This document shows, piece by piece, positions 1-64,000 of a stretch of 64,000 nt of DNA. The translations under genes and the position numbers were made by a program. The notes below the pieces were generated by a model. The model searched no databases, had not been told where the DNA came from, and saw only the letters and a program-made list of their open reading frames with translations. The DNA is from Terriglobia bacterium (GTDB taxonomy: Bacteria; Acidobacteriota; Terriglobia; 20CM-2-55-15): the NCBI GenBank assembly GCA_965218585.1, contig CBDCLE010000002.1, positions 448,001 through 512,000 of the forward strand. The letters are read 5' to 3'. Each line of letters begins with the position of its first letter. Position 1 is the first letter of the stretch.

Positions 1-56
1 AGAGTGGCATCCATTCGACGACGGATCGAATTCACGTTCCAGGTTGTGATGCGCAT
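1..56 (-). CDS. xth: Exodeoxyribonuclease III, 5' end only (runs off window)
   Basis: Minus strand from ATG at 56 reads MRITTWNVNSIRRRMDAT; TWNVNS-I-R is the ExoIII/AP endonuclease N-terminal signature. Confidence 0.85.
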   Translation of the reverse strand, partial: MRITTWNVNSIRRRMDAT

Positions 57-72
57 CGGGTGCGATCGCGGT

Positions 73-579
73 TCAAGTGACGATGTCCTGTTCGTGGGTC
101 TCTTCCCGGAAGACGGTGAACCCGCGGGCTTTGTAATTGTCTAGGGCGTGCGGGTGATCCAGCGTGCAGGTATGGAGCCAGACCCGTTCCGTATTCGTGG
201 CCCATGCCTTGCGAACGGCTTCGGTCAGGAAAGGCCCTCCAATACCTCTTGCGGTGAACCCACCCAAGAGACCGAATGAAGATATTTCCACGGCTCTGTT
301 GTCCTGGAGTTCAAGCTCAAAATAGCCGGCCAGTGCTCCGTCGAACCAACCGGCCCAGGTTTCGAGGTCATCGTGACCGGCCCAGTTCCTCCAATCGTCT
401 ATGGTCCACCCCAGACGATCGATCCAATGCCAGTCGAATCCCACCGCCTGGTAGAGAAATCGGTTCAATTCGGGTGACGCAGGCGTGACTGGCCTCACGT
501 TCAGTTCCGGAATGTTTCGTCGGCTCGGGCGTAGATCACCCAGGCTTGTCATTTCCAGGTAGTAGGTTCGGACTTCCAC
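73..579 (-). CDS. GNAT family N-acetyltransferase
   Basis: FGLLGGFTARGIGG acetyl-CoA loop; RVWLHTCTLDHPHALDNYKARGF C-terminal GNAT motif. Confidence 0.85.
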   Translation of the reverse strand: MEVRTYYLEMTSLGDLRPSRRNIPELNVRPVTPASPELNRFLYQAVGFDWHWIDRLGWTIDDWRNWAGHDDLETWAGWFDGALAGYFELELQDNRAVEISSFGLLGGFTARGIGGPFLTEAVRKAWATNTERVWLHTCTLDHPHALDNYKARGFTVFREETHEQDIVT

Positions 580-593
580 GTCAGTATTCGGCG

Positions 594-1898
594 CTACCGC
601 TTGGCGACATGTTCGATCGCCTCGCCGACGACATCGTAAACGTAATGCAGTTCGTCGGCCTGTATGACGTACGGCGGCAGGATGTATATGACGTTTCCGA
701 GCGGCCGCAGCAGGACACCATGATTCACAAAGAAATCATAAAGCACCGGGCGGATATCAGACAGATACCCGGGATCGTCAGTTTCGAGTTCAAGTGCGGC
801 CACGGTGCCGATCATACGAGTGTCGCCGACCAGCGGGCTCTGGCCCAACAAGGGGAGGCGTTCGTGATGGATGCGTTCGATAGTTCTGATTCGGTCGAAG
901 ACGGGTTCGGATTCAAATATTTCGAGGCTGGCCAGAGCCGCTGCGCACCCTAATGGGTTGCCGGCATAAGAATGGCCATGGAACAACGTGCGCATGCGAT
1001 CGGGCGCCAGAAAGGCCGAGTATATTTCCTCTGAGCAGAGCGTCGCCGAAAAAGGCAGAAATCCGCCGGTCAGTCCTTTCGAAAGGCACATGATGTCCGG
1101 CGTCACGCCTGCGAGTTCCGAGGCAAACATCGCGCCCGTTCGCCCGAAACCCGTCAACACTTCGTCCGCGATCAGGAGCACACCGTGTTCACGACATAGT
1201 TTCGATATTCCTCCAAGAAACTCCGGAGGGTGCATGATCATGCCTCCAGCTCCCTGCAGGAGAGGTTCGACGATGACCGCTGCCGTGGTTTCCGCCTGTT
1301 CCTCCAAAAGTGCCCGGATCGAGTCCAGACACTCGATCGAACAGCTGTCGCGTTTGAGCCCAACCGGGCACCGGTAACAGTATGCAGAGTGTGCGTGCTG
1401 GACTTCGAAGCGCATATCATCGAACGCTTCGGTAAAGGCTGAATCAGCGCTGAGGGCCATCGCCCCTACAGTGTCGCCGTGGTAGGCGTGTTCGAGAGCT
1501 ATGACGTTCTTGCGTTCATCTTTTCCGCGATTTCTCCAGTACTGGACGGCCATTTTGAGTCCTACCTCGACTGCGGTCGATCCGTTATCGGAGAAGAAAA
1601 TGTGCGAAAGGCCGTCGGGAGTTATGTTCCGGAGCTTTGCCGAGAGCTGTTCAGCGGGCTCGTGAGTGAACCCGGCGAAGATGACGTGTCCCAGTTGCTC
1701 GGCCTGTTTTCCGATTGCCGAACTGATCCGCGGATGGGCATGTCCGTGAATATTGACCCACCAGGAAGAAATCCCGTCCAGCAGCTTTCGCCCATCTTCG
1801 GTATACAGGTAGACGCCTTCTGCCCGTTTGATGCGGACCGGTTCCGGATCGAGTGCTTCCTGAGTGTATGGGTGCCAGATGTGGAGTGGTTTACCCAT
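594..1898 (-). CDS. bioA: Adenosylmethionine-8-amino-7-oxononanoate aminotransferase
   Basis: IWHPYTQ, DGISSWWVNIHGH, AYHGDTVGAM, LIADEVLTGFGRTG, PLP lysine in CLSKGLTGG; bio operon context. Confidence 0.97.
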   Translation of the reverse strand: MGKPLHIWHPYTQEALDPEPVRIKRAEGVYLYTEDGRKLLDGISSWWVNIHGHAHPRISSAIGKQAEQLGHVIFAGFTHEPAEQLSAKLRNITPDGLSHIFFSDNGSTAVEVGLKMAVQYWRNRGKDERKNVIALEHAYHGDTVGAMALSADSAFTEAFDDMRFEVQHAHSAYCYRCPVGLKRDSCSIECLDSIRALLEEQAETTAAVIVEPLLQGAGGMIMHPPEFLGGISKLCREHGVLLIADEVLTGFGRTGAMFASELAGVTPDIMCLSKGLTGGFLPFSATLCSEEIYSAFLAPDRMRTLFHGHSYAGNPLGCAAALASLEIFESEPVFDRIRTIERIHHERLPLLGQSPLVGDTRMIGTVAALELETDDPGYLSDIRPVLYDFFVNHGVLLRPLGNVIYILPPYVIQADELHYVYDVVGEAIEHVAKR

Positions 1899-2529
1899 TG
1901 AAGGGCGCCTTGTCGAAATGGTTCTCGTAGGTACTCAGCAAGGCAGCGCGCTCGATCGCCGGCAGGACGGGTACCCAACCCACTACGGGAACGTTTCCGT
2001 AATGCTCGATGGCTTTCCTGTTCTCGACGTTTTTCCCGCCAATCATGACGACTCCTACCAGATCCAGGCCAGCCTGCCGCACTCTGTTGACTGTCAACAA
2101 GGTGTGGTTGATCGTTCCCAAGGCGGTGCGGGTCGCGATCACAACCGCAGCGTCGAGATGTTCTATCAGATCGAGCATCAAGTCACGTTCGTTGATCGGA
2201 ACGAGTACGCCTCCTGCACCTTCTATTACGAGGCGTTTTCCGGCAACGACCGGTTTTTCGATGGCCGCCAGATCAATCCGTACACCGGCTTCGCGTGCGG
2301 CCAGGTGCGGTGAAACGGGTGGATCGAAAACAAAGGTTTCTGCCGGAGCATCGGCTTGGGCCAGTGCGGCCCATCGAATGACTGTTTCGCGATCGGTTTC
2401 GGCGTCGCCACCCATTCGCCCCGACTGAATCGGTTTCCAGTACGCCCCGTCCAGAGCCGCCACAAGAAGTGCCGAAAGGACTGTCTTGCCGACTTCCGTG
2501 TCGGTTCCGGTTACGAACAGGTCCTTCAC
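1891..2529 (-). CDS. bioD: Dethiobiotin synthase
   Basis: FVTGTDTEVGKT P-loop, YWKPIQSG, EGAGG, LGTINHTLL. Confidence 0.97.
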   Translation of the reverse strand: MKDLFVTGTDTEVGKTVLSALLVAALDGAYWKPIQSGRMGGDAETDRETVIRWAALAQADAPAETFVFDPPVSPHLAAREAGVRIDLAAIEKPVVAGKRLVIEGAGGVLVPINERDLMLDLIEHLDAAVVIATRTALGTINHTLLTVNRVRQAGLDLVGVVMIGGKNVENRKAIEHYGNVPVVGWVPVLPAIERAALLSTYENHFDKAPFNG

Positions 2530-3683
2530 CGGGATCGATCTCTATAGTCCTTCAGAGCATCGACCAGGCTGTCCATAGCTTCCGGCGGCAGGTCGGCTGT
2601 TACGGAAAGGCGAAGGCGTGCCGTCCCCTCCGGAACTGTCGGCGTTCGGATCGCTCGGACTTCGAATCCTTCGTTTCTCAAGAACTGGGCCGTATCCATT
2701 GCCGTTTTTGTGGTTCCCAATAGAACAGGGACGATCTGGGTATTGCTGTTTCCTGTGTCGAAACTGGCATCGCTGAGCCCCTCTCGCAGCTTTGTTGAGA
2801 GGGCATCGAGGCGAGCACGTTCTTCGTTGGCTTCAGCGGCAAGCCTGATTCCGGCCGCGACCTGAGCCGCCACGTAGGGAGGCAGCCCGGTCGTGTATAT
2901 GAAGGGGCGAGAGTGATTAGTCAGATGTTCTTTCAAGGTTCTCGATCCGGCAACGAAAGCTCCCGACGCAGCCAGTGCCTTACCGCACGTATGGATGCTG
3001 GCTATGATCGCTTCCGATCGATTGGATGCGGCAATCAGTCCGCGTCCCTCCGGTCCGACAACACCAGTCGCGTGTGCCTCATCAACGATTAATCCCGCGT
3101 CGTAATTTTCCGCAAGAGTAACGAGTTCGTCGATCGGTGCCGAATCTCCGTCCATGCTGAAAATACTTTCGACGACGATGAATCGCTCACCTTGAACCGA
3201 ATCGGCGCTCTTGAGTGTGTCTTCGAGGAAGTCCAGGTCGAGATGCGGAAATATGATCTTCCGGCATCCGGATAGACGTATTCCGTCGATCAGGCTGGCG
3301 TGATTTGCGGCGTCGGAGAAGACCGTGTCCTCGGGGCGAAGGATCGCGGTAAGCAACCCGGTGTTGGCAGCGTAGCCGGAATTGAAAAACAGGGATGCTT
3401 CGACACCGAGGTATTGACTGAACCCTTCTTCCAGTTTTTCCCACGCTGCAACATGGCCTGAAAGCAGACGCGATCCGGTCGAAGCCACGCGGTCGGAGGC
3501 TTCGATGGCCCCCCGGAGTGCAGCAACCAGAGCCGGATGTCGGGAGAATCCCAGATAGTCGTTCGAGGAAAACTGGAAGCCTGCCCCGACTTCCGGATAG
3601 CGGTACAGGGATCGTGAACGCAGTGAGGCCAGGTCTTCGTCGAGTCTCTGGAGTGTCTTTGTGTTTGCGATCTTACGCGTCAT
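2526..3683 (-). CDS. bioF: 8-amino-7-oxononanoate synthase
   Basis: [52 protein letters not shown]; start moved to ATG 3683, overlapping the bioB end. Confidence 0.95.
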
Positions 3684-4650
3684 GACCCGACACTGTGAGA
3701 TCCAGGTCTTCAAGTAACTGCGCGTCTTCTGAGCGTTCGGGATTGGGGGTTGTGAGCAGGCGGTCACCGACGAAGATCGAGTTGGCTCCGGCCAGGAAAC
3801 AGAGAGTGACGCATTCGCGGTTCAGCGAGCGGCGGCCCGCGCTCAATCGGACCCTGGAGCGTGGCATCAGAACGCGCGCCGTTGCAATCGTTCGGACGAG
3901 GATGAAGGGATCAATCGACTCGGCCGGCGCCAGCGGTGTCCCTTCGACTCTGACCAGCACGTTGACCGGAACACTTTCCGGATGTGGGTCGAGCCCGGCG
4001 AGTTCGTGCAGCAATCCGACGCGGTCCGAGTCGGACTCGCCCATGCCGACGATCCCGCCCGAGCACACTGTGATGCCCGCCTTTCTTACAGCGGCCAGCG
4101 TATCGAGCCGCTCCTGATACGTTCGGGTTGTGATGATTTTGTCGTAGTACTCCGGCGAGGTGTCCAGGTTGTGGTTGTACGCATCGAGTCCGGCGTCTGC
4201 CAACCGTTCGGCCTGCGATTCGCTCAGCATACCCAGCGTGCAACACACCTCCAGTCCAGTCGCGGCAACGCCGCGGACCATTTCCAAAACCTTTTCGAAC
4301 TCGGGACCATCCTTTATTTCTCGCCAGGCGGCTCCCATGCAGAATCGGTGGACGCCCTCATTTCTGGCGTCGCGCGCAGCCTGGATCACATGATCCACAT
4401 CAAGCAAACCCTGGTTGTCAACGTCCGTTTCGTAGTGCGCGCTCTGGGGGCAATAGGCACAATCTTCCGGGCATCCGCCAGTCTTGATCGAAATCAACTG
4501 GCAGAGTTGGACGTCTCTGGGCTTGTGATACTTGCCGTGTACCTGTTGGGCCTGGCCAATGAGATCCAGCAGCGGCTGTTGGTATATAGCTGCGATCTCT
4601 TGGCGTGTCCAGTCGTGACGCACATCGGGCACTGTATGTGTTGTTGACAT
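3673..4650 (-). CDS. bioB: Biotin synthase (radical SAM)
   Basis: [20 protein letters not shown] CxxxCxx[28 protein letters not shown]; start moved to ATG 4650 (MSTTHT). Confidence 0.97.
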
Positions 4651-4710
4651 GGATACTACCGTTCGAGAGCGAATTATACCGGATTGTGGACCGGGCTGCA
4701 TTCGACCCGG

Positions 4711-4785
4711 AAAAGTAGGGACAGACACTTTTTTTGTCGGAGGAATCGCCGTCTGATCCAAAAAAGGGTGTCTGTCCCTACTTTT
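4711..4785. repeat. Long hairpin, GGGACRG repeat family copy A
   Basis: Perfect 18-bp inverted arms AAAAGTAGGGACAGACAC (4711-4728) / GTGTCTGTCCCTACTTTT (4768-4785), extended inward by T/A tracts. Confidence 0.85.
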
Positions 4786-4805
4786 TCGTGTACGGTGAAA
4801 TAGTT

Positions 4806-4926
4806 GAAGGGGAGTAGATCGCCGACCCGCGAATCGCCCAAGCGGATCGGTCCGGTAGGTCGTCAATACGGTCGTTGATGAAACGGCCCGGTCTATCGGC
4901 GGGGATGACCCCGGAACGAGACCTTC
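4806..4926 (+). ncRNA. yybP-ykoY manganese riboswitch aptamer
   Basis: GAAGGGGAGTAG (4806-4817), CGTCAATAC (4861-4869) and CGAGACCTTC (4917-4926) closing P1; directly upstream of a TerC/Alx gene. Confidence 0.93.
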
Positions 4927-4957
4927 TGCGGAATTGCCGCGGAAGGTCTTTTTTTTT
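4919..4957 (+). terminator. Intrinsic terminator (riboswitch expression platform)
   Basis: AGACCTTCTGCGG-AATTG-CCGCGGAAGGTCT hairpin followed by a T tract; its 5' arm is the 3' strand of aptamer P1. Confidence 0.9.
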
Positions 4958-4995
4958 GGAATGTTTCTGAAGCGGGTCCGGATTAGTCCGGTTTA

Positions 4996-6021
4996 ATGGA
5001 TAGTGTCCAACTCTTTCCGTTGACTGAATACTGGTGGCTGTACCTGGCCTTCATCGGAGGTGTGGCTCTCGTATTGGCCATCGACCTGGGGGTCTTTCAT
5101 AAGGAAGCCCACGCGGTTGGGTTCAAGGAAGCGGCTGCCTGGTCCGCGTTCTGGATCCTCCTGTCCCTTGCCTTCAATGCCTGGCTCTATTACTACGCGC
5201 TTGGAAAATTTGCCGTCGATCCTCGACTGCAGGCCGTGCCCGGTTTTGACAGCGATGCTGAAGCCTGGAGGGTGGGGCTCGAGTTCCTGACCGGCTACGT
5301 GGTGGAAAAGTCTCTCTCCGTCGACAACATCTTTGTCTTCGTTATCGTCTTCAGATATTTCGGAATCGGCCTCCTCTACCAGCACCGCGTTCTCTACTAT
5401 GGGATCATCGGCGCCTTTTTCTTCCGAACGGCGTTCATTGTGACCGGTGCACTTCTGATTCAGTATCAGATCGTCGTCTGGATTTTCGGCGGTTTTCTGA
5501 TCGTCACCGGGATCCGGTTGATGTACTCGGGAGGGGAAAAGATTGAACCCGAAAAGAACCCACTGCTCCGTCTCTTCCAAAGTCGGATTCCAGTAACGGC
5601 CTCACTTCACGGGCAGCGTTTCTTTGTGCGCAAGGACGGCGTCCTGTTCGGGACGCCTTTGATCGTGACGCTGATCTTCCTGGAGGCCACCGATATCGTG
5701 TTCGCCGTAGACTCGGTTCCCGCTATTTTTGCAATTACCAACGAACCCTTCATCGTGTTTACCTCCAACATGCTCGCCATCCTTGGCCTGCGTGCACTCT
5801 ACTTCCTCCTGGCCGGCGCAGTGGAAAAGTTCTACCTCCTTAAGTACGGCCTGGCACTGGTGCTGATCTTCGTGGGCCTGAAGATGGTGTGGCTGAACGA
5901 ACTCTACGACGGAGATTTCCCGATCAGCGTATCCCTGGGATTCATCCTCGGTGTCCTGACTTTGTCGATAACAGCATCGTTGATATGGCCGAGGACCGAA
6001 CAAGCGCCCACTGGCGAGTGA
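4996..6021 (+). CDS. alx: TerC/Alx family metal homeostasis membrane protein
   Basis: EFLTGYVVEKSLSVDNIFVF, YQHRVLYYGIIGA, EATDIVFAVDSVPAIFAIT; Mn riboswitch upstream. Confidence 0.92.
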   Translation: MDSVQLFPLTEYWWLYLAFIGGVALVLAIDLGVFHKEAHAVGFKEAAAWSAFWILLSLAFNAWLYYYALGKFAVDPRLQAVPGFDSDAEAWRVGLEFLTGYVVEKSLSVDNIFVFVIVFRYFGIGLLYQHRVLYYGIIGAFFFRTAFIVTGALLIQYQIVVWIFGGFLIVTGIRLMYSGGEKIEPEKNPLLRLFQSRIPVTASLHGQRFFVRKDGVLFGTPLIVTLIFLEATDIVFAVDSVPAIFAITNEPFIVFTSNMLAILGLRALYFLLAGAVEKFYLLKYGLALVLIFVGLKMVWLNELYDGDFPISVSLGFILGVLTLSITASLIWPRTEQAPTGE

Positions 6022-6261
6022 AGAGAGCAGATCAACCGAGAGGCGCGGAGAAAGAAAAAAGCAGAACGAAATTGCCTACGTCTGGGTTCGACCGAGAATA
6101 TCAGAAGGTCGTGCGGTCCACCTGCAGATAAGGTGGCCGCAGATTGTTCGTGGAGACCCCCGGCACCTCTCAACTGGGCCATTAATCAGCGCCGGGTGAA
6201 AATGATATTATCGCTGTCGAGTGTGCATAGCTGAACGGCTAGAAGTGCTGGGGAGCCCTGA

Positions 6262-7908
6262 TTGAAGTCCAAAAAGTCCAAAGACTCACCGTCTGCCGGC
6301 CTTGTCTCGTCCGAGGATGCGGCCAGAAAATTCCGCGCGCTGCTTCATCATGCCAACGACCTTGTCTACTCAGTTTCGATCGATCCGGATGAGCGCACAT
6401 GGCGGTTGGAGTTCCTCAGCGACCGCATTTTTGACTTCAGCGGATGCCGCGCCGATGAATTTATACAGGGAGGGCCTGCGGGTACGGGGGGGCCCTTCGG
6501 TTTGGCGAACCCCGAGGAGCATCCGTTTGAATTAATTCATCCCGAGGACCTGGACAAGGCGATGGAGGAGACACGACTACTGACCCAGGGCCAACGCGTC
6601 GTTCGGGAATACCGCATTCGTAACAAGAACACAGGAGAGTACCGGTCGGTCGAGGACCGTTCCGAACCGGAACTCGACACCAAAGGGAGAGTCATTGGAA
6701 TCTGGGGGATCGTTCGCGACATCAGTGAGCGACAACAACTCGAGCAGCAGCTCCTGCAGTCTCAAAAGATGGAAGCGGTTGGACGTCTGGCCGGGGGAAT
6801 TGCGCACGACTTCAATAACATCCTGACTGTGATTCTGGGCCTCACCGAGACGCTTATCGCGGACCTGTCCGCTATCGAAGACACAGACACGTTGAGGGAA
6901 GACGCCCGGACCGTTCGGAAGGAGGCAGCACGGGCGGCGTCGCTGACTCAGCAATTGCTGGCCTTCAGCAGGAAACAATTGTTGCAGCCCCGGCCCATGA
7001 GTCTGGGTCGCGTCGTCGAAGACATGCAAGTGATGCTCGAGCGACTCATCGGTGAGGACATCGAGATGTGGATCCAGCCCGGGGAATCCTCAACGGTCCG
7101 GGCCGATCCAGCACAGATTCAACAGGTGTTGATGAACCTCGTTGTCAACACACGGGAGGCGATGCCCGAAGGTGGACGCCTGATTATAGAAACCGCCGAC
7201 GTGGATCTGGATGCGAACTATGCCAATGGGAGAGTGGGCGTTCGGGCCGGGCCTTACGTCATGCTGGCGGTCAGCGACACGGGTATCGGTATGGATTCGG
7301 ACACGCTTCGGCAAGCGTTTGATCCTTTCTTCACCACCCGTGTGGGTGGCACAGGCCTGGGCTTGTCGACCGCCTACGGCATCGTCAAACAGAGTGGTGG
7401 CAACGTCTGGGCCTACAGTGAACTGGAGAAGGGTACGACGATCAAAGTTTACCTTCCCCGGGTCGATCAACCTGAAATTGTTGGAATGAAATCCAGGCCG
7501 GAATCTGGGGAAGCGGACGGCGGGCTCCATGGAACTGAGACGGTCCTCGTGGTCGAAGATGAAGAGGGAGTTCGTCGCCTGATGCGCAAGACACTCGAGT
7601 CCTTCGGATATGACGTGATCGATGCCCCAGATGGTCTCGAGGCGTGCAGGATGGCCGAAGCCTTCGCCGAACCCATTGATCTGCTCCTGACGGACCTTGT
7701 CATGCCCCGTATGAGTGGTCTGGAACTGGCGCGCCGCATCCGTCAGGATAGGCCTGAGATTCAGATACTCTATACCTCCGGTTATACCGAAGGGTTTGTC
7801 AAACAGGATGCGGACCGCGAAGAACTAGACAGCGCGTTTATCGAAAAGCCATTCACCCGAACCAGTCTCGCACGGCGTGTCCGCGACGTGCTTTCAGCCA
7901 AAGTTTGA
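6262..7908 (+). CDS. Hybrid sensor histidine kinase (PAS-HisKA-HATPase-REC)
   Basis: IHPED PAS, QKMEAVGRLAGGIAHDFNNIL H-box, DTGIGM, FDPFFTT, GTGLGL, VLVVEDE...DLVMPRMSG receiver; start codon uncertain. Confidence 0.93.
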   Translation: MKSKKSKDSPSAGLVSSEDAARKFRALLHHANDLVYSVSIDPDERTWRLEFLSDRIFDFSGCRADEFIQGGPAGTGGPFGLANPEEHPFELIHPEDLDKAMEETRLLTQGQRVVREYRIRNKNTGEYRSVEDRSEPELDTKGRVIGIWGIVRDISERQQLEQQLLQSQKMEAVGRLAGGIAHDFNNILTVILGLTETLIADLSAIEDTDTLREDARTVRKEAARAASLTQQLLAFSRKQLLQPRPMSLGRVVEDMQVMLERLIGEDIEMWIQPGESSTVRADPAQIQQVLMNLVVNTREAMPEGGRLIIETADVDLDANYANGRVGVRAGPYVMLAVSDTGIGMDSDTLRQAFDPFFTTRVGGTGLGLSTAYGIVKQSGGNVWAYSELEKGTTIKVYLPRVDQPEIVGMKSRPESGEADGGLHGTETVLVVEDEEGVRRLMRKTLESFGYDVIDAPDGLEACRMAEAFAEPIDLLLTDLVMPRMSGLELARRIRQDRPEIQILYTSGYTEGFVKQDADREELDSAFIEKPFTRTSLARRVRDVLSAKV

Positions 7909-7966
7909 CCTATCGTTTCCTGGCATCGCGTGATGGGGGACGTGGATTACATAGCGAGAGGCATCT

Positions 7967-8770
7967 GTGATTGCGCAAGTTGGTAAAGACAAGAAGGTTT
8001 TCTACACAGCAGAAGGTTCCGGCCCCGAAATTCTTTTCTTACACGGCGCCGCCTCCGATGCCGATACACTGGAGCCGCTCGTCGGAGAACTCCGAGGCGA
8101 CTATCGCTGCATCGTCTTAGATCGGCTCGGGTACAGGCGATCCACGCGGCTCAAAGAGAACACCACGATCGAAGAACAGGCGATCGCTGTCGATGCAGTG
8201 CTTGGCGAAGCCGCCTCCGGACCGGTCTGGATGTTTGGCCATTCTTCGGGTGGGAACGTTGCGCTCGGCTATACAAGCCTGTTTCCCGAAAGAGTCCGGG
8301 GACTGGTTGTGATGGAACCCGCGCTATACGCGTTGTATGCGGAGGAGTCCACTCCACCACCGCTTGTGCGGATGAAGGAAGAGATTATCCCTATGTTTCA
8401 GGGCGGTGACATCGAAGACGGGATCAGGAGATTCATGGATCACTTGGACCTCTTACACGACACCAAGGTTGAGGTCGCCCTCACGTCTTCCGACAAAGGG
8501 ATAGACAACTGGCTTCCGCTCAGGCATGAGTTCGAGTTCGCACTCGGCTGGCCCGAGTCCAGATCGCCGATTCGCCTGGTTGATCACCCCGCGCTCGTGA
8601 TTAAGGGAGGGCGAACCACTCCACTTCTCCAGGGCGCGTCCGAAATTCTGGCCCAGACTCTGCCGAAAGCCCGGCTCGTGACATTGGACAATTGCGATCA
8701 TCTCGCGCCGCTCATGCAACCCGCTCTGGTTGCAGAACAGATCTCGAATTTCGTCAGGAATCATGACTAG
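7967..8770 (+). CDS. Alpha/beta fold hydrolase
   Basis: LFLHG, DRLGYRRS, GHSSGG nucleophile elbow, C-terminal DH. Confidence 0.9.
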   Translation: MIAQVGKDKKVFYTAEGSGPEILFLHGAASDADTLEPLVGELRGDYRCIVLDRLGYRRSTRLKENTTIEEQAIAVDAVLGEAASGPVWMFGHSSGGNVALGYTSLFPERVRGLVVMEPALYALYAEESTPPPLVRMKEEIIPMFQGGDIEDGIRRFMDHLDLLHDTKVEVALTSSDKGIDNWLPLRHEFEFALGWPESRSPIRLVDHPALVIKGGRTTPLLQGASEILAQTLPKARLVTLDNCDHLAPLMQPALVAEQISNFVRNHD

Positions 8771-8776
8771 AAAATC

Positions 8777-8801
8777 GGGTCAGACCCCTATGTCCCTATT
8801 T
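8777..8801 (+). repeat. 25-bp direct repeat, copy 1
   Basis: GGGTCAGACCCCTATGTCCCTATTT; 23/25 identical to 10067-10091. Confidence 0.8.
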
Positions 8802-10040
8802 TTAATCTATTGATTCAATTACCTTTTCCAGCAAAGGGTCGATGGCGTTGCCCTGTATCCAACGGGCCACTACTACCAGATCGTTGACTGGATCGACGTA
8901 TACCATGTTGGTCCCGTTCCCGATGTGGGCATAGGCTTCGTCCGGGGCGCTGGGATAGCGCTTCTGGCCGTTCGAGCCGGGCACGTTGAGGAAATAGTTC
9001 ATAAAGCCGTAACCCGGCTCTGGTGTCGATGGGGTCGTAGCCATGTCGAACCATTCATCCGGCAGCAGTTGTTCGCCGTTCCAGTTACCGCGACGGAGGG
9101 TGAACAGACCCAACCGGGCCTGGTCCCGGGCGCTCAGGAACATGCCGCCGCCCCAGTGGCCACCCCCACTGACGCTTTGGACTCTCTTGCCGTTCAGTGT
9201 GATCCAGGAATTTTCGTATCCGTGCCAACGCCAGGTGCTGGATGCGCCGATTGGGTCCATGACCCGTCGACGGAGGACATCCGGGAGTGATTCTTGCCAC
9301 ACTTGAGTTGTCAGCAGTGCGAGCAGGTTCACACGGGTATCGTTGTACTCGTAGACGGTACCGGGTTCCGGTCGGTACATGTCCATCCACGTCGATCGGT
9401 CCTGGGCCGGCCGATCGGCCCAGTCTGGTTTGCCCCAGAGCGTACCTCGCCAGGCACTGTTCTGTTGAAGCAAGTTTCGCCAGGAAATTTTTCGATTGTG
9501 GTCGTCTTCGAACAGCGTCACGGGTTCGTGCGAATACGTCCGTTCACCAACATTCCGTTCACCGTCGCCCAGGGGAAGCAGGACGGGTGCCATGTAAGGT
9601 GAGACGGCGTCATCAATATCGGCGATCAAGCCGTCGGCCCATGCGAGGCCTACCGTTGTCGACAGAAAGCTCTTGGTCACCGAGTGGGTCATGTCCACAC
9701 GGAGTGGGTCCCCCCATTCGGCCACGATGTAGCCGTTGCGGATGATGATACCCACCGCGTCCCCCCGGGTCCGAAAAGGCCCGATCGCTTCCCCATGGGG
9801 CTCACGGCCGAAGCTGAGTAGTTGCGATAACGCCATGTCGGGGGAGACCTCGGTCTCTCCGTCGATAGCCATCTGGACCGCTTCCTCGACGAGCGTAGCA
9901 TCCATGCCGACTTCCCCGGGTCGACGCGTTTCCCAGTCGTGCTGTTCCGGTGTGTACTGCGCGTCCACCCCCAGTGGCAGCATCAACAGAATCAGCAGAA
10001 GCGCTGTGTGGATTAATGGTTTCGGACGAAGTTCAGTCAT
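8802..10040 (-). CDS. Secreted serine hydrolase, beta-lactamase class C-like
   Basis: Signal peptide, SVTK (SxxK), YEYND, LRRRVMDPIG, SGGGHWGGGMFLSARDQARLG. Confidence 0.88.
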   Translation of the reverse strand: MTELRPKPLIHTALLLILLMLPLGVDAQYTPEQHDWETRRPGEVGMDATLVEEAVQMAIDGETEVSPDMALSQLLSFGREPHGEAIGPFRTRGDAVGIIIRNGYIVAEWGDPLRVDMTHSVTKSFLSTTVGLAWADGLIADIDDAVSPYMAPVLLPLGDGERNVGERTYSHEPVTLFEDDHNRKISWRNLLQQNSAWRGTLWGKPDWADRPAQDRSTWMDMYRPEPGTVYEYNDTRVNLLALLTTQVWQESLPDVLRRRVMDPIGASSTWRWHGYENSWITLNGKRVQSVSGGGHWGGGMFLSARDQARLGLFTLRRGNWNGEQLLPDEWFDMATTPSTPEPGYGFMNYFLNVPGSNGQKRYPSAPDEAYAHIGNGTNMVYVDPVNDLVVVARWIQGNAIDPLLEKVIESID

Positions 10041-10066
10041 CGCAGCCTCCGGGAAAGGGGAAAAAG

Positions 10067-10091
10067 GGGCCAGACCCCTCTGTCCCTATTT
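10067..10091 (+). repeat. 25-bp direct repeat, copy 2
   Basis: GGGCCAGACCCCTCTGTCCCTATTT. Confidence 0.8.
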
Positions 10092-10228
10092 ATGCTTAGG
10101 ATTTGAGCAGTATGAAGGTGAAAAGTGGAGAAAAACTCTTTTCTCGACCTGAATCTGCTGAATCAGGTCCGGATCGACCTGGCCGTTACCGAAGCCCTGA
10201 CGCGTGTCCTGCCGGAGTCGGAATTCTA

Positions 10229-11036
10229 GAGCGTGTTAACACTAATGAGCATGAATGTTTTATAATCAGGCATGGAGATCACACAGGAGCAGTATTGTCG
10301 CATCGAGCCGGAACTGCCGCGTCAGCGGGGCAACGTCAGTCTTTCGAACCTGACGGTCTTGAACGCCATTTTGTATGTGGCTGAGCAGGGCTGCAAGTGG
10401 CGCGGTCTGCCCAAGCGCTTTGGCAACTGGCACACCATCTACACCCGGATGAACCGCTGGTCCAAGAACGGGGTGCTCGACGCCGTCTTCGAAAAACTCC
10501 AGCGCGAGCAACTGGTGCGCATCCGGGTGGAAGCCGTTTCGATGGACTCGACCATTGTGAAGGTGCATCCCGACGGCACGGGAGCGTTAAAAAAAACGGT
10601 CCGCAAGCGATCGGCAAATCCCGCGGTGGATGGACCACCAAGATTCATCTGGTTGCCGCGAATGCTCGAACGGCGATAACGTTTGCGCTCTCGCCCGGCC
10701 AAGCGCACGACGCCCCGCAGGGCCGCGATCTGCTCGCCGGCCTGGGGCCGTTGCCCGCGCCGCTGCCGCTGCTGATGGACCGTGCCTACCAGGACGACCA
10801 GACCCGCCAATTGGCTCTGGATTTTGGGTGGATTCCCGTCGTGCCGCCCAAGCGCAACCGCCTGGAGCCGTGGGAATACGACCGCGTGCTCTACCGCCGC
10901 AGGAACGAAGTCGAGAGGCTCTTCCGCCGACTCAAGGGTTTTCGGCGTATCTTCTCCCGTTTCGATAAACTCGACGTCATGTTCCTCGCCTTCCTTCACT
11001 TCGCACTCATCGTCGAGGCACTACGTTAACACGCTC
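10229..11036 (+). mobile_element. IS5 family insertion sequence (IS427-like)
   Basis: Perfect 12-bp terminal IRs GAGCGTGTTAAC / GTTAACACGCTC, TA on both flanks (CTAG target). Confidence 0.93.
10272..11029 (+). CDS. IS5 family transposase, two ORFs joined by a -1 frameshift
   Basis: ORF A (GCKWRGLPKRFGNWHTIYTRMNRW, MDSTIVKVH) and ORF B (GKSRGGWTTKIH, DRAY, YRRRNEVERLFRRLK); A8 run at 10589-10596 at the junction. Confidence 0.92.
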
Positions 11037-11235
11037 TAGTCATAAACCGCAGGTCGCCGAGTCCGATCTTGCAACAGATATCCAAGAATCCTTCCTCAGA
11101 TTCCCTTTCCGACTGCGATCTGGCATCACACGCAAATCGGTGATAACCTTCCGAAAAGTCTCGGTCTGACCCTGCGATGCGTGCGCGCGCCGGTGTCAGG
11201 CTCGGCCGAGCAATAAGCTTTTTCCGGGAGACAGA

Positions 11236-11694
11236 ATGCCTTACACACTCACGATAAATGGAAACACGACGACCCTCGACGTGCCCGAGAACATGCCTCT
11301 TCTATGGGTGCTTCGCGACGTTCTCAAGATCAAGGGAACGAAGTTTGGTTGCGGTGTGGGTTCATGCGGAGCCTGCACCGTCAATGTCGGAGGTCAAGCC
11401 GTACGTGCCTGTCAGACGCGGGTTTCTACCGTCAGCGCGGCAGTGACAACTCTGGAAGGTCTGTCCGAGGACGGATCTCATCCTCTGCAGCAGGCGTGGA
11501 TGGAATTGGATGTTCCCCAGTGTGGATACTGTCAGGCCGGCCAGATCATGTCGGCTGCAGCGCTGCTGGAGACCACTCCCGACCCGACCGACGAACAGAT
11601 AGACGCGGCGATGGACGGCAACGTCTGCCGCTGCGGGACCTACATGCGCATTCGCCAGGCGATTCACCTCGCTGCGAACGGCCCGAACAGGTAA
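11236..11694 (+). CDS. (2Fe-2S)-binding small subunit, isoquinoline 1-oxidoreductase alpha-like
   Basis: [38 protein letters not shown]. Confidence 0.93.
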
Positions 11695-11704
11695 GGGGGC
11701 GATT

Positions 11705-13963
11705 ATGAAAGCGAAAACAAAGAAAACACAGATCGATCGCCGCACTTTCCTGAAAGCAACGACGTTGGCCGGCGGCGGCGTTATGCTCGGCCTGTATACC
11801 ACGACAGACGTTCTGTCCCAGGGCCGGGGTGGCCGGGGTGGGCAGCCCCAGGCCCCACCGACTCCAGACACATACATCACGATCAATCCCGACAACACGT
11901 TCACGATCATCGCCAAGAACCCGGAAACCGGCCAGGGCATCAAGAACACGTTGCCCATGATCGTTGCCGATGAGTTCGACGTGGACTGGGAGCAGGTGGT
12001 AGTTCAGCAGGCTGATCTGGACCCGAAATATGGAAGGCAGATCGAGGGCGGCAGCACGGCTATTCCCCAAAACTACGACACGATGCGCCAGGTTGGGGCG
12101 ACCGGACGCGCTTTGATGGTCGAAGCCGCGGCCCAGACATTGAACGTTCCTGCCAGGGAACTCACGACAGGCTCGGGCGTTGTCACACACCGAGCATCCG
12201 GGCGAAACGCCACCTACGCTTCACTGGCTGGGGCAGCGGCAGCAATGACGCCGCCGACGGGTGTTGATCTGAAAGACCCTGCGGACTTCAAGATCATCGG
12301 ACAGTCCATCCCCGGAGTGGAAAACTTCGAGATCGTTACCGGGAAACCCATCTTCAGCATCGACGTCGAGCCCGAAGGCATGCTCTATGCCGCTTTCCAG
12401 AGATGTCCGGTGTTTGGCGGGATTGCCGTAGACGCGAATCTGGATGAGATCGGGGCGCTTCCCGGCATTCGGCATGCGTTCATCGTGGATGCAGCTGGAG
12501 AAGGCCGCAACACTCTCGATTCGGGCGTGGCGATCGTTGCCGACATGTGGTGGCAAGCCAATATGGCCCGCAATCAGCTACAGGTAAACTGGGACGAAGG
12601 TCCTGTTGCAGGAGAAAGCAGCACGGGGTACGAGGCCCAGGCCCAGGGTCTGTCTTCGAGGGCATCCCAACCACCCGCGGGTGGAGGCCGAGGCGACGCC
12701 AACATTGGCGACGTCGAAACCGCCTTCGCGAACGCTGCCCAAGTCGTGGAAGCCGAGTATTACTTCCCGCTGTTGTCCCACGCGCCGCTCGAGCCGCAGA
12801 ACTCAACGGCTCATTTCAAGGAAGACGGCACACTGGAAATCTGGTCGCCGAGTCAGATCCCCAATCTTGCTGCACCGGCTCTGGGAGCCGGTATCGATAA
12901 CTCCGCTGTAACGATGCACATGGTGAGGGCCGGCGGTGGTTTCGGACGGCGTCTGACCAGCGACTACGACGTCCAGGTCGGCAAGATCGCGCGGGTCGTT
13001 ACCGACGAACGTGCGGGGGCAGGGCTGCCCAGCGTTCCCGTGAAGCTCTTGTGGACACGGGAAGACGACATGGCTCACGACCAGTACAGGCCCGCAGGCT
13101 TTCACCACTTCAAGGCAGGTCTGGACCGAAACGGGAGAGTTACCGCTTTCCGCGATTTCGTACCGAGCGTCAGCTCGGTTGTGCCCGCCAACGAATTCCC
13201 CAGGGGATACGTGCCCAACTTCATGACGAGTTCGGCCGACATCACCCCTTTCAGTATTCCGACAGGCGCCATGCGGGCGCCGAGTACCAACGGGATCTCC
13301 TTCGTCATGCAGTCGTTCATCGATGAATTGGCGGTGGCTGCTGGACAGGATCCACTGCAGTTCCGTTTGGACATGTTGGCCAATCCGGTGCCGGAAGCCG
13401 ACCCCGGGGGCGATGGCTTTGGCGGGCGGTTCAACGGGGAGCGTGCAGCCGGAGTCGTTCGGGCGGTGAGAGACATGTCGGATTGGGACAATGTCCGTAC
13501 CAGTCTTCCAGACGGGCGGGGAATGGGCGTGGCCTTCCAGTTTGCACACGCCGGATACTTCGCCTGGGTTGTAGATCTGAGCGTCGGCGAGAACAGGCGG
13601 TTGACCATTCACAGGGCATGGTGTGCGGGGGACATCGGACGTCAAATCGTCAATCCCAGCCGGGCACGCAACCTTGTCGAGGGTGGGTTCATCGAAGCCC
13701 TCAGTCACATGATGGCCTGGGAGATCACCATCGAAGGGGGAAGTGTCCAGCAGAGCAATTTCCCCCAATATCAGCCCACGCGAATGTCGCACGCGCCGGC
13801 GGAAATCGGCGTCCGGTTCCTGGAGACTGATTTCAGCCTCACTGGACTGGGCGAACCGGCTCTCCCGCCGGCCGTTCCAGCAGTCTCGAATGCGATCTTT
13901 GATGCGTCGGGTGTCCGCGTCCGCTCGCTTCCGCTCATGAAGGAAGGGTACGGCTGGACGTAG
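11705..13963 (+). CDS. Xanthine dehydrogenase-family molybdopterin subunit (IorB-like), Tat-exported
   Basis: DRRTFLK Tat motif, PETGQG, HAPLEPQN, GGGFGRR, WTREDDM, GLGEPALPP. Confidence 0.92.
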   Translation: MKAKTKKTQIDRRTFLKATTLAGGGVMLGLYTTTDVLSQGRGGRGGQPQAPPTPDTYITINPDNTFTIIAKNPETGQGIKNTLPMIVADEFDVDWEQVVVQQADLDPKYGRQIEGGSTAIPQNYDTMRQVGATGRALMVEAAAQTLNVPARELTTGSGVVTHRASGRNATYASLAGAAAAMTPPTGVDLKDPADFKIIGQSIPGVENFEIVTGKPIFSIDVEPEGMLYAAFQRCPVFGGIAVDANLDEIGALPGIRHAFIVDAAGEGRNTLDSGVAIVADMWWQANMARNQLQVNWDEGPVAGESSTGYEAQAQGLSSRASQPPAGGGRGDANIGDVETAFANAAQVVEAEYYFPLLSHAPLEPQNSTAHFKEDGTLEIWSPSQIPNLAAPALGAGIDNSAVTMHMVRAGGGFGRRLTSDYDVQVGKIARVVTDERAGAGLPSVPVKLLWTREDDMAHDQYRPAGFHHFKAGLDRNGRVTAFRDFVPSVSSVVPANEFPRGYVPNFMTSSADITPFSIPTGAMRAPSTNGISFVMQSFIDELAVAAGQDPLQFRLDMLANPVPEADPGGDGFGGRFNGERAAGVVRAVRDMSDWDNVRTSLPDGRGMGVAFQFAHAGYFAWVVDLSVGENRRLTIHRAWCAGDIGRQIVNPSRARNLVEGGFIEALSHMMAWEITIEGGSVQQSNFPQYQPTRMSHAPAEIGVRFLETDFSLTGLGEPALPPAVPAVSNAIFDASGVRVRSLPLMKEGYGWT

Positions 13964-14006
13964 GGGTTAACCCTCGGCTGTCAGTTGATAGTTGAATTTT
14001 CATCAG

Positions 14007-14056
14007 GGGCGGAGGCGGATTTCTGAATCGAGTGGAATCCGCCCCGTCCTTTTTTT
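14007..14056 (+). terminator. Probable intrinsic terminator after the iorB-like gene
   Basis: GGCGGATT/AATCCGCC GC-rich stem followed by T7. Confidence 0.65.
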
Positions 14057-14063
14057 GAAGCTA

Positions 14064-14435
14064 ATGAAGAGTTGGAACAGGGTATTGCCGCTGCTGCTCG
14101 TTCTTGTAATGGCTTCGTGTGCGCCGGGGACTGAAGCCATAATGCCAACCGTCACGATCTCTCCCGAGCGTGTTTCCGTTCTCGGGCACACGGCCGTCCA
14201 GGGGATGGGTTTCACACCTAATCAGAATGTGACCTCGCATCTTCTCAGGCCCGATGGGACCGAGTTTCCGGTTCTGCCGATTCTTACCGACGCTCAAGGT
14301 GAGTTTAAACACGACATCGACACGCTGGTGCTCTCAGTCGGTATGCACGAACTGTGGGTCGTAGATGACGTGACGAACGTATCTTCGAACGTCGCGCGAT
14401 TCCAGGTGACCCGCGACCAGCCGCCGGCTGAATAG
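14064..14435 (+). CDS. Hypothetical lipoprotein
   Basis: ATG 14064: MKSWNRVLPLLLVLVMASC lipobox-like signal, beta-rich body. Confidence 0.6.
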   Translation: MKSWNRVLPLLLVLVMASCAPGTEAIMPTVTISPERVSVLGHTAVQGMGFTPNQNVTSHLLRPDGTEFPVLPILTDAQGEFKHDIDTLVLSVGMHELWVVDDVTNVSSNVARFQVTRDQPPAE

Positions 14436-14463
14436 ACGACAACGAACTCAAGAGGACATAAAA

Positions 14464-15048
14464 ATGGCTTTCATTCGACTAGTCGAAAAGGATGAGGTTC
14501 CACCCGAAGTACGGGCTGTTTTTGAATCGGGCGAGGAGAGATACGGAAAGGTCTTGAACACGTGGCGTGCCGTTGCCCACAACCCGGGCGTGTTTCAAGC
14601 CTACCTCCCTTACCTGATGGCGGTCTTCGGACCCGGTGCCGTCAATCAACGTATCAAAGATCTGACGGCGGTCCGCGTCGGCCTCCTCAATCACTGTCGT
14701 TACACTGTAAGTCATCGAGTGAACTCGTCACGGGCTCAGGGCATTCCCGACGCCGATCTGATCGGCTTGCTCAATCCCCAGGAGCATGACTTTTCGGCTG
14801 CCGAGAAAGCGGCGATCGCTTTTGCCGAAGAACTGACGACCGAGGTTGACGACATCAGCTACGCCGATAACCCACAGGGCGTCAGTGCTGGAACCCTCAA
14901 GGGGCTCAAGGAACACTATTCGGATACCGAGATTGCCGAACTGACGCTTTCGATCAGCCTCTGGAACGCCTTGACCCGCTTCCATCGCGTCATGGACCTG
15001 GAACTGGACATGCCGGCGCCACCCCCGGAGTTGGATTCGGCGCTTTGA
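14464..15048 (+). CDS. Carboxymuconolactone decarboxylase/AhpD family protein
   Basis: AHNP, KDLTAVRVGLLNHCRYTVSHR, EKAAIAFAEELT, LWNALTRF. Confidence 0.85.
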   Translation: MAFIRLVEKDEVPPEVRAVFESGEERYGKVLNTWRAVAHNPGVFQAYLPYLMAVFGPGAVNQRIKDLTAVRVGLLNHCRYTVSHRVNSSRAQGIPDADLIGLLNPQEHDFSAAEKAAIAFAEELTTEVDDISYADNPQGVSAGTLKGLKEHYSDTEIAELTLSISLWNALTRFHRVMDLELDMPAPPPELDSAL

Positions 15049-15110
15049 TCCCGGCTGCGATTCCGTCCGGGCACGAAGACGACCCTGCGACGATGCGAGA
15101 GAGGTGAAGG

Positions 15111-16037
15111 ATGATCAAGATCAGGGACGTTGCTTATGTTCGGTTGCGTGCGCCCGATCTGGACAAGATGGAAGAATTCCTGACCGATTTCGGCATGGTG
15201 CCCTCGGCCCGCACCGAGAATGCCCTGTACATGCGCGGCACTGATCAGGCTCACCACATCCATATTACCGAGCGCGGCGACCCGAAATTTGTGGGGATCG
15301 GCTTCTACGCCGCCTCGGAGGATGATCTGGTGACGTTGAGTCAGGCCGACGGGTCGAGCACGGTGCACGATATCGAGGAGCCGGGGGGCGGCAAGCGCGT
15401 TCAACTCACCGACCCGGACGGAAACCTGGTTGAGGTGATTTACGGCATCGAGACAGCGGCCGAAATGCCGGTTTCACAGGCACAGACGCCGAATTTCGGC
15501 ACGGGGCGCAACCGCTTCGGAGAATTCGTACGCAACGAAAAGGGTCCGGCCCAGGTCAAAAGGCTGGGCCATGTCCTCCTGGTGACGCCTCAGTTACCGG
15601 CTCTGACCGACTTCTATCGCGGCCATCTTGGTCTGCTGCCGTCGGATGAAGTCTACGATGGGGACAAATCCAACCTTGTCGCCACCTTCAACCGGGTCGA
15701 CCGGGGGGACGAATATGTCGATCACCATACCCTGGTCCCGGTTGCCCATCCGGAAAAAGCCGGCCTGCAGCATGCCGCTTTCGAGGTCGAGAACATCGAC
15801 GCCGAGATGCTTGGCCATGAGCATCTGAGGGCTAAGGGCTATCGCCACAGTTGGGGGATCGGGCGTCATTTTATGGGCAGCCAGATTTTTGATTATTGGT
15901 ACGATCCTTACGGCTTTATGGTCGAGCATTTCATCGACGGGGACATGCTCAATGCCGAAGCCGAACCGGGTCTCGGATCGCTGGATACCGCTTTGGGCGT
16001 CCAGTGGGGCCCGGCGGTTCCCGAAGATTTTCTCTGA
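15111..16037 (+). CDS. VOC family protein, putative extradiol ring-cleavage dioxygenase
   Basis: Two VOC domains; LGHVLL, DHH, QHAAFEV, WGIGRH..GSQIFDYWYDPYGFMVEH. Confidence 0.85.
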   Translation: MIKIRDVAYVRLRAPDLDKMEEFLTDFGMVPSARTENALYMRGTDQAHHIHITERGDPKFVGIGFYAASEDDLVTLSQADGSSTVHDIEEPGGGKRVQLTDPDGNLVEVIYGIETAAEMPVSQAQTPNFGTGRNRFGEFVRNEKGPAQVKRLGHVLLVTPQLPALTDFYRGHLGLLPSDEVYDGDKSNLVATFNRVDRGDEYVDHHTLVPVAHPEKAGLQHAAFEVENIDAEMLGHEHLRAKGYRHSWGIGRHFMGSQIFDYWYDPYGFMVEHFIDGDMLNAEAEPGLGSLDTALGVQWGPAVPEDFL

Positions 16038-16045
16038 GAAAGAGG

Positions 16046-18106
16046 TTAGTCCTGTCGATCCTGGTATTCGTCTCTTAGAAGTCGCCGCATCACTTTGTTC
16101 GAGGCGGTCCTGGGCAGTTCATCTGCAAGTACTACATCCACGATTGAGAAAAGAGGATTCAGTTGTTGACGTACTTGCTTCTGCAATTCGGACTTTAACT
16201 CACCCGCATCGTTCCATCTGTCTGTTTCTCTCACCGCGTAGACTATGAGCTGGCTTGTCCCCCCTTCCTTGGGTGCCACTGCGATTGCCGCTGTTTCGAC
16301 AATGCCGTCAGCCCGATTCATGACGCCTTCAAGCTCGACCGAACTTACTTTGATTCCCCCCAGGTTCATCGTGTCATCGGCTCTTCCCAGGGCTTTGAAA
16401 TACGTCCCCGGCAAGGCCTGCATTTGATCTCCGTGACGGCGCAGAGGCGTTCCGTCGCTTCCGGTCGGGCAACCTTGGAAATAGACCGCATGGTGATCCT
16501 GATTCAAGAGCTCGGTGGACAGTCCAAGCGAAGGCGGAACCAGGAAAACCTCTCCCGTTCCCGAGTCCTGGCCGTCTTCGTCCAAAACCCGGAAGTCTGT
16601 ACCGACTGCTTTGGCTGAAAAGTAAGACGGGCAGTTGGGCTGAATCACCGTCGAAGACACGTAACCGCCACCGACTTCAGTTCCCCCGCAGTATTCAATG
16701 ACCGGTTTGTACCCCGCCAACGACATCAAAAAGAGCATGTCGTCGCTGTTTGAAGACTCTCCTGTTGAACTGAACGCTTTGATGTGGCTCCAATCCAGTC
16801 CTGCCATACACCCGCTGTTTTTCCATGCCTTGACCAGGCTTGGAACCACGCCCAGCAGGTTCACGCTGGCGGTTTGAACAAAGATCCCGAACTCACGCGT
16901 GTGAGGCGCTCCATCGTAAAGAGCGATACAGCCCTTGTTGATGAGGGCTGCGAATATCAACCACGGTCCCATCATCCAGCCGACATTGGTCGGCCAGGCG
17001 AAGACGTCACCCGGCTGTATGTTCTGGTGAACGAATCCGTCCAGCGCACACCGGATCGGTGTTGTGTGATTCCACGGAATGGCCTTGGGCTCACCCGTTG
17101 TACCGGAGGAAAACAGAATGTTGATCGCGTCGGACGGATCACACTCGACCGTTTCGAATTCTTCCGTCGTCGAGAGAAAGTCATTGAAGTCCATGTCCCC
17201 GCTTCGAAGCTCTGCGTCCGGAGGCCTTCCGGCCCGAAGAACAATGGCGGCGGGGGCTTTGGCGTCCAGAACCTTTTGGTACAAGGGGAGTGTCTTTCCC
17301 TGACGCAGGATGACGTCTTCGGTGAAAATGGCTTTTGCGCCCGATATTCGAAGTCGGGTCTCTATCTCCCGAGCGGCGAAACTATCGGCGACAGAAACGA
17401 CACACATTCCAGCTCTGACAATGCCCAGGTAAATGGCCACACAATTTGCCGTCATCGGCATGTCGATGGCGACGGCGTCGCCCGCTTTCAGACCCATTTC
17501 CATCAATCCGTTGGCAACGCGTCCGGACAGGGCTTTGAGTTCACCTAATGACCAGCCCTCGATGGGTGCGTTTTCTCCACCCGCGGGCTGAAACACGATG
17601 GCGGTTCGTTCTGAATCCTGTTCCAGTTCCGTGTCCAGAGCGCTGTCGACGATATTCATCCTGGCCCCCTTGAACCAGGAGGGACGCTCTACCCCTTTTG
17701 CGACATCCAATGTCTGGTCAAATTTCTTTCGAAACCGGATATCGAGTGTCTCTACGGTGAGTCGGAGAAATTCGTCCGGCTGACGTAAGCTGAAGTCGTG
17801 AAACTCCGAATAACTCCCCAGGCCCAATTCCTTTAGCCATTTCCCCAGGTTCGTCTCCGGAACTGCCTTCGGGCTCACGGCCGGGGGCGGGCCACGCTCG
17901 GGGTCCCATTGCCGGTAGTTCTCCCGAAAGAGATCCCTGTGTAGTTCGAACGGGTCAGACGTCTTAAGGATGCTTTTCGAAACGCTATCCCACCTATGGG
18001 CGGGATCGTGGAGGGTTGCTAGGTTTCCGAGCTGACTCTTGATTACAGCCGCTCTTTTTTGGGACACTGCGGAGTATTTGATCGACGGATGTTCGAACCA
18101 GCTCAT
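16046..18106 (-). CDS. AMP-binding acyl-CoA synthetase
   Basis: ILFSSGTTGEPKAI AMP loop, EYCGGTEVGG, GRADDTMNLGGIKV, LPRTASNKVMRR. Confidence 0.92.
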   Translation of the reverse strand: MSWFEHPSIKYSAVSQKRAAVIKSQLGNLATLHDPAHRWDSVSKSILKTSDPFELHRDLFRENYRQWDPERGPPPAVSPKAVPETNLGKWLKELGLGSYSEFHDFSLRQPDEFLRLTVETLDIRFRKKFDQTLDVAKGVERPSWFKGARMNIVDSALDTELEQDSERTAIVFQPAGGENAPIEGWSLGELKALSGRVANGLMEMGLKAGDAVAIDMPMTANCVAIYLGIVRAGMCVVSVADSFAAREIETRLRISGAKAIFTEDVILRQGKTLPLYQKVLDAKAPAAIVLRAGRPPDAELRSGDMDFNDFLSTTEEFETVECDPSDAINILFSSGTTGEPKAIPWNHTTPIRCALDGFVHQNIQPGDVFAWPTNVGWMMGPWLIFAALINKGCIALYDGAPHTREFGIFVQTASVNLLGVVPSLVKAWKNSGCMAGLDWSHIKAFSSTGESSNSDDMLFLMSLAGYKPVIEYCGGTEVGGGYVSSTVIQPNCPSYFSAKAVGTDFRVLDEDGQDSGTGEVFLVPPSLGLSTELLNQDHHAVYFQGCPTGSDGTPLRRHGDQMQALPGTYFKALGRADDTMNLGGIKVSSVELEGVMNRADGIVETAAIAVAPKEGGTSQLIVYAVRETDRWNDAGELKSELQKQVRQQLNPLFSIVDVVLADELPRTASNKVMRRLLRDEYQDRQD

Positions 18107-18210
18107 GTGTGATCGAGGGCAGCATACCTGTTTGGATTAAGAACCGAAACCTGCATTCCTTCGATCATCGACGCTTTGCCTTGCTGAATACCGAAGACGT
18201 TCGTCTTATC

Positions 18211-18258
18211 ACTTTGTCGTACAAAGTACTTGACACAAGGAAGCCGTCGCCTTACCTT
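18211..18258 (+). promoter_or_regulatory. Operator-like palindrome plus sigma70-type promoter
   Basis: ACTTTG-N5-CAAAGT (18211-18227), TTGACA (18230-18235), 17-nt spacer, TACCTT (18253-18258), then 7 nt to ATG 18266. Confidence 0.7.
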
Positions 18259-18265
18259 CGATTGC

Positions 18266-18883
18266 ATGGAGACATCGCATCTGGGTTCGTCCGGCGTAGA
18301 TTTGCCTGTGGGTCTGGATGCCCGTGCGGCCGCTAACCTAAACTTCATCCGGCACACGATGGAGCGCTCGGCCGTGTTCACGTCTCTTCCTGGCCGTGGA
18401 GCTATTCTGATCGGCGTGACTGCCCTTGGTGCATCCTGGATCGCTTCGCGTCAAGCAGAATTCACTGCATGGCTTGGTATATGGTTTGTAGAAGCCGCCG
18501 TGGCGATTCTGATCGCAACTGCGACAACGCTTCCCAAAGTCCATCGGCTGGAGACACCCGCTACTTTGCGCCCGCTGCGCAATTTTGCGCTTGGGATGGC
18601 GCCACCGTTTCTGGCCGCCGGTGTCCTTACCTGGGCGATCGCACGGGCCGAGCAGTTCGATTGGGTCATTCCGGGCATGTGGCTGCTTCTATACGGCTGC
18701 GGCATCGCAACCGGGGGCGCTTTTTCGGTTCGGATTGTGCCGGTAATGGGCGTGTGCTTTATGGTTATGGGCACTGTGGCCTTGTTTGTACCGTCGACTC
18801 TGCACGACATTCTGCTCGCTATCGGATTCGGCGGGTTGCACATCGTGTTCGGGGTGATCATCACACGGAGGTATGGTGGCTAG
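18266..18883 (+). CDS. Hypothetical multi-pass membrane protein
   Basis: About 6-7 hydrophobic segments; NLNFIRHTMERS, PGMWLLLYG, GFGGLHIVFG..I.RRYGG. Confidence 0.8.
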   Translation: METSHLGSSGVDLPVGLDARAAANLNFIRHTMERSAVFTSLPGRGAILIGVTALGASWIASRQAEFTAWLGIWFVEAAVAILIATATTLPKVHRLETPATLRPLRNFALGMAPPFLAAGVLTWAIARAEQFDWVIPGMWLLLYGCGIATGGAFSVRIVPVMGVCFMVMGTVALFVPSTLHDILLAIGFGGLHIVFGVIITRRYGG

Positions 18884-19262
18884 CTCTGGGACGGTTCGAA
18901 AGCATCCAAAAGCCGAGGCGCACACCCAAACGCCTCGAAAGCGGCCCTCGCGCGACGGACGAAAAGCTCTGGATCTGGACCGCCTGATTCATGAACGCAC
19001 TCGCCTGGCCATCGTCAGCGCACTGGCGGCCAGGGCCCAGCTTTCGTTCAGCGAACTGAAGAAGCTTCTCGATCTGACGGACGGAAATCTGAGCGTCCAT
19101 TGCCGCAAGCTCGAGGACGCTCACTATGTCGACTGCGAAAAAGTGTTCGACCGGCGGGTACCCAAGACCATTTATAGGCTGACTGCGAAAGGACGCCGCG
19201 CGCTGAAGCGCTACCTGACTCACATGGAAGCCTTGATCGCTTCCGCACGGCTACCAGAGTAA
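18873..19262 (+). CDS. Winged-helix transcriptional regulator (MarR/ArsR-like)
   Basis: LDRLIHERTRLAIVSAL, LTDGNLSVHCRKLEDA, YRLTAKGRRAL. Confidence 0.9.
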   Translation: MVASSGTVRKHPKAEAHTQTPRKRPSRDGRKALDLDRLIHERTRLAIVSALAARAQLSFSELKKLLDLTDGNLSVHCRKLEDAHYVDCEKVFDRRVPKTIYRLTAKGRRALKRYLTHMEALIASARLPE

Positions 19263-19272
19263 ATTCTCGCCT

Positions 19273-20037
19273 ATGGACTTTACGACAACAAGTACTTTAC
19301 GCAGCATCTTTCAGACGCCCCATCTGGCCATCATCATGGATGGCAACGGCCGCTGGGCCCAGCACCGCGGTCAACCCCGCGAGGCAGGGCATCTGGCAGG
19401 TGTCCAGGCGGTGCGGCGCACCGTGGAGGGCGCGTTGGATCTCGGAATCGGAGTGCTCACTCTCTATGCTTTCTCAGCGGACAACTGGAAACGTCCCAAG
19501 GCGGAAACCAGCCGCCTGATGGATCTGTTCCTCCACTTCCTTCAGGCGGAAACCTCGGCCTGTGTGGACCACGGAATCCGCGTGAAGGTGTTTGGGAGAA
19601 GGGACCGCCTCGGTGCGTCTCTCCGGGAGGCCATTGAAGACGTGGAGAACATCACCGCGAACTGTCGGAACCTTTGCCTGAGGCTCGCTTTTGATTACTC
19701 CGCTCGAGACACCATCGCGCGGGCAGTCCGGGTCCTCTCGACCCACGCCTCATTTGATCGCGGCTCCGACTACGGTTCAGTGAGGAGAGCCGTTCGCGAA
19801 GCGTCTCACGACACGATCGTTCCGCCCGTCGACCTCTTGATTCGTACGGGTGGGGAACAGAGGCTCAGCGATCTGTTCGGACCCGAGTGCGCTCACGCCG
19901 AGATTCTGTTTACCAGAACGATGTGGCCGGATTTTGGGAAAGCCGACCTCGGTGAATCGCTGGCCGAGTTTCGTCGGCGCGAGCGGAGGTTTGGAGCTCT
20001 CCCCAGCCCGGCTCCCAGTGTCCTACGTCTCGAATGA
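19273..20037 (+). CDS. uppS: cis-Prenyltransferase / undecaprenyl diphosphate synthase homolog
   Basis: HLAIIMDGNGRWA, GHLAG, TLYAFSADNWKRP, DLLIRTGGEQRLSD, RRERRFG. Confidence 0.92.
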   Translation: MDFTTTSTLRSIFQTPHLAIIMDGNGRWAQHRGQPREAGHLAGVQAVRRTVEGALDLGIGVLTLYAFSADNWKRPKAETSRLMDLFLHFLQAETSACVDHGIRVKVFGRRDRLGASLREAIEDVENITANCRNLCLRLAFDYSARDTIARAVRVLSTHASFDRGSDYGSVRRAVREASHDTIVPPVDLLIRTGGEQRLSDLFGPECAHAEILFTRTMWPDFGKADLGESLAEFRRRERRFGALPSPAPSVLRLE

Positions 20038-20134
20038 GGGGCGGTCCATATTCCGATTTCCGACCGGCAACCGCAAGGAAAGTGTGGTCAGTTCCGTCAA
20101 CTTTACCCGCAAGGTAAGAAAGGACTTTTCAGTT

Positions 20135-20644
20135 ATGCAGCAGATTCTTCCCATCGCACCCAACGGCTCGGATACCCCTACAGATGGATCGAGTGAGGCC
20201 AGACGGATCGACGGACTTTCTGAACGACTCAGCGTCGTCACTCGGCAGCGGATGGAGTTCCACAACGTTACCTCGCAAGTTGAGGCCGCCGTCAAGGCCA
20301 GTGGCGTCCGTTCGGGCATTGTGACGGTCCGGTCCATGCACACGACCGCGACTGTATTCCTCAACGAGTGGCAGGAAGCTTTACTGGCGGACTATCAGCG
20401 GCTCTTCGAGTTGCTGGTCCCGGATGGAGAGTATTGGAGGCACAACGATCCCCGGTATTCTGATTGCGAGCGGGGCAACGCAGTCGCCCATCTGAGAGCA
20501 TTGCTTTTCGGCTCACTCATTCCGCTGCCCATACGCGACGGCCAGCTCGAGCGCGGAACGTGGCAGTCGATCATCTTCGCAGAGTTGGACGGGCCGCAAA
20601 CGCGATCTGTTGGCGTCGAGATCCGCGGTGACTTTTTCAGCTAG
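20135..20644 (+). CDS. yjbQ: YjbQ (UPF0047) family protein
   Basis: SMHTTATVFLNE, HND, NAVAHLR, GTWQSIIFAELDGP; start moved to ATG 20135. Confidence 0.88.
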   Translation: MQQILPIAPNGSDTPTDGSSEARRIDGLSERLSVVTRQRMEFHNVTSQVEAAVKASGVRSGIVTVRSMHTTATVFLNEWQEALLADYQRLFELLVPDGEYWRHNDPRYSDCERGNAVAHLRALLFGSLIPLPIRDGQLERGTWQSIIFAELDGPQTRSVGVEIRGDFFS

Positions 20645-21516
20645 ACATCCATGATCGCCATTGCCTGCTCGATCGAACGGATCGGGTCGCGGCCCGGCCC
20701 GGGTCGGAATTCGTGCGACACATATCCGGTATACCCGGTGTCGGCAATCACCTCGGCGATGTATCGATAGTTGATCTCCTGGGTATAGTCGAGCTCGTTC
20801 CGCGTCGGCACGCCGGCAGTATGGAAGTGAGCGATCCAGTCGATACTGCTCTGGACGTTGAAAGCGAGATCGCCGTCCATGATCTGGAGGTGGTAGATGT
20901 CACACACCATCCCCACGTTGGGTGAATCGACACGCTGACACATCTCGATGCCCCATTCCCAATGTCCGCAGACTTGGTCTGCCCTGCCGAACGCCGGATC
21001 GGTTCGCCTGTTGTTCATGTTCTCGAGCGCTATCGTAACGTTGCGGCGTTCAAGATGGGGTTTGATCCGGTCGAGGAACGCTACTGCGTTGTCCTGAGCA
21101 ACCTGGAAGTCCATGCCCTGCCGCTGGCCACCGATGGTAATGAAGTTTTCGATGCCGTTATCCGCACAGGTGTCGATCCATTCGGAAACCGACTCGAACA
21201 GTGTGTCATGAGCCTCGGGGTGGATTATCCCATCCCCGAATCCGACGCCACCGGTTCCCGCCAGTAGCGGTTCGAGTCCGTGCTGCCTCATCGTGACCCA
21301 TTCTTCGGGGCCCCTCAGGTCAAAGCCATGTGCACCGAGGCGCACGGCTTCCCGACACATGTCATCGAATGATAAGCCGCTGTCAGGACCGAAGTTCGTG
21401 GGCCACAGACCCTGTTTGATCCGGTTTCTTCGCTGGATAGGTTCCGCGTTCTGTAAGGGAGCAGCCGCCACTGCCGTTCCCGCGAATGCCGTACCGAGGA
21501 ATTGTCTTCGTTTCAT
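20641..21516 (-). CDS. Hydroxypyruvate isomerase-family TIM-barrel protein with Tat signal
   Basis: KRRQFLG Tat motif, IALENMN, DIYHLQIMDGD, HFHTAGVPTRNE, GYVSHEF. Confidence 0.85.
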   Translation of the reverse strand: MKRRQFLGTAFAGTAVAAAPLQNAEPIQRRNRIKQGLWPTNFGPDSGLSFDDMCREAVRLGAHGFDLRGPEEWVTMRQHGLEPLLAGTGGVGFGDGIIHPEAHDTLFESVSEWIDTCADNGIENFITIGGQRQGMDFQVAQDNAVAFLDRIKPHLERRNVTIALENMNNRRTDPAFGRADQVCGHWEWGIEMCQRVDSPNVGMVCDIYHLQIMDGDLAFNVQSSIDWIAHFHTAGVPTRNELDYTQEINYRYIAEVIADTGYTGYVSHEFRPGPGRDPIRSIEQAMAIMDV

Positions 21517-22453
21517 CCGCGCATTATACCCACGCTCGGGTGATGGGAATACCTGTTGATCGGGTTCTGTAGCGATTGTGTCGGAAGGGAACCGGACCTA
21601 ATCGTCCAGGAACTTGCGGGCGATGTCGACGTCGCACTCTTCATTCGAGTGAGGCATGTTCGGCCTGTACAGCCACTGTCCTGACCATTCTACGGGTTCG
21701 GTCAGGTACTCGGGATCTTCCACCACTCCGGAATAAATCAAGCTCTTGCCGTCTTCGCTGACGCGGAAACGTTCCACGAGGTTTTTCTGTGTGCTTCCGG
21801 GCAGGGAAGTGGAAAGGCCCATGGGATGTGCAATGTAGTTGGTCGTCTCGACAACGAGGACATCGCCCTCCCAGCGTCCTACCGAGTGGCCATGCAGGGA
21901 AGGTCCGGCCCCGGCGAGTCCACTACTCTCGTCCAGGTAGACGACACGCTCGGACTCCATCCAATCAACGTTCATGACCACACGGTCTTCTGCCACCGTA
22001 ATGGTGCTGGCCACGGGGTAGAATATCAGCCCCGGCGCAGCGATGGGAATGCAATCCTTCTGGGGAGTTTCCATCGGATCGACGTTGTCCATGGCCGTTC
22101 TTCCTGTCTCGGTCACAGGCCAGTTCCTTGCTCCGCCCAGGAAGCCAAAGAACTCGCTGCGGGGCGAAAACCACGTCCCTTCAATACTAGTGGCCGTTTC
22201 ATCGCTGGGTTCGTAGATACTGCGAGAGGAAATGTTCAGTGGGTGGTAGCTGCCATCCTGCTTGTACAGTTCTCTTCCCAACATCAATACGTCGGGGTTG
22301 CGACGGCTCGGGTTACCGGCGATGGTTACTACATCCCCAACAGCCACGGAGTCACGTGTGAAACCAAGAGGGTTGAGCACAGACCCGGCTCCGGCTTCGA
22401 CTTCCATCTCGACGCTTTGGCCGTCGTCCCGCTCGACCTGCAGGGTCAGGTAG

Positions 22454-23921
22454 TACTACTATGTTACAAACGGCCTATTTTATGTTAGCATCCGGTCATG
22501 AGCGCCAAATCGAAGGCGCCAGGCACTCAGGAAAAACGTTTTGCGGCCTATTTGGAACGCCTGGCGTCGGCCGCAGGACACGCCGATCGTCATGAACCGT
22601 TGAAGTCGTACTGCACCGGGTTGTTGCTGCCGATCAAACGTAAGAGTGTGGAGCCGATGGCTGCACGATTGGCTCCGGATAATGTACGCCGAATGCACCA
22701 GTCGCTACATCATCTGGTCGCGGATGCGCCCTGGGACGATGCGGCTCTGTTGGCAGAAGTTCGACAGTACGCGCTGGGGGCGATGGAAGCCAACGGTCCG
22801 ATTGAAGCCTGGATTGTCGACGACACCGGATTCGTGAAAAAGGGGACCCACTCGGTGGGTGTGGCCCGGCAATACTGTGGACAGGTCGGCAAACCTGAGA
22901 ACTGCCGGGTGGCGGTGAGCCTGTCGGTGGCGACAGCGAAATCCAGCTTGCCGGTGGCATGGCGACTCTACCTCCCCGAGACCTGGGCGAAGGATCCGGA
23001 ACGTCGAAGCAAAGCCGCTATTCCCGAAGACGTTCGATTTCAAACTAAACCTCAAATTGCTTTGGAACAAATCCGGCAGGCCGTCGATGACGGCATTGCT
23101 CCGGCACCGGTTCTGGGCGATACGGCCTACGGCAACAACTACAAGTTCCGGCACGGCATCACCGAACTCGGACTTAGCTACGTCCTAGGGGTGCAAGGCA
23201 CCACGACCGTGTGGAAACCGGGCCAGGGTCCCTTGCCGCCGAAATCCTTGACCGGCCGCGGACGGACACCGACCCGCATGCAGCGCAACAAGAAACATCA
23301 ACCGGTTTCGGTCAAGCAACTGGCCCTCTCGTTGTCTCCCCAGCGTTGGAAGAACGTCTCCTGGCGCGAAGGCACCTCCGAGACCCTGCGTTCCCGTTTC
23401 GCCGCAGTTCGCATTCGTCCCGCTCATCTGGATCACGAGCGCCACTCGCCGCATCCGAAAGAGTGGTTGTTGGTCGAGTGGCCCAAGACCGCATCCGAAC
23501 CGATCCGGTACTGGCTCTCCACTCTTGGGGCCCATACCTCGCTTTCCGATCTGGCCGGTCAGGCCAAACAGCGCTGGATCATCGAACGCGACTATCAGGA
23601 ACTCAAGCAGGAACTCGGTCTGGGACACTACGAAGGTCGCGGCTGGCGTGGATTTCACCATCATGGCACCTTATGTATTGCCTCTTATGGGTTCCTGGTC
23701 GCCGAGCGGAGCCGTTTTTCCCCCTCTGCATTTGTCGAGCATGTTGGACTATCCGTCCCCAAACTCCCCAAACACTTCAAACCCCGCGGAACCCCGGATC
23801 CGGCCCGAACGACATAACCCCTGCTCGATTGCCACGCTTCGCATTCGCATCGCCCGCTTCCTGATTCAGCAGCTTCCTCGTTGTCCGTTCTGTGGACCGC
23901 TTCGTTTGTAACACAGTAGTA
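22454..23921 (+). mobile_element. IS701 family insertion sequence
   Basis: IRs TACTACTATGTTACAAACG / CGTTTGTAACACAGTAGTA (1 mismatch); GTAG direct repeats at 22450-22453 and 23922-23925. Confidence 0.92.
22498..23817 (+). CDS. IS701 family DDE transposase
   Basis: RKSVEPMA, WIVDDTGFVKKGTHSVGVARQYCG, DTAYG, RWIIERDYQELKQELGLGHYEGRGWRGFHHH. Confidence 0.95.
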   Translation: MSAKSKAPGTQEKRFAAYLERLASAAGHADRHEPLKSYCTGLLLPIKRKSVEPMAARLAPDNVRRMHQSLHHLVADAPWDDAALLAEVRQYALGAMEANGPIEAWIVDDTGFVKKGTHSVGVARQYCGQVGKPENCRVAVSLSVATAKSSLPVAWRLYLPETWAKDPERRSKAAIPEDVRFQTKPQIALEQIRQAVDDGIAPAPVLGDTAYGNNYKFRHGITELGLSYVLGVQGTTTVWKPGQGPLPPKSLTGRGRTPTRMQRNKKHQPVSVKQLALSLSPQRWKNVSWREGTSETLRSRFAAVRIRPAHLDHERHSPHPKEWLLVEWPKTASEPIRYWLSTLGAHTSLSDLAGQAKQRWIIERDYQELKQELGLGHYEGRGWRGFHHHGTLCIASYGFLVAERSRFSPSAFVEHVGLSVPKLPKHFKPRGTPDPARTT

Positions 23922-24124
23922 GTAGACATGCGGGTTTCTAAAGCTGTATTCAAGAATCGTTCCTGAGACTGTAACTTCCTCCCGGACGTCGAAGGCGGCC
24001 GAACTATGGTGCGACAAGGCCTGGGCGGTGGGCATCAGCGAAATCAAACAGGCCAGACTGGAGATACAGAAGGTTTTCATCATCCTCTCCTCGACATTCA
24101 CTTTTGCCATCCTTTTCGTCGATT

Positions 24125-24149
24125 GTGCGGCCATAGAGCGCACCTACAG
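24125..24149 (-). repeat. GTAG-type REP element
   Basis: Plus strand GTGCGGCCATAGAGCGCACCTAC; 21/23 identical to the 33372 copy. Confidence 0.75.
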
Positions 24150-24150
24150 T

Positions 24151-24645
24151 TCACCGGGAGGGATCGGTGGCCAGGTCGACGTATGTTGTCCCGGAAGGGC
24201 CGAAGCCCGTTATCTGGATGACGACGCCCTCGTCACGGGTCGCGGCGAAGTGATTCGAGCCGGGAGGCTCCGTATAGATGCTGCCTGACGGCAACTCTTT
24301 AAGGAGCGTTTCATCAAACGCTTCCCCATAACCGAAGTACCAGGTTCCCGACATGACCGTTGCAACACGATCGTCGGGATGTGAGTGGGCGTCAATCCGC
24401 GTGTCGGGTCCGACGCGGAGAAGCATGGTGTAGAGCCCCCCTTCAGCGGGGTTTCCCTCGAGAATGACAGACTCTATACCTGAAGCGAATGAAGTGCCGA
24501 CCAGCGACGATTGACCGGACGGCCACCGGATTTCACCGGGAGTGACTCTTAGCTCCCCACTCTGTCGGGCCGCCACCTCCAGTCCGCACAAGGCGAGCAG
24601 AACGGTCATAGCGGTCAGCAGAGTTGTTCTTATCGACGCGTTCAT
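24151..24645 (-). CDS. Secreted cupin domain protein
   Basis: Signal peptide; AHSHPDDRVATVMSGTW, TEPPGSNHFA, GFGPSGT. Confidence 0.85.
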   Translation of the reverse strand: MNASIRTTLLTAMTVLLALCGLEVAARQSGELRVTPGEIRWPSGQSSLVGTSFASGIESVILEGNPAEGGLYTMLLRVGPDTRIDAHSHPDDRVATVMSGTWYFGYGEAFDETLLKELPSGSIYTEPPGSNHFAATRDEGVVIQITGFGPSGTTYVDLATDPSR

Positions 24646-25605
24646 CTAGCGCGAACGCGGCTTCCAGTCCCGGCGCCGCCCGTTAGCCTCTTCGATTTCA
24701 TCGGGCGACATCTCGGCAGCGATGGTGTTGCGCATCGCGACTCTGGCCTCGAACTCCACGCCGCCTGCGGACTCGGTCGCCAGATCGACCCACATGTGGG
24801 CCCGGACGTTGTCCGCTCGCACACCTTCACCCTTGTGGTACATCTGGCCGATTTCGTATTGAGCCATGGCGTGTCCCTGTTCGGCAGCCCTTTCGATCCA
24901 CTCGGCGGCATCGCCCAGGTCTATGTCAACGCCTTCGCCGCGGCGGTACATGAGGCCGATATTGAACTGAGCCGTCGAGTTGTCGGATCCGTCGCGGTAG
25001 AAGTCCATCGCCTTTTCAAAGTCCAGATCCACGCCCAGGCCGTTGTGATACATACCGGCAAGGGTGATTATCGCCCCCTCACTACCCTGATCCGCAGCCA
25101 ATTCGAACCACTTCGCTGCTTCTTCGTAATCCAGCTCCCAGCCCGGGCCAGTCCGTGTATAAACGCTCCCCATAAAGGTCTGCGCGTTGACGTCACCCTC
25201 TTCGGCAGGTCTCCTGAGCCACTTCGCTGCCTCCGCAAAGTCCTGTGGCACACCGTTGCCGTCGTGATACAGAAGGCCCAGTCTCAACTGTGAAATCTGG
25301 TCGCCTTGTTCGGCTGCCATCAGAAACCATTTTGCAGCTTCTTCAGGGTTCCTCGCTATATCGAAAGTTCTATCGGGTTCAACGGGGTCGTCTCCTGTGA
25401 GGTAAAGCATTCCGAGTCGCCTCTGCGACCGTACGTCCCCTCTTTCGGCCTGTCTCGCGAATTGCTCGATCGAGTTCGCGCCGATGGCTGTCAGGGCACG
25501 AAGTTCGAACTGCTGTTGAGGGTCTTGAGCCGTGCTGGTTCCGGCAAGCACACCGCTCACGAGAATCACCGTGACAATTACCGAAAAAATGGTTCTGACT
25601 TTCAT
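24646..25605 (-). CDS. SEL1-like repeat protein, secreted
   Basis: Repeated AAKWF..AAEQG..AQ..LG..Y..G.GV; start moved to ATG 25605 with RBS and signal peptide. Confidence 0.9.
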   Translation of the reverse strand: MKVRTIFSVIVTVILVSGVLAGTSTAQDPQQQFELRALTAIGANSIEQFARQAERGDVRSQRRLGMLYLTGDDPVEPDRTFDIARNPEEAAKWFLMAAEQGDQISQLRLGLLYHDGNGVPQDFAEAAKWLRRPAEEGDVNAQTFMGSVYTRTGPGWELDYEEAAKWFELAADQGSEGAIITLAGMYHNGLGVDLDFEKAMDFYRDGSDNSTAQFNIGLMYRRGEGVDIDLGDAAEWIERAAEQGHAMAQYEIGQMYHKGEGVRADNVRAHMWVDLATESAGGVEFEARVAMRNTIAAEMSPDEIEEANGRRRDWKPRSR

Positions 25606-25747
25606 GGAAACCTTCCTCCACCTGAGTTGGAAATCACTGATTGGCATCAGGATACCCGTTTGCGTACTGGGCGCAACAATAAAAGGGCTCTGGTTGCTAA
25701 GATAGCCCCTCGTTTTGTTAATGTTATGGTCGCCGTAGGGTCGACGC

Positions 25748-26278
25748 ATGCGGAATACGCGGACAGACGAATATCTCACAGACGTTCGGGACAGGCTGGG
25801 CAAGTTAAAGGCGCTTGCCGAAGCGGCTCTGGCTCAGGTTGACGACGCGTCTCTCTTCGGAACTCTGGACGAAGAATCCAACAGCATCGCTGTGCTCCTG
25901 AAGCACCTAGCCGGAAACATGCAGTCGCGCTGGGACGGGTTTCCACAAGAAGGAGAGAGCGAATCGTCAAAGCGAAACCGCGATGCAGAATTTGAGGTCG
26001 ATAATGGCGACACAAGGAGAGAACTGATCGCGAAGTGGGAACTGGGCTGGCAGTGTACGTTTGATATGCTCGAACGTCTAACGGAAGACGACATGAATCG
26101 GAGGGTCATCCTCCGGGGGGAGTCCATGTCGGTCATGTCCGCCATCAACCGGCAATTCACGCATTACGCCTACCACATCGGGCAGATTGTTTTCTTAGCG
26201 AAGCATTACTGTTCGGGTCAATGGCAGTCACTGAGTATTCCGCGTGGAAAGTCTGACGAGTTCGCAAAGAATCGGTAG
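25748..26278 (+). CDS. DinB superfamily protein (DUF1572-like)
   Basis: SNSIAVLLKHLAGNMQSRW, RNRDAEFE, HYAYHIGQIVFLAK, SLSIPRGKS. Confidence 0.88.
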   Translation: MRNTRTDEYLTDVRDRLGKLKALAEAALAQVDDASLFGTLDEESNSIAVLLKHLAGNMQSRWDGFPQEGESESSKRNRDAEFEVDNGDTRRELIAKWELGWQCTFDMLERLTEDDMNRRVILRGESMSVMSAINRQFTHYAYHIGQIVFLAKHYCSGQWQSLSIPRGKSDEFAKNR

Positions 26279-26296
26279 GTGCGGACAAGGAGTTTG

Positions 26297-27724
26297 ATGA
26301 CAGAGAGGGTTAATGCTAGCGGAGATGTTGTTCGGTTTATCACCCGGGACCGATTCGATTTTCCACCTGAAGCCCTTCGCCTGGCGAAACGTTGTGTGAT
26401 TGACGGACTCGGCGTCATGCTTGCGGGTTCAACCACGCGAGGAAGCGGAATCGTTCATGACTACGTTCGATCCAGCCAGGGGATTGGGGAGGCGACCGTC
26501 TTCGGATCGAATACATTCCGGACGAGCGCGCCGGCCGCAGCACTGGCCAATGGAGCGAGCGGACACGCCCTGGACTGGGACGATACACAGTTGTCCACGA
26601 GCGCCGACCGGATATTTGGACTGATGACGCACCCAACCGTCCCAGCGTTGGCTGCCGCGCTGGCCCTGGGGGAACGAGGACAGGTGTCCGGGGAACAGTT
26701 CCTGGAAGCCTTTCTGGTCGGGTTCGAAGTCGAATGCAAGATTGCAGAAGCGATTGATCCGAGTCATTACAAGGGAGGTTTTCATTCCTCCGGAACGATC
26801 GGCTCTTTCGGAGCCATGGCCGCTGCGGCGCGGTTGCTCAGGCTCGACGCCGAAGCCACGGCTCATGCTTTATCCATCGTGGCGAGCATGTCTTCGGGAA
26901 TCCGAGTCAACTTCGGAACGATGACCAAACCGCTTCATGTGGGACGCGCGGCCCAGAACGGCGTTACGGCCACCGAGCTGGCTGCGAAGGGATTTACTGG
27001 CGGTGCGGATGGCCTGGACGGCCCGTGGGGTTTCTTCCAGATCTTCAGTTTCGGCAACGGTTTCGATCCGGGCCGAATCGTCGGGCGACTCGGAAATCCG
27101 TATTCGATCGTGACGCCGGGAGTTTCGATCAAACCGTATCCGTGCGGCGTGCTTGGGCATCCCAGCATGGACGCCATGCGGAAGTTGGTGATCGATCACG
27201 ACGTGAAGCCCGAAAACATCTCTGCGATTCGGCTGCGCGCGGGCTCCAACATCCTCAACCCACTGCGGTATCCAATTGCGCACACCGAATTGGAAGCGAA
27301 GTTCTCTCCCGCGTTCATGCTTTCGAGCATCGCATTACGCCGAAAGGCGGGGGTCCGTGAATTTACAGACGAATTTGTTCAGAGCGTTCCTGTTCAGGAA
27401 ATGATGGCCCGGGTCGAAACGATTTTCGATCCCGACATCGAGGCCATGGGCTTTGAAAAAATCCGTAGCACGGTGGAAGTGAGTCTGGAAGACGGAACCC
27501 AACTGGTCCAGGAAGCAGCCGAACAATATCGAGGTGGACCCGACAACCCGTTTACACGCGAAGAGCTTCACGAAAAATTCACCGAGTGCGCCGGGCTCGT
27601 CCTTCCCGAACGAGCGATACAGGGTACACTCAACGCGGTGGAGTCGATAGAAAATCTGTCCGACGTCAACGAACTGGTAGGCCTCCTGACCGAGGGCGTC
27701 GCTTCAACCGTGGGGAAACAGTGA
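26297..27724 (+). CDS. MmgE/PrpD family protein
   Basis: AALANGASGHALDWDD, HP, GFHSSG, GTMTKPLHVG, KPYPCG, EAKFS; ATG 26297 after AGGAG. Confidence 0.92.
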   Translation: MTERVNASGDVVRFITRDRFDFPPEALRLAKRCVIDGLGVMLAGSTTRGSGIVHDYVRSSQGIGEATVFGSNTFRTSAPAAALANGASGHALDWDDTQLSTSADRIFGLMTHPTVPALAAALALGERGQVSGEQFLEAFLVGFEVECKIAEAIDPSHYKGGFHSSGTIGSFGAMAAAARLLRLDAEATAHALSIVASMSSGIRVNFGTMTKPLHVGRAAQNGVTATELAAKGFTGGADGLDGPWGFFQIFSFGNGFDPGRIVGRLGNPYSIVTPGVSIKPYPCGVLGHPSMDAMRKLVIDHDVKPENISAIRLRAGSNILNPLRYPIAHTELEAKFSPAFMLSSIALRRKAGVREFTDEFVQSVPVQEMMARVETIFDPDIEAMGFEKIRSTVEVSLEDGTQLVQEAAEQYRGGPDNPFTREELHEKFTECAGLVLPERAIQGTLNAVESIENLSDVNELVGLLTEGVASTVGKQ

Positions 27725-28959
27725 ACCTGGCCTGGGTCTCGATTGGAGCCCTGGTGCTTGCAGTCGGGCTCAGTTGCACGACGACCGTGAATGTCGGAGT
27801 GCTGGCGCTTGCGATGGCGTGGATCGTCGGCGTCTACATGGGCGACATGTCGGTGGGCACCGTTCTGGAAGGCTACCCGACGACGTTGCTTGTAACGCTG
27901 ATCGGCGTCACTTTGCTCTTCAGCGTTGCCAACGTGAACGGTACGCTGAACCGTATGACCGAGCGGGCGGTACGTATCTGCCGTGGGAACGCCGGGCTTC
28001 TTCCCGTCATGTTTTTCTTCCTTGGGATGTTTGTGGCAACGATCGGTCCTGGCGGAACACCCACAAGCGCCCTGATTGCGCCCCCGGCCATGGCGATCGC
28101 TGCCCGCGCAGGAATCTCACCCTTCCTGATGGCGATCATGGCCGGTAACGGCGCCCTGGCCGGGACGCTTTCGCCCTTCGCGCCGACCGGCATCGTTGCC
28201 AGCGGCGTGATGGAAAGGATCGGCCTGGGCGGAGTGGAGTGGTACACATACGGGTACAACGCTCTTGCGCACGCAGTCGTGGCGTTTGGCGGATTCGCCT
28301 TGTTCGGCGGCCTGCGGCTGTTCAAGAAGGGCTCCAGTGTGGGTCCCCTCGAGGACGAGACCAGCGAGATGGAAACCAGTCATTGGCTGACCCTCGGGGG
28401 TATTGCTGTTTTTATCATCGCGGTCGCCGGTTTCGGCTCGCATGTCGGCATGACGGGTCTGACCATCGCTGCGATTCTTGTCCTGCTCCGAGCGGTAGAA
28501 GAAAAGAAGGCTATCCAGGGAATTCCTTGGGGCGTGATCCTGATGGTGACCGGCGTTACCGTCCTCGTTTCAATCCTTGAAAGGACGGAAGGCATGGACC
28601 TGTTCACGAATGCGCTGGCCAGCATTTCAACCCCGGCATCTCTTGCGCCGATCGTGGCTTTCGGCTCCGGTGTCGTTTCCGTGTACAGCAGTACTTCCGG
28701 TGTCGTGTTGCCCGCGTTTCTGCCGCTGGTGCCCGGCCTGACCGAAAGCGTCGGTATCATCGAACCCTTGCCTATTGCGTGGTCCATGAACGTGGGCGCA
28801 AGCCTCGTCGACATGTCCTCGCTCTCTACTGTGGGGGCGCTGTTTCTGGCTGCCGCCCCTGCGGGGACCGACACGCGTGTGCTGTTCAACAAGATGCTCG
28901 CCTGGGGTCTGTCGATGTCACTGGTCGGTGCCCTCTTCTGCTGGTTGCTCTTCCTCTGA
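27721..28959 (+). CDS. SLC13/ion transporter superfamily carboxylate permease
   Basis: About 12 hydrophobic segments, LSPFAPTG, DMSSLSTVGA; GTG start overlaps the upstream stop. Confidence 0.8.
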   Translation: MNLAWVSIGALVLAVGLSCTTTVNVGVLALAMAWIVGVYMGDMSVGTVLEGYPTTLLVTLIGVTLLFSVANVNGTLNRMTERAVRICRGNAGLLPVMFFFLGMFVATIGPGGTPTSALIAPPAMAIAARAGISPFLMAIMAGNGALAGTLSPFAPTGIVASGVMERIGLGGVEWYTYGYNALAHAVVAFGGFALFGGLRLFKKGSSVGPLEDETSEMETSHWLTLGGIAVFIIAVAGFGSHVGMTGLTIAAILVLLRAVEEKKAIQGIPWGVILMVTGVTVLVSILERTEGMDLFTNALASISTPASLAPIVAFGSGVVSVYSSTSGVVLPAFLPLVPGLTESVGIIEPLPIAWSMNVGASLVDMSSLSTVGALFLAAAPAGTDTRVLFNKMLAWGLSMSLVGALFCWLLFL

Positions 28960-28969
28960 TTCCAAATTC

Positions 28970-29908
28970 ATGAGAGTCGCAATCCTCGACGATATTCACC
29001 GGGCCTATCATGTGACCGAAGGCGTGCGGAGGTTACGCGAGCGGGCCGAGGTTCGTATCTTCACCGGTCCTGTCGGTGACCCTTCCGTGCTCGGCGGTTT
29101 CGATGCGTTGTTGGCGAACAGAGAACGGACACACTTTACACGGGAACTGTTCGATCAATTGCCTGACTTGAAAATCATCGCCCAGACTGGAACTCACATA
29201 AACCACATCGATCTCGAGGCCGCGACCGAGCATGGTGTCGTGGTAGCGAAAGCCGCCTCGGGACATGCCTATGGCGCCGTCGAACTCACGATAGGTTTGA
29301 TGATCGCCCTCATGCGGCAGATACCAGTGCAGGACAATGCCGTGAAGAATGGGGAGTGGTCCACACCTCTGACTCCGGCATTGCACGGTAAGACTCTCGG
29401 TATTGTCGGGTTCGGACGGATCGGGCAGCATGTGGCACGTGTGGCCCAGGCGCTGGACATGCAAGTTGTGGCCTGGGGACCGCGCCTGACCGCGGTGTCG
29501 GCCGGGGAAGCGGGGGTTCGGTTCCGACCCCTCGACGATCTGCTCGGTGAGTCCGACGTTGTGTCGATTCACGCAGCGCTCAAACCCGAGTCACGCGGAC
29601 TGATTGATGCCCGACGGCTCGGCCTGATGAAACCTTCCGCCTACCTTGTGAATACAGCGCGCGGCCCGATCGTCGATGAAGCGGCTTTGGTTGAAGCCCT
29701 GGCCGAAGGACGGATCGCCGGAGCCGGCCTCGATGTTTTCGACGAAGAGCCTCTTGCCGTCGGACACGCTCTGACTAAGCTTTCGAACGTCATCCTGACA
29801 CCGCACATGGGGTGGACGACCGATTATCGGTATGAAGTCTTCGCAACCGGTGCGGCCGATGTGTTGATTGCGTACCTGGATGGTGAAGAGGTGGAGAGGT
29901 TTACCTAG
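28970..29908 (+). CDS. D-2-hydroxyacid dehydrogenase family protein
   Basis: MRVAILDD, GIVGFGRIG, LVNTARGPIVDE, LDVFDEEP, TPHMG. Confidence 0.92.
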   Translation: MRVAILDDIHRAYHVTEGVRRLRERAEVRIFTGPVGDPSVLGGFDALLANRERTHFTRELFDQLPDLKIIAQTGTHINHIDLEAATEHGVVVAKAASGHAYGAVELTIGLMIALMRQIPVQDNAVKNGEWSTPLTPALHGKTLGIVGFGRIGQHVARVAQALDMQVVAWGPRLTAVSAGEAGVRFRPLDDLLGESDVVSIHAALKPESRGLIDARRLGLMKPSAYLVNTARGPIVDEAALVEALAEGRIAGAGLDVFDEEPLAVGHALTKLSNVILTPHMGWTTDYRYEVFATGAADVLIAYLDGEEVERFT

Positions 29909-29917
29909 CTGGGGGCA

Positions 29918-29998
29918 GAAGATTGCGGGGGTCGCCCCTCGTTCGGCCCAACGCGTTTAATGCGACAAAGGCGGTCGGCCGTATGAACGAGGGAGCGA
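29918..29998. repeat. Bulged hairpin repeat, copy 1
   Basis: GAAGATTGCG..GGTCGCCCCTCGTTCG ... ATGAACGAGGGAGCGA; second copy at 34674-34744. Confidence 0.75.
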
Positions 29999-30012
29999 GA
30001 CTGCTTTGGTTT

Positions 30013-30753
30013 CTATGTCGCAGAAGCGGCAGCCGGCTTCAAAGCTTTCAACGCGTCGATCAATTGCTCAGAAGAACTGACCCACCCAAACCGCGCCTGA
30101 ATGATTTCTAACGACGCATCATGGCTTTCCTTTGGAAACTCGCTTGCGCAGTCGGCGGCCAGGACGGACGAGTAATCCCGGAACATCGCATCCCGGATCG
30201 TCGATTCGACACATACGCTCGTCGTGCATCCCGCCACGATCAGATAGCGAACGCCCATCTCTGTCAGAATTGCATCGAGGTCGGTCTCGTAGAATCCGCT
30301 GAATCGTGTCTTGTACATAACCCGGTCTCCGGGCTCGGGGCGGAGGGCGTCGACGATTTCCGTGTTCCATGTGTCACGGACCAGTATGCGGCTTTCTTCG
30401 CCCGCGGGGGACATCACTTCCTTACCGACATTCAGGAACTCATGTTGATTTCGATTAGGCGAAGCAGGCGCGCCCATGTCGGAGAGATCCTCGCTATACG
30501 CCATCTTGAGATAGATCGTAGGGATGCCCGCACGGCGGGTAGCTGCTAGCAATCTCTGGGTTGGAGGCACGACTTTCTGTATCGCTGTGACATCCAACCC
30601 TGCCCGATCAAACATGCCGCCGGGGGTTCCGAAGTCATTCTGCATATCGATGACAATCGTCGCCGTTTTCCTGGTGTCCAGAGAAAGTGGCCGCGGGCGG
30701 GCTTCGACTGTAACGTTTGAAGCGGAGTTTTGCATTTCAGATGTATCTTGCAT
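30013..30753 (-). CDS. Isochorismatase-family cysteine hydrolase (RutB-like)
   Basis: VIDMQNDFGTPGGMFD, KTRFSGFYET, GCTTSVCVESTIRDAMFRDY. Confidence 0.88.
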   Translation of the reverse strand: MQDTSEMQNSASNVTVEARPRPLSLDTRKTATIVIDMQNDFGTPGGMFDRAGLDVTAIQKVVPPTQRLLAATRRAGIPTIYLKMAYSEDLSDMGAPASPNRNQHEFLNVGKEVMSPAGEESRILVRDTWNTEIVDALRPEPGDRVMYKTRFSGFYETDLDAILTEMGVRYLIVAGCTTSVCVESTIRDAMFRDYSSVLAADCASEFPKESHDASLEIIQARFGWVSSSEQLIDALKALKPAAASAT

Positions 30754-30791
30754 TCCGATGTCCTCCAGTACGCCGATCGACTAACGGATTC

Positions 30792-32282
30792 TCAGTCACT
30801 CGTTGCCGAGCCGCTGGCCGGCATGGCTCCCGTGTATTCCAGAACGAACAGGCCACCGCTCGCACGGTCGGAAGCATACGCCAGTCCTCGATGATCCAGA
30901 TCGACATCGTCGATCTGAATGACTACTGGCTGGCCTTCGACTATGGGATGGGAGTTTTCGTTGGGTTCCGGGATGTAGTATCCGATCTCCCTCAGGTTGT
31001 AGGGATCGGAAAGATCCAGGATCCGAACGCCTGCGTTGAAGTAGGCGATCCATGCGATCTTGTCCTCAAAACGGTTGATCGTTCCGTTCACGGTTTCAGC
31101 CGACTGGTGCGGTCCGAAGCGCCCACCCTTGTCGCAGAAATTGTCTACCCAAACCTGCCACGTGGAGACGGGGAACGGGCTGTCCTCATGTGTGATGTCA
31201 TACATGTAGGATTTTGCCCGAACACCGCTCGGGCACGGAGCTATGTCGGCGCCCCCAGCCTCGTCCACGACCAGCGCATAAGTCCGGGGGAGCGCGTCTC
31301 CCATGAAGTTCGGAACTTCTTCGTACACGATCGGCGACACCGTGTGAGGTCCGCGTCCGGGAGGCGAAGTGTCGATCATCCAGACCAGCGTTGGGCTTGT
31401 GGGATCGGAAATATCCCATGACGCGGTGTGGCCGGCTTCACAGAAACCTGCATAAATCCGGTTGTTTTCTTCGTCCACAATCGGGTGGTGTGCGTATTGG
31501 CCTTTGAATCCGTCCTCTCCGTCCTTCTGGCCCGGGCCCCAGGCCCGACCTAAGAAGACGGGGCTGGTCGGATCTCCGAGGTCCCAGATCTGGATCAGCG
31601 CGCCCCCGAACCCGGGCTCGCCGGCCGCTGAATAGAAGTAGCCGGTTTCTTCCGACCACCATCCTTTGTGCGCCCTCTGGATGAAGTTTCCACCACAGCC
31701 TGGACCGCATGAATTTGCCGGGGTCCCGGTGATCTCGGATACCAGTGAGATCTCTGAAGGGTCGGTATCACGCGAAGTGATGTCGAAGATCTGGAACCTC
31801 AGGTCGTCCCCGGCCTCGGAGTTTCGAATCAGGTAGTCGGCGCCCGACCCGTCGAATTCGTAGTCATAGACGACGGATACACCGCGCGAGTTGGCATTGA
31901 CTTCTTTGGGGATGTGCCACACGAGTTGCGGGTTCTGAGGGTCCGAAATTTCGAGAATCGAAGTCCCGTTCCACTCCATCTGGCCCGTGATCGGGTTAAA
32001 GCGCTGCTCGCCGTCGTAGTAGCTTTCATGATGGCCGACATAGACCCAGTTCCCATTGGCTTCGTCCGACTTGGTCGTGACGACCAGCGTCTCACGTCCC
32101 TGGAGGTCGTTGTAGCCAACGAGTCGCACGTTCTCCGCTTCTACGCCCGCAGGCACTTCAGAACCGACGCCGTCTTCCGAAGCAGGCCCTTCGGCCGAAC
32201 ACGCCGTAACGAACAACAGAAGCGCTAGGGCGGGCAATATCTTTAGGATTCGGGTCCCTCGAGAGCGTTCTGGATCAATCAT
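30792..32282 (-). CDS. LVIVD-repeat-like beta-propeller lipoprotein
   Basis: VTAC lipobox; repeated I.DISDP..P..V units; GGRFGPH, AYFNAGVRILDLSDP. Confidence 0.8.
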   Translation of the reverse strand: MIDPERSRGTRILKILPALALLLFVTACSAEGPASEDGVGSEVPAGVEAENVRLVGYNDLQGRETLVVTTKSDEANGNWVYVGHHESYYDGEQRFNPITGQMEWNGTSILEISDPQNPQLVWHIPKEVNANSRGVSVVYDYEFDGSGADYLIRNSEAGDDLRFQIFDITSRDTDPSEISLVSEITGTPANSCGPGCGGNFIQRAHKGWWSEETGYFYSAAGEPGFGGALIQIWDLGDPTSPVFLGRAWGPGQKDGEDGFKGQYAHHPIVDEENNRIYAGFCEAGHTASWDISDPTSPTLVWMIDTSPPGRGPHTVSPIVYEEVPNFMGDALPRTYALVVDEAGGADIAPCPSGVRAKSYMYDITHEDSPFPVSTWQVWVDNFCDKGGRFGPHQSAETVNGTINRFEDKIAWIAYFNAGVRILDLSDPYNLREIGYYIPEPNENSHPIVEGQPVVIQIDDVDLDHRGLAYASDRASGGLFVLEYTGAMPASGSATSD

Positions 32283-32490
32283 GTCGGTGCCTCCGTCAGT
32301 CTCGAAAACTGGCCAAATGTTACGAGGCGATCCCATAGCAGTCAAGGAGTCAAAAGGCGAGCGGCTTTCCTTTGACCACCCGACCTGTTCTCTGTATCAT
32401 CTGGCGCAAGATTTGGGAACATAACGCCACCATCATTCCCGAAAACTGGGGAATGTCCTCATGTTTTCGGTTAACCGGGAGTACATACGC

Positions 32491-33267
32491 ATGGGACGAG
32501 TGATTGTTTTCGTTTACGGATTTGTTTCCTACCTCGTGTTCTTTGGAACCTTCCTTTACGCGATCGGTTTCATCGGAAACTGGGTCGTTCCCAAGACGAT
32601 GGACTCCGGAGCACAGGGTCCGTTCGCTACAGCGCTGGTCATTAATGCGTTGCTGTTGGGCGTTTTCGCTGTGCAACACAGTTTGATGGCACGCCAATCG
32701 TTCAAACGTGCGCTCACGAAGGTCATACCGGAACCCGCCGAGCGGAGCACTTATGTCCTCCTGTCCAGTCTGGCATTGATTCTCCTCTTCTGGCAGTGGC
32801 GCCCGATGGGTGGGGTTCTCTGGGATGTACAGGATTCGACCTTGCGGATAATCCTGTCAGCGGTCTATCTGTCGGGGATTGGAATCGTTCTGATTTCGAC
32901 GTTTCTGATCAACCATTTTGATCTGTTCGGGCTCCGTCAGGTGTGGATCCATTTGAAAGGACAGCCGTACGAGTCGCTCCCGTTCCGGACGCCGGGACCG
33001 TACAAGCATATCCGCCATCCGCTTTACGTTGGATGGCTGATCGCCTTCTGGGTGACACCGACGATGACTGGAGCTCACTTGTTGTTCGCCGTTGCAACGA
33101 CGGCGTACATCCTTATTGCTATACAGTTCGAAGAGAAGGATCTGGTCGCATACCACGGAAGCCATTACGAGAACTACAAGCGCACGGTGCCTATGATCAT
33201 TCCCAGCCTCAAGCCGAAGTATCGTGGTGAGATCGATGGCGGTGCCGGGACCGAGACGACGGGTTGA
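32491..33267 (+). CDS. mddA: Methanethiol S-methyltransferase (ICMT family)
   Basis: YLVFFGTFLYAIGFIGN, QHSLMAR, ERSTYVL, LFWQWRP, STFLINHFDLFGLRQVW, RHPLYVG, PTMT..HLLFA. Confidence 0.85.
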   Translation: MGRVIVFVYGFVSYLVFFGTFLYAIGFIGNWVVPKTMDSGAQGPFATALVINALLLGVFAVQHSLMARQSFKRALTKVIPEPAERSTYVLLSSLALILLFWQWRPMGGVLWDVQDSTLRIILSAVYLSGIGIVLISTFLINHFDLFGLRQVWIHLKGQPYESLPFRTPGPYKHIRHPLYVGWLIAFWVTPTMTGAHLLFAVATTAYILIAIQFEEKDLVAYHGSHYENYKRTVPMIIPSLKPKYRGEIDGGAGTETTG

Positions 33268-33371
33268 TCTTTTTCGGCCGTCACCTGTCGTTTTTCTAAG
33301 AACCGGTTCGGTTGAGGACTGCAGGTGCGTTTTACGGGCGCGCCTGCAGGGCAGCCGTCCTTTGTGTCTTT

Positions 33372-33396
33372 GTGCGGTCATAGACCGCACCTACAG
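33372..33396 (-). repeat. GTAG-type REP element
   Basis: Minus strand GTAG-GTGCGGTC-TAT-GACCGCAC, perfect 8-bp stem; degenerate partner hairpin at 33319-33349. Confidence 0.85.
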
Positions 33397-33407
33397 AAGT
33401 CCTTCTC

Positions 33408-34589
33408 TCAGGAAGTGCGGATGAGCGAGTACCGCGCGTCCGCGGCCAGACACGCGGCTTCGGGCAGACCGATTTCCTTGCGCACGACGTTCGTTCCCAG
33501 TACAAGCGACACCATCTTGTAGGCCGCGTGCCTGCGGCTCATTCCTTCGCGACCCATACCGCAGTCAGAGCAGACTATGAGACGCTCCGCGGGAATATGT
33601 TTGAGCGAGAGGCGGATGAGCTCGGCCACCTCGTCGGCTGATTCGATCTGCAGCGTGTGGTGGTCGATCACGCCGATACCCACCTTCTTTTCGGTGATCT
33701 CCTGACCGATGGCCTCCAGATCGATCGCGCCGGAACTCTTCGTTTCGAACGTGATGACGTCGGCGTCCACCCGGTTCAGGATTTCAAGGGCAGGCTTGTA
33801 AGACTGCACTTCGGCAAACATCCGTTGCTGAGATGGATTTCCCCAACATGTGTGGCACCAAACTTCGGTCTTCTCGCGTAATCCCTTCACAGTATTGTTG
33901 AAGACCTTGAGCATGAACTCGGGATTGATCACGTCATCGACGATGCCGCGCGCAGCCAGCAGGTGAATCTGAGGCTCTTCCATCTGGATGACCGGACAAC
34001 CCGCATCAGCCAGATCATGCAACTCTTCGTTAAACGCGTCGCTGATAGCCATGATGCGGGAGGGCAAGTCCTTGTAGTGCCCGTCCTGAACGGCAAAGGC
34101 AACCAGTTCAGGGGTTACTGTCCCGAACTTGATCGGCCGCGTTGTCAGACGCTGAGCTGTTTTCCATATTTCGGTGTATTGCATCTCGCCGCGTGCCACA
34201 GGACCCACGATCTTGGGCATGACGCGCGCTTCAAGGTAGTCGTGGAGAATATGACCACGGGGGAAAGCTATACCTCCGGCACCGGCCCGAGCCAATTCAG
34301 GCCGCGTCGCTTCGAAGCCTGTCATGTGGTGAGGCGGATAACTCGTCCAGCTCTGACCACCTACGTCCTGATCGAATCGGCAGTCTCCATCGGTACAGAT
34401 GTCCAGGCCTGCGATTTCCTGGTCCCGCAGATAAACCGCGAGCGCATCGACGTACTGCTCCCGAAACTTGGAGCTCACCATGGCATCCAGAAACGACCGG
34501 GTTCCCAGGTTCTCAGTCTGCCAGCTCGGTCGGGGCAGGGAGCCAATGACTGTCGTGGGTAGTGTTTTGCCGGCTGTTGCGTTCAACAT
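33408..34589 (-). CDS. Cobalamin-independent methionine synthase II-like single-barrel Zn enzyme
   Basis: TTVIGSLPRP, DQEIAGLDICTDGD, QMEEP, HTCWGN Zn ligands, GVIDH, SDCGM. Confidence 0.88.
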   Translation of the reverse strand: MLNATAGKTLPTTVIGSLPRPSWQTENLGTRSFLDAMVSSKFREQYVDALAVYLRDQEIAGLDICTDGDCRFDQDVGGQSWTSYPPHHMTGFEATRPELARAGAGGIAFPRGHILHDYLEARVMPKIVGPVARGEMQYTEIWKTAQRLTTRPIKFGTVTPELVAFAVQDGHYKDLPSRIMAISDAFNEELHDLADAGCPVIQMEEPQIHLLAARGIVDDVINPEFMLKVFNNTVKGLREKTEVWCHTCWGNPSQQRMFAEVQSYKPALEILNRVDADVITFETKSSGAIDLEAIGQEITEKKVGIGVIDHHTLQIESADEVAELIRLSLKHIPAERLIVCSDCGMGREGMSRRHAAYKMVSLVLGTNVVRKEIGLPEAACLAADARYSLIRTS

Positions 34590-34673
34590 GAAGCGTCTCC
34601 TGACTTATTCATATAACCCCGTCTTCTGGATCAGTGGGTGGTTCGGCTCTTTCCCAACAGGCATCGCAGTCAG

Positions 34674-34744
34674 GAAGACTGCGATGGTCGCCCCTCTTCG
34701 ACATAAGAAGCCCAGACAGGATGTCTGAATGAACGAGGGAGCGA
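34674..34744. repeat. Bulged hairpin repeat, copy 2
   Basis: GAAGACTGCGATGGTCGCCCCTCTTCG ... ATGAACGAGGGAGCGA. Confidence 0.75.
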
Positions 34745-34772
34745 AATCTTCTCGTGGTGTCTTTCGATTCTG

Positions 34773-35807
34773 TCACTCGCGGACCTTTTCCATGTTCCCT
34801 GAAACTGACGAGCGCACAATCGCTTCGGTGACGGCCGCACCGTGAATCATCTGATCCAGAGGAATTGGAAATTCCGATCCGTTACTTGCCGCATTCGCAA
34901 ACGATTCCAGGGCCGCGCGGGTGACGTCGAGTGTTTCGGCCTCCCATACCTCTGCCTTGCCTTTGGCGGGCTGGAACCTGCACGTCCCGAACAGCCGCGT
35001 GCGCCGTTCTTCCGATGACGCGCCTCTCACGTGCGTCATGCCTTCCAGGCGGACCCATCCCTTCGAGCCAAACACCTGGAAACTGAATCCCGGACCGGTG
35101 GCCGTCAAGGTTCCCAGGTAGCCCGACATACCTTCTTTCATGCGGAACAGAATCGACGTTGTGTCGTCATTGTCTATCTCAACGACCCGGCGAAGGCTCT
35201 GGCAAAAGACGCTGTCGATGGGACCGCAGAGATCGATCATGCTGTCGACGGCGTGGACTCCCATCGGCGTGAGCCCACCGCAAGGTGTTTCGTTCCGTTG
35301 TGCACGCCATTGCTCCGGGCTTAGCATCAGCGCGTTGGGAAACGTCATCGTGGCCTCGACGTGCATGATCGTTCCCAGTTCTCCGCTCCGGATCCGGTCC
35401 CTCAGCTTGTTCATCTCGGGATGGAAACGACGGTTGTATCCAAGGCCCAACGTGACACCCGCCTTCTTGGTTGCAGAAACAGCGGATTCGGCCGCGGCGC
35501 CCGAAAGTGCGAGCGGTTTCTCGCAGAAAACATGTTTTCCGGCTTCGGCGGCCACGATCACCTGGGGAGCGTGAACCGAGTGAGGGGTTGCCAGCACAAT
35601 GGCATCTACTTTCGGGTTCGCGATCAGCGCATCCAGATTCTCAGAAAGTTCCAACCCCTGATCCTTTGCGAACGTCTCGACTTCGGGAGACACGGTGCGT
35701 GTTGCGCCCGCGATGAACCGGATCACGTCGCTCGTTCCCTGGACCGATTCCACAATTGTTTTACCCCACCATCCAAGTCCTACGATGGCCGCGTTGATCA
35801 TTCCCAC
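34773..35807 (-). CDS. Gfo/Idh/MocA family oxidoreductase
   Basis: AIVGLGWWG, ATPHSVH, GKHVFCEKP, GYNRRFHP, MGVH. Confidence 0.92.
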   Translation of the reverse strand: MGMINAAIVGLGWWGKTIVESVQGTSDVIRFIAGATRTVSPEVETFAKDQGLELSENLDALIANPKVDAIVLATPHSVHAPQVIVAAEAGKHVFCEKPLALSGAAAESAVSATKKAGVTLGLGYNRRFHPEMNKLRDRIRSGELGTIMHVEATMTFPNALMLSPEQWRAQRNETPCGGLTPMGVHAVDSMIDLCGPIDSVFCQSLRRVVEIDNDDTTSILFRMKEGMSGYLGTLTATGPGFSFQVFGSKGWVRLEGMTHVRGASSEERRTRLFGTCRFQPAKGKAEVWEAETLDVTRAALESFANAASNGSEFPIPLDQMIHGAAVTEAIVRSSVSGNMEKVRE

Positions 35808-35839
35808 TCTTCTCCTGATCTCTTAGTTGGGACCCGCTC

Positions 35840-37036
35840 CTACTCGAGCTGCCCGCGCACCCATTCCAGCTCCCGGCAGACATAGTCGACAATGTCTCCC
35901 GTCTTTAGATGGTCGGGCAGCACGTCCCACGTATAGGTTTCGATCTCGAGTTGACGCGACAACGGGTTCTTCTTGTGGAATGCGAGAGCGTCCTCGATGG
36001 CAAAGCGGGTCGTACGGAACGCACCGAGATCGTCCAGAAAGACCGGCACGTGGATGTGCGTGCGCCATTCCCTTGGCCCGGGATCCGTTTTCCAGGCGGC
36101 GAAGGCGTCTTCCAGGTTGAGAAACCGGTTAAAGCGTCCATCCTTCTTTTCGATCGTCTGGGTGAGATAAATTGTCTCTGCATACCGTGCGAGTTCATCG
36201 ACGATCTCCTCGGTCACCTCGGGAACGTATACCGCTGCCGCCTCCTGTAACTTGAAAATCGGAATGCCGGCGTCCACCAGCTTCTGCAAGGACACGGAAA
36301 TGTCTTCGTACTCGACCGCCTGATGGCAGATGTCGAAGACCACACCGAGATGGTTACGCAGGGCGACGTGTGCTTCCGATATCGGAATGCCTGCAAGTCT
36401 TGCGACTGTTGCTGCCGCCGCGCCCGAGTAGAGATGATTGGTGAAGTAATCGACGGCCTCGTCCGTCGTTTCCAGAAAGCAAAAAGGCTCTGGTTCGAGC
36501 GCAAGCCCGACCCTCCGCCCGGTCCGTGCCTCCAGTTCTACAAGGTGCGCGGCCACACGGAGCACGTGCTCGGTAAAGCTGGAAACAACGTCCGGGCCCG
36601 TCACCCGGGGCTTGAAGCCGAGCGGCGCGCTCTGAATCGATGGTGCCGTCCCAACTGGCGCGACATCTCCAAGAACTTCGGCGACATTGATCGTGTACTG
36701 AGTGCGCTCCTCAGAACGCCAGTCCGGTTCGTAGACGCGTTCCTTCACGATGCCCCCCTTGAAGGGTCCATAGGGGAAGGCGTTCACCGTGTAGAGGTAC
36801 ATGTCGTTGTCGTCGAGGAATTTCTTGAGATCGTTGCGCGCGGATTGATCCCGAACCAGGGTTTCGGCCGATGAGGCGGAAAGCCTCAGGGAAATTCCGA
36901 AAGTGTCATTGGGAGCAAACCGCGCTTTTACTTGTGGGCCATACTCGACAAGGCTCGCCCACATCTCATCCCAGGTATCGCCGGGATGGACGAGAGTCGA
37001 GTAGGTCAGAAGGCCGAGGCCGTTACCCAGGTCCAT
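35840..37036 (-). CDS. eboE: EboE-like TIM-barrel protein
   Basis: LTYSTLVHPG, TVNAFPYGPF, VKERVYEPDW, LALEPEPFC, DICHQAVEYE, WRTHIHVPVF, LEIETYTWDVLP, RELEWV; start ATG 37036. Confidence 0.85.
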   Translation of the reverse strand: MDLGNGLGLLTYSTLVHPGDTWDEMWASLVEYGPQVKARFAPNDTFGISLRLSASSAETLVRDQSARNDLKKFLDDNDMYLYTVNAFPYGPFKGGIVKERVYEPDWRSEERTQYTINVAEVLGDVAPVGTAPSIQSAPLGFKPRVTGPDVVSSFTEHVLRVAAHLVELEARTGRRVGLALEPEPFCFLETTDEAVDYFTNHLYSGAAAATVARLAGIPISEAHVALRNHLGVVFDICHQAVEYEDISVSLQKLVDAGIPIFKLQEAAAVYVPEVTEEIVDELARYAETIYLTQTIEKKDGRFNRFLNLEDAFAAWKTDPGPREWRTHIHVPVFLDDLGAFRTTRFAIEDALAFHKKNPLSRQLEIETYTWDVLPDHLKTGDIVDYVCRELEWVRGQLE

Positions 37037-37053
37037 TGATCTTTCGGACCCCT

Positions 37054-37935
37054 TCAGTCCAGGCCGCAGGCGCGTGCCTGTTCGAGGGCGAGCACGGCCC
37101 AATCTCTATCGCCATCGCCATGAGCCACGGCACTCAGTATCCGGTCGCGATAGACATTGACGCTCGGCAGGGGAACGCGTGCGACGTCGGCCGCTTCCAT
37201 GACCAGGTTCACGTCCTTCAGGCCCAATATCGTCGGGAAACCTGGCGCGTCCCAGGATTCATCGACCATGATCTTTCCGTAGACCTGGTAAGCGGGCGCT
37301 GCAAACAGACCTCCCGTCATTACATTGAACATGACCTCGGGTTTGACGTCGTACTTTCTTACCAGCGAGAACGCTTCGGCCATCGCTTCGATAGCGCAGC
37401 CCAATACGAAATTGTTGGTCAGTTTGATCGCGTTGGCAGCCTCGGGTCTCAAGCCGGCATCGAACGTGCCTTTGCCCATCGCATCGAACAGCGGTTTGCA
37501 TTTCGCGACGGCTTCAGCGGGTCCGGCGGGAACGATTCCGAGCTGGCCTGTTGCCGCAAGGTCGGGGCGTCCCAGAACGGGTGCAGCCACCAGGATTTGA
37601 TCCGATTCCTTATGGGCTTCGTCGAGAGCATGGACGACTTTGACACCGTGGGTACCCATCACGACATGAATCGAGCCAGCTGCCAAAGAGTCGCGTATGC
37701 CTCCGGTTTCGAGTGTCACTTTTTCGAGAATCGCATCTTCGGTGAGCATCGTGATGACGACTTCGCTCCCTGCACAGGCCTCCGAGACCGACGACGCCAC
37801 CTGTGCACCTGCTTTTGCCAGGTCTGCCGTTGCTTCGGGTATGACGTCATAAACCTTGAGCTCATGACCCGCGCCCAGGATCTGGCCCGACATTCCGCTG
37901 CCCATGCGACCCAGGCCAAAAAAACCGACTTTCAT
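37054..37935 (-). CDS. NAD(P)-dependent oxidoreductase, 3-hydroxyisobutyrate dehydrogenase family
   Basis: GFFGLGRMG, APVLGRP, KLTNN, LGLKDV. Confidence 0.9.
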   Translation of the reverse strand: MKVGFFGLGRMGSGMSGQILGAGHELKVYDVIPEATADLAKAGAQVASSVSEACAGSEVVITMLTEDAILEKVTLETGGIRDSLAAGSIHVVMGTHGVKVVHALDEAHKESDQILVAAPVLGRPDLAATGQLGIVPAGPAEAVAKCKPLFDAMGKGTFDAGLRPEAANAIKLTNNFVLGCAIEAMAEAFSLVRKYDVKPEVMFNVMTGGLFAAPAYQVYGKIMVDESWDAPGFPTILGLKDVNLVMEAADVARVPLPSVNVYRDRILSAVAHGDGDRDWAVLALEQARACGLD

Positions 37936-37964
37936 AATGCTTACCTCCAGAAAATATTAAATCG

Positions 37965-38369
37965 TCAGTCTCTCCCGGGCGTACCCCAGTTGAGCACCAT
38001 CCCGTCTTCTTTAATAACCTCGCTCCAGATGCCTGCGGGTCTCCCGTCCCTCATCGGCCGCGCGGTGATCGTAATCCGGTCGCCGGCCTGGAGGTCGTTC
38101 TTGAACACTCCGCCGCGAACCAGGATGCTCGGTCCTTCAGCCTCGAATCCCCAGGTCTGGGTCGAACCGTCCTCGTCAGTGACATCCACAATTAGCCAGG
38201 AATGGGGGTTAACATACTGAAATTCCTTAACCACGCCCTCGACGGTGATCGTCTTCTCACGTTCGAACATTTCGCCGGAGTGGTGCGCTGCGCCGGATCC
38301 TGCGTGGAACAGTAGAACCGCCGCTACGAATGAGGCAATGGACATTACTCTGAAATGTGACGCTCTCAC
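37965..38369 (-). CDS. DUF6152-like small exported protein
   Basis: Signal peptide then AAHHS, FQYVNPHSWLIVDV, W.FE, GDRITITARP.RDG. Confidence 0.8.
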   Translation of the reverse strand: MRASHFRVMSIASFVAAVLLFHAGSGAAHHSGEMFEREKTITVEGVVKEFQYVNPHSWLIVDVTDEDGSTQTWGFEAEGPSILVRGGVFKNDLQAGDRITITARPMRDGRPAGIWSEVIKEDGMVLNWGTPGRD

Positions 38370-38373
38370 TTGG

Positions 38374-39306
38374 TTAGTCCTCCTCCTGTATGTCGTCTAC
38401 GTCCGTAAAATCGAAATCGGTATGATTGGAGCCTCCCCCTTGGGTCCGCGTAATAGCATTGTTTGGGTTGTCGCATTCCCAGAAATGGATCCGGAGCGGC
38501 ATGCCCTCGAAAGGTTGAACTTCCTTATCGTATATCTGTCGCGTGAACCACGGTTCTTCCAATGCTTCGGGGTCGTATAACCAAACGTCGGCCTGCATTG
38601 TTTCCTCGTTGATTTTCTCCCAGATCTCGACCCCCTCGATCTGATCACTGAAGTACGGTTGCATCCGCGACATCCAACCTTCCTTTACATGCCTCGTGTA
38701 TGTGATCAGGCGGTCGCCGTCCCAGATTCCAATGGTGTCTCCGTCCTCAGAGGGAAAAGCGATTTCTTCGGGTGTATGATCCCGGCCATCGGTGTAAATG
38801 CGTCGAACCTCATTCTGGGCCTCGTTCAGAATCCATGTCTGGTGGGTCATGATCGCGAACTCCCAGGGGCGTGGATTCCGGATGTTACCCGGATAGCCGC
38901 GGGGCACGCCACAGGCACTGGTCTCGTCATAGACACGTCCTTCCAGCGCATTGTCGACGCGTTCCTGCATCAGGCCTACGTATCGGCCCTTTAGTCTGGC
39001 GGTGGGGACAAAGCCCGGCCCCTGATCCGGATCGTACTGCGCGGCTGAGGCATCGCGTTCCCACAGGCCCGTCCAGTCGGGAATCTCTTCGAGCGTCAGT
39101 GTCCTGTCTTCGATACCCGCAGTGAGTGTTTCGTAAAGTTCCCCTGCTGTATCGAATTGTTTCCCAAAATCAATCAGTTCCTGTTTCTCTTCTGTCCAAT
39201 TTGGGCCAGCGGACCGGCCGGACTGTGCGTCGGCCGACATCGAACCGATCGTTGGGAGAATCAGGAGCAAGACAACGCTCCCGGCGGTCTTTCTCATGCC
39301 GTTCAT
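38374..39306 (-). CDS. Exported hypothetical protein (DUF6152 partner domain)
   Basis: Signal peptide; PDWTGLW, SACGVP, RRIYTDGRDH, GDTIGIWDGD, DPEAL.EPW, WECD; start ATG 39306 after AGGAGGAG. Confidence 0.75.
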   Translation of the reverse strand: MNGMRKTAGSVVLLLILPTIGSMSADAQSGRSAGPNWTEEKQELIDFGKQFDTAGELYETLTAGIEDRTLTLEEIPDWTGLWERDASAAQYDPDQGPGFVPTARLKGRYVGLMQERVDNALEGRVYDETSACGVPRGYPGNIRNPRPWEFAIMTHQTWILNEAQNEVRRIYTDGRDHTPEEIAFPSEDGDTIGIWDGDRLITYTRHVKEGWMSRMQPYFSDQIEGVEIWEKINEETMQADVWLYDPEALEEPWFTRQIYDKEVQPFEGMPLRIHFWECDNPNNAITRTQGGGSNHTDFDFTDVDDIQEED

Positions 39307-39467
39307 GCTCTCCTCCTTTCGAACATCGTTCACAAGCGTGACGAGGACTATAGCATGCGTTTCAGACCTTTCGAGATATAATGGCCGCCGCGTTTATCCT
39401 TACTTAATTAAGACAAGCGGAAGCAGAAACGTTCGGAGAAGGTGTGCGGTTTTTGGAAGGAGTGATC

Positions 39468-41456
39468 ATGAAAAAACGATCTTATTTGTGTGTATTGGCG
39501 GTGCTGGCTCTGACGTTCGGATGCTCTGGCCCCACAGTCGATTCAGCTACGGACGGAGAGGATCAGGCGGCTCTGGAGCGGATCGTTTTCTCGTCGTTGC
39601 GGCCCAGTAACTGGGATATTTTTCACTTCGAAAGCCCCGGAGCGGAGCCCAGGCGGCTTACCGATCATCCTGGTCTCGACTACGATGCAGAGTTTTCTCC
39701 CGACGGCCGCTGGGTGATCTTCACATCCGAAAGACGCGGCAATCCCGATCTCTTTGTGATCGATCTCGCCGAAGGCGGCGAGCCGCGGCTGTTGATAGAC
39801 AGTCCGATGATGGAAGACCAGGCGACCATCTCTCCGGACGGGCTGACCATAGCCTTTGTCAGTACACGTGACGGGAATTCCGACATCTTCTCAATGCCGT
39901 TCGATCCGGACACGACGCAACGAATGGACGCTGCGGAAAACCTCACCGAGAATCCGCGTGGCGATTTCCGACCCGCCTTCTCACCCAACGGCGAGCGTAT
40001 CGCATTCTCTTCGGACCGCGACATTCCTGCATACGGACACCCCGTCTTCGGCTTTACCCGTCAGCGGGACGGTCAGGTCTACGTGATGGACGCCGACGGG
40101 GAAAACCAGCAGCGGCTGACTGAAGAGGGCAACTGGAACGGTTCGCCCGAGTGGTCCCCCGACGGTGAGATGATCTATTTCTATTCCGACAGCCCGCGCG
40201 AGGTGGAAGGTCCCCCGACCAGCCCGATACTTGGACAGGAGGGTGGATTCCGAATCTGGACGATCAACGCGGACGGATCGAACCCGCAAGCCCTCACGCC
40301 CGAGGGTGTCGAAGCCCTTGCGCCGGCCTTGACGCCGGATGGACGCCTTGCGTTCCAGACACGTAGTGGATACGCAGACTGGTCAATCCAGTCGGTCAAT
40401 CTCGACGGGTCGGATTCGCGTCTCGAGAGCGCCGAGGGCAACAACTACTGGATACCCGACTACGACGCCGAAAGCGGCGCCATGGTCAGCCATGGCGTCG
40501 GGCCTGTTTTCGGAACCAGTCAGGCGGTGGAGGACGTTCTGGGGGCCGGAGCCTTGCTGGCGGCGGACTATCCGGTCGACGTAGAGTTGGGAGACCGTTC
40601 AGTGACGGTTTATCCGATGCGTCACACTTCGGGCCTGGCCCCACATCCGTTTTCGAATGAAGTCTTGACAACTATCGAGAATCAAGCAGGAACCCGCCTC
40701 GTGACAGCCGATTTTGACGGAGCGAATCAACGGGAACTCCTCGAAGAAGCGGGAATCGGCATCATCGCGGAAGAGGGCCTGGGATTCCGTTTGTACGACA
40801 TGAAGTGGTCTGAGGACGGGGACTGGATTACGTATACGCGTGGCGTATTCGTCGGCAGCGCCACGGACTACTCAGACATCTGGATCTCGCGCAGGGATGG
40901 CAGCGACCGAGTTAATTTGACCAATACTGAAGCCAACGACGGTGTGGCGGCTTTTTCACCTGACGGTGAGCGAATGGTCTTTCGCAGTTCGCGAAACGGC
41001 AGTTTTGATTTGTATTTGATGAATACCGACGGCAGCAATCTCGTGCAACTGACCGATGATGCGGCAAGAAACAATTTTCCGGCCTTCTCGCCGGACGGGA
41101 ATTCGATCGTTTTTGCTTCAGACCGTGACAGCGAAGTAGATAGGTTCGGATACCGCACCTTTGACAATTACATCCTGGAACTCTTGCCCGACGGGAGTCC
41201 CGGAGAGATTCAACGTATTTCCTTTGATTCCGGCCAGGACGCCCATCCCGCGTATTCGCCCGATGGCGAGTGGATCATCTATGTTTCAGAACAGGCCGGC
41301 ATCACCGATGAAGAACCCCTTGTGCAAGAGGTGGTGTTCGGTCCTCAGATGTATGGGGAAATCTTTGCTTACAGGCTAGCCGATGGCCTGAGCGTACGCC
41401 TGACGCACAACAAGTGGGAAGAAGGCGTTCCGTTCTGGTTGCGCCCTGCCGAATAA
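39468..41456 (+). CDS. TolB-like PD40 beta-propeller lipoprotein
   Basis: TFGC lipobox; many P.FSPDG..I.F.S.R.G repeats. Confidence 0.88.
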   Translation: MKKRSYLCVLAVLALTFGCSGPTVDSATDGEDQAALERIVFSSLRPSNWDIFHFESPGAEPRRLTDHPGLDYDAEFSPDGRWVIFTSERRGNPDLFVIDLAEGGEPRLLIDSPMMEDQATISPDGLTIAFVSTRDGNSDIFSMPFDPDTTQRMDAAENLTENPRGDFRPAFSPNGERIAFSSDRDIPAYGHPVFGFTRQRDGQVYVMDADGENQQRLTEEGNWNGSPEWSPDGEMIYFYSDSPREVEGPPTSPILGQEGGFRIWTINADGSNPQALTPEGVEALAPALTPDGRLAFQTRSGYADWSIQSVNLDGSDSRLESAEGNNYWIPDYDAESGAMVSHGVGPVFGTSQAVEDVLGAGALLAADYPVDVELGDRSVTVYPMRHTSGLAPHPFSNEVLTTIENQAGTRLVTADFDGANQRELLEEAGIGIIAEEGLGFRLYDMKWSEDGDWITYTRGVFVGSATDYSDIWISRRDGSDRVNLTNTEANDGVAAFSPDGERMVFRSSRNGSFDLYLMNTDGSNLVQLTDDAARNNFPAFSPDGNSIVFASDRDSEVDRFGYRTFDNYILELLPDGSPGEIQRISFDSGQDAHPAYSPDGEWIIYVSEQAGITDEEPLVQEVVFGPQMYGEIFAYRLADGLSVRLTHNKWEEGVPFWLRPAE

Positions 41457-41458
41457 GA

Positions 41459-41652
41459 GAGGGACGGACACTTCAGAATTGGATTTGGCCCCGCGACTGG
41501 GATCGAATCCTGAAGCATCCCTCCGCTAGCATCCAGCTCGATTTTCATTTGAGAGATAGCTACTTCAAGGCCGATAGTACTTTCGGAATCACCTGGATCG
41601 CTCTTTTCGAAAAAGAAAGGAAAATCTTCCTGAGACCTCAATTCTGAAGTCC
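41459..41652. repeat. Degenerate GGGACRG-family element with long spacer (copy E)
   Basis: Left arm GAGGGACGGACACTTCAGAATTG resembles the copy B arm; right arm CAATTCTGAAGT-CC at 41639-41652. Confidence 0.6.
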
Positions 41653-41668
41653 GGCTTCGGGATCCACC

Positions 41669-42642
41669 ATGAGACATTCCGTAACCGGCCGCTGGCGACT
41701 GGGCCTGTCCCTGGCAGTTGTTGCCATGCTGACATGGGCCACGCTGCCTGTAGCCTTGACCCTTGCCCTTGTCTACGTCGATCCGTGGACGCTGACCTGG
41801 TTCCGATTCCTTGTGGCGACCCTGGTCTTGAGTCTGTGGCTGCGAAGGCGGGGTATCCTTGCCAGGACGGGCACCCGTCCCGGTCGGGGAGCCTGGCCTC
41901 TCCTGTTGATCGCAGCAGTCACGTTGACGGCCAATTACATGCTCTACATACTGGGCCTCGAACTGACGACTCCGGCCGTTGCACAGGTGTTGATCCAACT
42001 GGCGCCCGTGTTGATGGGGTTGGGCGGAATCTGGCTGTTCGGGGAGCGCTATTCGACTTCCCAGTGGATGGGATTCGCCGTTCTGGTCACTGGCCTCGTT
42101 GTATTCTTCCGAAACCAATTGGAAGCGTTCGCTGCGAGTGCCGACGAGCTGTGGCAGGGAGCTTTGCTCATAACGATCGGAGCGGTGGCGTGGGCGGTCT
42201 ATGCGATGGCTCAGAAACAGCTGCTCAAGGATTATTCTTCAGTCGCCGTCATGGTCTTCATTTACGTTTTCGCGACGATAGCGATCTTCCCGGCCACAGA
42301 ACCCATGACGTTACTCTGGTTGGTCCCTGCCGCCTGGCCCATCGTTGTCTACTGCGCGCTCAACACACTGATTGCTTACAGTTTTCTTTCGCCGAAGCAC
42401 TGAATCACTGGGAAGCCTCGAGGGTGAGCGCCGTTCTGGCACTGACTCCGCTGGGAACACTCGCTTTCGCGGCGACTGTGGAGCGTTTCTATCCCGGAGT
42501 GCTTCCGCCCGAACGTCTCGGCTGGGTGAGCCTGGTGGGTGCGGGACTGGTTGTCGTGGGATCGATCCTGACCAGTCTCACGGGCCGTAAAGCTGGTCCC
42601 GACGGGGTGGTACAGGCTGCTAGGGGTGATGCTGGTAGTTGA
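41669..42642 (+). pseudogene. EamA/DMT transporter, frameshifted
   Basis: Frame ends ALNTLIAYS; continues FAEALNHWEASRVSAV in another frame; shift at the T run near 42382-42385. Confidence 0.8.
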
Positions 42643-42997
42643 AGCCACTGCCCCGGTGGTCGAGCCTCCGAATATAGAGGGCATTCGGTTCCCTGCGGGA
42701 CGGGTTACCTACCACCACTATCCGATCTCCGGGCCTGAGCGTTTCGGCTTCGAAACCGACTTCGGCCAACTCCCGGCGGTTGTCCATTTACAGCCTCCAG
42801 GATTGGACCGCGCCTCCAGACTCTTCAACTTCGATCGTCACAAACGGATGAGGATTGACGAACTCGAACCGGACGACCAAACCTTCAAGCGTGGCTTCCT
42901 TTGCACGATCATAGACGGCAGCGATCGAGTGGTGTGCACTCGCGCCGAGTGAGAGGACGAGTCCGATGCAGATTGCGGAGAAGATCCAGAGCTTCAT
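42620..42997 (-). pseudogene. DUF6152-like protein with internal TAA
   Basis: SAHHS...NPHPFVTIEV...WRL*MDNRRELAEVGF..LRPGDRIVVVGNPSR continues in frame to TAG at 42622-42620; stop at the conserved Glu position. Confidence 0.85.
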
Positions 42998-43135
42998 TGT
43001 GGGCTAAGATTTTATCGCAACCAGGGCCGGGCCGCACGTTCTGTAGTCGGGGTGGAGATTCGCTTCGGTCTACCGTGCCTTGGAAGTTTGTGGTAGAAAC
43101 GATTAAAAGTGTCCACCGATTATCGAGGAGGAGAG

Positions 43136-43933
43136 ATGATGAAGGGGAACCAAAAGTTTTGCCTCAAGATGGTTGTCGCTGCCGTGTTTCTGCTGTGGCT
43201 GGCCGGTAGCCCACAAACAGGTCTGTCAGTGCAGTTGCCTGGTGCCAGTCCCGACGTCCCAGATCTCAACGGTGTCTGGAACAGGCAAGGTTGCATGTCT
43301 AACGGTGTGACCTGTCCGTGGGTTGTATCTGAGCTGCCGTTGCGAGCCCGTGCACTCGGGTTCCGCGAAGCTTTTGACGAACATGCGCTACCGAAATACG
43401 ACTGCGTGCCGCCGACTGTTCCCGCCATCATCGTCGATCCGCTCCTGTGGCAGATAGAGCAGCTGGAAGACCGTGTCCTTATTTCCTACGAGCATAACGA
43501 TGTCGTACGCACGATCTGGTTAAGAGGTCATGGGCATCCGGGACTCGAGGTCACCGACTTTTTCCAGCAGGGTCACGCTGTAGGCTGGTACGAGAACGAG
43601 CAACTTGTGATCGAGACCACCCGCTTCACGTTCGATCCTCATGGTCTGGATGACATGGCGGATCTACCCTCCTCGACACAGAAGAAAGTCACCGAGCGTT
43701 ACTGGTTAGAAGGAGAAGACTTGCGTGCTGACGTCCTCACCGAGGACCCATTGTTTCTGACCGAGCCCGTTCTGTTGGAGGAGAGATTCCGATCCACAGA
43801 CCAGCCGATGACTCTGCCTTACGGTTGCGATCCCGAACTGGCGCGGCAGCCTCTGCAGTTCGTTCCGTCAATCTATATTGAGCCGGGATTCATCCGGATA
43901 CCGGTGACGCCTCATGGTGAGGCGCCACGGTAA
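43136..43933 (+). CDS. Exported hypothetical protein (DUF6152 partner domain)
   Basis: PDLNGVW, YDCVP, RTIWL, GHAVGWYENEQLVIETT, SSTQKKVTERY, EDPLFLTEP, GCD. Confidence 0.8.
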   Translation: MMKGNQKFCLKMVVAAVFLLWLAGSPQTGLSVQLPGASPDVPDLNGVWNRQGCMSNGVTCPWVVSELPLRARALGFREAFDEHALPKYDCVPPTVPAIIVDPLLWQIEQLEDRVLISYEHNDVVRTIWLRGHGHPGLEVTDFFQQGHAVGWYENEQLVIETTRFTFDPHGLDDMADLPSSTQKKVTERYWLEGEDLRADVLTEDPLFLTEPVLLEERFRSTDQPMTLPYGCDPELARQPLQFVPSIYIEPGFIRIPVTPHGEAPR

Positions 43934-44152
43934 TTGAAGTGTGTGGTTCTGCAGGGGACTTTTTGACTAACTGAACTGTCCCAGGGTATTAACCGTCCGA
44001 AATAGATCACGCCGAACCAGAGGAATAACGATGCCCTGTGCGTCCCCTAACAGCTATTTTGAGTGCATGACTGACGTTCGTGTTCGGGAGCACGTATAAT
44101 CTCCTGAAAATTTCAGGCTGGCGGTTAGCCTGTCACATAGAGGTGTGCGTCG

Positions 44153-45613
44153 ATGAGCTTACTGGGTTCGAAGGAATGGGAAGGGAAGATCTTCATTGAT
44201 GGATGGGTTGCCGGGTCGGGTGGAGAATATGCCGTCACAGAACCGGCGACAGGAGACGAGTTGGGGAAGATGGGCAGTGCCACCCCCGGCGATGTTGAGA
44301 GGGCTGCTGAACTGGCTGTTGAAGCTCAAAAAGAGTGGGCCGCTACATCCGTTGAAGAAAGGGCCGGCGTCATGCGTCGCGCCGGCGACCTGTTTTCTGA
44401 CCATGCAGGAGAGATCATAGACTGGATCGTCCGCGAATCCGGTTCGATCCAGCCCAAGGGCGGATTCGAGATCCATCTGTCGACGACAGATTGTTACGAA
44501 GCCGCTTCACTGCCGACGCATCCGTATGGAGAATTGATCCCCTCTCCCCAGCCTCGTCTGAGCATGAGCCGACGGCGGCCCGTGGGCGTAGTCGGAGTGA
44601 TTTCGCCGTTCAATGCGCCGCTCTTTCTTGCCCTTCGCGCGGTCGCGCCGGCTCTGGCTTTGGGCAATGCCGTGCTGCTCAAGCCGGACTTGCGGACGGC
44701 TGTCTGCGGCGGCGTGACTATATCGCGAATCTTTGAGGAAGCCGGCTTACCGTCAGGGCTCCTCAGTGTCCTTCCCGGTGGCGTCGATGTGGGCGAAGCT
44801 GTCGTCGCTAATCCACACGTGGGCGTCGTCGCTTTCACGGGTTCCATTCGGGGCGGGCGGGCCGTGGCCAAACTCGCCGCGGAGCATCTCAAGCGGGCGC
44901 ACCTGGAATTGGGCAGTAACTCGGCAGTGATTGTTTTAGACGACGCGGATGTGGAGAAGGCTGTCGACGCGGCTGCATTTGGTGCGTTCTTCCACCAGGG
45001 GCAGATTTGTATGGCCTCCTCCCGCCACCTGGTCCACTCGAAGGTCGTCGATGATTATACAGACGCGATGGTCGCACGGGCGAAGGGAATGGCCGTCGGC
45101 AATCCCGCTACTGAGCAGGTGGCGATTGGACCCATCATCGATGAGCGGCAACGGGACAACGTCCATGCCCTCGTTACGGCAAGCGTGAGCGGCGGGGCCG
45201 CCCTCGCCACGGGAGGTGAATACGAAGGGCTTTACTACGAACCGACCGTTCTGACCGATGTTTCAACTTCGGCGCCGGCATACCTGGAAGAGATCTTTGG
45301 CCCAGTCGCTCCCATAACCACGTTCAACACCGAGGAAGAAGCCGTCGGCATGGCCACCTCCCCCCCATGCGGTCTGTCGCTGGGTGTTTTTACGCGGGAT
45401 GTCATGAAGGGACTTCGACTGGCCGACACTATTCCAACTGGCGCAGTTCATATCAACGATCAGACGATCAACGATGAATCTCCGGTTCCGTTCGGAGGCA
45501 TGGGGCAGTCCGGGTCCGGCTCCCGTATCGGTGGCATCCGGACCAACATCGAAGCGTTTACCGAAGCCCAATGGGTGACGATACGGGGCGACGTCGGGCC
45601 GTACTCGTTGTAG
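44153..45613 (+). CDS. Aldehyde dehydrogenase, benzaldehyde dehydrogenase-like
   Basis: VISPFNAP, AFTGS, LELG, FHQGQICM, EEIFGP, HINDQT, PFGG. Confidence 0.92.
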   Translation: MSLLGSKEWEGKIFIDGWVAGSGGEYAVTEPATGDELGKMGSATPGDVERAAELAVEAQKEWAATSVEERAGVMRRAGDLFSDHAGEIIDWIVRESGSIQPKGGFEIHLSTTDCYEAASLPTHPYGELIPSPQPRLSMSRRRPVGVVGVISPFNAPLFLALRAVAPALALGNAVLLKPDLRTAVCGGVTISRIFEEAGLPSGLLSVLPGGVDVGEAVVANPHVGVVAFTGSIRGGRAVAKLAAEHLKRAHLELGSNSAVIVLDDADVEKAVDAAAFGAFFHQGQICMASSRHLVHSKVVDDYTDAMVARAKGMAVGNPATEQVAIGPIIDERQRDNVHALVTASVSGGAALATGGEYEGLYYEPTVLTDVSTSAPAYLEEIFGPVAPITTFNTEEEAVGMATSPPCGLSLGVFTRDVMKGLRLADTIPTGAVHINDQTINDESPVPFGGMGQSGSGSRIGGIRTNIEAFTEAQWVTIRGDVGPYSL

Positions 45614-45663
45614 CCGTCAGCAGCGTACTGCTAGACGATTCCCGATAACCTCAAGATGACGCG

Positions 45664-46536
45664 GTGGTGAGTATGCATTATGTAGGCAAGTTTGACGACA
45701 CGGCCTTCGAAACGAATCCGACCTATGAGAATCACAGCGAGGGCTACGGAGAGGTGTCGCTGGTCGATCATGACTCCGGGTCTCTGCATACAGGTCTGGG
45801 CGTCCAGCAGTTGGAGGCTGGAGGGAAGTTGCTGCCGCATATTCACGCCTACGAAGAGGGATTTTACATTCTCTCGGGCAAGGCGCTGCTGAGCCTCAAT
45901 GACAACGCATACGTGATTGGGCCTGGAGATTTCGGTGCGATCACCGTGGGGTCGGTGCATGCATGGCGCAACATGGGATCGGAACCGGTTCGCTGGTTGC
46001 AGATGGCTGCGCCCCAACCTAAAGCGGGCGGGAGGGAGCGGGACACGTTTTTCCTGAAAGACTCTGCTTTCCCGGTTCAGGCCGAACCGCTGGACCTCGA
46101 CAACATCAATGGCGATGCTCTGGGCCACTTCGACGTCGGCCAGATCCCTTCGATGGACGACCGTCCTCCTGAGGCGCCCGGACTGGAAGGCGTTTCTCTG
46201 AACTGGTTGATCGATGAGAAGCTTGGAGCACGCCACCATCGCATGGCTCTGATTGAGTATCAACCGGGGGTGGGTATCGGTCTGCACGATCATGCGTTCG
46301 AGGAGGGGTACTTCTATCTCAGCGGTGAAGTGGAGGCCACCCTGGACGGCGAAAACTATCATGTCAAGGTTGGTGACGTGGTCTGGACGGGCGTGGGTTG
46401 CGTCCACTCCTTCAAAAACGAGAGCCAGAAGCCTGTCCGGTAGCTGGAGACGTTTTCTCCACAACCGCCCGCCGAGAACGCTTTCCGGTTCATGGCTCAA
46501 TGGGAGGAACGGGCTGGGGAATTGGAAGCGAACTGA
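45664..46536 (+). pseudogene. Bicupin protein with internal TAG
   Basis: Two cupin domains (HIHAYEEG, HDHAFEEG); PVR*LETFSPQP at 46441-46443 mirrors PVRWLQMAAPQP of domain 1; frame stays open to TGA 46536. Confidence 0.85.
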
Positions 46537-46564
46537 CAGGAGACGGACATCTCGCTCGTTCGAA

Positions 46565-46621
46565 CTGTACGTGCGGTCTATGACCGCACCTTTTGATTCT
46601 GCGCTCAGAGCGCACCTATAG
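46565..46621. repeat. Inverted pair of GTAG-type REPs (REPIN-like)
   Basis: GTACGTGCGGTCTATGACCGCAC (46567-46589; 22/23 to the 33372 copy) plus inverted degenerate TGCGCTCAGAGCGCACCTAT (46600-46619). Confidence 0.8.
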
Positions 46622-48559
46622 TTCGTCGGGCAGGGCGTACGCGATCAACTGAGCCGGCCCGTTCCCACTGCCTGTAGCAAAGACGATGTACTGCTTCCCG
46701 TCATGCACGTAGGTCATCGGCAGTCCCGCCTGAACGCCGACAGGTATCTCTGTTTCCCAGACAATCTCGCCGGTTGTTTTATCGTGAGCGCGGAACCACG
46801 GCTGCCCGCTCTGTCCTTCACCTGAAAACAGCAGTGTCTTTGTCACGAGAAGTCCGGCACGCGAGGCGCTCCCGGTTCTGGAAATGTCCAACCCCTGAAG
46901 AGCTTCGTTGTTTTCGATTGCCGGAGGCGTGATACCGTTCGCCATCTGCCACGCGATCTCACCCTGGTTCATGTCGTAGGCTGTAATTCGTCCGTATGGT
47001 GGCTTGATGACAGGCAGGCCGTCGATTCTTGGTGGGGCACCCCCGCCACGAATGAAGTCGGCGTCGAACTCTTCCGGGTCAGGAGGCGCCAGGCCCATGA
47101 CCGAAGGGTTGGTCTGAGATCCGACGTAGACAAATCCGGTTTCAGGATCGGCCGCTCCCGATTCCCAGTTCGCACCACCGGTAAAGTTCGGCAAGCCAAG
47201 TACCCCTCGGGTTCCGTCCGCCGCGTCCACCAGTGACGGAGGCGTATAGATAGGACCGATCCGAAACTGTTCTATGGCCTCCAGCGCTTTCTCTCTTAGT
47301 TCAGGGGTGAAATCGATCAGGTCATCTACGGTGACACCCTGCACGTCGAATGGCGGCGGCTTGGACGGGAAGGGCTGAGTGGGAGAGGCGGCCTCGCCCG
47401 GTACATCAGAGGGCGGTACCGGCTGTTCTTCGATGGGCCAGACCGGCTCTCCCGTCACTCGATCATAGACGTAAGCGAAGGCTTGCTTGGTGAGCTGCAC
47501 AACCGCCTGGATCTCTCGTCCATCCACATTGATGTCGATCAGGATCGGATGCGACGGCATATCCATGTCCCAGATATCGTGGTGGATCAACTGCTGGTAC
47601 CAGATGATCTCTCCAGTCTCGATATCCAGGCAGACCAAAGAATCCGAATACAGGTTGTCGCCCAGGCGATGCCCGCCGTAAACGTCATTCGTTGGGGCTT
47701 CAACCGGGAGGTACACGTATCCAAGTTCCGGATCTACTGAAAACGGTGCCCAGACACCTGCGTTGCCCGTGTAATCGGCCGAACCGTCCAACCATGTTTC
47801 GTAACCGGGTTCTCCCGGTCGGGGAATCGTATGAAAGATCCAGCGCCGCTCACCTGTGCGAACGTCGAACCCCATGACATCACCCTTGACGTTGGTTCGA
47901 TCCACACGCATTCCGACGAGCAGGGCCGGTCCCACGACTACCGTATCCCTGGCAATAACCGGTGGTGAGGTGTTGCCGATCTTCCCGGTAACTTCTCCTT
48001 CAATGTCCACATCCAACTGGTCAAAAAGATCTACGATGCCGCCTTCGCCAAAACTCTCGACCGGACGACCGGTGTCAGCGTCGAGCGCCACCAGTCGAAA
48101 TCCCGGCGTTACCGCAAGGATGCGCCGGTCTTCACCGTCAGCCCAGTACGACACGCCGCGGCCCGAATTTCTTCGTGGAGCCCGTTCGTAGCGTTCACCT
48201 TCGTCGCTCCGCCAAACCCAGAGCGTTTCACCTGTCCCGGCGTCCGCCGCAACAACAACCCGGCGATCGCCGGCAGTGAAGTAGAGCACTCCGTCCACCA
48301 TGAGCGGTGTCGTTTCGCTCTTTGCCTCCGGACGGGTGCCGAAGTTGTCCGACTTCCATGTCCAGGCGACTTCCAGGCGATTGACGTTGTCGCGGTTGAT
48401 CTGCTCGATCGGCGAGTAGCGTGTACTACCCGGGCCGCCACCGTAGTAGGGCCACTGACCATTCTCGGCGCCGGTCTGTGCGATGGCCTCCTCACCTCCT
48501 GCGCTGACCAAGAGAGCCGCTAGCAGTCCCAGAGAAAAGGCTATGAATCCTCGCGTCAT
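46616..48559 (-). CDS. PQQ-dependent dehydrogenase (quinoprotein glucose dehydrogenase-like), exported
   Basis: TRYSPIEQINRDNV..LEVAW, TPLMVDG, RGVSYW, HHDIWDMD, GGANW, KPPYGRITA, PMTY..DGKQYI. Confidence 0.92.
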   Translation of the reverse strand: MTRGFIAFSLGLLAALLVSAGGEEAIAQTGAENGQWPYYGGGPGSTRYSPIEQINRDNVNRLEVAWTWKSDNFGTRPEAKSETTPLMVDGVLYFTAGDRRVVVAADAGTGETLWVWRSDEGERYERAPRRNSGRGVSYWADGEDRRILAVTPGFRLVALDADTGRPVESFGEGGIVDLFDQLDVDIEGEVTGKIGNTSPPVIARDTVVVGPALLVGMRVDRTNVKGDVMGFDVRTGERRWIFHTIPRPGEPGYETWLDGSADYTGNAGVWAPFSVDPELGYVYLPVEAPTNDVYGGHRLGDNLYSDSLVCLDIETGEIIWYQQLIHHDIWDMDMPSHPILIDINVDGREIQAVVQLTKQAFAYVYDRVTGEPVWPIEEQPVPPSDVPGEAASPTQPFPSKPPPFDVQGVTVDDLIDFTPELREKALEAIEQFRIGPIYTPPSLVDAADGTRGVLGLPNFTGGANWESGAADPETGFVYVGSQTNPSVMGLAPPDPEEFDADFIRGGGAPPRIDGLPVIKPPYGRITAYDMNQGEIAWQMANGITPPAIENNEALQGLDISRTGSASRAGLLVTKTLLFSGEGQSGQPWFRAHDKTTGEIVWETEIPVGVQAGLPMTYVHDGKQYIVFATGSGNGPAQLIAYALPDEL

Positions 48560-48568
48560 GGATGCTTC

Positions 48569-49030
48569 CTATGGTCGTTCCACCGTCCAGATCTCTTCGA
48601 TCTCTGTCCCTGCCCCCCGGATGATCTTCGAGATCGGACAGTACTTGTTCAGATCCGCCTTCAGCTGAGCCATCTCAGCTTCCGATGCCGGTGTTCTCAC
48701 GTTGATAAAGAGTTTGATCGTCGGAAACGGGATGTTCACTTCTTCCAGCAACCGTACGCCCCGGTTATCGAAGGCCGCCTCCACGTCGATCGATACCGCC
48801 TCGAACTCGATGCCAAGGTTCTTCGCGCACTTGTTGCTAATGACGTTGGTACATGCCGCGAGCGCAGACAACATCGTTTCCGTCGGTGCCGGTCCGAGAT
48901 TCGTACCTCCGCGCTCTAGCGGTTCATCGATTGTCGACCCCACATCCCGGACTGAGATGTCGGTCTGTGAATGTGAGATACAGTCGGCATGAACCTTGTA
49001 GATGACCGTGCTTTTAGGTGTGATCTTCAT
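48569..49030 (-). CDS. OsmC family protein
   Basis: IDEPLERGGTNLGPAPTE, LAACT, CPIS. Confidence 0.9.
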   Translation of the reverse strand: MKITPKSTVIYKVHADCISHSQTDISVRDVGSTIDEPLERGGTNLGPAPTETMLSALAACTNVISNKCAKNLGIEFEAVSIDVEAAFDNRGVRLLEEVNIPFPTIKLFINVRTPASEAEMAQLKADLNKYCPISKIIRGAGTEIEEIWTVERP

Positions 49031-49052
49031 CGTGGTTCCTCTCCTGCAATTG

Positions 49053-50384
49053 TCAGGCCTCGGTCTCCTCTTCGATCAGTCGCCGCAACTCCTGCTGACG
49101 TTCGCGCGTAATAGGATATCGCCACATCAGGAAAATCACTATGGCGTAAGCGGCCATGGGCAACGCGACGATCAAGTAGCGAATCCGTTCGAGAGAGTCC
49201 GCGCTGTTGTCCGCACCCAGCACTGGGTCGAAACCGAAGATCGTGAGAAAAGAAAACCCTATGAAGACCGCCAATCCGGCTGCCAGCTTGCTCGAAAACT
49301 GAAGCAGCGCGTAGTAGAGTCCCATCCGGTCCGACCCCGACTTCGCGGCATCCTCATCGGAGACATCCGCCATCATCGATCGCGGAAGGAACTCGTTGGC
49401 TGAAGTATTAACGCCGATCAGAAAGAACGCCAATCCTGTCAGCACTGCCTCTCCCGGGGGAAGAACGAGAAGAAGCAGTGGCGACAGGGTTCCAAAGAAA
49501 ACGGCGACCTGGACAGTCTTGTGTTTGCTCCATGTCTGGGAAAGCTTCACCCACAGTGGCAGGCAAACCAGTCCCCCCACGATCAGGAACAAGAGAATGG
49601 TTCCGACGCTTTCTTCCAGTCTCAGCGTATAGGAGACAAAGAACACGAAGAGCCCCTGAACGAAATAGGTTGAGAATGTCAATAGTGCGTTGGCAAACAT
49701 TAGCCTGAACAGTGCCGCGCTCTGGAGGACGATCGAAACACTCTTCCAACTGATCGGTGGCTGACGTTTCACCGAGGGTTCCCGAATACTGAACAGTGCG
49801 ATCATCACGGTGATCGGCAGGCTGATGACCAGGAACATGCCGATGGCTGCCGTTCGTGCCTCGAAGGTCGGTGTGCCGAAACGTTCCATGATCGCCGGGA
49901 TGAGGCTGACGATGATCGCACCGATCATGACGGCGACCTGCAGTATGGCCGTGATCCGTGACCTGCGGTCATAGTCGCTCGAAAGCTCCAGCGCCCAGGC
50001 CGTGTGGCTGACCGTGGCCAGCGTCCAGCCGACGTACATAACGATCAACCAGCCGACGAAATAGACGTAGCCGGCAGCCTCCGGGGGCAGATAGAGACGG
50101 TAGAGCGACACCATCAGAATGGGCACCGACAGGGCGAGCCAGGGGCGCCGCCGGCCCCAACGTGTTTCCAGTCTGTCGGCGGCCAGACCGAAGATCGGGT
50201 CGGTCACCATGTCGAACAGTTTTGCGAAAAGAAAGACGCTACCGACCGTGGCAGCAGTCAACCCGCCATATTCGGCGTAGAGGGGCGGAATAAAGACAAA
50301 GAGTGCTGTCAGAGCAGCATTGAGCGGCAGCGCGGGCAGAGCGAAGCCTGCCATTCTAAGCGGATTTGGGGTTGACTCAGCCAC
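49053..50384 (-). CDS. MFS transporter, GPH/MelB family
   Basis: DMVTDPIFG..ADR..TRWGRRRPW, ELSSDYDRRS, MMADV.D, YPITRE. Confidence 0.9.
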   Translation of the reverse strand: MAESTPNPLRMAGFALPALPLNAALTALFVFIPPLYAEYGGLTAATVGSVFLFAKLFDMVTDPIFGLAADRLETRWGRRRPWLALSVPILMVSLYRLYLPPEAAGYVYFVGWLIVMYVGWTLATVSHTAWALELSSDYDRRSRITAILQVAVMIGAIIVSLIPAIMERFGTPTFEARTAAIGMFLVISLPITVMIALFSIREPSVKRQPPISWKSVSIVLQSAALFRLMFANALLTFSTYFVQGLFVFFVSYTLRLEESVGTILLFLIVGGLVCLPLWVKLSQTWSKHKTVQVAVFFGTLSPLLLLVLPPGEAVLTGLAFFLIGVNTSANEFLPRSMMADVSDEDAAKSGSDRMGLYYALLQFSSKLAAGLAVFIGFSFLTIFGFDPVLGADNSADSLERIRYLIVALPMAAYAIVIFLMWRYPITRERQQELRRLIEEETEA

Positions 50385-50417
50385 TGGTCTGTCTCCCGTT
50401 GTCTCTGGGTGAATGGA

Positions 50418-50493
50418 AAAGGGGACGGAGACTTAAGAATTCAACACATCCCAGTCGTTTGGCTGATCGAATTCTTAAGCGTCCGTCCCCTTT
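50418..50493. repeat. Long hairpin, GGGACRG family copy B
   Basis: AAAGGGGACGGA-GA-CTTAAGAATTC / GAATTCTTAAG-CG-TCCGTCCCCTTT, 25-bp arms with 2 mismatches. Confidence 0.85.
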
Positions 50494-50600
50494 GTCAGTG
50501 GACGGCGCTAAATGTCTGGCCCCAGTCCGGGAGACACTCTCGTGTCCCCCAACGTGCAACGAAACCCGACCCAAGGTTCAAGCTACGCCGAAGCCCCTGG

Positions 50601-51641
50601 TTATTGCATCGAGTTGTACATTCCCTGGACGTTCAGAGAAAGCCACTGTTCGTAGTTGCCCCAATCCGAATACGCATCCAGACTTATGGATGCCTGCATC
50701 TCCTCCAGGGACGAACCCGCAGCCATGCCCTCGGCGACCGCATCATAGAGATCCTGATGATACTGGATGTACTCGGTCACATCGGCCGTCGATCCCACGT
50801 CACCGTGACCCGGTATGACGAACTCGGCATCGAGCGACTCGAGTGCCCTCATAGCGCCCGTCCAGACCTCGTGGTCATAGCCACCCATTGTCTGGAACGG
50901 AAGCCGTCCAAGGCTGACGTAGTCGACGACAAAAGCGGCGCTCTCTGCCGGGAAGTACACCACCGACATGTTGGCCGAATGCGCCGCACCTGGATGGATC
51001 ATCTCAACAGTGCTCCCGCCGAGTTCGATCGTAGTCCTGTCCGAAAATGTCGTGCTCGGAGCATAGACATCGCTGACAGGTCCGCGGGCGATTTCCCCGC
51101 CACTGAGCATACCGTCTGCGTTGGCATCGAAGTTTGCGAAGTTGCCCTCGAAGTTGCTGCCGGCTGCCTCGGCCATCTCGACTTCACCGTTTCCATTGGC
51201 GTCCAACTCTGCCGCATTCGCGGGAAGATCCATGTCGGTCGGATCCGCCAGTGCGTCCAGCATACCCTCGTGGCCGACGAACTCTGCGGTATCCGCGAAG
51301 ACCTCTCCGCCTGAAGCATGGTCCCAGTCACTGTGGCTGTAGAGGACATACCGAACTGGCTGGCCGAAGCGCGTATCCAGTTCACCCCTGAGCCAGGTGG
51401 AGAAATCCCGGTTGATCGGATCCGACATGATGATGCCTTCTTCGGTAACCAGGAACACTGTGAAGTGCGCGTTGTTCTGCGCTCGATACAAATCGCCGGT
51501 GATGTTCGTGATGCTGCGAGTCGGTCCCTCTGGCTCGGCGGGAGCAGCGGGGGCCTCCGCTTCCGGTTCGGCCGCAGGAGCGCACGCCACCAGTATCAAC
51601 ACGAGCGGTACGATCGAGACGTAATAAAGGATTCGTTTCAT
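50601..51641 (-). CDS. MBL-fold metallohydrolase lipoprotein with EF-hand-like insert
   Basis: LVAC lipobox, YSHSDWDHASG, AHS, IPGHG; DANGNGEVEMAE and DANADGMLSGGE loops. Confidence 0.85.
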   Translation of the reverse strand: MKRILYYVSIVPLVLILVACAPAAEPEAEAPAAPAEPEGPTRSITNITGDLYRAQNNAHFTVFLVTEEGIIMSDPINRDFSTWLRGELDTRFGQPVRYVLYSHSDWDHASGGEVFADTAEFVGHEGMLDALADPTDMDLPANAAELDANGNGEVEMAEAAGSNFEGNFANFDANADGMLSGGEIARGPVSDVYAPSTTFSDRTTIELGGSTVEMIHPGAAHSANMSVVYFPAESAAFVVDYVSLGRLPFQTMGGYDHEVWTGAMRALESLDAEFVIPGHGDVGSTADVTEYIQYHQDLYDAVAEGMAAGSSLEEMQASISLDAYSDWGNYEQWLSLNVQGMYNSMQ

Positions 51642-51726
51642 CTGGGTTCTCCTTGGATCATTGGTTTCGAAATTAGGGGTATCCTACTCCCACCCACAGG
51701 GTGTGTCAAACGTCCTGAAAAGTCGG

Positions 51727-51808
51727 GAAAAAGTGGGGGCAGGTCACTCTTTTTGCGTCGACTGAGCTTCTCCACAGGACAAAAAGAGTGACCTGTCCCC
51801 ACTTTTTC
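51727..51808. repeat. Long hairpin, GGGACRG family copy C
   Basis: 29-bp arms GAAAAAGTGGGGGCAGGTCACTCTTTTTG / CAAAAAGAGTGACCTGTCCCCACTTTTTC with 1 mismatch. Confidence 0.88.
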
Positions 51809-51828
51809 AGCTCCCACTCTTCCTTTTC

Positions 51829-54690
51829 CTACCTTTCCGGCATCAGGGTGACCCGAATCTGGTTCTCCAGGTTGAAGTATTGCCGTGCGTCTTCCCGGAT
51901 CGATTCGGGTGTAACCGCTTCAACTGAAGCAGGATACGTCCGAATGCTGGCGCCGGGTGCGACGCCCCGCTGATAGTCGTTAGCGAGTTGATTGAGCAGC
52001 GTTCGATTTTCCTGGAAGTCTGTCTCAAACGACCGCAGAAGGGCCTGACGGACGTCGGATACCAGCTCCTCGTTCGGCATCGAGTTCTTAAGGTCTTCGA
52101 TGCCTTCGAAAACCGCCTCGGCCAGTTCGTCCGTTCGATCGGGGTCCGACCCGAACGTGATGGTCAACGTGTAGGTTTCCAGAGGCTGCCAGGCCATGTT
52201 GGCTCTCACACCGATGCTGTAAGTGCCTCCGAGTTCTTCGCGTAACCGATCTCTAAGGCGTGTTTCCAATGTCATGGCCATGGCCCGGATGCCGGTTCGC
52301 TCGGCCTGATCTTCGTATTCGAAAGGGCCCGTGAAGGCGATACGCGTCTGGCTTCGCGGTTCAAGCCCGCGGTACACGGTCTCCTCGAACACTCCGGTTG
52401 GAGCCCTGAGACCGATGTCCTGCCATGTCTCTTCCCGGCCTGTCGTCGGCAGACCTCCCAGGTAACGTTCCACTAGGGGCTCGATCACTTCGAAATCGAG
52501 GTTGCCAACGAAAACGAACGTGTAATCGCTGGCGTCTGAGAACCGCTCTTCGTAAAAGGAGAGTGATTCGCCCAGGTCCGTGTCGTCGAGTATCTCAACA
52601 GTTGGTGGACGCTGGCGTGGATGGTCCTGAGTGATGATGCGCGTGTAAGCATCATTGAAGGCCGTCGCGGGATTCGAATCCCGATTGGCCAGAGCCTGAC
52701 GACTCTGCGTTCTCCACAGCTCGTATATGGTGTCGTCGGCGCGGGGCGCCGTGAACCGCAGATAAATCAGCTGGAACATTGTCTCTACGTCGGTGGCCGA
52801 TGCGTTGCCGGTGACACCCTCCTCGTAGGTGGAGATGAACGGACGCGCGCTTGCGATCTTGCCCGTGAGTACCTTCTGCAGATCAATGGAATTGAAATCT
52901 CCGATGCCGCCGTTTGAAATCAGTGTCACCGCAGTGCTCGCGGGAATGTAGTCTTCGTCCATCGCCAGGGAGGTTCCCCCGGGGCTGAAACCTCGGAACA
53001 GGATCTGGTCTTCGTCAAAGTCGGTAGGCTTGAGAACGACGCGGATTCCGTTTTGAAGATCCCATTCGGTGATGCCGTCCCCGACCATCCTTGTTGCCAC
53101 GACTTCCGAGCCTTCGGGAAGCGACGACAACAGCGGCTGGTCCGAGACGGTATCCACGTAGGCCGTGATCTCGATATCGTCTATGCCTTCCAGAACAGCC
53201 GTCAGGGCTGTTCTGGAAGGCATCGTCAGTCCTTCTTTTTCCGGTCCGGCAACGACAACGACACGGTTGGCGTTACTGATCCAATCCGCGCCGATCGCGT
53301 TGACTTCGTCAATCGATATCTCCGGAACGAAACGTTCGTAGAGCGCGTACTCGTATGCGATGCCCGGGATCGATTCGCCGTTCAGGAAAGCGCGGGTATA
53401 TTCGCGGGCGAACGCTCCCGAATTCCGGTTGGCTCGATTCGTGTAGCTGCGCTCCATTCCACGCATAACCGAGATCTTCTGTCTTTCCAACTCGGATTCT
53501 GTGAACCCAAATCGAGCGACGCGTTCCGCTTCAGTAAACAGAGCTTCCAGGCCCCGTTCGATACGGTCCTCGAGGACCGCGGCGCTCAGGAAGAAAGTTC
53601 CTTTCGATCGGATCAACTGGCCCTGGGCTGAAGAGGCTCTCAGGAACGGCGGGTTGGGTTCCCGTGCGATCTCGGCAAAACGGTTCGTGAGTATGCTGTT
53701 GTAAAGCCGTTCGACGATCCGTTGCCGGTACCCGCCGATCGTCCAGTCTTCTTCGGGCGGCATCTTGTGGTAGACCTGGACCGTCGTGGCCGGCATCTCC
53801 GGGTCGGTTGCGATGGAAAACAGCGTTTCCGCGTGATCGGGAACCTCATACACGACACGTTCTCTACGGTCCGCCGGATTCTCGAGGCCTTCGAAATGCT
53901 GGCGTGTCAGCGCCTCGATCTCGGATGCGTCGAAGTCGCCTACGGCGATTACAGCCATCAAGTCGGGCCGGTACCAGTCGCTGTAGAAGCGGCGAAGCGC
54001 GTCGTGCTCGAATGTCTCAAGGCTTTCGAGCGTGCCGATGGGCAAACGTTCGGCGTATTGCGATCCGTTAAAGATGACCGGGAACTGTTGATCGCGTAAT
54101 CGCGTGGCCGCGCCCTGTCCCAGCCGCCATTCTTCGATAACGACGCCCCGCTCCATATCGATCTCGTCGGGATCCAGCGTCAACCCATGAGCCCAGTCTT
54201 CGAGAATCTGAAACGCCGTCTCGAGGTTTTCAGTATTGTCGGTCGGGACTTCCAGTTGGTAAGTGGTTTCGTCAAATGAGGTCGATGCATTGACACCCGG
54301 ACCCAGGCGCATGCCGATGGATTCCATGAAACCGATCAGTTCCTGCTTCTCAAAGTTTTCGGTCCCGTTGAAGGCCATGTGTTCGAGGAAGTGTGCCAGC
54401 CCGAGCTGGTCGTCGTCTTCGACGATCGAGCCCACGTTGACTACGAGCCGCAATTCAGCTCGGTTTTCCGGCTCCTGATTTTCGCGGATGTAGTAACGGA
54501 GGCCATTGGCGAGTTCGCCGGTCGTGACATCCGGGCTGACAGGGGCTGGCTGATCCAGCGGAATTGTTCGCGCGTCCTCCGAATTGGCCGTCCCACGTGT
54601 TCCCTCTTGGGCAACGCCGGATGCAGACAATCCCAGCAAAGCTATGGTCCACAGACTCGCAAACAACGGCACGCGCATACGACCTTTCAT
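51829..54690 (-). CDS. M16 family zinc metallopeptidase (PqqL-like), exported
   Basis: GLAHFLEHMAFNGT (HxxEH), NASTSFDETTY, ERGVVIEEWR, WYRPDLMAV, LREELGGTY. Confidence 0.93.
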   Translation of the reverse strand: MKGRMRVPLFASLWTIALLGLSASGVAQEGTRGTANSEDARTIPLDQPAPVSPDVTTGELANGLRYYIRENQEPENRAELRLVVNVGSIVEDDDQLGLAHFLEHMAFNGTENFEKQELIGFMESIGMRLGPGVNASTSFDETTYQLEVPTDNTENLETAFQILEDWAHGLTLDPDEIDMERGVVIEEWRLGQGAATRLRDQQFPVIFNGSQYAERLPIGTLESLETFEHDALRRFYSDWYRPDLMAVIAVGDFDASEIEALTRQHFEGLENPADRRERVVYEVPDHAETLFSIATDPEMPATTVQVYHKMPPEEDWTIGGYRQRIVERLYNSILTNRFAEIAREPNPPFLRASSAQGQLIRSKGTFFLSAAVLEDRIERGLEALFTEAERVARFGFTESELERQKISVMRGMERSYTNRANRNSGAFAREYTRAFLNGESIPGIAYEYALYERFVPEISIDEVNAIGADWISNANRVVVVAGPEKEGLTMPSRTALTAVLEGIDDIEITAYVDTVSDQPLLSSLPEGSEVVATRMVGDGITEWDLQNGIRVVLKPTDFDEDQILFRGFSPGGTSLAMDEDYIPASTAVTLISNGGIGDFNSIDLQKVLTGKIASARPFISTYEEGVTGNASATDVETMFQLIYLRFTAPRADDTIYELWRTQSRQALANRDSNPATAFNDAYTRIITQDHPRQRPPTVEILDDTDLGESLSFYEERFSDASDYTFVFVGNLDFEVIEPLVERYLGGLPTTGREETWQDIGLRAPTGVFEETVYRGLEPRSQTRIAFTGPFEYEDQAERTGIRAMAMTLETRLRDRLREELGGTYSIGVRANMAWQPLETYTLTITFGSDPDRTDELAEAVFEGIEDLKNSMPNEELVSDVRQALLRSFETDFQENRTLLNQLANDYQRGVAPGASIRTYPASVEAVTPESIREDARQYFNLENQIRVTLMPER

Positions 54691-55038
54691 CAACAAGCTC
54701 CTTCTGCTGATCGAGACAGACCCGCCTGAAGAGGCGCGGCGGTCTTTGATCCCAATAAGATACTAGATGTGGGTTCAGTATTGATAGCGAAACCTGATAG
54801 CGCGCCTACGAGTGGATGCACTGCCCCCCGACCCCTCGGTTGGCGCCTGTGGTGGGTCGGTCAACAGTGGAAAAGTGCGAGATTTTTGAGGAATGGGATT
54901 GGGGTTACTTGAGTTCGGTTCCCGCCGGTAGTAGGTTTACGGCCAGCGTGTAAATGATGCGATGCTGTATGGGGTCGCTCCCTGTTCGATTCGGAGCGAT
55001 CAGTAACAATTTGTTGGATACGAAGAAAGGACTCGTCG

Positions 55039-55401
55039 ATGGCCACCAATGATACCTGTTGCACAATCGTTCCTTATTTCAAAGTACAGGACGGGAAGCT
55101 CGATGTATTCAAAGAGCTCTGTGATCGTTTCGTAGAGAAGACACGGGGCGAGCCCGGATGTCTGTATTACGGTTTCAGTTTTGGCGCCGATTTCGCATTC
55201 TGTCGGGAGGGTTACGAAAACGCCGACGCCTTATTGGCACACGTTCAGAACGTCGGAGCCTTGCTCGAGGAAATGCCGCAATCTGCGGAAATCGTGAAGC
55301 TTGAGATCCACGGTCCCGAGGAGGAATTGGCAAAGTTACGCGAGCCGCTGAGTGAATTGAATCCGGAGTTCTTTACGCTGGAGTATGGATTCCGCAAGTA
55401 G
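55039..55401 (+). CDS. ABM-like dimeric alpha/beta barrel protein
   Basis: EPGCLYYGF, CREGYENADALLAH, LEIHGP; AAAGGA RBS. Confidence 0.75.
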   Translation: MATNDTCCTIVPYFKVQDGKLDVFKELCDRFVEKTRGEPGCLYYGFSFGADFAFCREGYENADALLAHVQNVGALLEEMPQSAEIVKLEIHGPEEELAKLREPLSELNPEFFTLEYGFRK

Positions 55402-55567
55402 TTAGATGTCAGCGACCGACAATCCGAAGCATGGAAAGAAACCAGCCGCGCCGTCCGGCGGAATCGATCTGCATCAGCTCCTTTTGACAGCGGCTGTGTG
55501 CAAGGAAATACTTGAGTTATGATGGCGCTTCGATTTTAGGACGACGAATACGGGAGGACCTCGAAAA

Positions 55568-56773
55568 GTGAAACGACTATTTGCCCTTGCCTTGATGGCG
55601 TTCTTATTCAGCGCTGGTCATGCCGGGAAGGCCGCAGCCCAGGATCTTGTGATCACTAACGCACGCATCATCGTGGGTAACGGAGATGTTATCGAAAACG
55701 GTTCGATTGTCATTCGTGACGGGAGGATCGCATCTGTCGCACCTGGCCGCGCCGATGCAGCCGGCGTCGAGACGATCGACGCGGGCGGCATGAGCGCGTT
55801 GCCCGGGTTCATCGACGCACACAAGCACATCAACACCGGTCCGGATGAGGCCGAGCAGATGCAGTCGTTGCTCGAAGCCGGATACACGACGGTTCTTTCT
55901 GGCGGAGGCCCCGGCGACGGCAGCCTGACGCTCCGCGATCACATCGAGTCCGGAATGATCAACGGTCCGCGCATCATTCCCTCAGAACGCGTCAACCTCA
56001 GGGGAACGCCCGAAGAAGGTCGTGCGACTATTCGAGACATGGCCGCCCGGGGTATTTTTCACACGGGTGAGATCGGCCTCACGCCCGAGCCGGGACCAAC
56101 GCCTGAGGAAATCGAGGTCCTCGAAGCAATCGTCGACGAAGCGGCCAGGGCCGGTGTACAGGTCAATGTCCATGCGGTAAGCACCTCCTCCATGGTCGGC
56201 GCAATCGACGCCGGTGTGCGACGGCTGGTTCACCTGCCCAACAAGGACTGGGTGAGCCGCGAAGCAGCCGAGAAGGTGGCATCGACCGACTCGATTGTCC
56301 TCGGTCTCATCGGCTTCGGTGCGCCGATCATCGACGTGTTCGAAGATGACAACTCGCCACGGTTCCGCAACGGCGAGGCGTGGCCTGAGGCCATTGCCGG
56401 TGCGAACAGGGACGCGGAGGGAAGGGCCACCGGTACCGAGGCGGGCTACACGCTTGTGAATGCACGGACCATCTGGGATGCCAGCGGAGGGACGGGAATC
56501 GCCTACTGCACAGATCAGAACTACGCAGACGTTGCGGTCCTCGAACACGAGCTGAAGTCGTACAACATCATGTTTTCGATGCAGGACATCATCAGAATCA
56601 TGGGGCCCAACAGCGCGGCTTACATCGACATGGAGGACGACCTCGGCACCCTGGAAGAGGGGAAACTGGCCGACATGATCCTTCTTGACGGCAATCCGCT
56701 GGAAGGCTATTGGAACATGCTCAATACCAAGCTGACGATCGTTGGCGGGGAGATCCGCTCGGATGAGCGCTAA
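55568..56773 (+). CDS. Amidohydrolase family protein, exported
   Basis: Signal peptide, LPGFIDAHKH, VNVHA, LVH, GTLEEGKLADMILLDGNP. Confidence 0.9.
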   Translation: MKRLFALALMAFLFSAGHAGKAAAQDLVITNARIIVGNGDVIENGSIVIRDGRIASVAPGRADAAGVETIDAGGMSALPGFIDAHKHINTGPDEAEQMQSLLEAGYTTVLSGGGPGDGSLTLRDHIESGMINGPRIIPSERVNLRGTPEEGRATIRDMAARGIFHTGEIGLTPEPGPTPEEIEVLEAIVDEAARAGVQVNVHAVSTSSMVGAIDAGVRRLVHLPNKDWVSREAAEKVASTDSIVLGLIGFGAPIIDVFEDDNSPRFRNGEAWPEAIAGANRDAEGRATGTEAGYTLVNARTIWDASGGTGIAYCTDQNYADVAVLEHELKSYNIMFSMQDIIRIMGPNSAAYIDMEDDLGTLEEGKLADMILLDGNPLEGYWNMLNTKLTIVGGEIRSDER

Positions 56774-56863
56774 CCCTCGGGAGAGGAGACCCCGGGGCCG
56801 CCACGACCCCGGCATGGGAGTGGCGGCTCAGTTTACTTTCCGTCGCCAGCCTGGCCTGGAGTC

Positions 56864-57934
56864 TTAGCGTACCGGTGTCTCGGAACATCCCTGAATTTCG
56901 GCGATCACCTCTTGTGAACTCCTGCCGTCAAGCTGTTCACGTATTGGACCGGCTGCATCTGGGGTTAAGCGGACACGACTCTCATCGATTTGGAACATTC
57001 CTGTCCAAGAGCCGTTGAGGGCGTAGCGAGGGCTGCCGGTCACATCTGGGAGATCGGGTCGGGTCTCATCGGTAAGAAAAAGGATGTACTGCTCTTCCTC
57101 TTCTACCAGATCGTATTGAATGGGCAATTCCGTGTACCGCCCCAGTACCCCCCCTTTTTGAGAGATCACTACTTGCTGGATCGATTCCGGTCCTTTAAGC
57201 ACTTGACTGACCACCAGGATCGCGTCTGTCTCCAGGTAGCGGAAAATTGGCCGCGATCGTTCCTGAACAAGCTGGGTGCCGGGGGGATAATCGAGATTCT
57301 GTCTTGGAACCAGAATAGCTTGAACATGGGCTTCAACTATCAATGTCGAGGAGTCGCACAACTGCTCGAGGGACCCGGGTAGATAGTCAGGCGCAATTGA
57401 CAGGGCGAACGTGGCGCGGTTTGTCGGCGGCGGGGGCGGCGGCAGGCTTTCTCCACCCGGATTCGGGACCGAGAAGGCTTCGGTGGGAACCTGACCGAAA
57501 ATCTTTCGATAAACCATGGGAACATCGGTCTGAATCGTCAGTGTGTTGCCGTCCAGAGTGCCTTCGCAACACCCGCCCGCCTCAAACAAGATAGTGATGC
57601 GTGCGCCCTCTTGTGAATAACTTCCGCTGCCCGAGCTTTCACTGACATCCACGACCGCGCCGTCAGCGTAGCGGTAGCGCGTCACCCAGGTATGAGTACC
57701 GTCTGCTTCCAGTCGCACCGAGCCGCCGATAACCTCTTGCCTTCTGGATCCGCTCTGTGACACGAGGGCGGGGAGGTCTTGTGCGTTCGCCCGGATCAAA
57801 ATGTACTCACCCACGGCTTCGGGTATCTGGTTCCCCGTTTCATTTGGCGTGGACTCTTGGGCAAAGACACCGTGTGAAGGAATCGACAGGGCTGTCAGAA
57901 GGAACATGGTCAACACGAATCTTAAAAACGACAT
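56864..57934 (-). CDS. Secreted two-domain hypothetical protein with poly-Pro linker
   Basis: Signal peptide from ATG 57934; beta-rich N-domain, LPPPPPP linker, C-domain LEQLCDSSTLIV...QYILFL. Confidence 0.65.
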   Translation of the reverse strand: MSFLRFVLTMFLLTALSIPSHGVFAQESTPNETGNQIPEAVGEYILIRANAQDLPALVSQSGSRRQEVIGGSVRLEADGTHTWVTRYRYADGAVVDVSESSGSGSYSQEGARITILFEAGGCCEGTLDGNTLTIQTDVPMVYRKIFGQVPTEAFSVPNPGGESLPPPPPPTNRATFALSIAPDYLPGSLEQLCDSSTLIVEAHVQAILVPRQNLDYPPGTQLVQERSRPIFRYLETDAILVVSQVLKGPESIQQVVISQKGGVLGRYTELPIQYDLVEEEEQYILFLTDETRPDLPDVTGSPRYALNGSWTGMFQIDESRVRLTPDAAGPIREQLDGRSSQEVIAEIQGCSETPVR

Positions 57935-57995
57935 TTCACGACGTCCTTTTCCCGAACAAGTCTGTAGATTTCCGATACAGAAGGCGGCCCATCCG

Positions 57996-58553
57996 TCAGG
58001 GTGCATTATAAATGAGTGCTCCACTTCGTGCACTGGAGGCAGGGCTCACTCTTAGAACGCGGACTGTTCGGGAGATTTTCTTGCCGATGAAATAACCGAT
58101 CACGCCGGCCCCGGCACCGACCGCAGACCATTCTGCAACCCGTCTCGAATCAGAGACGTTGATTCGGCTGTCGCTGATCGCCTGCGGGAAATATGCAAGT
58201 GCCGCGCCAGCTCCGGCGGCCGCAGTCAACAACGGTTTTGCCCAGCCTCGTGTTTCTTCGGTGACTTCGATCACAGAAATCGCGCTCCGCGGGATAGTGT
58301 TTCTCCCTTGCGGGTATGACTGATTCCCGGTCTTCGTAATATTGACTACGAGACCTTCGTCCTGAACAGCCAGGGCCGTTCCCTGAATCTCAGTCCCACC
58401 GGAGAAGCCGATTGAAACTGTGCGTCCCAACACCAGGGATGCCAGTTCGTTCCATGCGACCGAAGTCGATTGTTCCTCGAAATTCACCGCTCCATCCGCA
58501 GCGGGACTGATCAGGGCGACTGCCCAGATCATCAGAAGACATTTCCTGATCAT
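57996..58553 (-). CDS. Hypothetical exported/membrane protein
   Basis: AGGAG RBS, ATG 58553, signal peptide, glycine-zipper-like GAGAGVIGYFIGK. Confidence 0.65.
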   Translation of the reverse strand: MIRKCLLMIWAVALISPAADGAVNFEEQSTSVAWNELASLVLGRTVSIGFSGGTEIQGTALAVQDEGLVVNITKTGNQSYPQGRNTIPRSAISVIEVTEETRGWAKPLLTAAAGAGAALAYFPQAISDSRINVSDSRRVAEWSAVGAGAGVIGYFIGKKISRTVRVLRVSPASSARSGALIYNAP

Positions 58554-58568
58554 TAGTGCTCCTATTCT

Positions 58569-59383
58569 TTCGAGTTGGACGTCCGGACCGGCGAACTCAA
58601 GAAGCAAGGTTCCCGAATTCGGCTACAGGATCAGCCGACGAAGTTGCTCGTCTTGCTGGCGAGCCGTTCGGGGGAATTGGTTACCCGTGAAGACATTCAG
58701 AAGGTGCTGTGGGCCGACAGCCAGTTTGTTGAGTTTGACGACGCAATCAATACTGCGATAAAGAAAATCCGGGAGGCGTTAGGAGACGGCCTCACGAACC
58801 AGCGTATTATCGAGACACTTCCGCGAAAAGGTTATCGGTTTCTTCTTCCCGTAGAGGCGATTCCTGCTAAAGGTCAGTCGCCGGTCGGCTATGGCAACGA
58901 CTCTTCCAACACTGATCCTGAAAACTCATTCCCTGATGCGAACCGAACGGGGGAGGAAGCCGAAACGGGATTTGCCCTGCCGAGGGGTCCCGCCCGGAGT
59001 GTGTTCTTGATGATCCAGGTAAGATACCTGGCGATGTACTGCACGACTCTGTATTACGCCGACGCTGTGGAGTCTGTGTTGAGAGGATTTGAAGCCATCC
59101 CAGTTGTGGTGACCTTGCCGGCGGTCATCGTTACTGCGATGTGCGGCATTGCGGTGCGGTTGTATCTGGTTTCTTCCGTTGGCTTTGCGCATCCGGCGGC
59201 GGGACAGAAGTTTCAGAAATTATTCCCGGGCTCGTTCTGCTGGATGGGCTGTGGGCTGCATCGCCTCTCTTGATATCCAGCCAGATTGGTGTCGGTGTCT
59301 CGCTGGCGGGCGCGGCCGGGCTCGCTTACGCCCCGTTCTCCCAACGGACTCTTGTCCAAAGCGTTTACCGCCCCGACGTCTAA
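58569..59383 (+). pseudogene. CadC/OmpR-type wHTH membrane-anchored regulator, frameshifted and probably 5'-truncated
   Basis: FELDVRTGELKKQG.RIRLQDQP...IETLPRKGYRF; frameshift at TTCCCGGGCTC near 59225-59232 before LVLLDGLWAASPLL; in-frame TAG at 58554 and only a TTG start available. Confidence 0.75.
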
Positions 59384-59438
59384 AGGTTTACAAAACCCTG
59401 CTTCTCCCATATAAGACTGACAAGCCCCGGTGACGCTC

Positions 59439-60947
59439 ATGGAAACGACATCGCACGACCTGTACGATGGTCCCCAGCGAGCCAATCGGAGAGCGTTTCT
59501 GCTTCTCCGCTGGCTGATCATTATTCTTGCCGGTTACCTCACGCTGTTCGAGAACATCGAAGACTCTGGGGTCGTAGGACTTTTTCTGATTGTCGTGGCC
59601 TTTGTCCTGTCGAACGTCCTGATAGGCTTGGCGCCGATAGACATAGTGATGGCGGCCAAGAGGCGGCACATCGTAGCAGCCGCCGACGCTGTATTCATCT
59701 GTACGTTTCTCTACTACTTGCGTGTGGATCAGGCTCAAATCCACATCCCGTTTATGGGGATTGTGGTGCTTGCGATTATCTGGCCCGATTTGCGGGTCGT
59801 GCTGTTTGCGATGTTCGTGGTCAGCCTTCTGTTCGGACTGTTCACCAACTTTGAACTGTTCGGTGCAACGATCGAGATCGCAAGAGACGACTTCCTCACG
59901 CTATCGCTCCTTTTCATAGTTGCGATTTTCTATATCTTCATGGTCGAGCGATTCGACCGGGATACTGAAACGTCGATCGCATTGCTTCGTGAGAAACGCA
60001 ACTCCGAAAAAGCGACTGAGATCACACGACAGATTTCTGCTTCGCTGAAGGCGAAGGAAATCCTGGCAGTCCTGATCAAGAGGTTCAGAGAATTGATGCC
60101 GGACGTGGATTGCTCGATCGTTCGAGCCGAGGCAGATCGAAACGAGGCCAAGGTCATTGCGGGTTCACGTCCAGATAGTTCGCCGGACATGATTCTGGAC
60201 GAGATCCCCACGCTTGGGGAGGCGTTCACGCTCAAGGAAACCAGTTCCACAACGATCAAACGGGACGGCGGGAAGGTAACTACGATGGCCGTGCCTATGA
60301 TCAGTCGAGGGGAGGTGGTGGCAGCGCTCTACTTCGAGCATGAGTCCAACCCGACAAACCCCTTGGAGGAGAATCGAGGTTTCATCGAAGTTATCGCCAG
60401 TGCTGCAGCGAGTTCGCTCTCTAACGCCGAGCAGTTCGAATCGTTGAAGGAGCTGGCGACGAGCGAATCGGCAACAAAGTTGGCGAACCACGGGACGTTC
60501 CAGACCCGGCTTGTGCGCGAGGTTGAAACGGCTTTGCGGCACAACCGGGCGGTCTCGCTTTTGATGGTCGATCTGGATTGGCTGAAGAAGATTAACGAGA
60601 AGCACGGCTACCCTGTTGGCGACAACGTGATCGGAGCGGTTGCCGAAGCCATCCGAACCGCGTGCCGCGAAAGAGATTTCGCGGCACGCTACGGTGGAGA
60701 GGAATTCACCGTCATTCTTCCGGAAACCGACCTTAAGGCAGCTGTGCCGTTCGCCGAGGGACTCCGCCAGCGAGTCGAGGCGATCGATCGGTTTGATACC
60801 GGGGTAACCGTGTCGATTGGGGTCGCCAGTTGTCCCGTCGATGCCGTAAACGCACAGGAATTGATTCTTGCTGCGGACAATGCCTTGTATCTTGCCAAGG
60901 GACTGGGGCGCAACCGTGTTTCCCCCTCTCCGGACGATCTGGCATAA
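59439..60947 (+). CDS. Membrane diguanylate cyclase (TM-GAF-like-GGDEF)
   Basis: About 6 TM segments, LLMVDLDWLKKINEKHGYPVGD, RERD I-site, ARYGGEEF, ADNALYLAK..GRN. Confidence 0.92.
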   Translation: METTSHDLYDGPQRANRRAFLLLRWLIIILAGYLTLFENIEDSGVVGLFLIVVAFVLSNVLIGLAPIDIVMAAKRRHIVAAADAVFICTFLYYLRVDQAQIHIPFMGIVVLAIIWPDLRVVLFAMFVVSLLFGLFTNFELFGATIEIARDDFLTLSLLFIVAIFYIFMVERFDRDTETSIALLREKRNSEKATEITRQISASLKAKEILAVLIKRFRELMPDVDCSIVRAEADRNEAKVIAGSRPDSSPDMILDEIPTLGEAFTLKETSSTTIKRDGGKVTTMAVPMISRGEVVAALYFEHESNPTNPLEENRGFIEVIASAAASSLSNAEQFESLKELATSESATKLANHGTFQTRLVREVETALRHNRAVSLLMVDLDWLKKINEKHGYPVGDNVIGAVAEAIRTACRERDFAARYGGEEFTVILPETDLKAAVPFAEGLRQRVEAIDRFDTGVTVSIGVASCPVDAVNAQELILAADNALYLAKGLGRNRVSPSPDDLA

Positions 60948-61008
60948 TCTTCCAAACCACATCTGAGGCGACAGCCGCCAACTAACCTTTGATAAATGGA
61001 GAGAGCCC

Positions 61009-61299
61009 ATGGCGACCTATGTGAGTCTGTTCAACTTCACTGACGAGGGAATCCAGACAATCCAGGACACAACGCAACGCTTTCGAGGGTCGCAGGAAAT
61101 CTGCGAGCAACTCGGTGTGACGATAAAGGATCTTTACTACACCAATGGGCAGTACGACGGAATTGCGATCTTGGAGGGGGATGAGGAAAGTGTCAGCGCG
61201 GCTGCTCTGGCTATCGGTGCGCTAGGCAAGACGCGAACCGTCACGACTCGCGCCTACAATGTCGAGGAGATGAAGAAGATCACGTCGAAAATGCCGTGA
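61009..61299 (+). CDS. GYD domain protein
   Basis: MATYVSLFNFTDEGI, YYTNGQYD, G..RTVTTRA. Confidence 0.88.
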   Translation: MATYVSLFNFTDEGIQTIQDTTQRFRGSQEICEQLGVTIKDLYYTNGQYDGIAILEGDEESVSAAALAIGALGKTRTVTTRAYNVEEMKKITSKMP

Positions 61300-61324
61300 C
61301 TTTGTCGTGTGTCGTAGTTCGTCT

Positions 61325-62215
61325 ATGAAATTCGGAGTAACATTTCCCCAAACACGGATAGGAACCGATCCGATTGCTGTCCGAGACTTTGCCCAAGCCG
61401 CCGAAGGCGCTGGCTTCGATTTCATCGTCGCATTCGACCATGTCACCGGTGCACATCCCGACCGGTTTGTCGGCCGTGACGTCGGATTTCCCTCACCACC
61501 ATACCTGTACGACAGTCAGATTCACGAACCGCTCACGCTTTTTGCCTATCTCGCGGCGGTGACCCGACGAATCGAACTGATGACCAGCATCTTAATTCTG
61601 CCCCAGCGCCAGACTGCCCTGGTTGCCAAGCAGGCCGCCGAAGTAGACCTCCTATCGGGCCAACGACTGCGGCTGGGTGTGGGCGTGGGCTGGAACTTCA
61701 CCGAATACGAGGCGCTGGGCGAAGATTTCCGGACTCGTGGCGCACGTCAGGAAGAGCAGATCACTGTACTTCGAAAGCTCTGGGCCGAGGATCTGGTGAC
61801 CTTTCACGGTCGATTTCATAATTTCGATCAAGTCGGTATTGCTCCTCGACCGACGCGACAGATTCCCATCTGGATCGGCGGCGGATTTCGTGAACCCCTC
61901 GTGAAGCGGGTAGCGCGATTTGCGGATGGCTGGATACCGCTCCTGTTTCCGGGGGACGATGCCGAGCCCGTGATTGACCGGCTGCGGTATCACCTGGAAC
62001 AGGAGGGACGCGACATAGCTTCGTTTGGTCTGCAGGCACAAGTCTCGACACCGCCGGGACAAGAGACCGACTGGGTGAGGGACGCGAAACGCCTCCGGAC
62101 GCTCGGCTTCACGCATCTCGGTTTCGGAACTCTCACCCGGGGTTTCACCCCAATGGAGAATCTCGATCGGGCGACTGGGGCGAAGAAACTGATCGCTGCG
62201 GCTCTTCAAGACTAA
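61325..62215 (+). CDS. LLM class, probable F420-dependent oxidoreductase
   Basis: MKFGVTFPQ..IG.DP, FDHV.G, HEPLTLFAYLAA, ILPQRQTALVAKQAAEVD.LSG.RLRLGVGVGWN. Confidence 0.88.
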   Translation: MKFGVTFPQTRIGTDPIAVRDFAQAAEGAGFDFIVAFDHVTGAHPDRFVGRDVGFPSPPYLYDSQIHEPLTLFAYLAAVTRRIELMTSILILPQRQTALVAKQAAEVDLLSGQRLRLGVGVGWNFTEYEALGEDFRTRGARQEEQITVLRKLWAEDLVTFHGRFHNFDQVGIAPRPTRQIPIWIGGGFREPLVKRVARFADGWIPLLFPGDDAEPVIDRLRYHLEQEGRDIASFGLQAQVSTPPGQETDWVRDAKRLRTLGFTHLGFGTLTRGFTPMENLDRATGAKKLIAAALQD

Positions 62216-62433
62216 ACGAGAAGCCGCGCGCCGCAGCGTTTTGCACCGACCTTCGTACGGCTCAGACCCCACGTCTCCTTCACATGTCCCGGCCGCCCTG
62301 AAAGCCTGACCTCGAAAATCAGGGCACCGTACTCGTTCCCTCAGTTCTTTAAACCAGTTCGAGTCAAGCGGTCATTATTTGTTGCCAGACCGCACGTTGG
62401 TAGTCACAACGGCGACTTATTGGGAATCGACCT

Positions 62434-63228
62434 CTACTTCGCCAACTTTTCAATGAGCGCGAGCAATTGATCGCGTTCTTCCGTGACGTTCTGGCCCAGA
62501 CGCGACACCGCGATCGGAAGTATCCACGGTTGGACGTCCCCCGGGTTCAAGCGACGCATCCTCCGATATTGTCTGGTATAAGAGCCGTGAAAAAGCCCGC
62601 GTCCAATGTGCATCATGATCCGTGTCCACAGAGAGAAGCTGGGGGGTGGGGCGCCCAACTGAATGATCAACGAAGTGCGGGCGAAGTCGGCCACGGGATT
62701 CCCAGCACAAGCGGTGGTCCAGTCAATAATTGTGGCGGTGGCACCGTTGACGAGGACATTGTCAGGATGAAAGTCGCCGTGGCAGACCCAGGCCCCTTCG
62801 GGCAGTTTGCGCAGTCGGGCCAGGGCTGTGTTTCGTCGGGCGGCGGGCAACTCGGCCCGTGCAATCAAGTGCTCGAGTTGTTCGTGCTGCGAAGGTAGCT
62901 GGTCGACACGGAACTCGTGGATCGAGGCGTGAAGCTCGGCCAGCATGCGCCCAAACGCAAACAGCTTCCAGGGTTTGGCGCTCAACTGCCCCACCATCGA
63001 CGTTCCAGAGACGCGATCGTAGGTGATGCCGTGCCTGCCCTCGACCTCAACAACGCCGTGAGTACCGGGTGTCGGGACCCCGAACTCGTGCACAGCCTGA
63101 CTGGCGCGAGCCTCGGCCTCGATGATTGCGACGTCGTACTCGGGGGCAAACAGCTTGAGCACCTTTGTGTCGCCCCACGCAAACACTTCGGCCTGACGGC
63201 CCTGGCCGATCAACTGCAGATCGCCCAT
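62434..63228 (-). CDS. Aminoglycoside phosphotransferase-like kinase
   Basis: IGQGRQAEVF, VLKLF, CHGDFHPDNV, IIDW. Confidence 0.88.
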   Translation of the reverse strand: MGDLQLIGQGRQAEVFAWGDTKVLKLFAPEYDVAIIEAEARASQAVHEFGVPTPGTHGVVEVEGRHGITYDRVSGTSMVGQLSAKPWKLFAFGRMLAELHASIHEFRVDQLPSQHEQLEHLIARAELPAARRNTALARLRKLPEGAWVCHGDFHPDNVLVNGATATIIDWTTACAGNPVADFARTSLIIQLGAPPPSFSLWTRIMMHIGRGLFHGSYTRQYRRMRRLNPGDVQPWILPIAVSRLGQNVTEERDQLLALIEKLAK

Positions 63229-63265
63229 GCGATGAACTTCTTTTTCAGGTCGGTGCACTCGACGC

Positions 63266-63739
63266 TCACATTGGCGAAGGAGCGTGCCCTCGGGCTGACC
63301 CCTCCAACAGCTCTCTCAGTCGATCAAGATCTCCCTGGGCTCTCTTACGAAAGGATCGGACTACCAGAGGCGCAAGTAAAGACAGAACGCCGGTTAGGTT
63401 CGCCATGGCCTCGTAGGTAACCAGTGTGCCGGACCTCTGGGGCTCCACCCGTCGCACACCTTCCGCCTGAAGAGGCCCGGCCACTGAACGGAAGGAAACA
63501 CTTCGGCCTGGATCCACGGAGACGATCTCCGCCTCGACGCGAATGGCGCGACCAAAGAAACGCATGACCTCGTGTGTGTGCATGCCTACATGCACGGGTC
63601 CAGGAGGGTCGTGGCGCATCGAGGTCACTCCAGCCCGCCAGTTGGGATCGTTCTCGTAGTCCGCTACAAAGTCGAAGATGCCCTCTGCCGGCTGGGCGAT
63701 GATCGTACTGACCTTAACCTCGACTCGCTTCGGAATCAT
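63266..63739 (-). CDS. SRPBCC family protein
   Basis: IFDFVADYENDPNWRAGV, C-terminal helix DLDRLRELLE. Confidence 0.88.
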   Translation of the reverse strand: MIPKRVEVKVSTIIAQPAEGIFDFVADYENDPNWRAGVTSMRHDPPGPVHVGMHTHEVMRFFGRAIRVEAEIVSVDPGRSVSFRSVAGPLQAEGVRRVEPQRSGTLVTYEAMANLTGVLSLLAPLVVRSFRKRAQGDLDRLRELLEGSARGHAPSPM

Positions 63740-63870
63740 CGTAGTCCTGACTCAGACGTCGAAGGGGAGCGGAGCAAGGCAACTTCCTGCGTCGATTTAG
63801 CTGGTTATGGTCCATCATCCTGAATCAGAGCCCGGCTTCATGGTTTTGTTAGCCTGCCCATCGAACAGGG

Positions 63871-63999
63871 CTATTTCTTGGTTATGACCAAAACGATCAG
63901 CGCACCGAGCAGGACGGACACGGTTCCTACCAATCCCACGAGCGTACTGGCATCTTCTGGGCGCTGAATAAAATACTGCCGGAACAGCGTATACGGAAC
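63871..63999 (-). CDS. 3' end of a probable membrane protein (runs off window)
   Basis: Open frame VPYTLFRQY...LVGLVGTVSVLLGALIVLVITKK* with a hydrophobic helix; not in the ORF track. Confidence 0.55.
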   Translation of the reverse strand, partial: VPYTLFRQYFIQRPEDASTLVGLVGTVSVLLGALIVLVITKK

Positions 64000-64000
64000 A

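What the first reader, a model, noticed from the sequence alone, without database searches (positions are those of the whole stretch)
21598..43933. Top candidate: two-part exported His-His/NPH (DUF6152-like) + Cys-pair partner module in three architectures
Seen: component 1 (signal peptide, then HHS, V.G.V..F.(Y/F).NPH, GD.I...(G/A).P.R) occurs at 37965-38369, 42620-42997 and as the N-domain of 21598-24083. Component 2 (G.W, C..P, R.(I/V)(Y/W), G(H/D)..G.(W/Y)....L...T, S.Q....E, DP..L.EP, CD) occurs at 38374-39306, 43136-43933 and as the C-domain of 21598-24083. Every copy of one sits beside the other: operon, divergent pair and fusion. Known: an N-terminal His exposed by signal cleavage is the Cu ligand in CopC, LPMO and YcnI histidine-brace-type sites. 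Inference: an obligate periplasmic heterodimer with a metal site (His1/His2 plus NPH His) and a disulfide-stabilised beta-barrel partner, acting as a paralog-expanded redox enzyme or solute-binding system. Two copies neighbour catabolic dehydrogenases. I know of no characterised function.
Basis: partly seen in the sequence, partly recalled or inferred. Interest (0 to 1): 0.8.

Follow-up and report, generated by a model that had tools for sequence, protein, structure and literature searches.

The report
Secreted His-His protein plus barrel partner
The window holds three copies of an unstudied, widespread two-part secreted module, a small protein that should start with two histidines (a likely metal site) teamed with an unnamed barrel protein that probably holds a small molecule; only one copy is intact.

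Summary
Component 1 is Pfam DUF6152. Component 2 is one unnamed family with no Pfam or NCBIfam match.

The window "fusion" is a true fused gene, split by an IS701-family element (22454-23921). The 42620-42997 copy carries an in-frame TAA, also present in an assembly from a second study. Only the operon 37965-39333 is intact.

- **Copy number:** this 4.55 Mb genome has 72 DUF6152 and 118 partner ORF pieces.
- **Pairing:** 56 of 72 DUF6152 pieces are fused to a partner or within 600 bp of one, against 3.4 expected by chance.
- **Other species:** 77 of 79 partner loci carry DUF6152 immediately downstream.
- **Related genomes:** the two families are present or absent together across 31 genomes.
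- **Evolution:** paired paralogues co-diversify (Mantel r 0.60).

Models give an OB fold for DUF6152, with invariant His-His at the predicted signal-peptide cut and a third invariant His. The partner models as a FABP-like ten-strand barrel.

I favour a periplasmic metal centre working on a ligand held in the barrel. No metal binding, complex formation or activity is shown. The complex predictor was unavailable.

This scan has noted the same module before on other DNA (208 notes, at least 107 genomes). I found no paper on it.

The parts
37965..38369 (-). Intact DUF6152 gene (P0001, 134 aa from the GTG; an ATG lies at 38345). Leader ends ...GSGAA, followed by HHS; NPH at residues 54-56.
   Evidence: Pfam PF19649 E 1.1e-30. 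AF2 model pLDDT 88.5, OB fold. Invariant H29, H30, P55, H56, G96 in 94 sequences.
38374..39333 (-). Intact barrel-partner gene (P0002; probable ATG start at 39306). It lies directly upstream of the DUF6152 gene with a 4-nt gap.
   Evidence: No Pfam or NCBIfam match. Homologous to P0003 at E 5e-9. 256 homologues, all named hypothetical or unnamed.
42620..42997 (-). DUF6152 copy with an in-frame stop; divergent from the barrel gene at 43109.
   Evidence: Translation. Pfam match on both halves. 1 TAA inside the match.
42788..42790 (-). In-frame TAA codon inside the DUF6152 copy.
   Evidence: A contig of run X2 (a different study) covers 40080-43950 with 0 differences, and an X3 contig covers 42725-43219 with 0 differences.
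43109..43933 (+). Barrel-partner gene (P0003; probable ATG start at 43136), apparently intact.
   Evidence: AF2 model pLDDT 85.3. FABP/CRBP-like barrel: VIA Z 9.6, rmsd 2.3 over 105 residues; Foldseek E 2.6e-4. 267 homologues without any family.
23922..24083 (-). N-terminal piece of the fused gene: signal peptide, HHS, start of DUF6152 up to NPHVY. 23922-23925 is one copy of the GTAG duplication.
22454..23921 (.). IS701-family insertion sequence with 19-nt terminal inverted repeats (18 of 19 matching). Transposase ORF 22498-23817 on the + strand.
   Evidence: NF033540 E 3.1e-130, 434.7 bits against a cut-off of 150. Inverted repeats. 23 full-length copies at 99-100% identity in the genome, this one included. 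Empty site seen in paralogous contig C6.
21598..22453 (-). C-terminal piece of the fused gene: rest of DUF6152 (GD.V...GNPSR) followed by the barrel domain in one frame. 22450-22453 is the other GTAG copy.
   Evidence: P0004 vs P0003 E 1e-20. DUF6152 profile positions 41-91 at C2:470300-470452.

Best explanation
This is a self-contained periplasmic two-part module, encoded as two adjacent genes or as one fused gene.

Part 1 (DUF6152) is a small OB-fold protein. Signal-peptidase cleavage should leave His-His as its first two residues. These, with the invariant His of the NPH loop 27 residues later (and possibly the near-invariant Glu76), would form a transition-metal site on an N-terminal arm outside the OB core.

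Part 2 is an unnamed exported barrel with the topology of fatty-acid- and retinol-binding proteins, probably tied by one disulfide. It would hold a small, probably hydrophobic or amphipathic, molecule.

I propose that the OB subunit docks on the barrel, so that a constant metal centre acts on a ligand whose identity is set by the variable barrel. That would make a family of metal-dependent periplasmic enzymes, oxidative or hydrolytic, radiated into many paralogues for catabolism of diverse small organic compounds.

Shown by computation: the two families, their export signals, their linkage (adjacency, fusion, co-diversification, joint presence and absence), the folds and the invariant residues. 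Inferred: the cleavage site, metal binding, docking, ligand binding and catalysis.

In this window only the operon 37965-39333 is intact. The fused copy is knocked out by an IS, and the third DUF6152 carries a stop codon.
For: **Linkage**
- 56 of 72 DUF6152 ORF pieces are fused (13) or within 600 bp of a barrel domain: 20 upstream, 19 downstream, 3 divergent, 1 convergent. Chance expectation is 3.4.
- 77 of 79 barrel loci from other species (Gammaproteobacteria, Acidobacteriota, Gemmatimonadales, Rhodospirillales, Hyphomicrobiales MAGs) have DUF6152 directly downstream. The 2 exceptions end at a contig end.
- In 31 related genomes the same 16 carry both families and 14 carry neither. One has only a sub-threshold DUF6152 hit.
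- For 47 pairs, distance matrices correlate at r 0.60, with 0 of 2000 permutations reaching it (maximum 0.156). Nearest paralogue is concordant in 27 of 47.

**Metal-site logic**
- H29, H30, P55, H56 and G96 are the only invariant columns in 94 diverse DUF6152 sequences. A28 (position -1), N54, W73 and E76 are at least 90% conserved.
- In 67 genome copies, position -1 is A, S or G in 66, and a hydrophobic core is present in 65.
- N-terminal His after signal cleavage is an experimentally validated predictor of metal binding in other families (PMC12537917; Results part 1 read).

**Folds**
- DUF6152 is an OB fold: Z 9.0-9.2, rmsd 2.5-2.8 over 81-84 residues. The alignment starts at residue 37, so the His-His arm is an extension.
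- The partner is a ten-strand barrel with helices between strands 1 and 2, closest to CRBP, FABP and UnaG (Z 9.0-9.6), with nitrobindin at Z 7.9.

**Constant site, variable barrel**
- Paired barrels have a median identity of 23%, while the His triad is invariant.

**Context**
- MBL-fold hydrolases, amidohydrolases, PQQ dehydrogenases, dienelactone hydrolases and glyoxalase-fold proteins lie around the modules.
- 24 of 46 MBL-like ORFs lie within 300 bp of a module ORF and 27 of 46 within 1500 bp, where the genome fraction is 8.7%.
Against: - No metal binding, complex or activity is shown.
- The complex predictor was unavailable.
- SignalP was not run; the cleavage site rests on the -3/-1 rule.
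- The OB fold is not a scaffold of any known histidine-brace protein.
- The barrel does not always need DUF6152: 61 of 118 barrel pieces are more than 600 bp from one. Its conserved core (R134, G155, T170, S189, E196, D213) is equally kept in orphans.
- No redox partner travels with the module. CopD has 0 matches in this genome. By eye, only about one of 27 cytochrome c domain matches lies near a module.
- Flanks of the pair in 16 foreign loci share no third gene.
- Co-diversification can arise from duplication as a unit, without physical contact.
- Two of the three window modules are broken, so single copies are dispensable.
- The only RNA hint is one metatranscriptome contig, 92% identical, over 37930-38196. 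This does not show transcription of this gene.
Confidence: 0.45

Rival explanations
1. Non-catalytic binding and shuttle pair. The barrel captures a hydrophobic nutrient or lipid in the periplasm. The DUF6152 subunit, with or without a metal, acts as a lid or a docking adaptor to a shared transporter or enzyme. The many paralogues would resemble the expanded orphan solute-binding families of other bacteria.
For: The closest structural relatives of the barrel are carriers, not enzymes (CRBP, FABP, bile-acid-binding protein). Modules sit in catabolic gene neighbourhoods the way binding proteins do. A TonB-dependent receptor or related outer-membrane barrel lies near the pair, mostly upstream, in 4 of 16 foreign loci. 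Barrels often occur without DUF6152.
Against: An invariant His-His/His triad across 94 diverse sequences is hard to explain for a mere lid. No membrane transporter gene travels with the pair. Outer-membrane receptor-like ORFs are only weakly enriched in this genome: 4 of 17 within 1500 bp against a genome fraction of 8.7%.
Confidence: 0.3
2. Metal capture or metal trafficking. DUF6152 would be a periplasmic metal chaperone or scavenger, like CusF or the 'anglerase', DUF4198 and DUF6702 proteins. The barrel would bind a metallophore or hand the metal on.
For: Exposed N-terminal His proteins characterised so far are mostly metal binders or sequesterers rather than enzymes (PMC12537917; abstract and Results part 1 read). 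That some lipocalins bind siderophores is recalled, not tested; murine siderocalin appears as a weak match at Z 6.0.
Against: 72 and 118 copies per genome, and at least 112 DUF6152 matches (the cap) in 7 of 30 related genomes, is far beyond any metal-homeostasis need. No metal transporter, regulator or CopD lies nearby. The neighbours are catabolic enzymes.
Confidence: 0.1
3. The two proteins do not touch. They are merely co-regulated secreted proteins that duplicate together.
For: Co-duplication alone can produce adjacency and mirrored trees. No interface has been predicted or measured.
Against: There are 13 single-ORF fusions in this genome, always DUF6152 then barrel. The pair is conserved across phyla with both gene orders. 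Presence and absence are strictly joint in 30 of 31 genomes.
Confidence: 0.05

Closest known systems
Pfam DUF6152 (PF19649), family of unknown function
   Same: Component 1 is a member by score (106 bits against a cut-off of 27) and has the family's NPH motif.
   Different: Pfam gives no function and no partner. The His-His at the signal-peptide cut, the OB fold and the obligatory-looking barrel partner are additions from this analysis.
Histidine-brace copper proteins (LPMOs, CopC, YcnI). Definition taken from the abstract of PMC10952591 in the search listing.
   Same: A secreted protein whose predicted mature N-terminus is His, with a further conserved His available as a second ligand.
   Different: The fold is OB, not a beta-sandwich. 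There are two consecutive N-terminal His. This genome has no CopD partner. Metal identity and geometry are unknown.
N-terminal-His metalloproteins found by 'signal strapping' (DUF4198 Ni-binding protein, DUF6702, Ang-1/Ang-2; PMC12537917)
   Same: The same logic applies: signal-peptide cleavage exposes His as a chelator, and the families are of unknown function.
   Different: DUF6152, OB folds and lipocalins are not mentioned in that paper's main text (0 occurrences). Its supplementary lists could not be seen. Those proteins have no barrel partner and no comparable paralogue expansion.
Intracellular lipid-binding proteins (FABP, CRBP, bile-acid-binding protein, UnaG) and the wider calycin superfamily (nitrobindin, lipocalins)
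   Same: Ten antiparallel strands with a helical insert between strands 1 and 2. Best matches are CRBP IV at Z 9.6 (rmsd 2.3, 105 residues) and LBP-8 at Z 9.5.
   Different: No sequence-family match. The protein is exported rather than cytosolic and about twice as long. It has a conserved Cys pair and its own conserved core (R134, S189, E196, D213), and it is teamed with DUF6152.
Lipocalin-like cap domains of beta-lactamase-fold hydrolases (D-aminopeptidase 1ei5, Pyrococcus PBP homologue 2qmi, Ulm16 8fek)
   Same: These are calycin-type barrels that work next to a catalytic module. They appear among the structural matches at Z 6.8, 6.1 and 5.5. The barrel family here is enriched beside MBL-fold hydrolases.
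   Different: Those barrels are covalently attached domains of serine hydrolases. Here the barrel is a separate exported protein, or is fused to DUF6152. Reading them as cap domains is my recollection of those structures, not a test.
SSB/PriB-type OB folds
   Same: The best structural matches of DUF6152 (Z 8.5-9.2).
   Different: Those proteins are cytoplasmic DNA binders. DUF6152 is exported and shows no SSB sequence match at E up to 0.1. The resemblance is in fold only.

Membership tests
Pfam DUF6152 (PF19649) | Profile score above the gathering cut-off (27 bits) | tested here: met
   P0001 scores 106.1 bits. The fusion N-piece scores 38.4 bits and the first part of the TAA copy 50.4 bits.
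Pfam DUF6152 (PF19649) | Conserved NPH motif, and His-His at the start of the domain | tested here: met
   H29, H30, P55 and H56 are invariant in 94 sequences. All three window copies have HHS and NPH.
Histidine-brace copper proteins (LPMO, CopC, YcnI) | His as residue 1 of the mature protein | tested here: inconclusive
   The leader ends in A, S or G at -1 directly before His-His in 66 of 67 genome copies, and 65 of 67 have a hydrophobic core. SignalP was not run and there are no protein data.
Histidine-brace copper proteins (LPMO, CopC, YcnI) | Beta-sandwich (Ig-like or cupredoxin-like) scaffold | tested here: not met
   The model is an OB fold. The top 50 rows of all three fold searches are OB-fold proteins.
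Histidine-brace copper proteins (LPMO, CopC, YcnI) | Cu held by the N-terminal amine and imidazole plus a second His in T-shaped geometry | not testable with these tools
   Model coordinates are not readable and there is no metal modelling.
CopC/CopD-type copper uptake pair | A CopD membrane partner in the genome | tested here: not met
   PF05425 has 0 matches in this 95.5%-complete genome, while 6 of 14 control genomes match.
Intracellular lipid-binding proteins / calycins | Ten-strand antiparallel barrel with a helical insert after strand 1 | tested here: met
   DSSP of the model shows strand 55-59, helices 80-109, then nine or more strands from 114 to 230. CRBP IV matches at Z 9.6, rmsd 2.3 over 105 residues.
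Intracellular lipid-binding proteins / calycins | Sequence-family membership (Pfam lipocalin/FABP models, or PDB sequence relatives) | tested here: not met
   No Pfam or NCBIfam family at E up to 0.1 for P0002, P0003 or P0004. A profile of 117 sequences finds no PDB chain at E up to 1.
Intracellular lipid-binding proteins / calycins | Binds a hydrophobic ligand inside the barrel | not testable with these tools
   Neither cavity nor ligand could be examined.
SSB/PriB OB-fold DNA-binding proteins | Cytoplasmic ssDNA binding and SSB-family sequence | tested here: not met
   A signal peptide is present. No SSB Pfam hit at E up to 0.1. Only the fold is shared.
CusF-type periplasmic OB-like copper chaperones | Sequence-family match, or a top structural match | tested here: inconclusive
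   No Pfam hit and not among the 50 rows shown. A family that is not listed is not excluded.
IS701-family insertion sequence (the interrupting element) | IS701 transposase, terminal inverted repeats, short target duplication, multiple copies | tested here: met
   NF033540 scores 434.7 bits against 150. Terminal inverted repeats. 4-bp GTAG duplication and an empty site in C6. 23 full-length copies.

The most novel reading that the evidence does not exclude
DUF6152 plus its barrel partner form a new class of periplasmic two-subunit (or fused) metalloenzymes. An OB-fold subunit carries a mononuclear metal on an N-terminal His-His arm plus the NPH His. An FABP-like subunit presents the substrate. 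Environmental Gammaproteobacteria, Acidobacteriota and Gemmatimonadota have radiated this pair into roughly a hundred paralogues per genome, to oxidise or hydrolyse a wide range of small organic compounds outside the cytoplasm.
Probability: 0.3. Interest if true: 0.9.

Novelty: categorically new. Interest (0 to 1): 0.7.

Why it matters
The two domain families occupy 2.2% of this genome's bases (99,228 of 4,553,436 nt). DUF6152 reaches at least 112 matches per genome in 7 of 30 related genomes. It has 8,667 representative clusters at 50% identity in public data. Yet neither part has a known function, and the barrel has no family name.

If the His-His arm binds a metal and acts on ligands held in the barrel, this would be a new metalloprotein scaffold. 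It would also be a large, untapped set of periplasmic catalysts or carriers in soil and marine bacteria, relevant to turnover of organic matter and xenobiotics.

The prediction is cheap to test: a metal screen on one pair, P0001 and P0002.

Tried and rejected
Binding therefore rests on fusion and adjacency only.
- **Reading His-His distances from the model:** no coordinate files reach the script box.
- **Cluster member look-up** for names and sources: switched off.
- **Longer fused relatives of P0001 by word search:** none of 304 candidates scored. The tool itself calls this weak evidence. Fusions clearly exist in this genome and among representatives, for example 302 and 377 aa.
- **PDB by sequence profile:** nothing for either family.
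- **Atlas:** only unnamed clusters at 0.96. The nearest named clusters, DUF3471 and DUF6152-containing, score 0.79.
- **TonB-dependent receptor association in this genome:** 4 of 17 within 1500 bp, weak.
0 CopD in this genome.
- **Cytochrome c association:** 27 domain matches. By eye only one, at C4:193293, lies within about 1.6 kb of a DUF6152 copy. This was not counted by script.
- **Close DNA relatives of the 42560-43960 locus** in 12 related genomes: none above 72% identity. The TAA could therefore not be checked in sister genomes. It was checked in run contigs instead.
- **Reading the TAA as a recoded codon:** rejected. It is a single TAA in one of 74 matches, and all other listed copies are open.
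- **Conserved third gene next to the pair in 16 foreign loci:** none found.
- **Expression:** only a 92%-identical RNA-library contig over part of the intact DUF6152 gene. This is no evidence that the gene itself is transcribed.
- **Literature:** 'DUF6152' gave 0 papers and 'PF19649' 0. 'histidine brace' plus 'OB-fold' gave 0. Two broader searches found nothing on this module.

Full report
**1. What is in the window**

- *Component 1.* The ORF 37965-38369(-) (P0001) matches Pfam DUF6152 at E 1.1e-30, 106 bits against a cut-off of 27. The N-terminal piece at 23685-24083 matches at E 1.3e-9. The first part of 42620-42997 matches at E 2.4e-13.
- *Component 2.* P0002 (38374-39333-), P0003 (43109-43933+) and the C-terminal two thirds of P0004 (21598-22407-) match no Pfam or NCBIfam family at E up to 0.1.
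- *One family.* They are homologous to each other: P0003/P0004 E 1e-20, P0002/P0003 E 5e-9, P0002/P0004 E 0.002.

**2. Two of the three modules are broken**

*The fused gene.* The "fusion" is one gene interrupted by an insertion sequence.
- The + strand ORF 22498-23817 is an IS701-family transposase (NF033540, E 3.1e-130).
- The element runs from 22454 to 23921, with 19-nt terminal inverted repeats (junctions read).
- It is flanked by GTAG at 22450-22453 and at 23922-23925.
- The genome holds 23 full-length copies at 99-100% identity, this one included.
- A paralogous contig (C6, a diverged copy of the same neighbourhood) shows the uninterrupted site, with the two flanks overlapping by 4 bp. 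That copy is itself cut by a different transposase-bearing insertion about ten codons upstream.
- Without the IS and one GTAG, the two pieces add to 1014 nt (337 codons plus stop) in frame. The fusion of DUF6152 with the barrel is therefore genuine. P0004 alone already carries the end of DUF6152 and the whole barrel in one frame.

*The TAA copy.* The copy 42620-42997 has an in-frame TAA at 42788-42790.
- A contig from a run of a different study (X2) covers 40080-43950 with no difference.
- A contig of X3 covers 42725-43219 with no difference.
- The stop is therefore not an error of one assembly.

Only the operon 39333-37965 is intact: barrel gene, a 4-nt gap, then the DUF6152 gene.

**3. The pairing is real and general**

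*Copy numbers.* Pfam DUF6152 finds 74 matches in the window's genome (4.55 Mb, 26 contigs, 95.5% complete), 70 of them over the cut-off. It finds none in 14 control genomes. Profiles built from the genome's own copies find 72 ORF pieces with DUF6152 and 118 with the barrel domain. These are pieces, so a split gene counts twice.

*Adjacency in this genome.* Of the 72 DUF6152 pieces:
- 13 are fused with a barrel in one ORF, always DUF6152 first;
- 20 lie just upstream and 19 just downstream on the same strand;
- 3 are divergent and 1 convergent.

That makes 56 within 600 bp, against 3.4 expected for random placement. Conversely, 57 of 118 barrel pieces are within 600 bp of DUF6152, 21 at 600-3000 bp, and 40 further away or on a contig without one.

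*Co-diversification.* For 47 near-full-length pairs, the two distance matrices correlate with r 0.60. None of 2000 permutations reached this (maximum 0.156). The nearest paralogue is the same for both partners in 27 of 47.

*Other species.* 79 loci encoding relatives of P0003 came from MAGs of Gammaproteobacteria, Acidobacteriota, Gemmatimonadales, Rhodospirillales and Hyphomicrobiales. In 77 of them DUF6152 follows directly on the same strand. The other 2 loci end at the contig end.

*Related genomes.* In 31 related genomes, DUF6152 over its cut-off and the barrel profile are found in the same 16. Fourteen have neither, and one has only a sub-threshold DUF6152 hit.

**4. Anatomy of DUF6152**

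*Leader and cleavage site.* In 67 of 72 genome copies, a leader with a basic start and a hydrophobic core ends directly before HH[S/T/A/G/N].
- Position -1 is A (50), S (9), G (7) or P (1).
- Position -3 is mostly A, V, L, G or T.
- 65 of 67 have a hydrophobic core and 65 of 67 have a K or R before it.

*Invariant residues.* In 94 diverse family members the only invariant columns are H29, H30, P55, H56 and G96. A28, S31, G45, N54, W73, E76, G87, P105, G109 and G123 are at least 90% conserved.

*Fold.* The AlphaFold model (pLDDT 88.5, pTM 0.75) is an OB fold.
- Best matches are SSB and PriB proteins, at Z 9.0-9.2 with rmsd 2.5-2.8 over 81-84 residues. Foldseek gives E 5.4e-4.
- The aligned core starts at residue 37. 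The His-His therefore sits on an N-terminal arm outside the barrel, and NPH lies in the loop between strands 1 and 2.

*Family size.* There are 8,667 representative clusters at E up to 0.001.

**5. Anatomy of the partner**

*Export and fold.* P0002 and P0003 start with signal-peptide-like leaders. The model of P0003 (pLDDT 85.3, pTM 0.76) has one strand, a helical segment, and then nine to ten strands.

*Structural matches.*
- CRBP IV: Z 9.6, rmsd 2.3 over 105 residues.
- LBP-8 Z 9.5, SAHS Z 9.3, the Oplophorus luciferase 19-kDa protein Z 9.2, UnaG Z 9.0, nitrobindin Z 7.9, Rv0813 Z 7.1.
- Foldseek agrees, with CRBP1 at E 2.6e-4.

*Conserved residues.* Across the 118 genome copies the best conserved are G55, W57, C99, R134, G155, L166, T170, S189, E196, D213, P214 and C240 (renumbered).
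- The Cys pair is present in 55 and 52 of 57 partnered copies, and in 29 and 28 of 40 orphans.
- R134, T170, S189, E196 and D213 are kept equally in partnered and orphan copies. They therefore belong to the barrel's own function, not to DUF6152 docking.

*Homologues.* All homologues found (267 for P0003, 256 for P0002) are unnamed or "hypothetical protein", without Pfam domains.

**6. Context**

*In the window.* The intact operon is followed 30 nt downstream by a 3-hydroxyisobutyrate-dehydrogenase-like gene (37054-37935). Further on lie a GFO/IDH/MocA oxidoreductase and a MetE-like gene. P0003 is followed by an aldehyde dehydrogenase (44153-45613) and a bicupin.

*Module-rich stretches.* In six module-rich 20-kb stretches of the genome, the neighbours are MBL-fold proteins, amidohydrolases, PQQ dehydrogenases, dienelactone and alpha/beta hydrolases, glyoxalase-fold proteins and DoxX.

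*MBL-fold proteins.*
- 24 of 46 lie within 300 bp of a module ORF, and 27 of 46 within 1500 bp. 8.7% of the genome lies within 1500 bp of a module ORF.
- 25 of 46 have a canonical HxHxDH, as do 13 of the 24 adjacent ones.

*Other candidates.*
- Outer-membrane receptor-like ORFs are only weakly enriched (4 of 17).
- CopD is absent.
- Two of four DoxX genes abut a module.

*Foreign loci.* In 16 foreign loci (87 flanking ORFs scanned) no third gene is shared. A TonB-dependent receptor or related barrel lies near the pair in 4 of them.

**7. How it most likely works**

*The favoured reading.* Fusion, tight operons in both gene orders, joint presence and absence, and co-diversification all argue that the two proteins act together, most simply as a complex. 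The only invariant side chains of DUF6152 are three histidines, two of them at the predicted mature N-terminus. An exposed N-terminal His is a proven metal chelator in other secreted families (PMC12537917). A constant His site combined with barrels that share only about 23% identity resembles an enzyme family with a fixed catalytic centre and variable substrate pockets. I therefore favour a metal centre on the OB subunit acting on a ligand held by the FABP-like barrel, serving periplasmic catabolism (confidence 0.45).

*Rivals.*
- A non-catalytic carrier pair (0.3).
- Metal capture (0.1).
- Mere co-regulation (0.05).

*What is missing.* Nothing here shows metal binding, contact between the proteins or chemistry. 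Half of the barrels live without DUF6152.

**8. Comparison with what is known**

- Component 1 is a member of DUF6152.
- It works like, but is not a member of, the histidine-brace families. The N-terminal His is predicted, the scaffold test fails (OB fold rather than beta-sandwich), and CopD is absent.
- The partner has the fold of intracellular lipid-binding proteins but fails every sequence-family test. It is also exported.
- No PDB chain is related by sequence to either part.

**9. Novelty**

*Literature.* No paper in the held library contains "DUF6152" or "PF19649". Three further searches found nothing on such a module.

*Earlier notes in this scan.* The scan has described the same module on other DNA (208 notes in at least 107 genomes). 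Those notes agree on the fold assignments and on the MBL link. One note says the MBL partner is degenerate. Here about half of the adjacent MBLs keep the canonical motif. Another links the module to CopD, which this genome lacks.

*Not done.* Complex prediction (tool unavailable), SignalP, inspection of model coordinates and cluster-member names.

Noticed in passing
window 22454-23921, and the genome at large: The IS701-family element that splits the fused gene has 23 full-length copies at 99-100% identity plus many fragments in a 4.55 Mb genome (40 matches in all). This points to a recent burst of transposition. One further copy lies just past the window's end, at C2:512440-513914.
   Followed up: partly
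G000:C6:8600-13400: Contig C6 carries a diverged second copy of the window's neighbourhood 20641-25803: Sel1-repeat gene, cupin, fused DUF6152-barrel gene, xylose-isomerase-like gene. Its fused gene is cut by a different transposase-bearing insertion about ten codons upstream of the window's IS site. It could be a duplicated region or a second strain in the assembly (contamination 3.3%).
   Followed up: partly
window 41669-42642: The EamA-family transporter gene next to the TAA-bearing DUF6152 copy appears frameshifted. The EamA match sits in ORF 41669-42403, and the membrane-like C-terminal continuation sits in the overlapping frame 41734-42642. An independent run contig covers 40080-43950 without any difference, so the shift is not an error of one assembly.
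   Followed up: partly
genome-wide, e.g. L115:525-2832 and L115:10618-12993: MBL-fold genes are strongly enriched next to the modules: 24 of 46 within 300 bp. They include three-gene runs of MBL, DUF6152 and barrel, and tandem arrays of barrel genes (L115:12031-17361). 13 of the 24 adjacent MBLs keep HxHxDH.
   Followed up: partly
L111:12845-14004, L113:16930-18405, L115:10618-11636, L110:11269-12268: Several genes in module-rich regions are split into two ORFs: a Cys/Met PLP enzyme, an FMO-like monooxygenase and two MBL genes. This suggests many pseudogenes or indel errors in this assembly.
   Followed up: no
G000:C3:4000-54000: A 50-kb hot spot holds ten DUF6152 copies, six of them fused with the barrel. 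They are interleaved with amidohydrolases, MBL-fold genes, a PQQ dehydrogenase, two DoxX genes and two transposases.
   Followed up: partly
window 43109-43933 compared with L031-L109: In 77 of 77 informative foreign loci, the P0003-type barrel gene is followed by DUF6152 on the same strand. In the window the only nearby DUF6152 is upstream and divergent (and broken), while an aldehyde dehydrogenase follows the barrel gene. A local rearrangement is likely. The broken copy's best foreign matches are the DUF6152 genes of those loci (33-46% identity).
   Followed up: partly
window 35840-37102 (-): A 420-aa ORF with no Pfam family lies between the dehydrogenase genes downstream of the intact module.
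   Followed up: no
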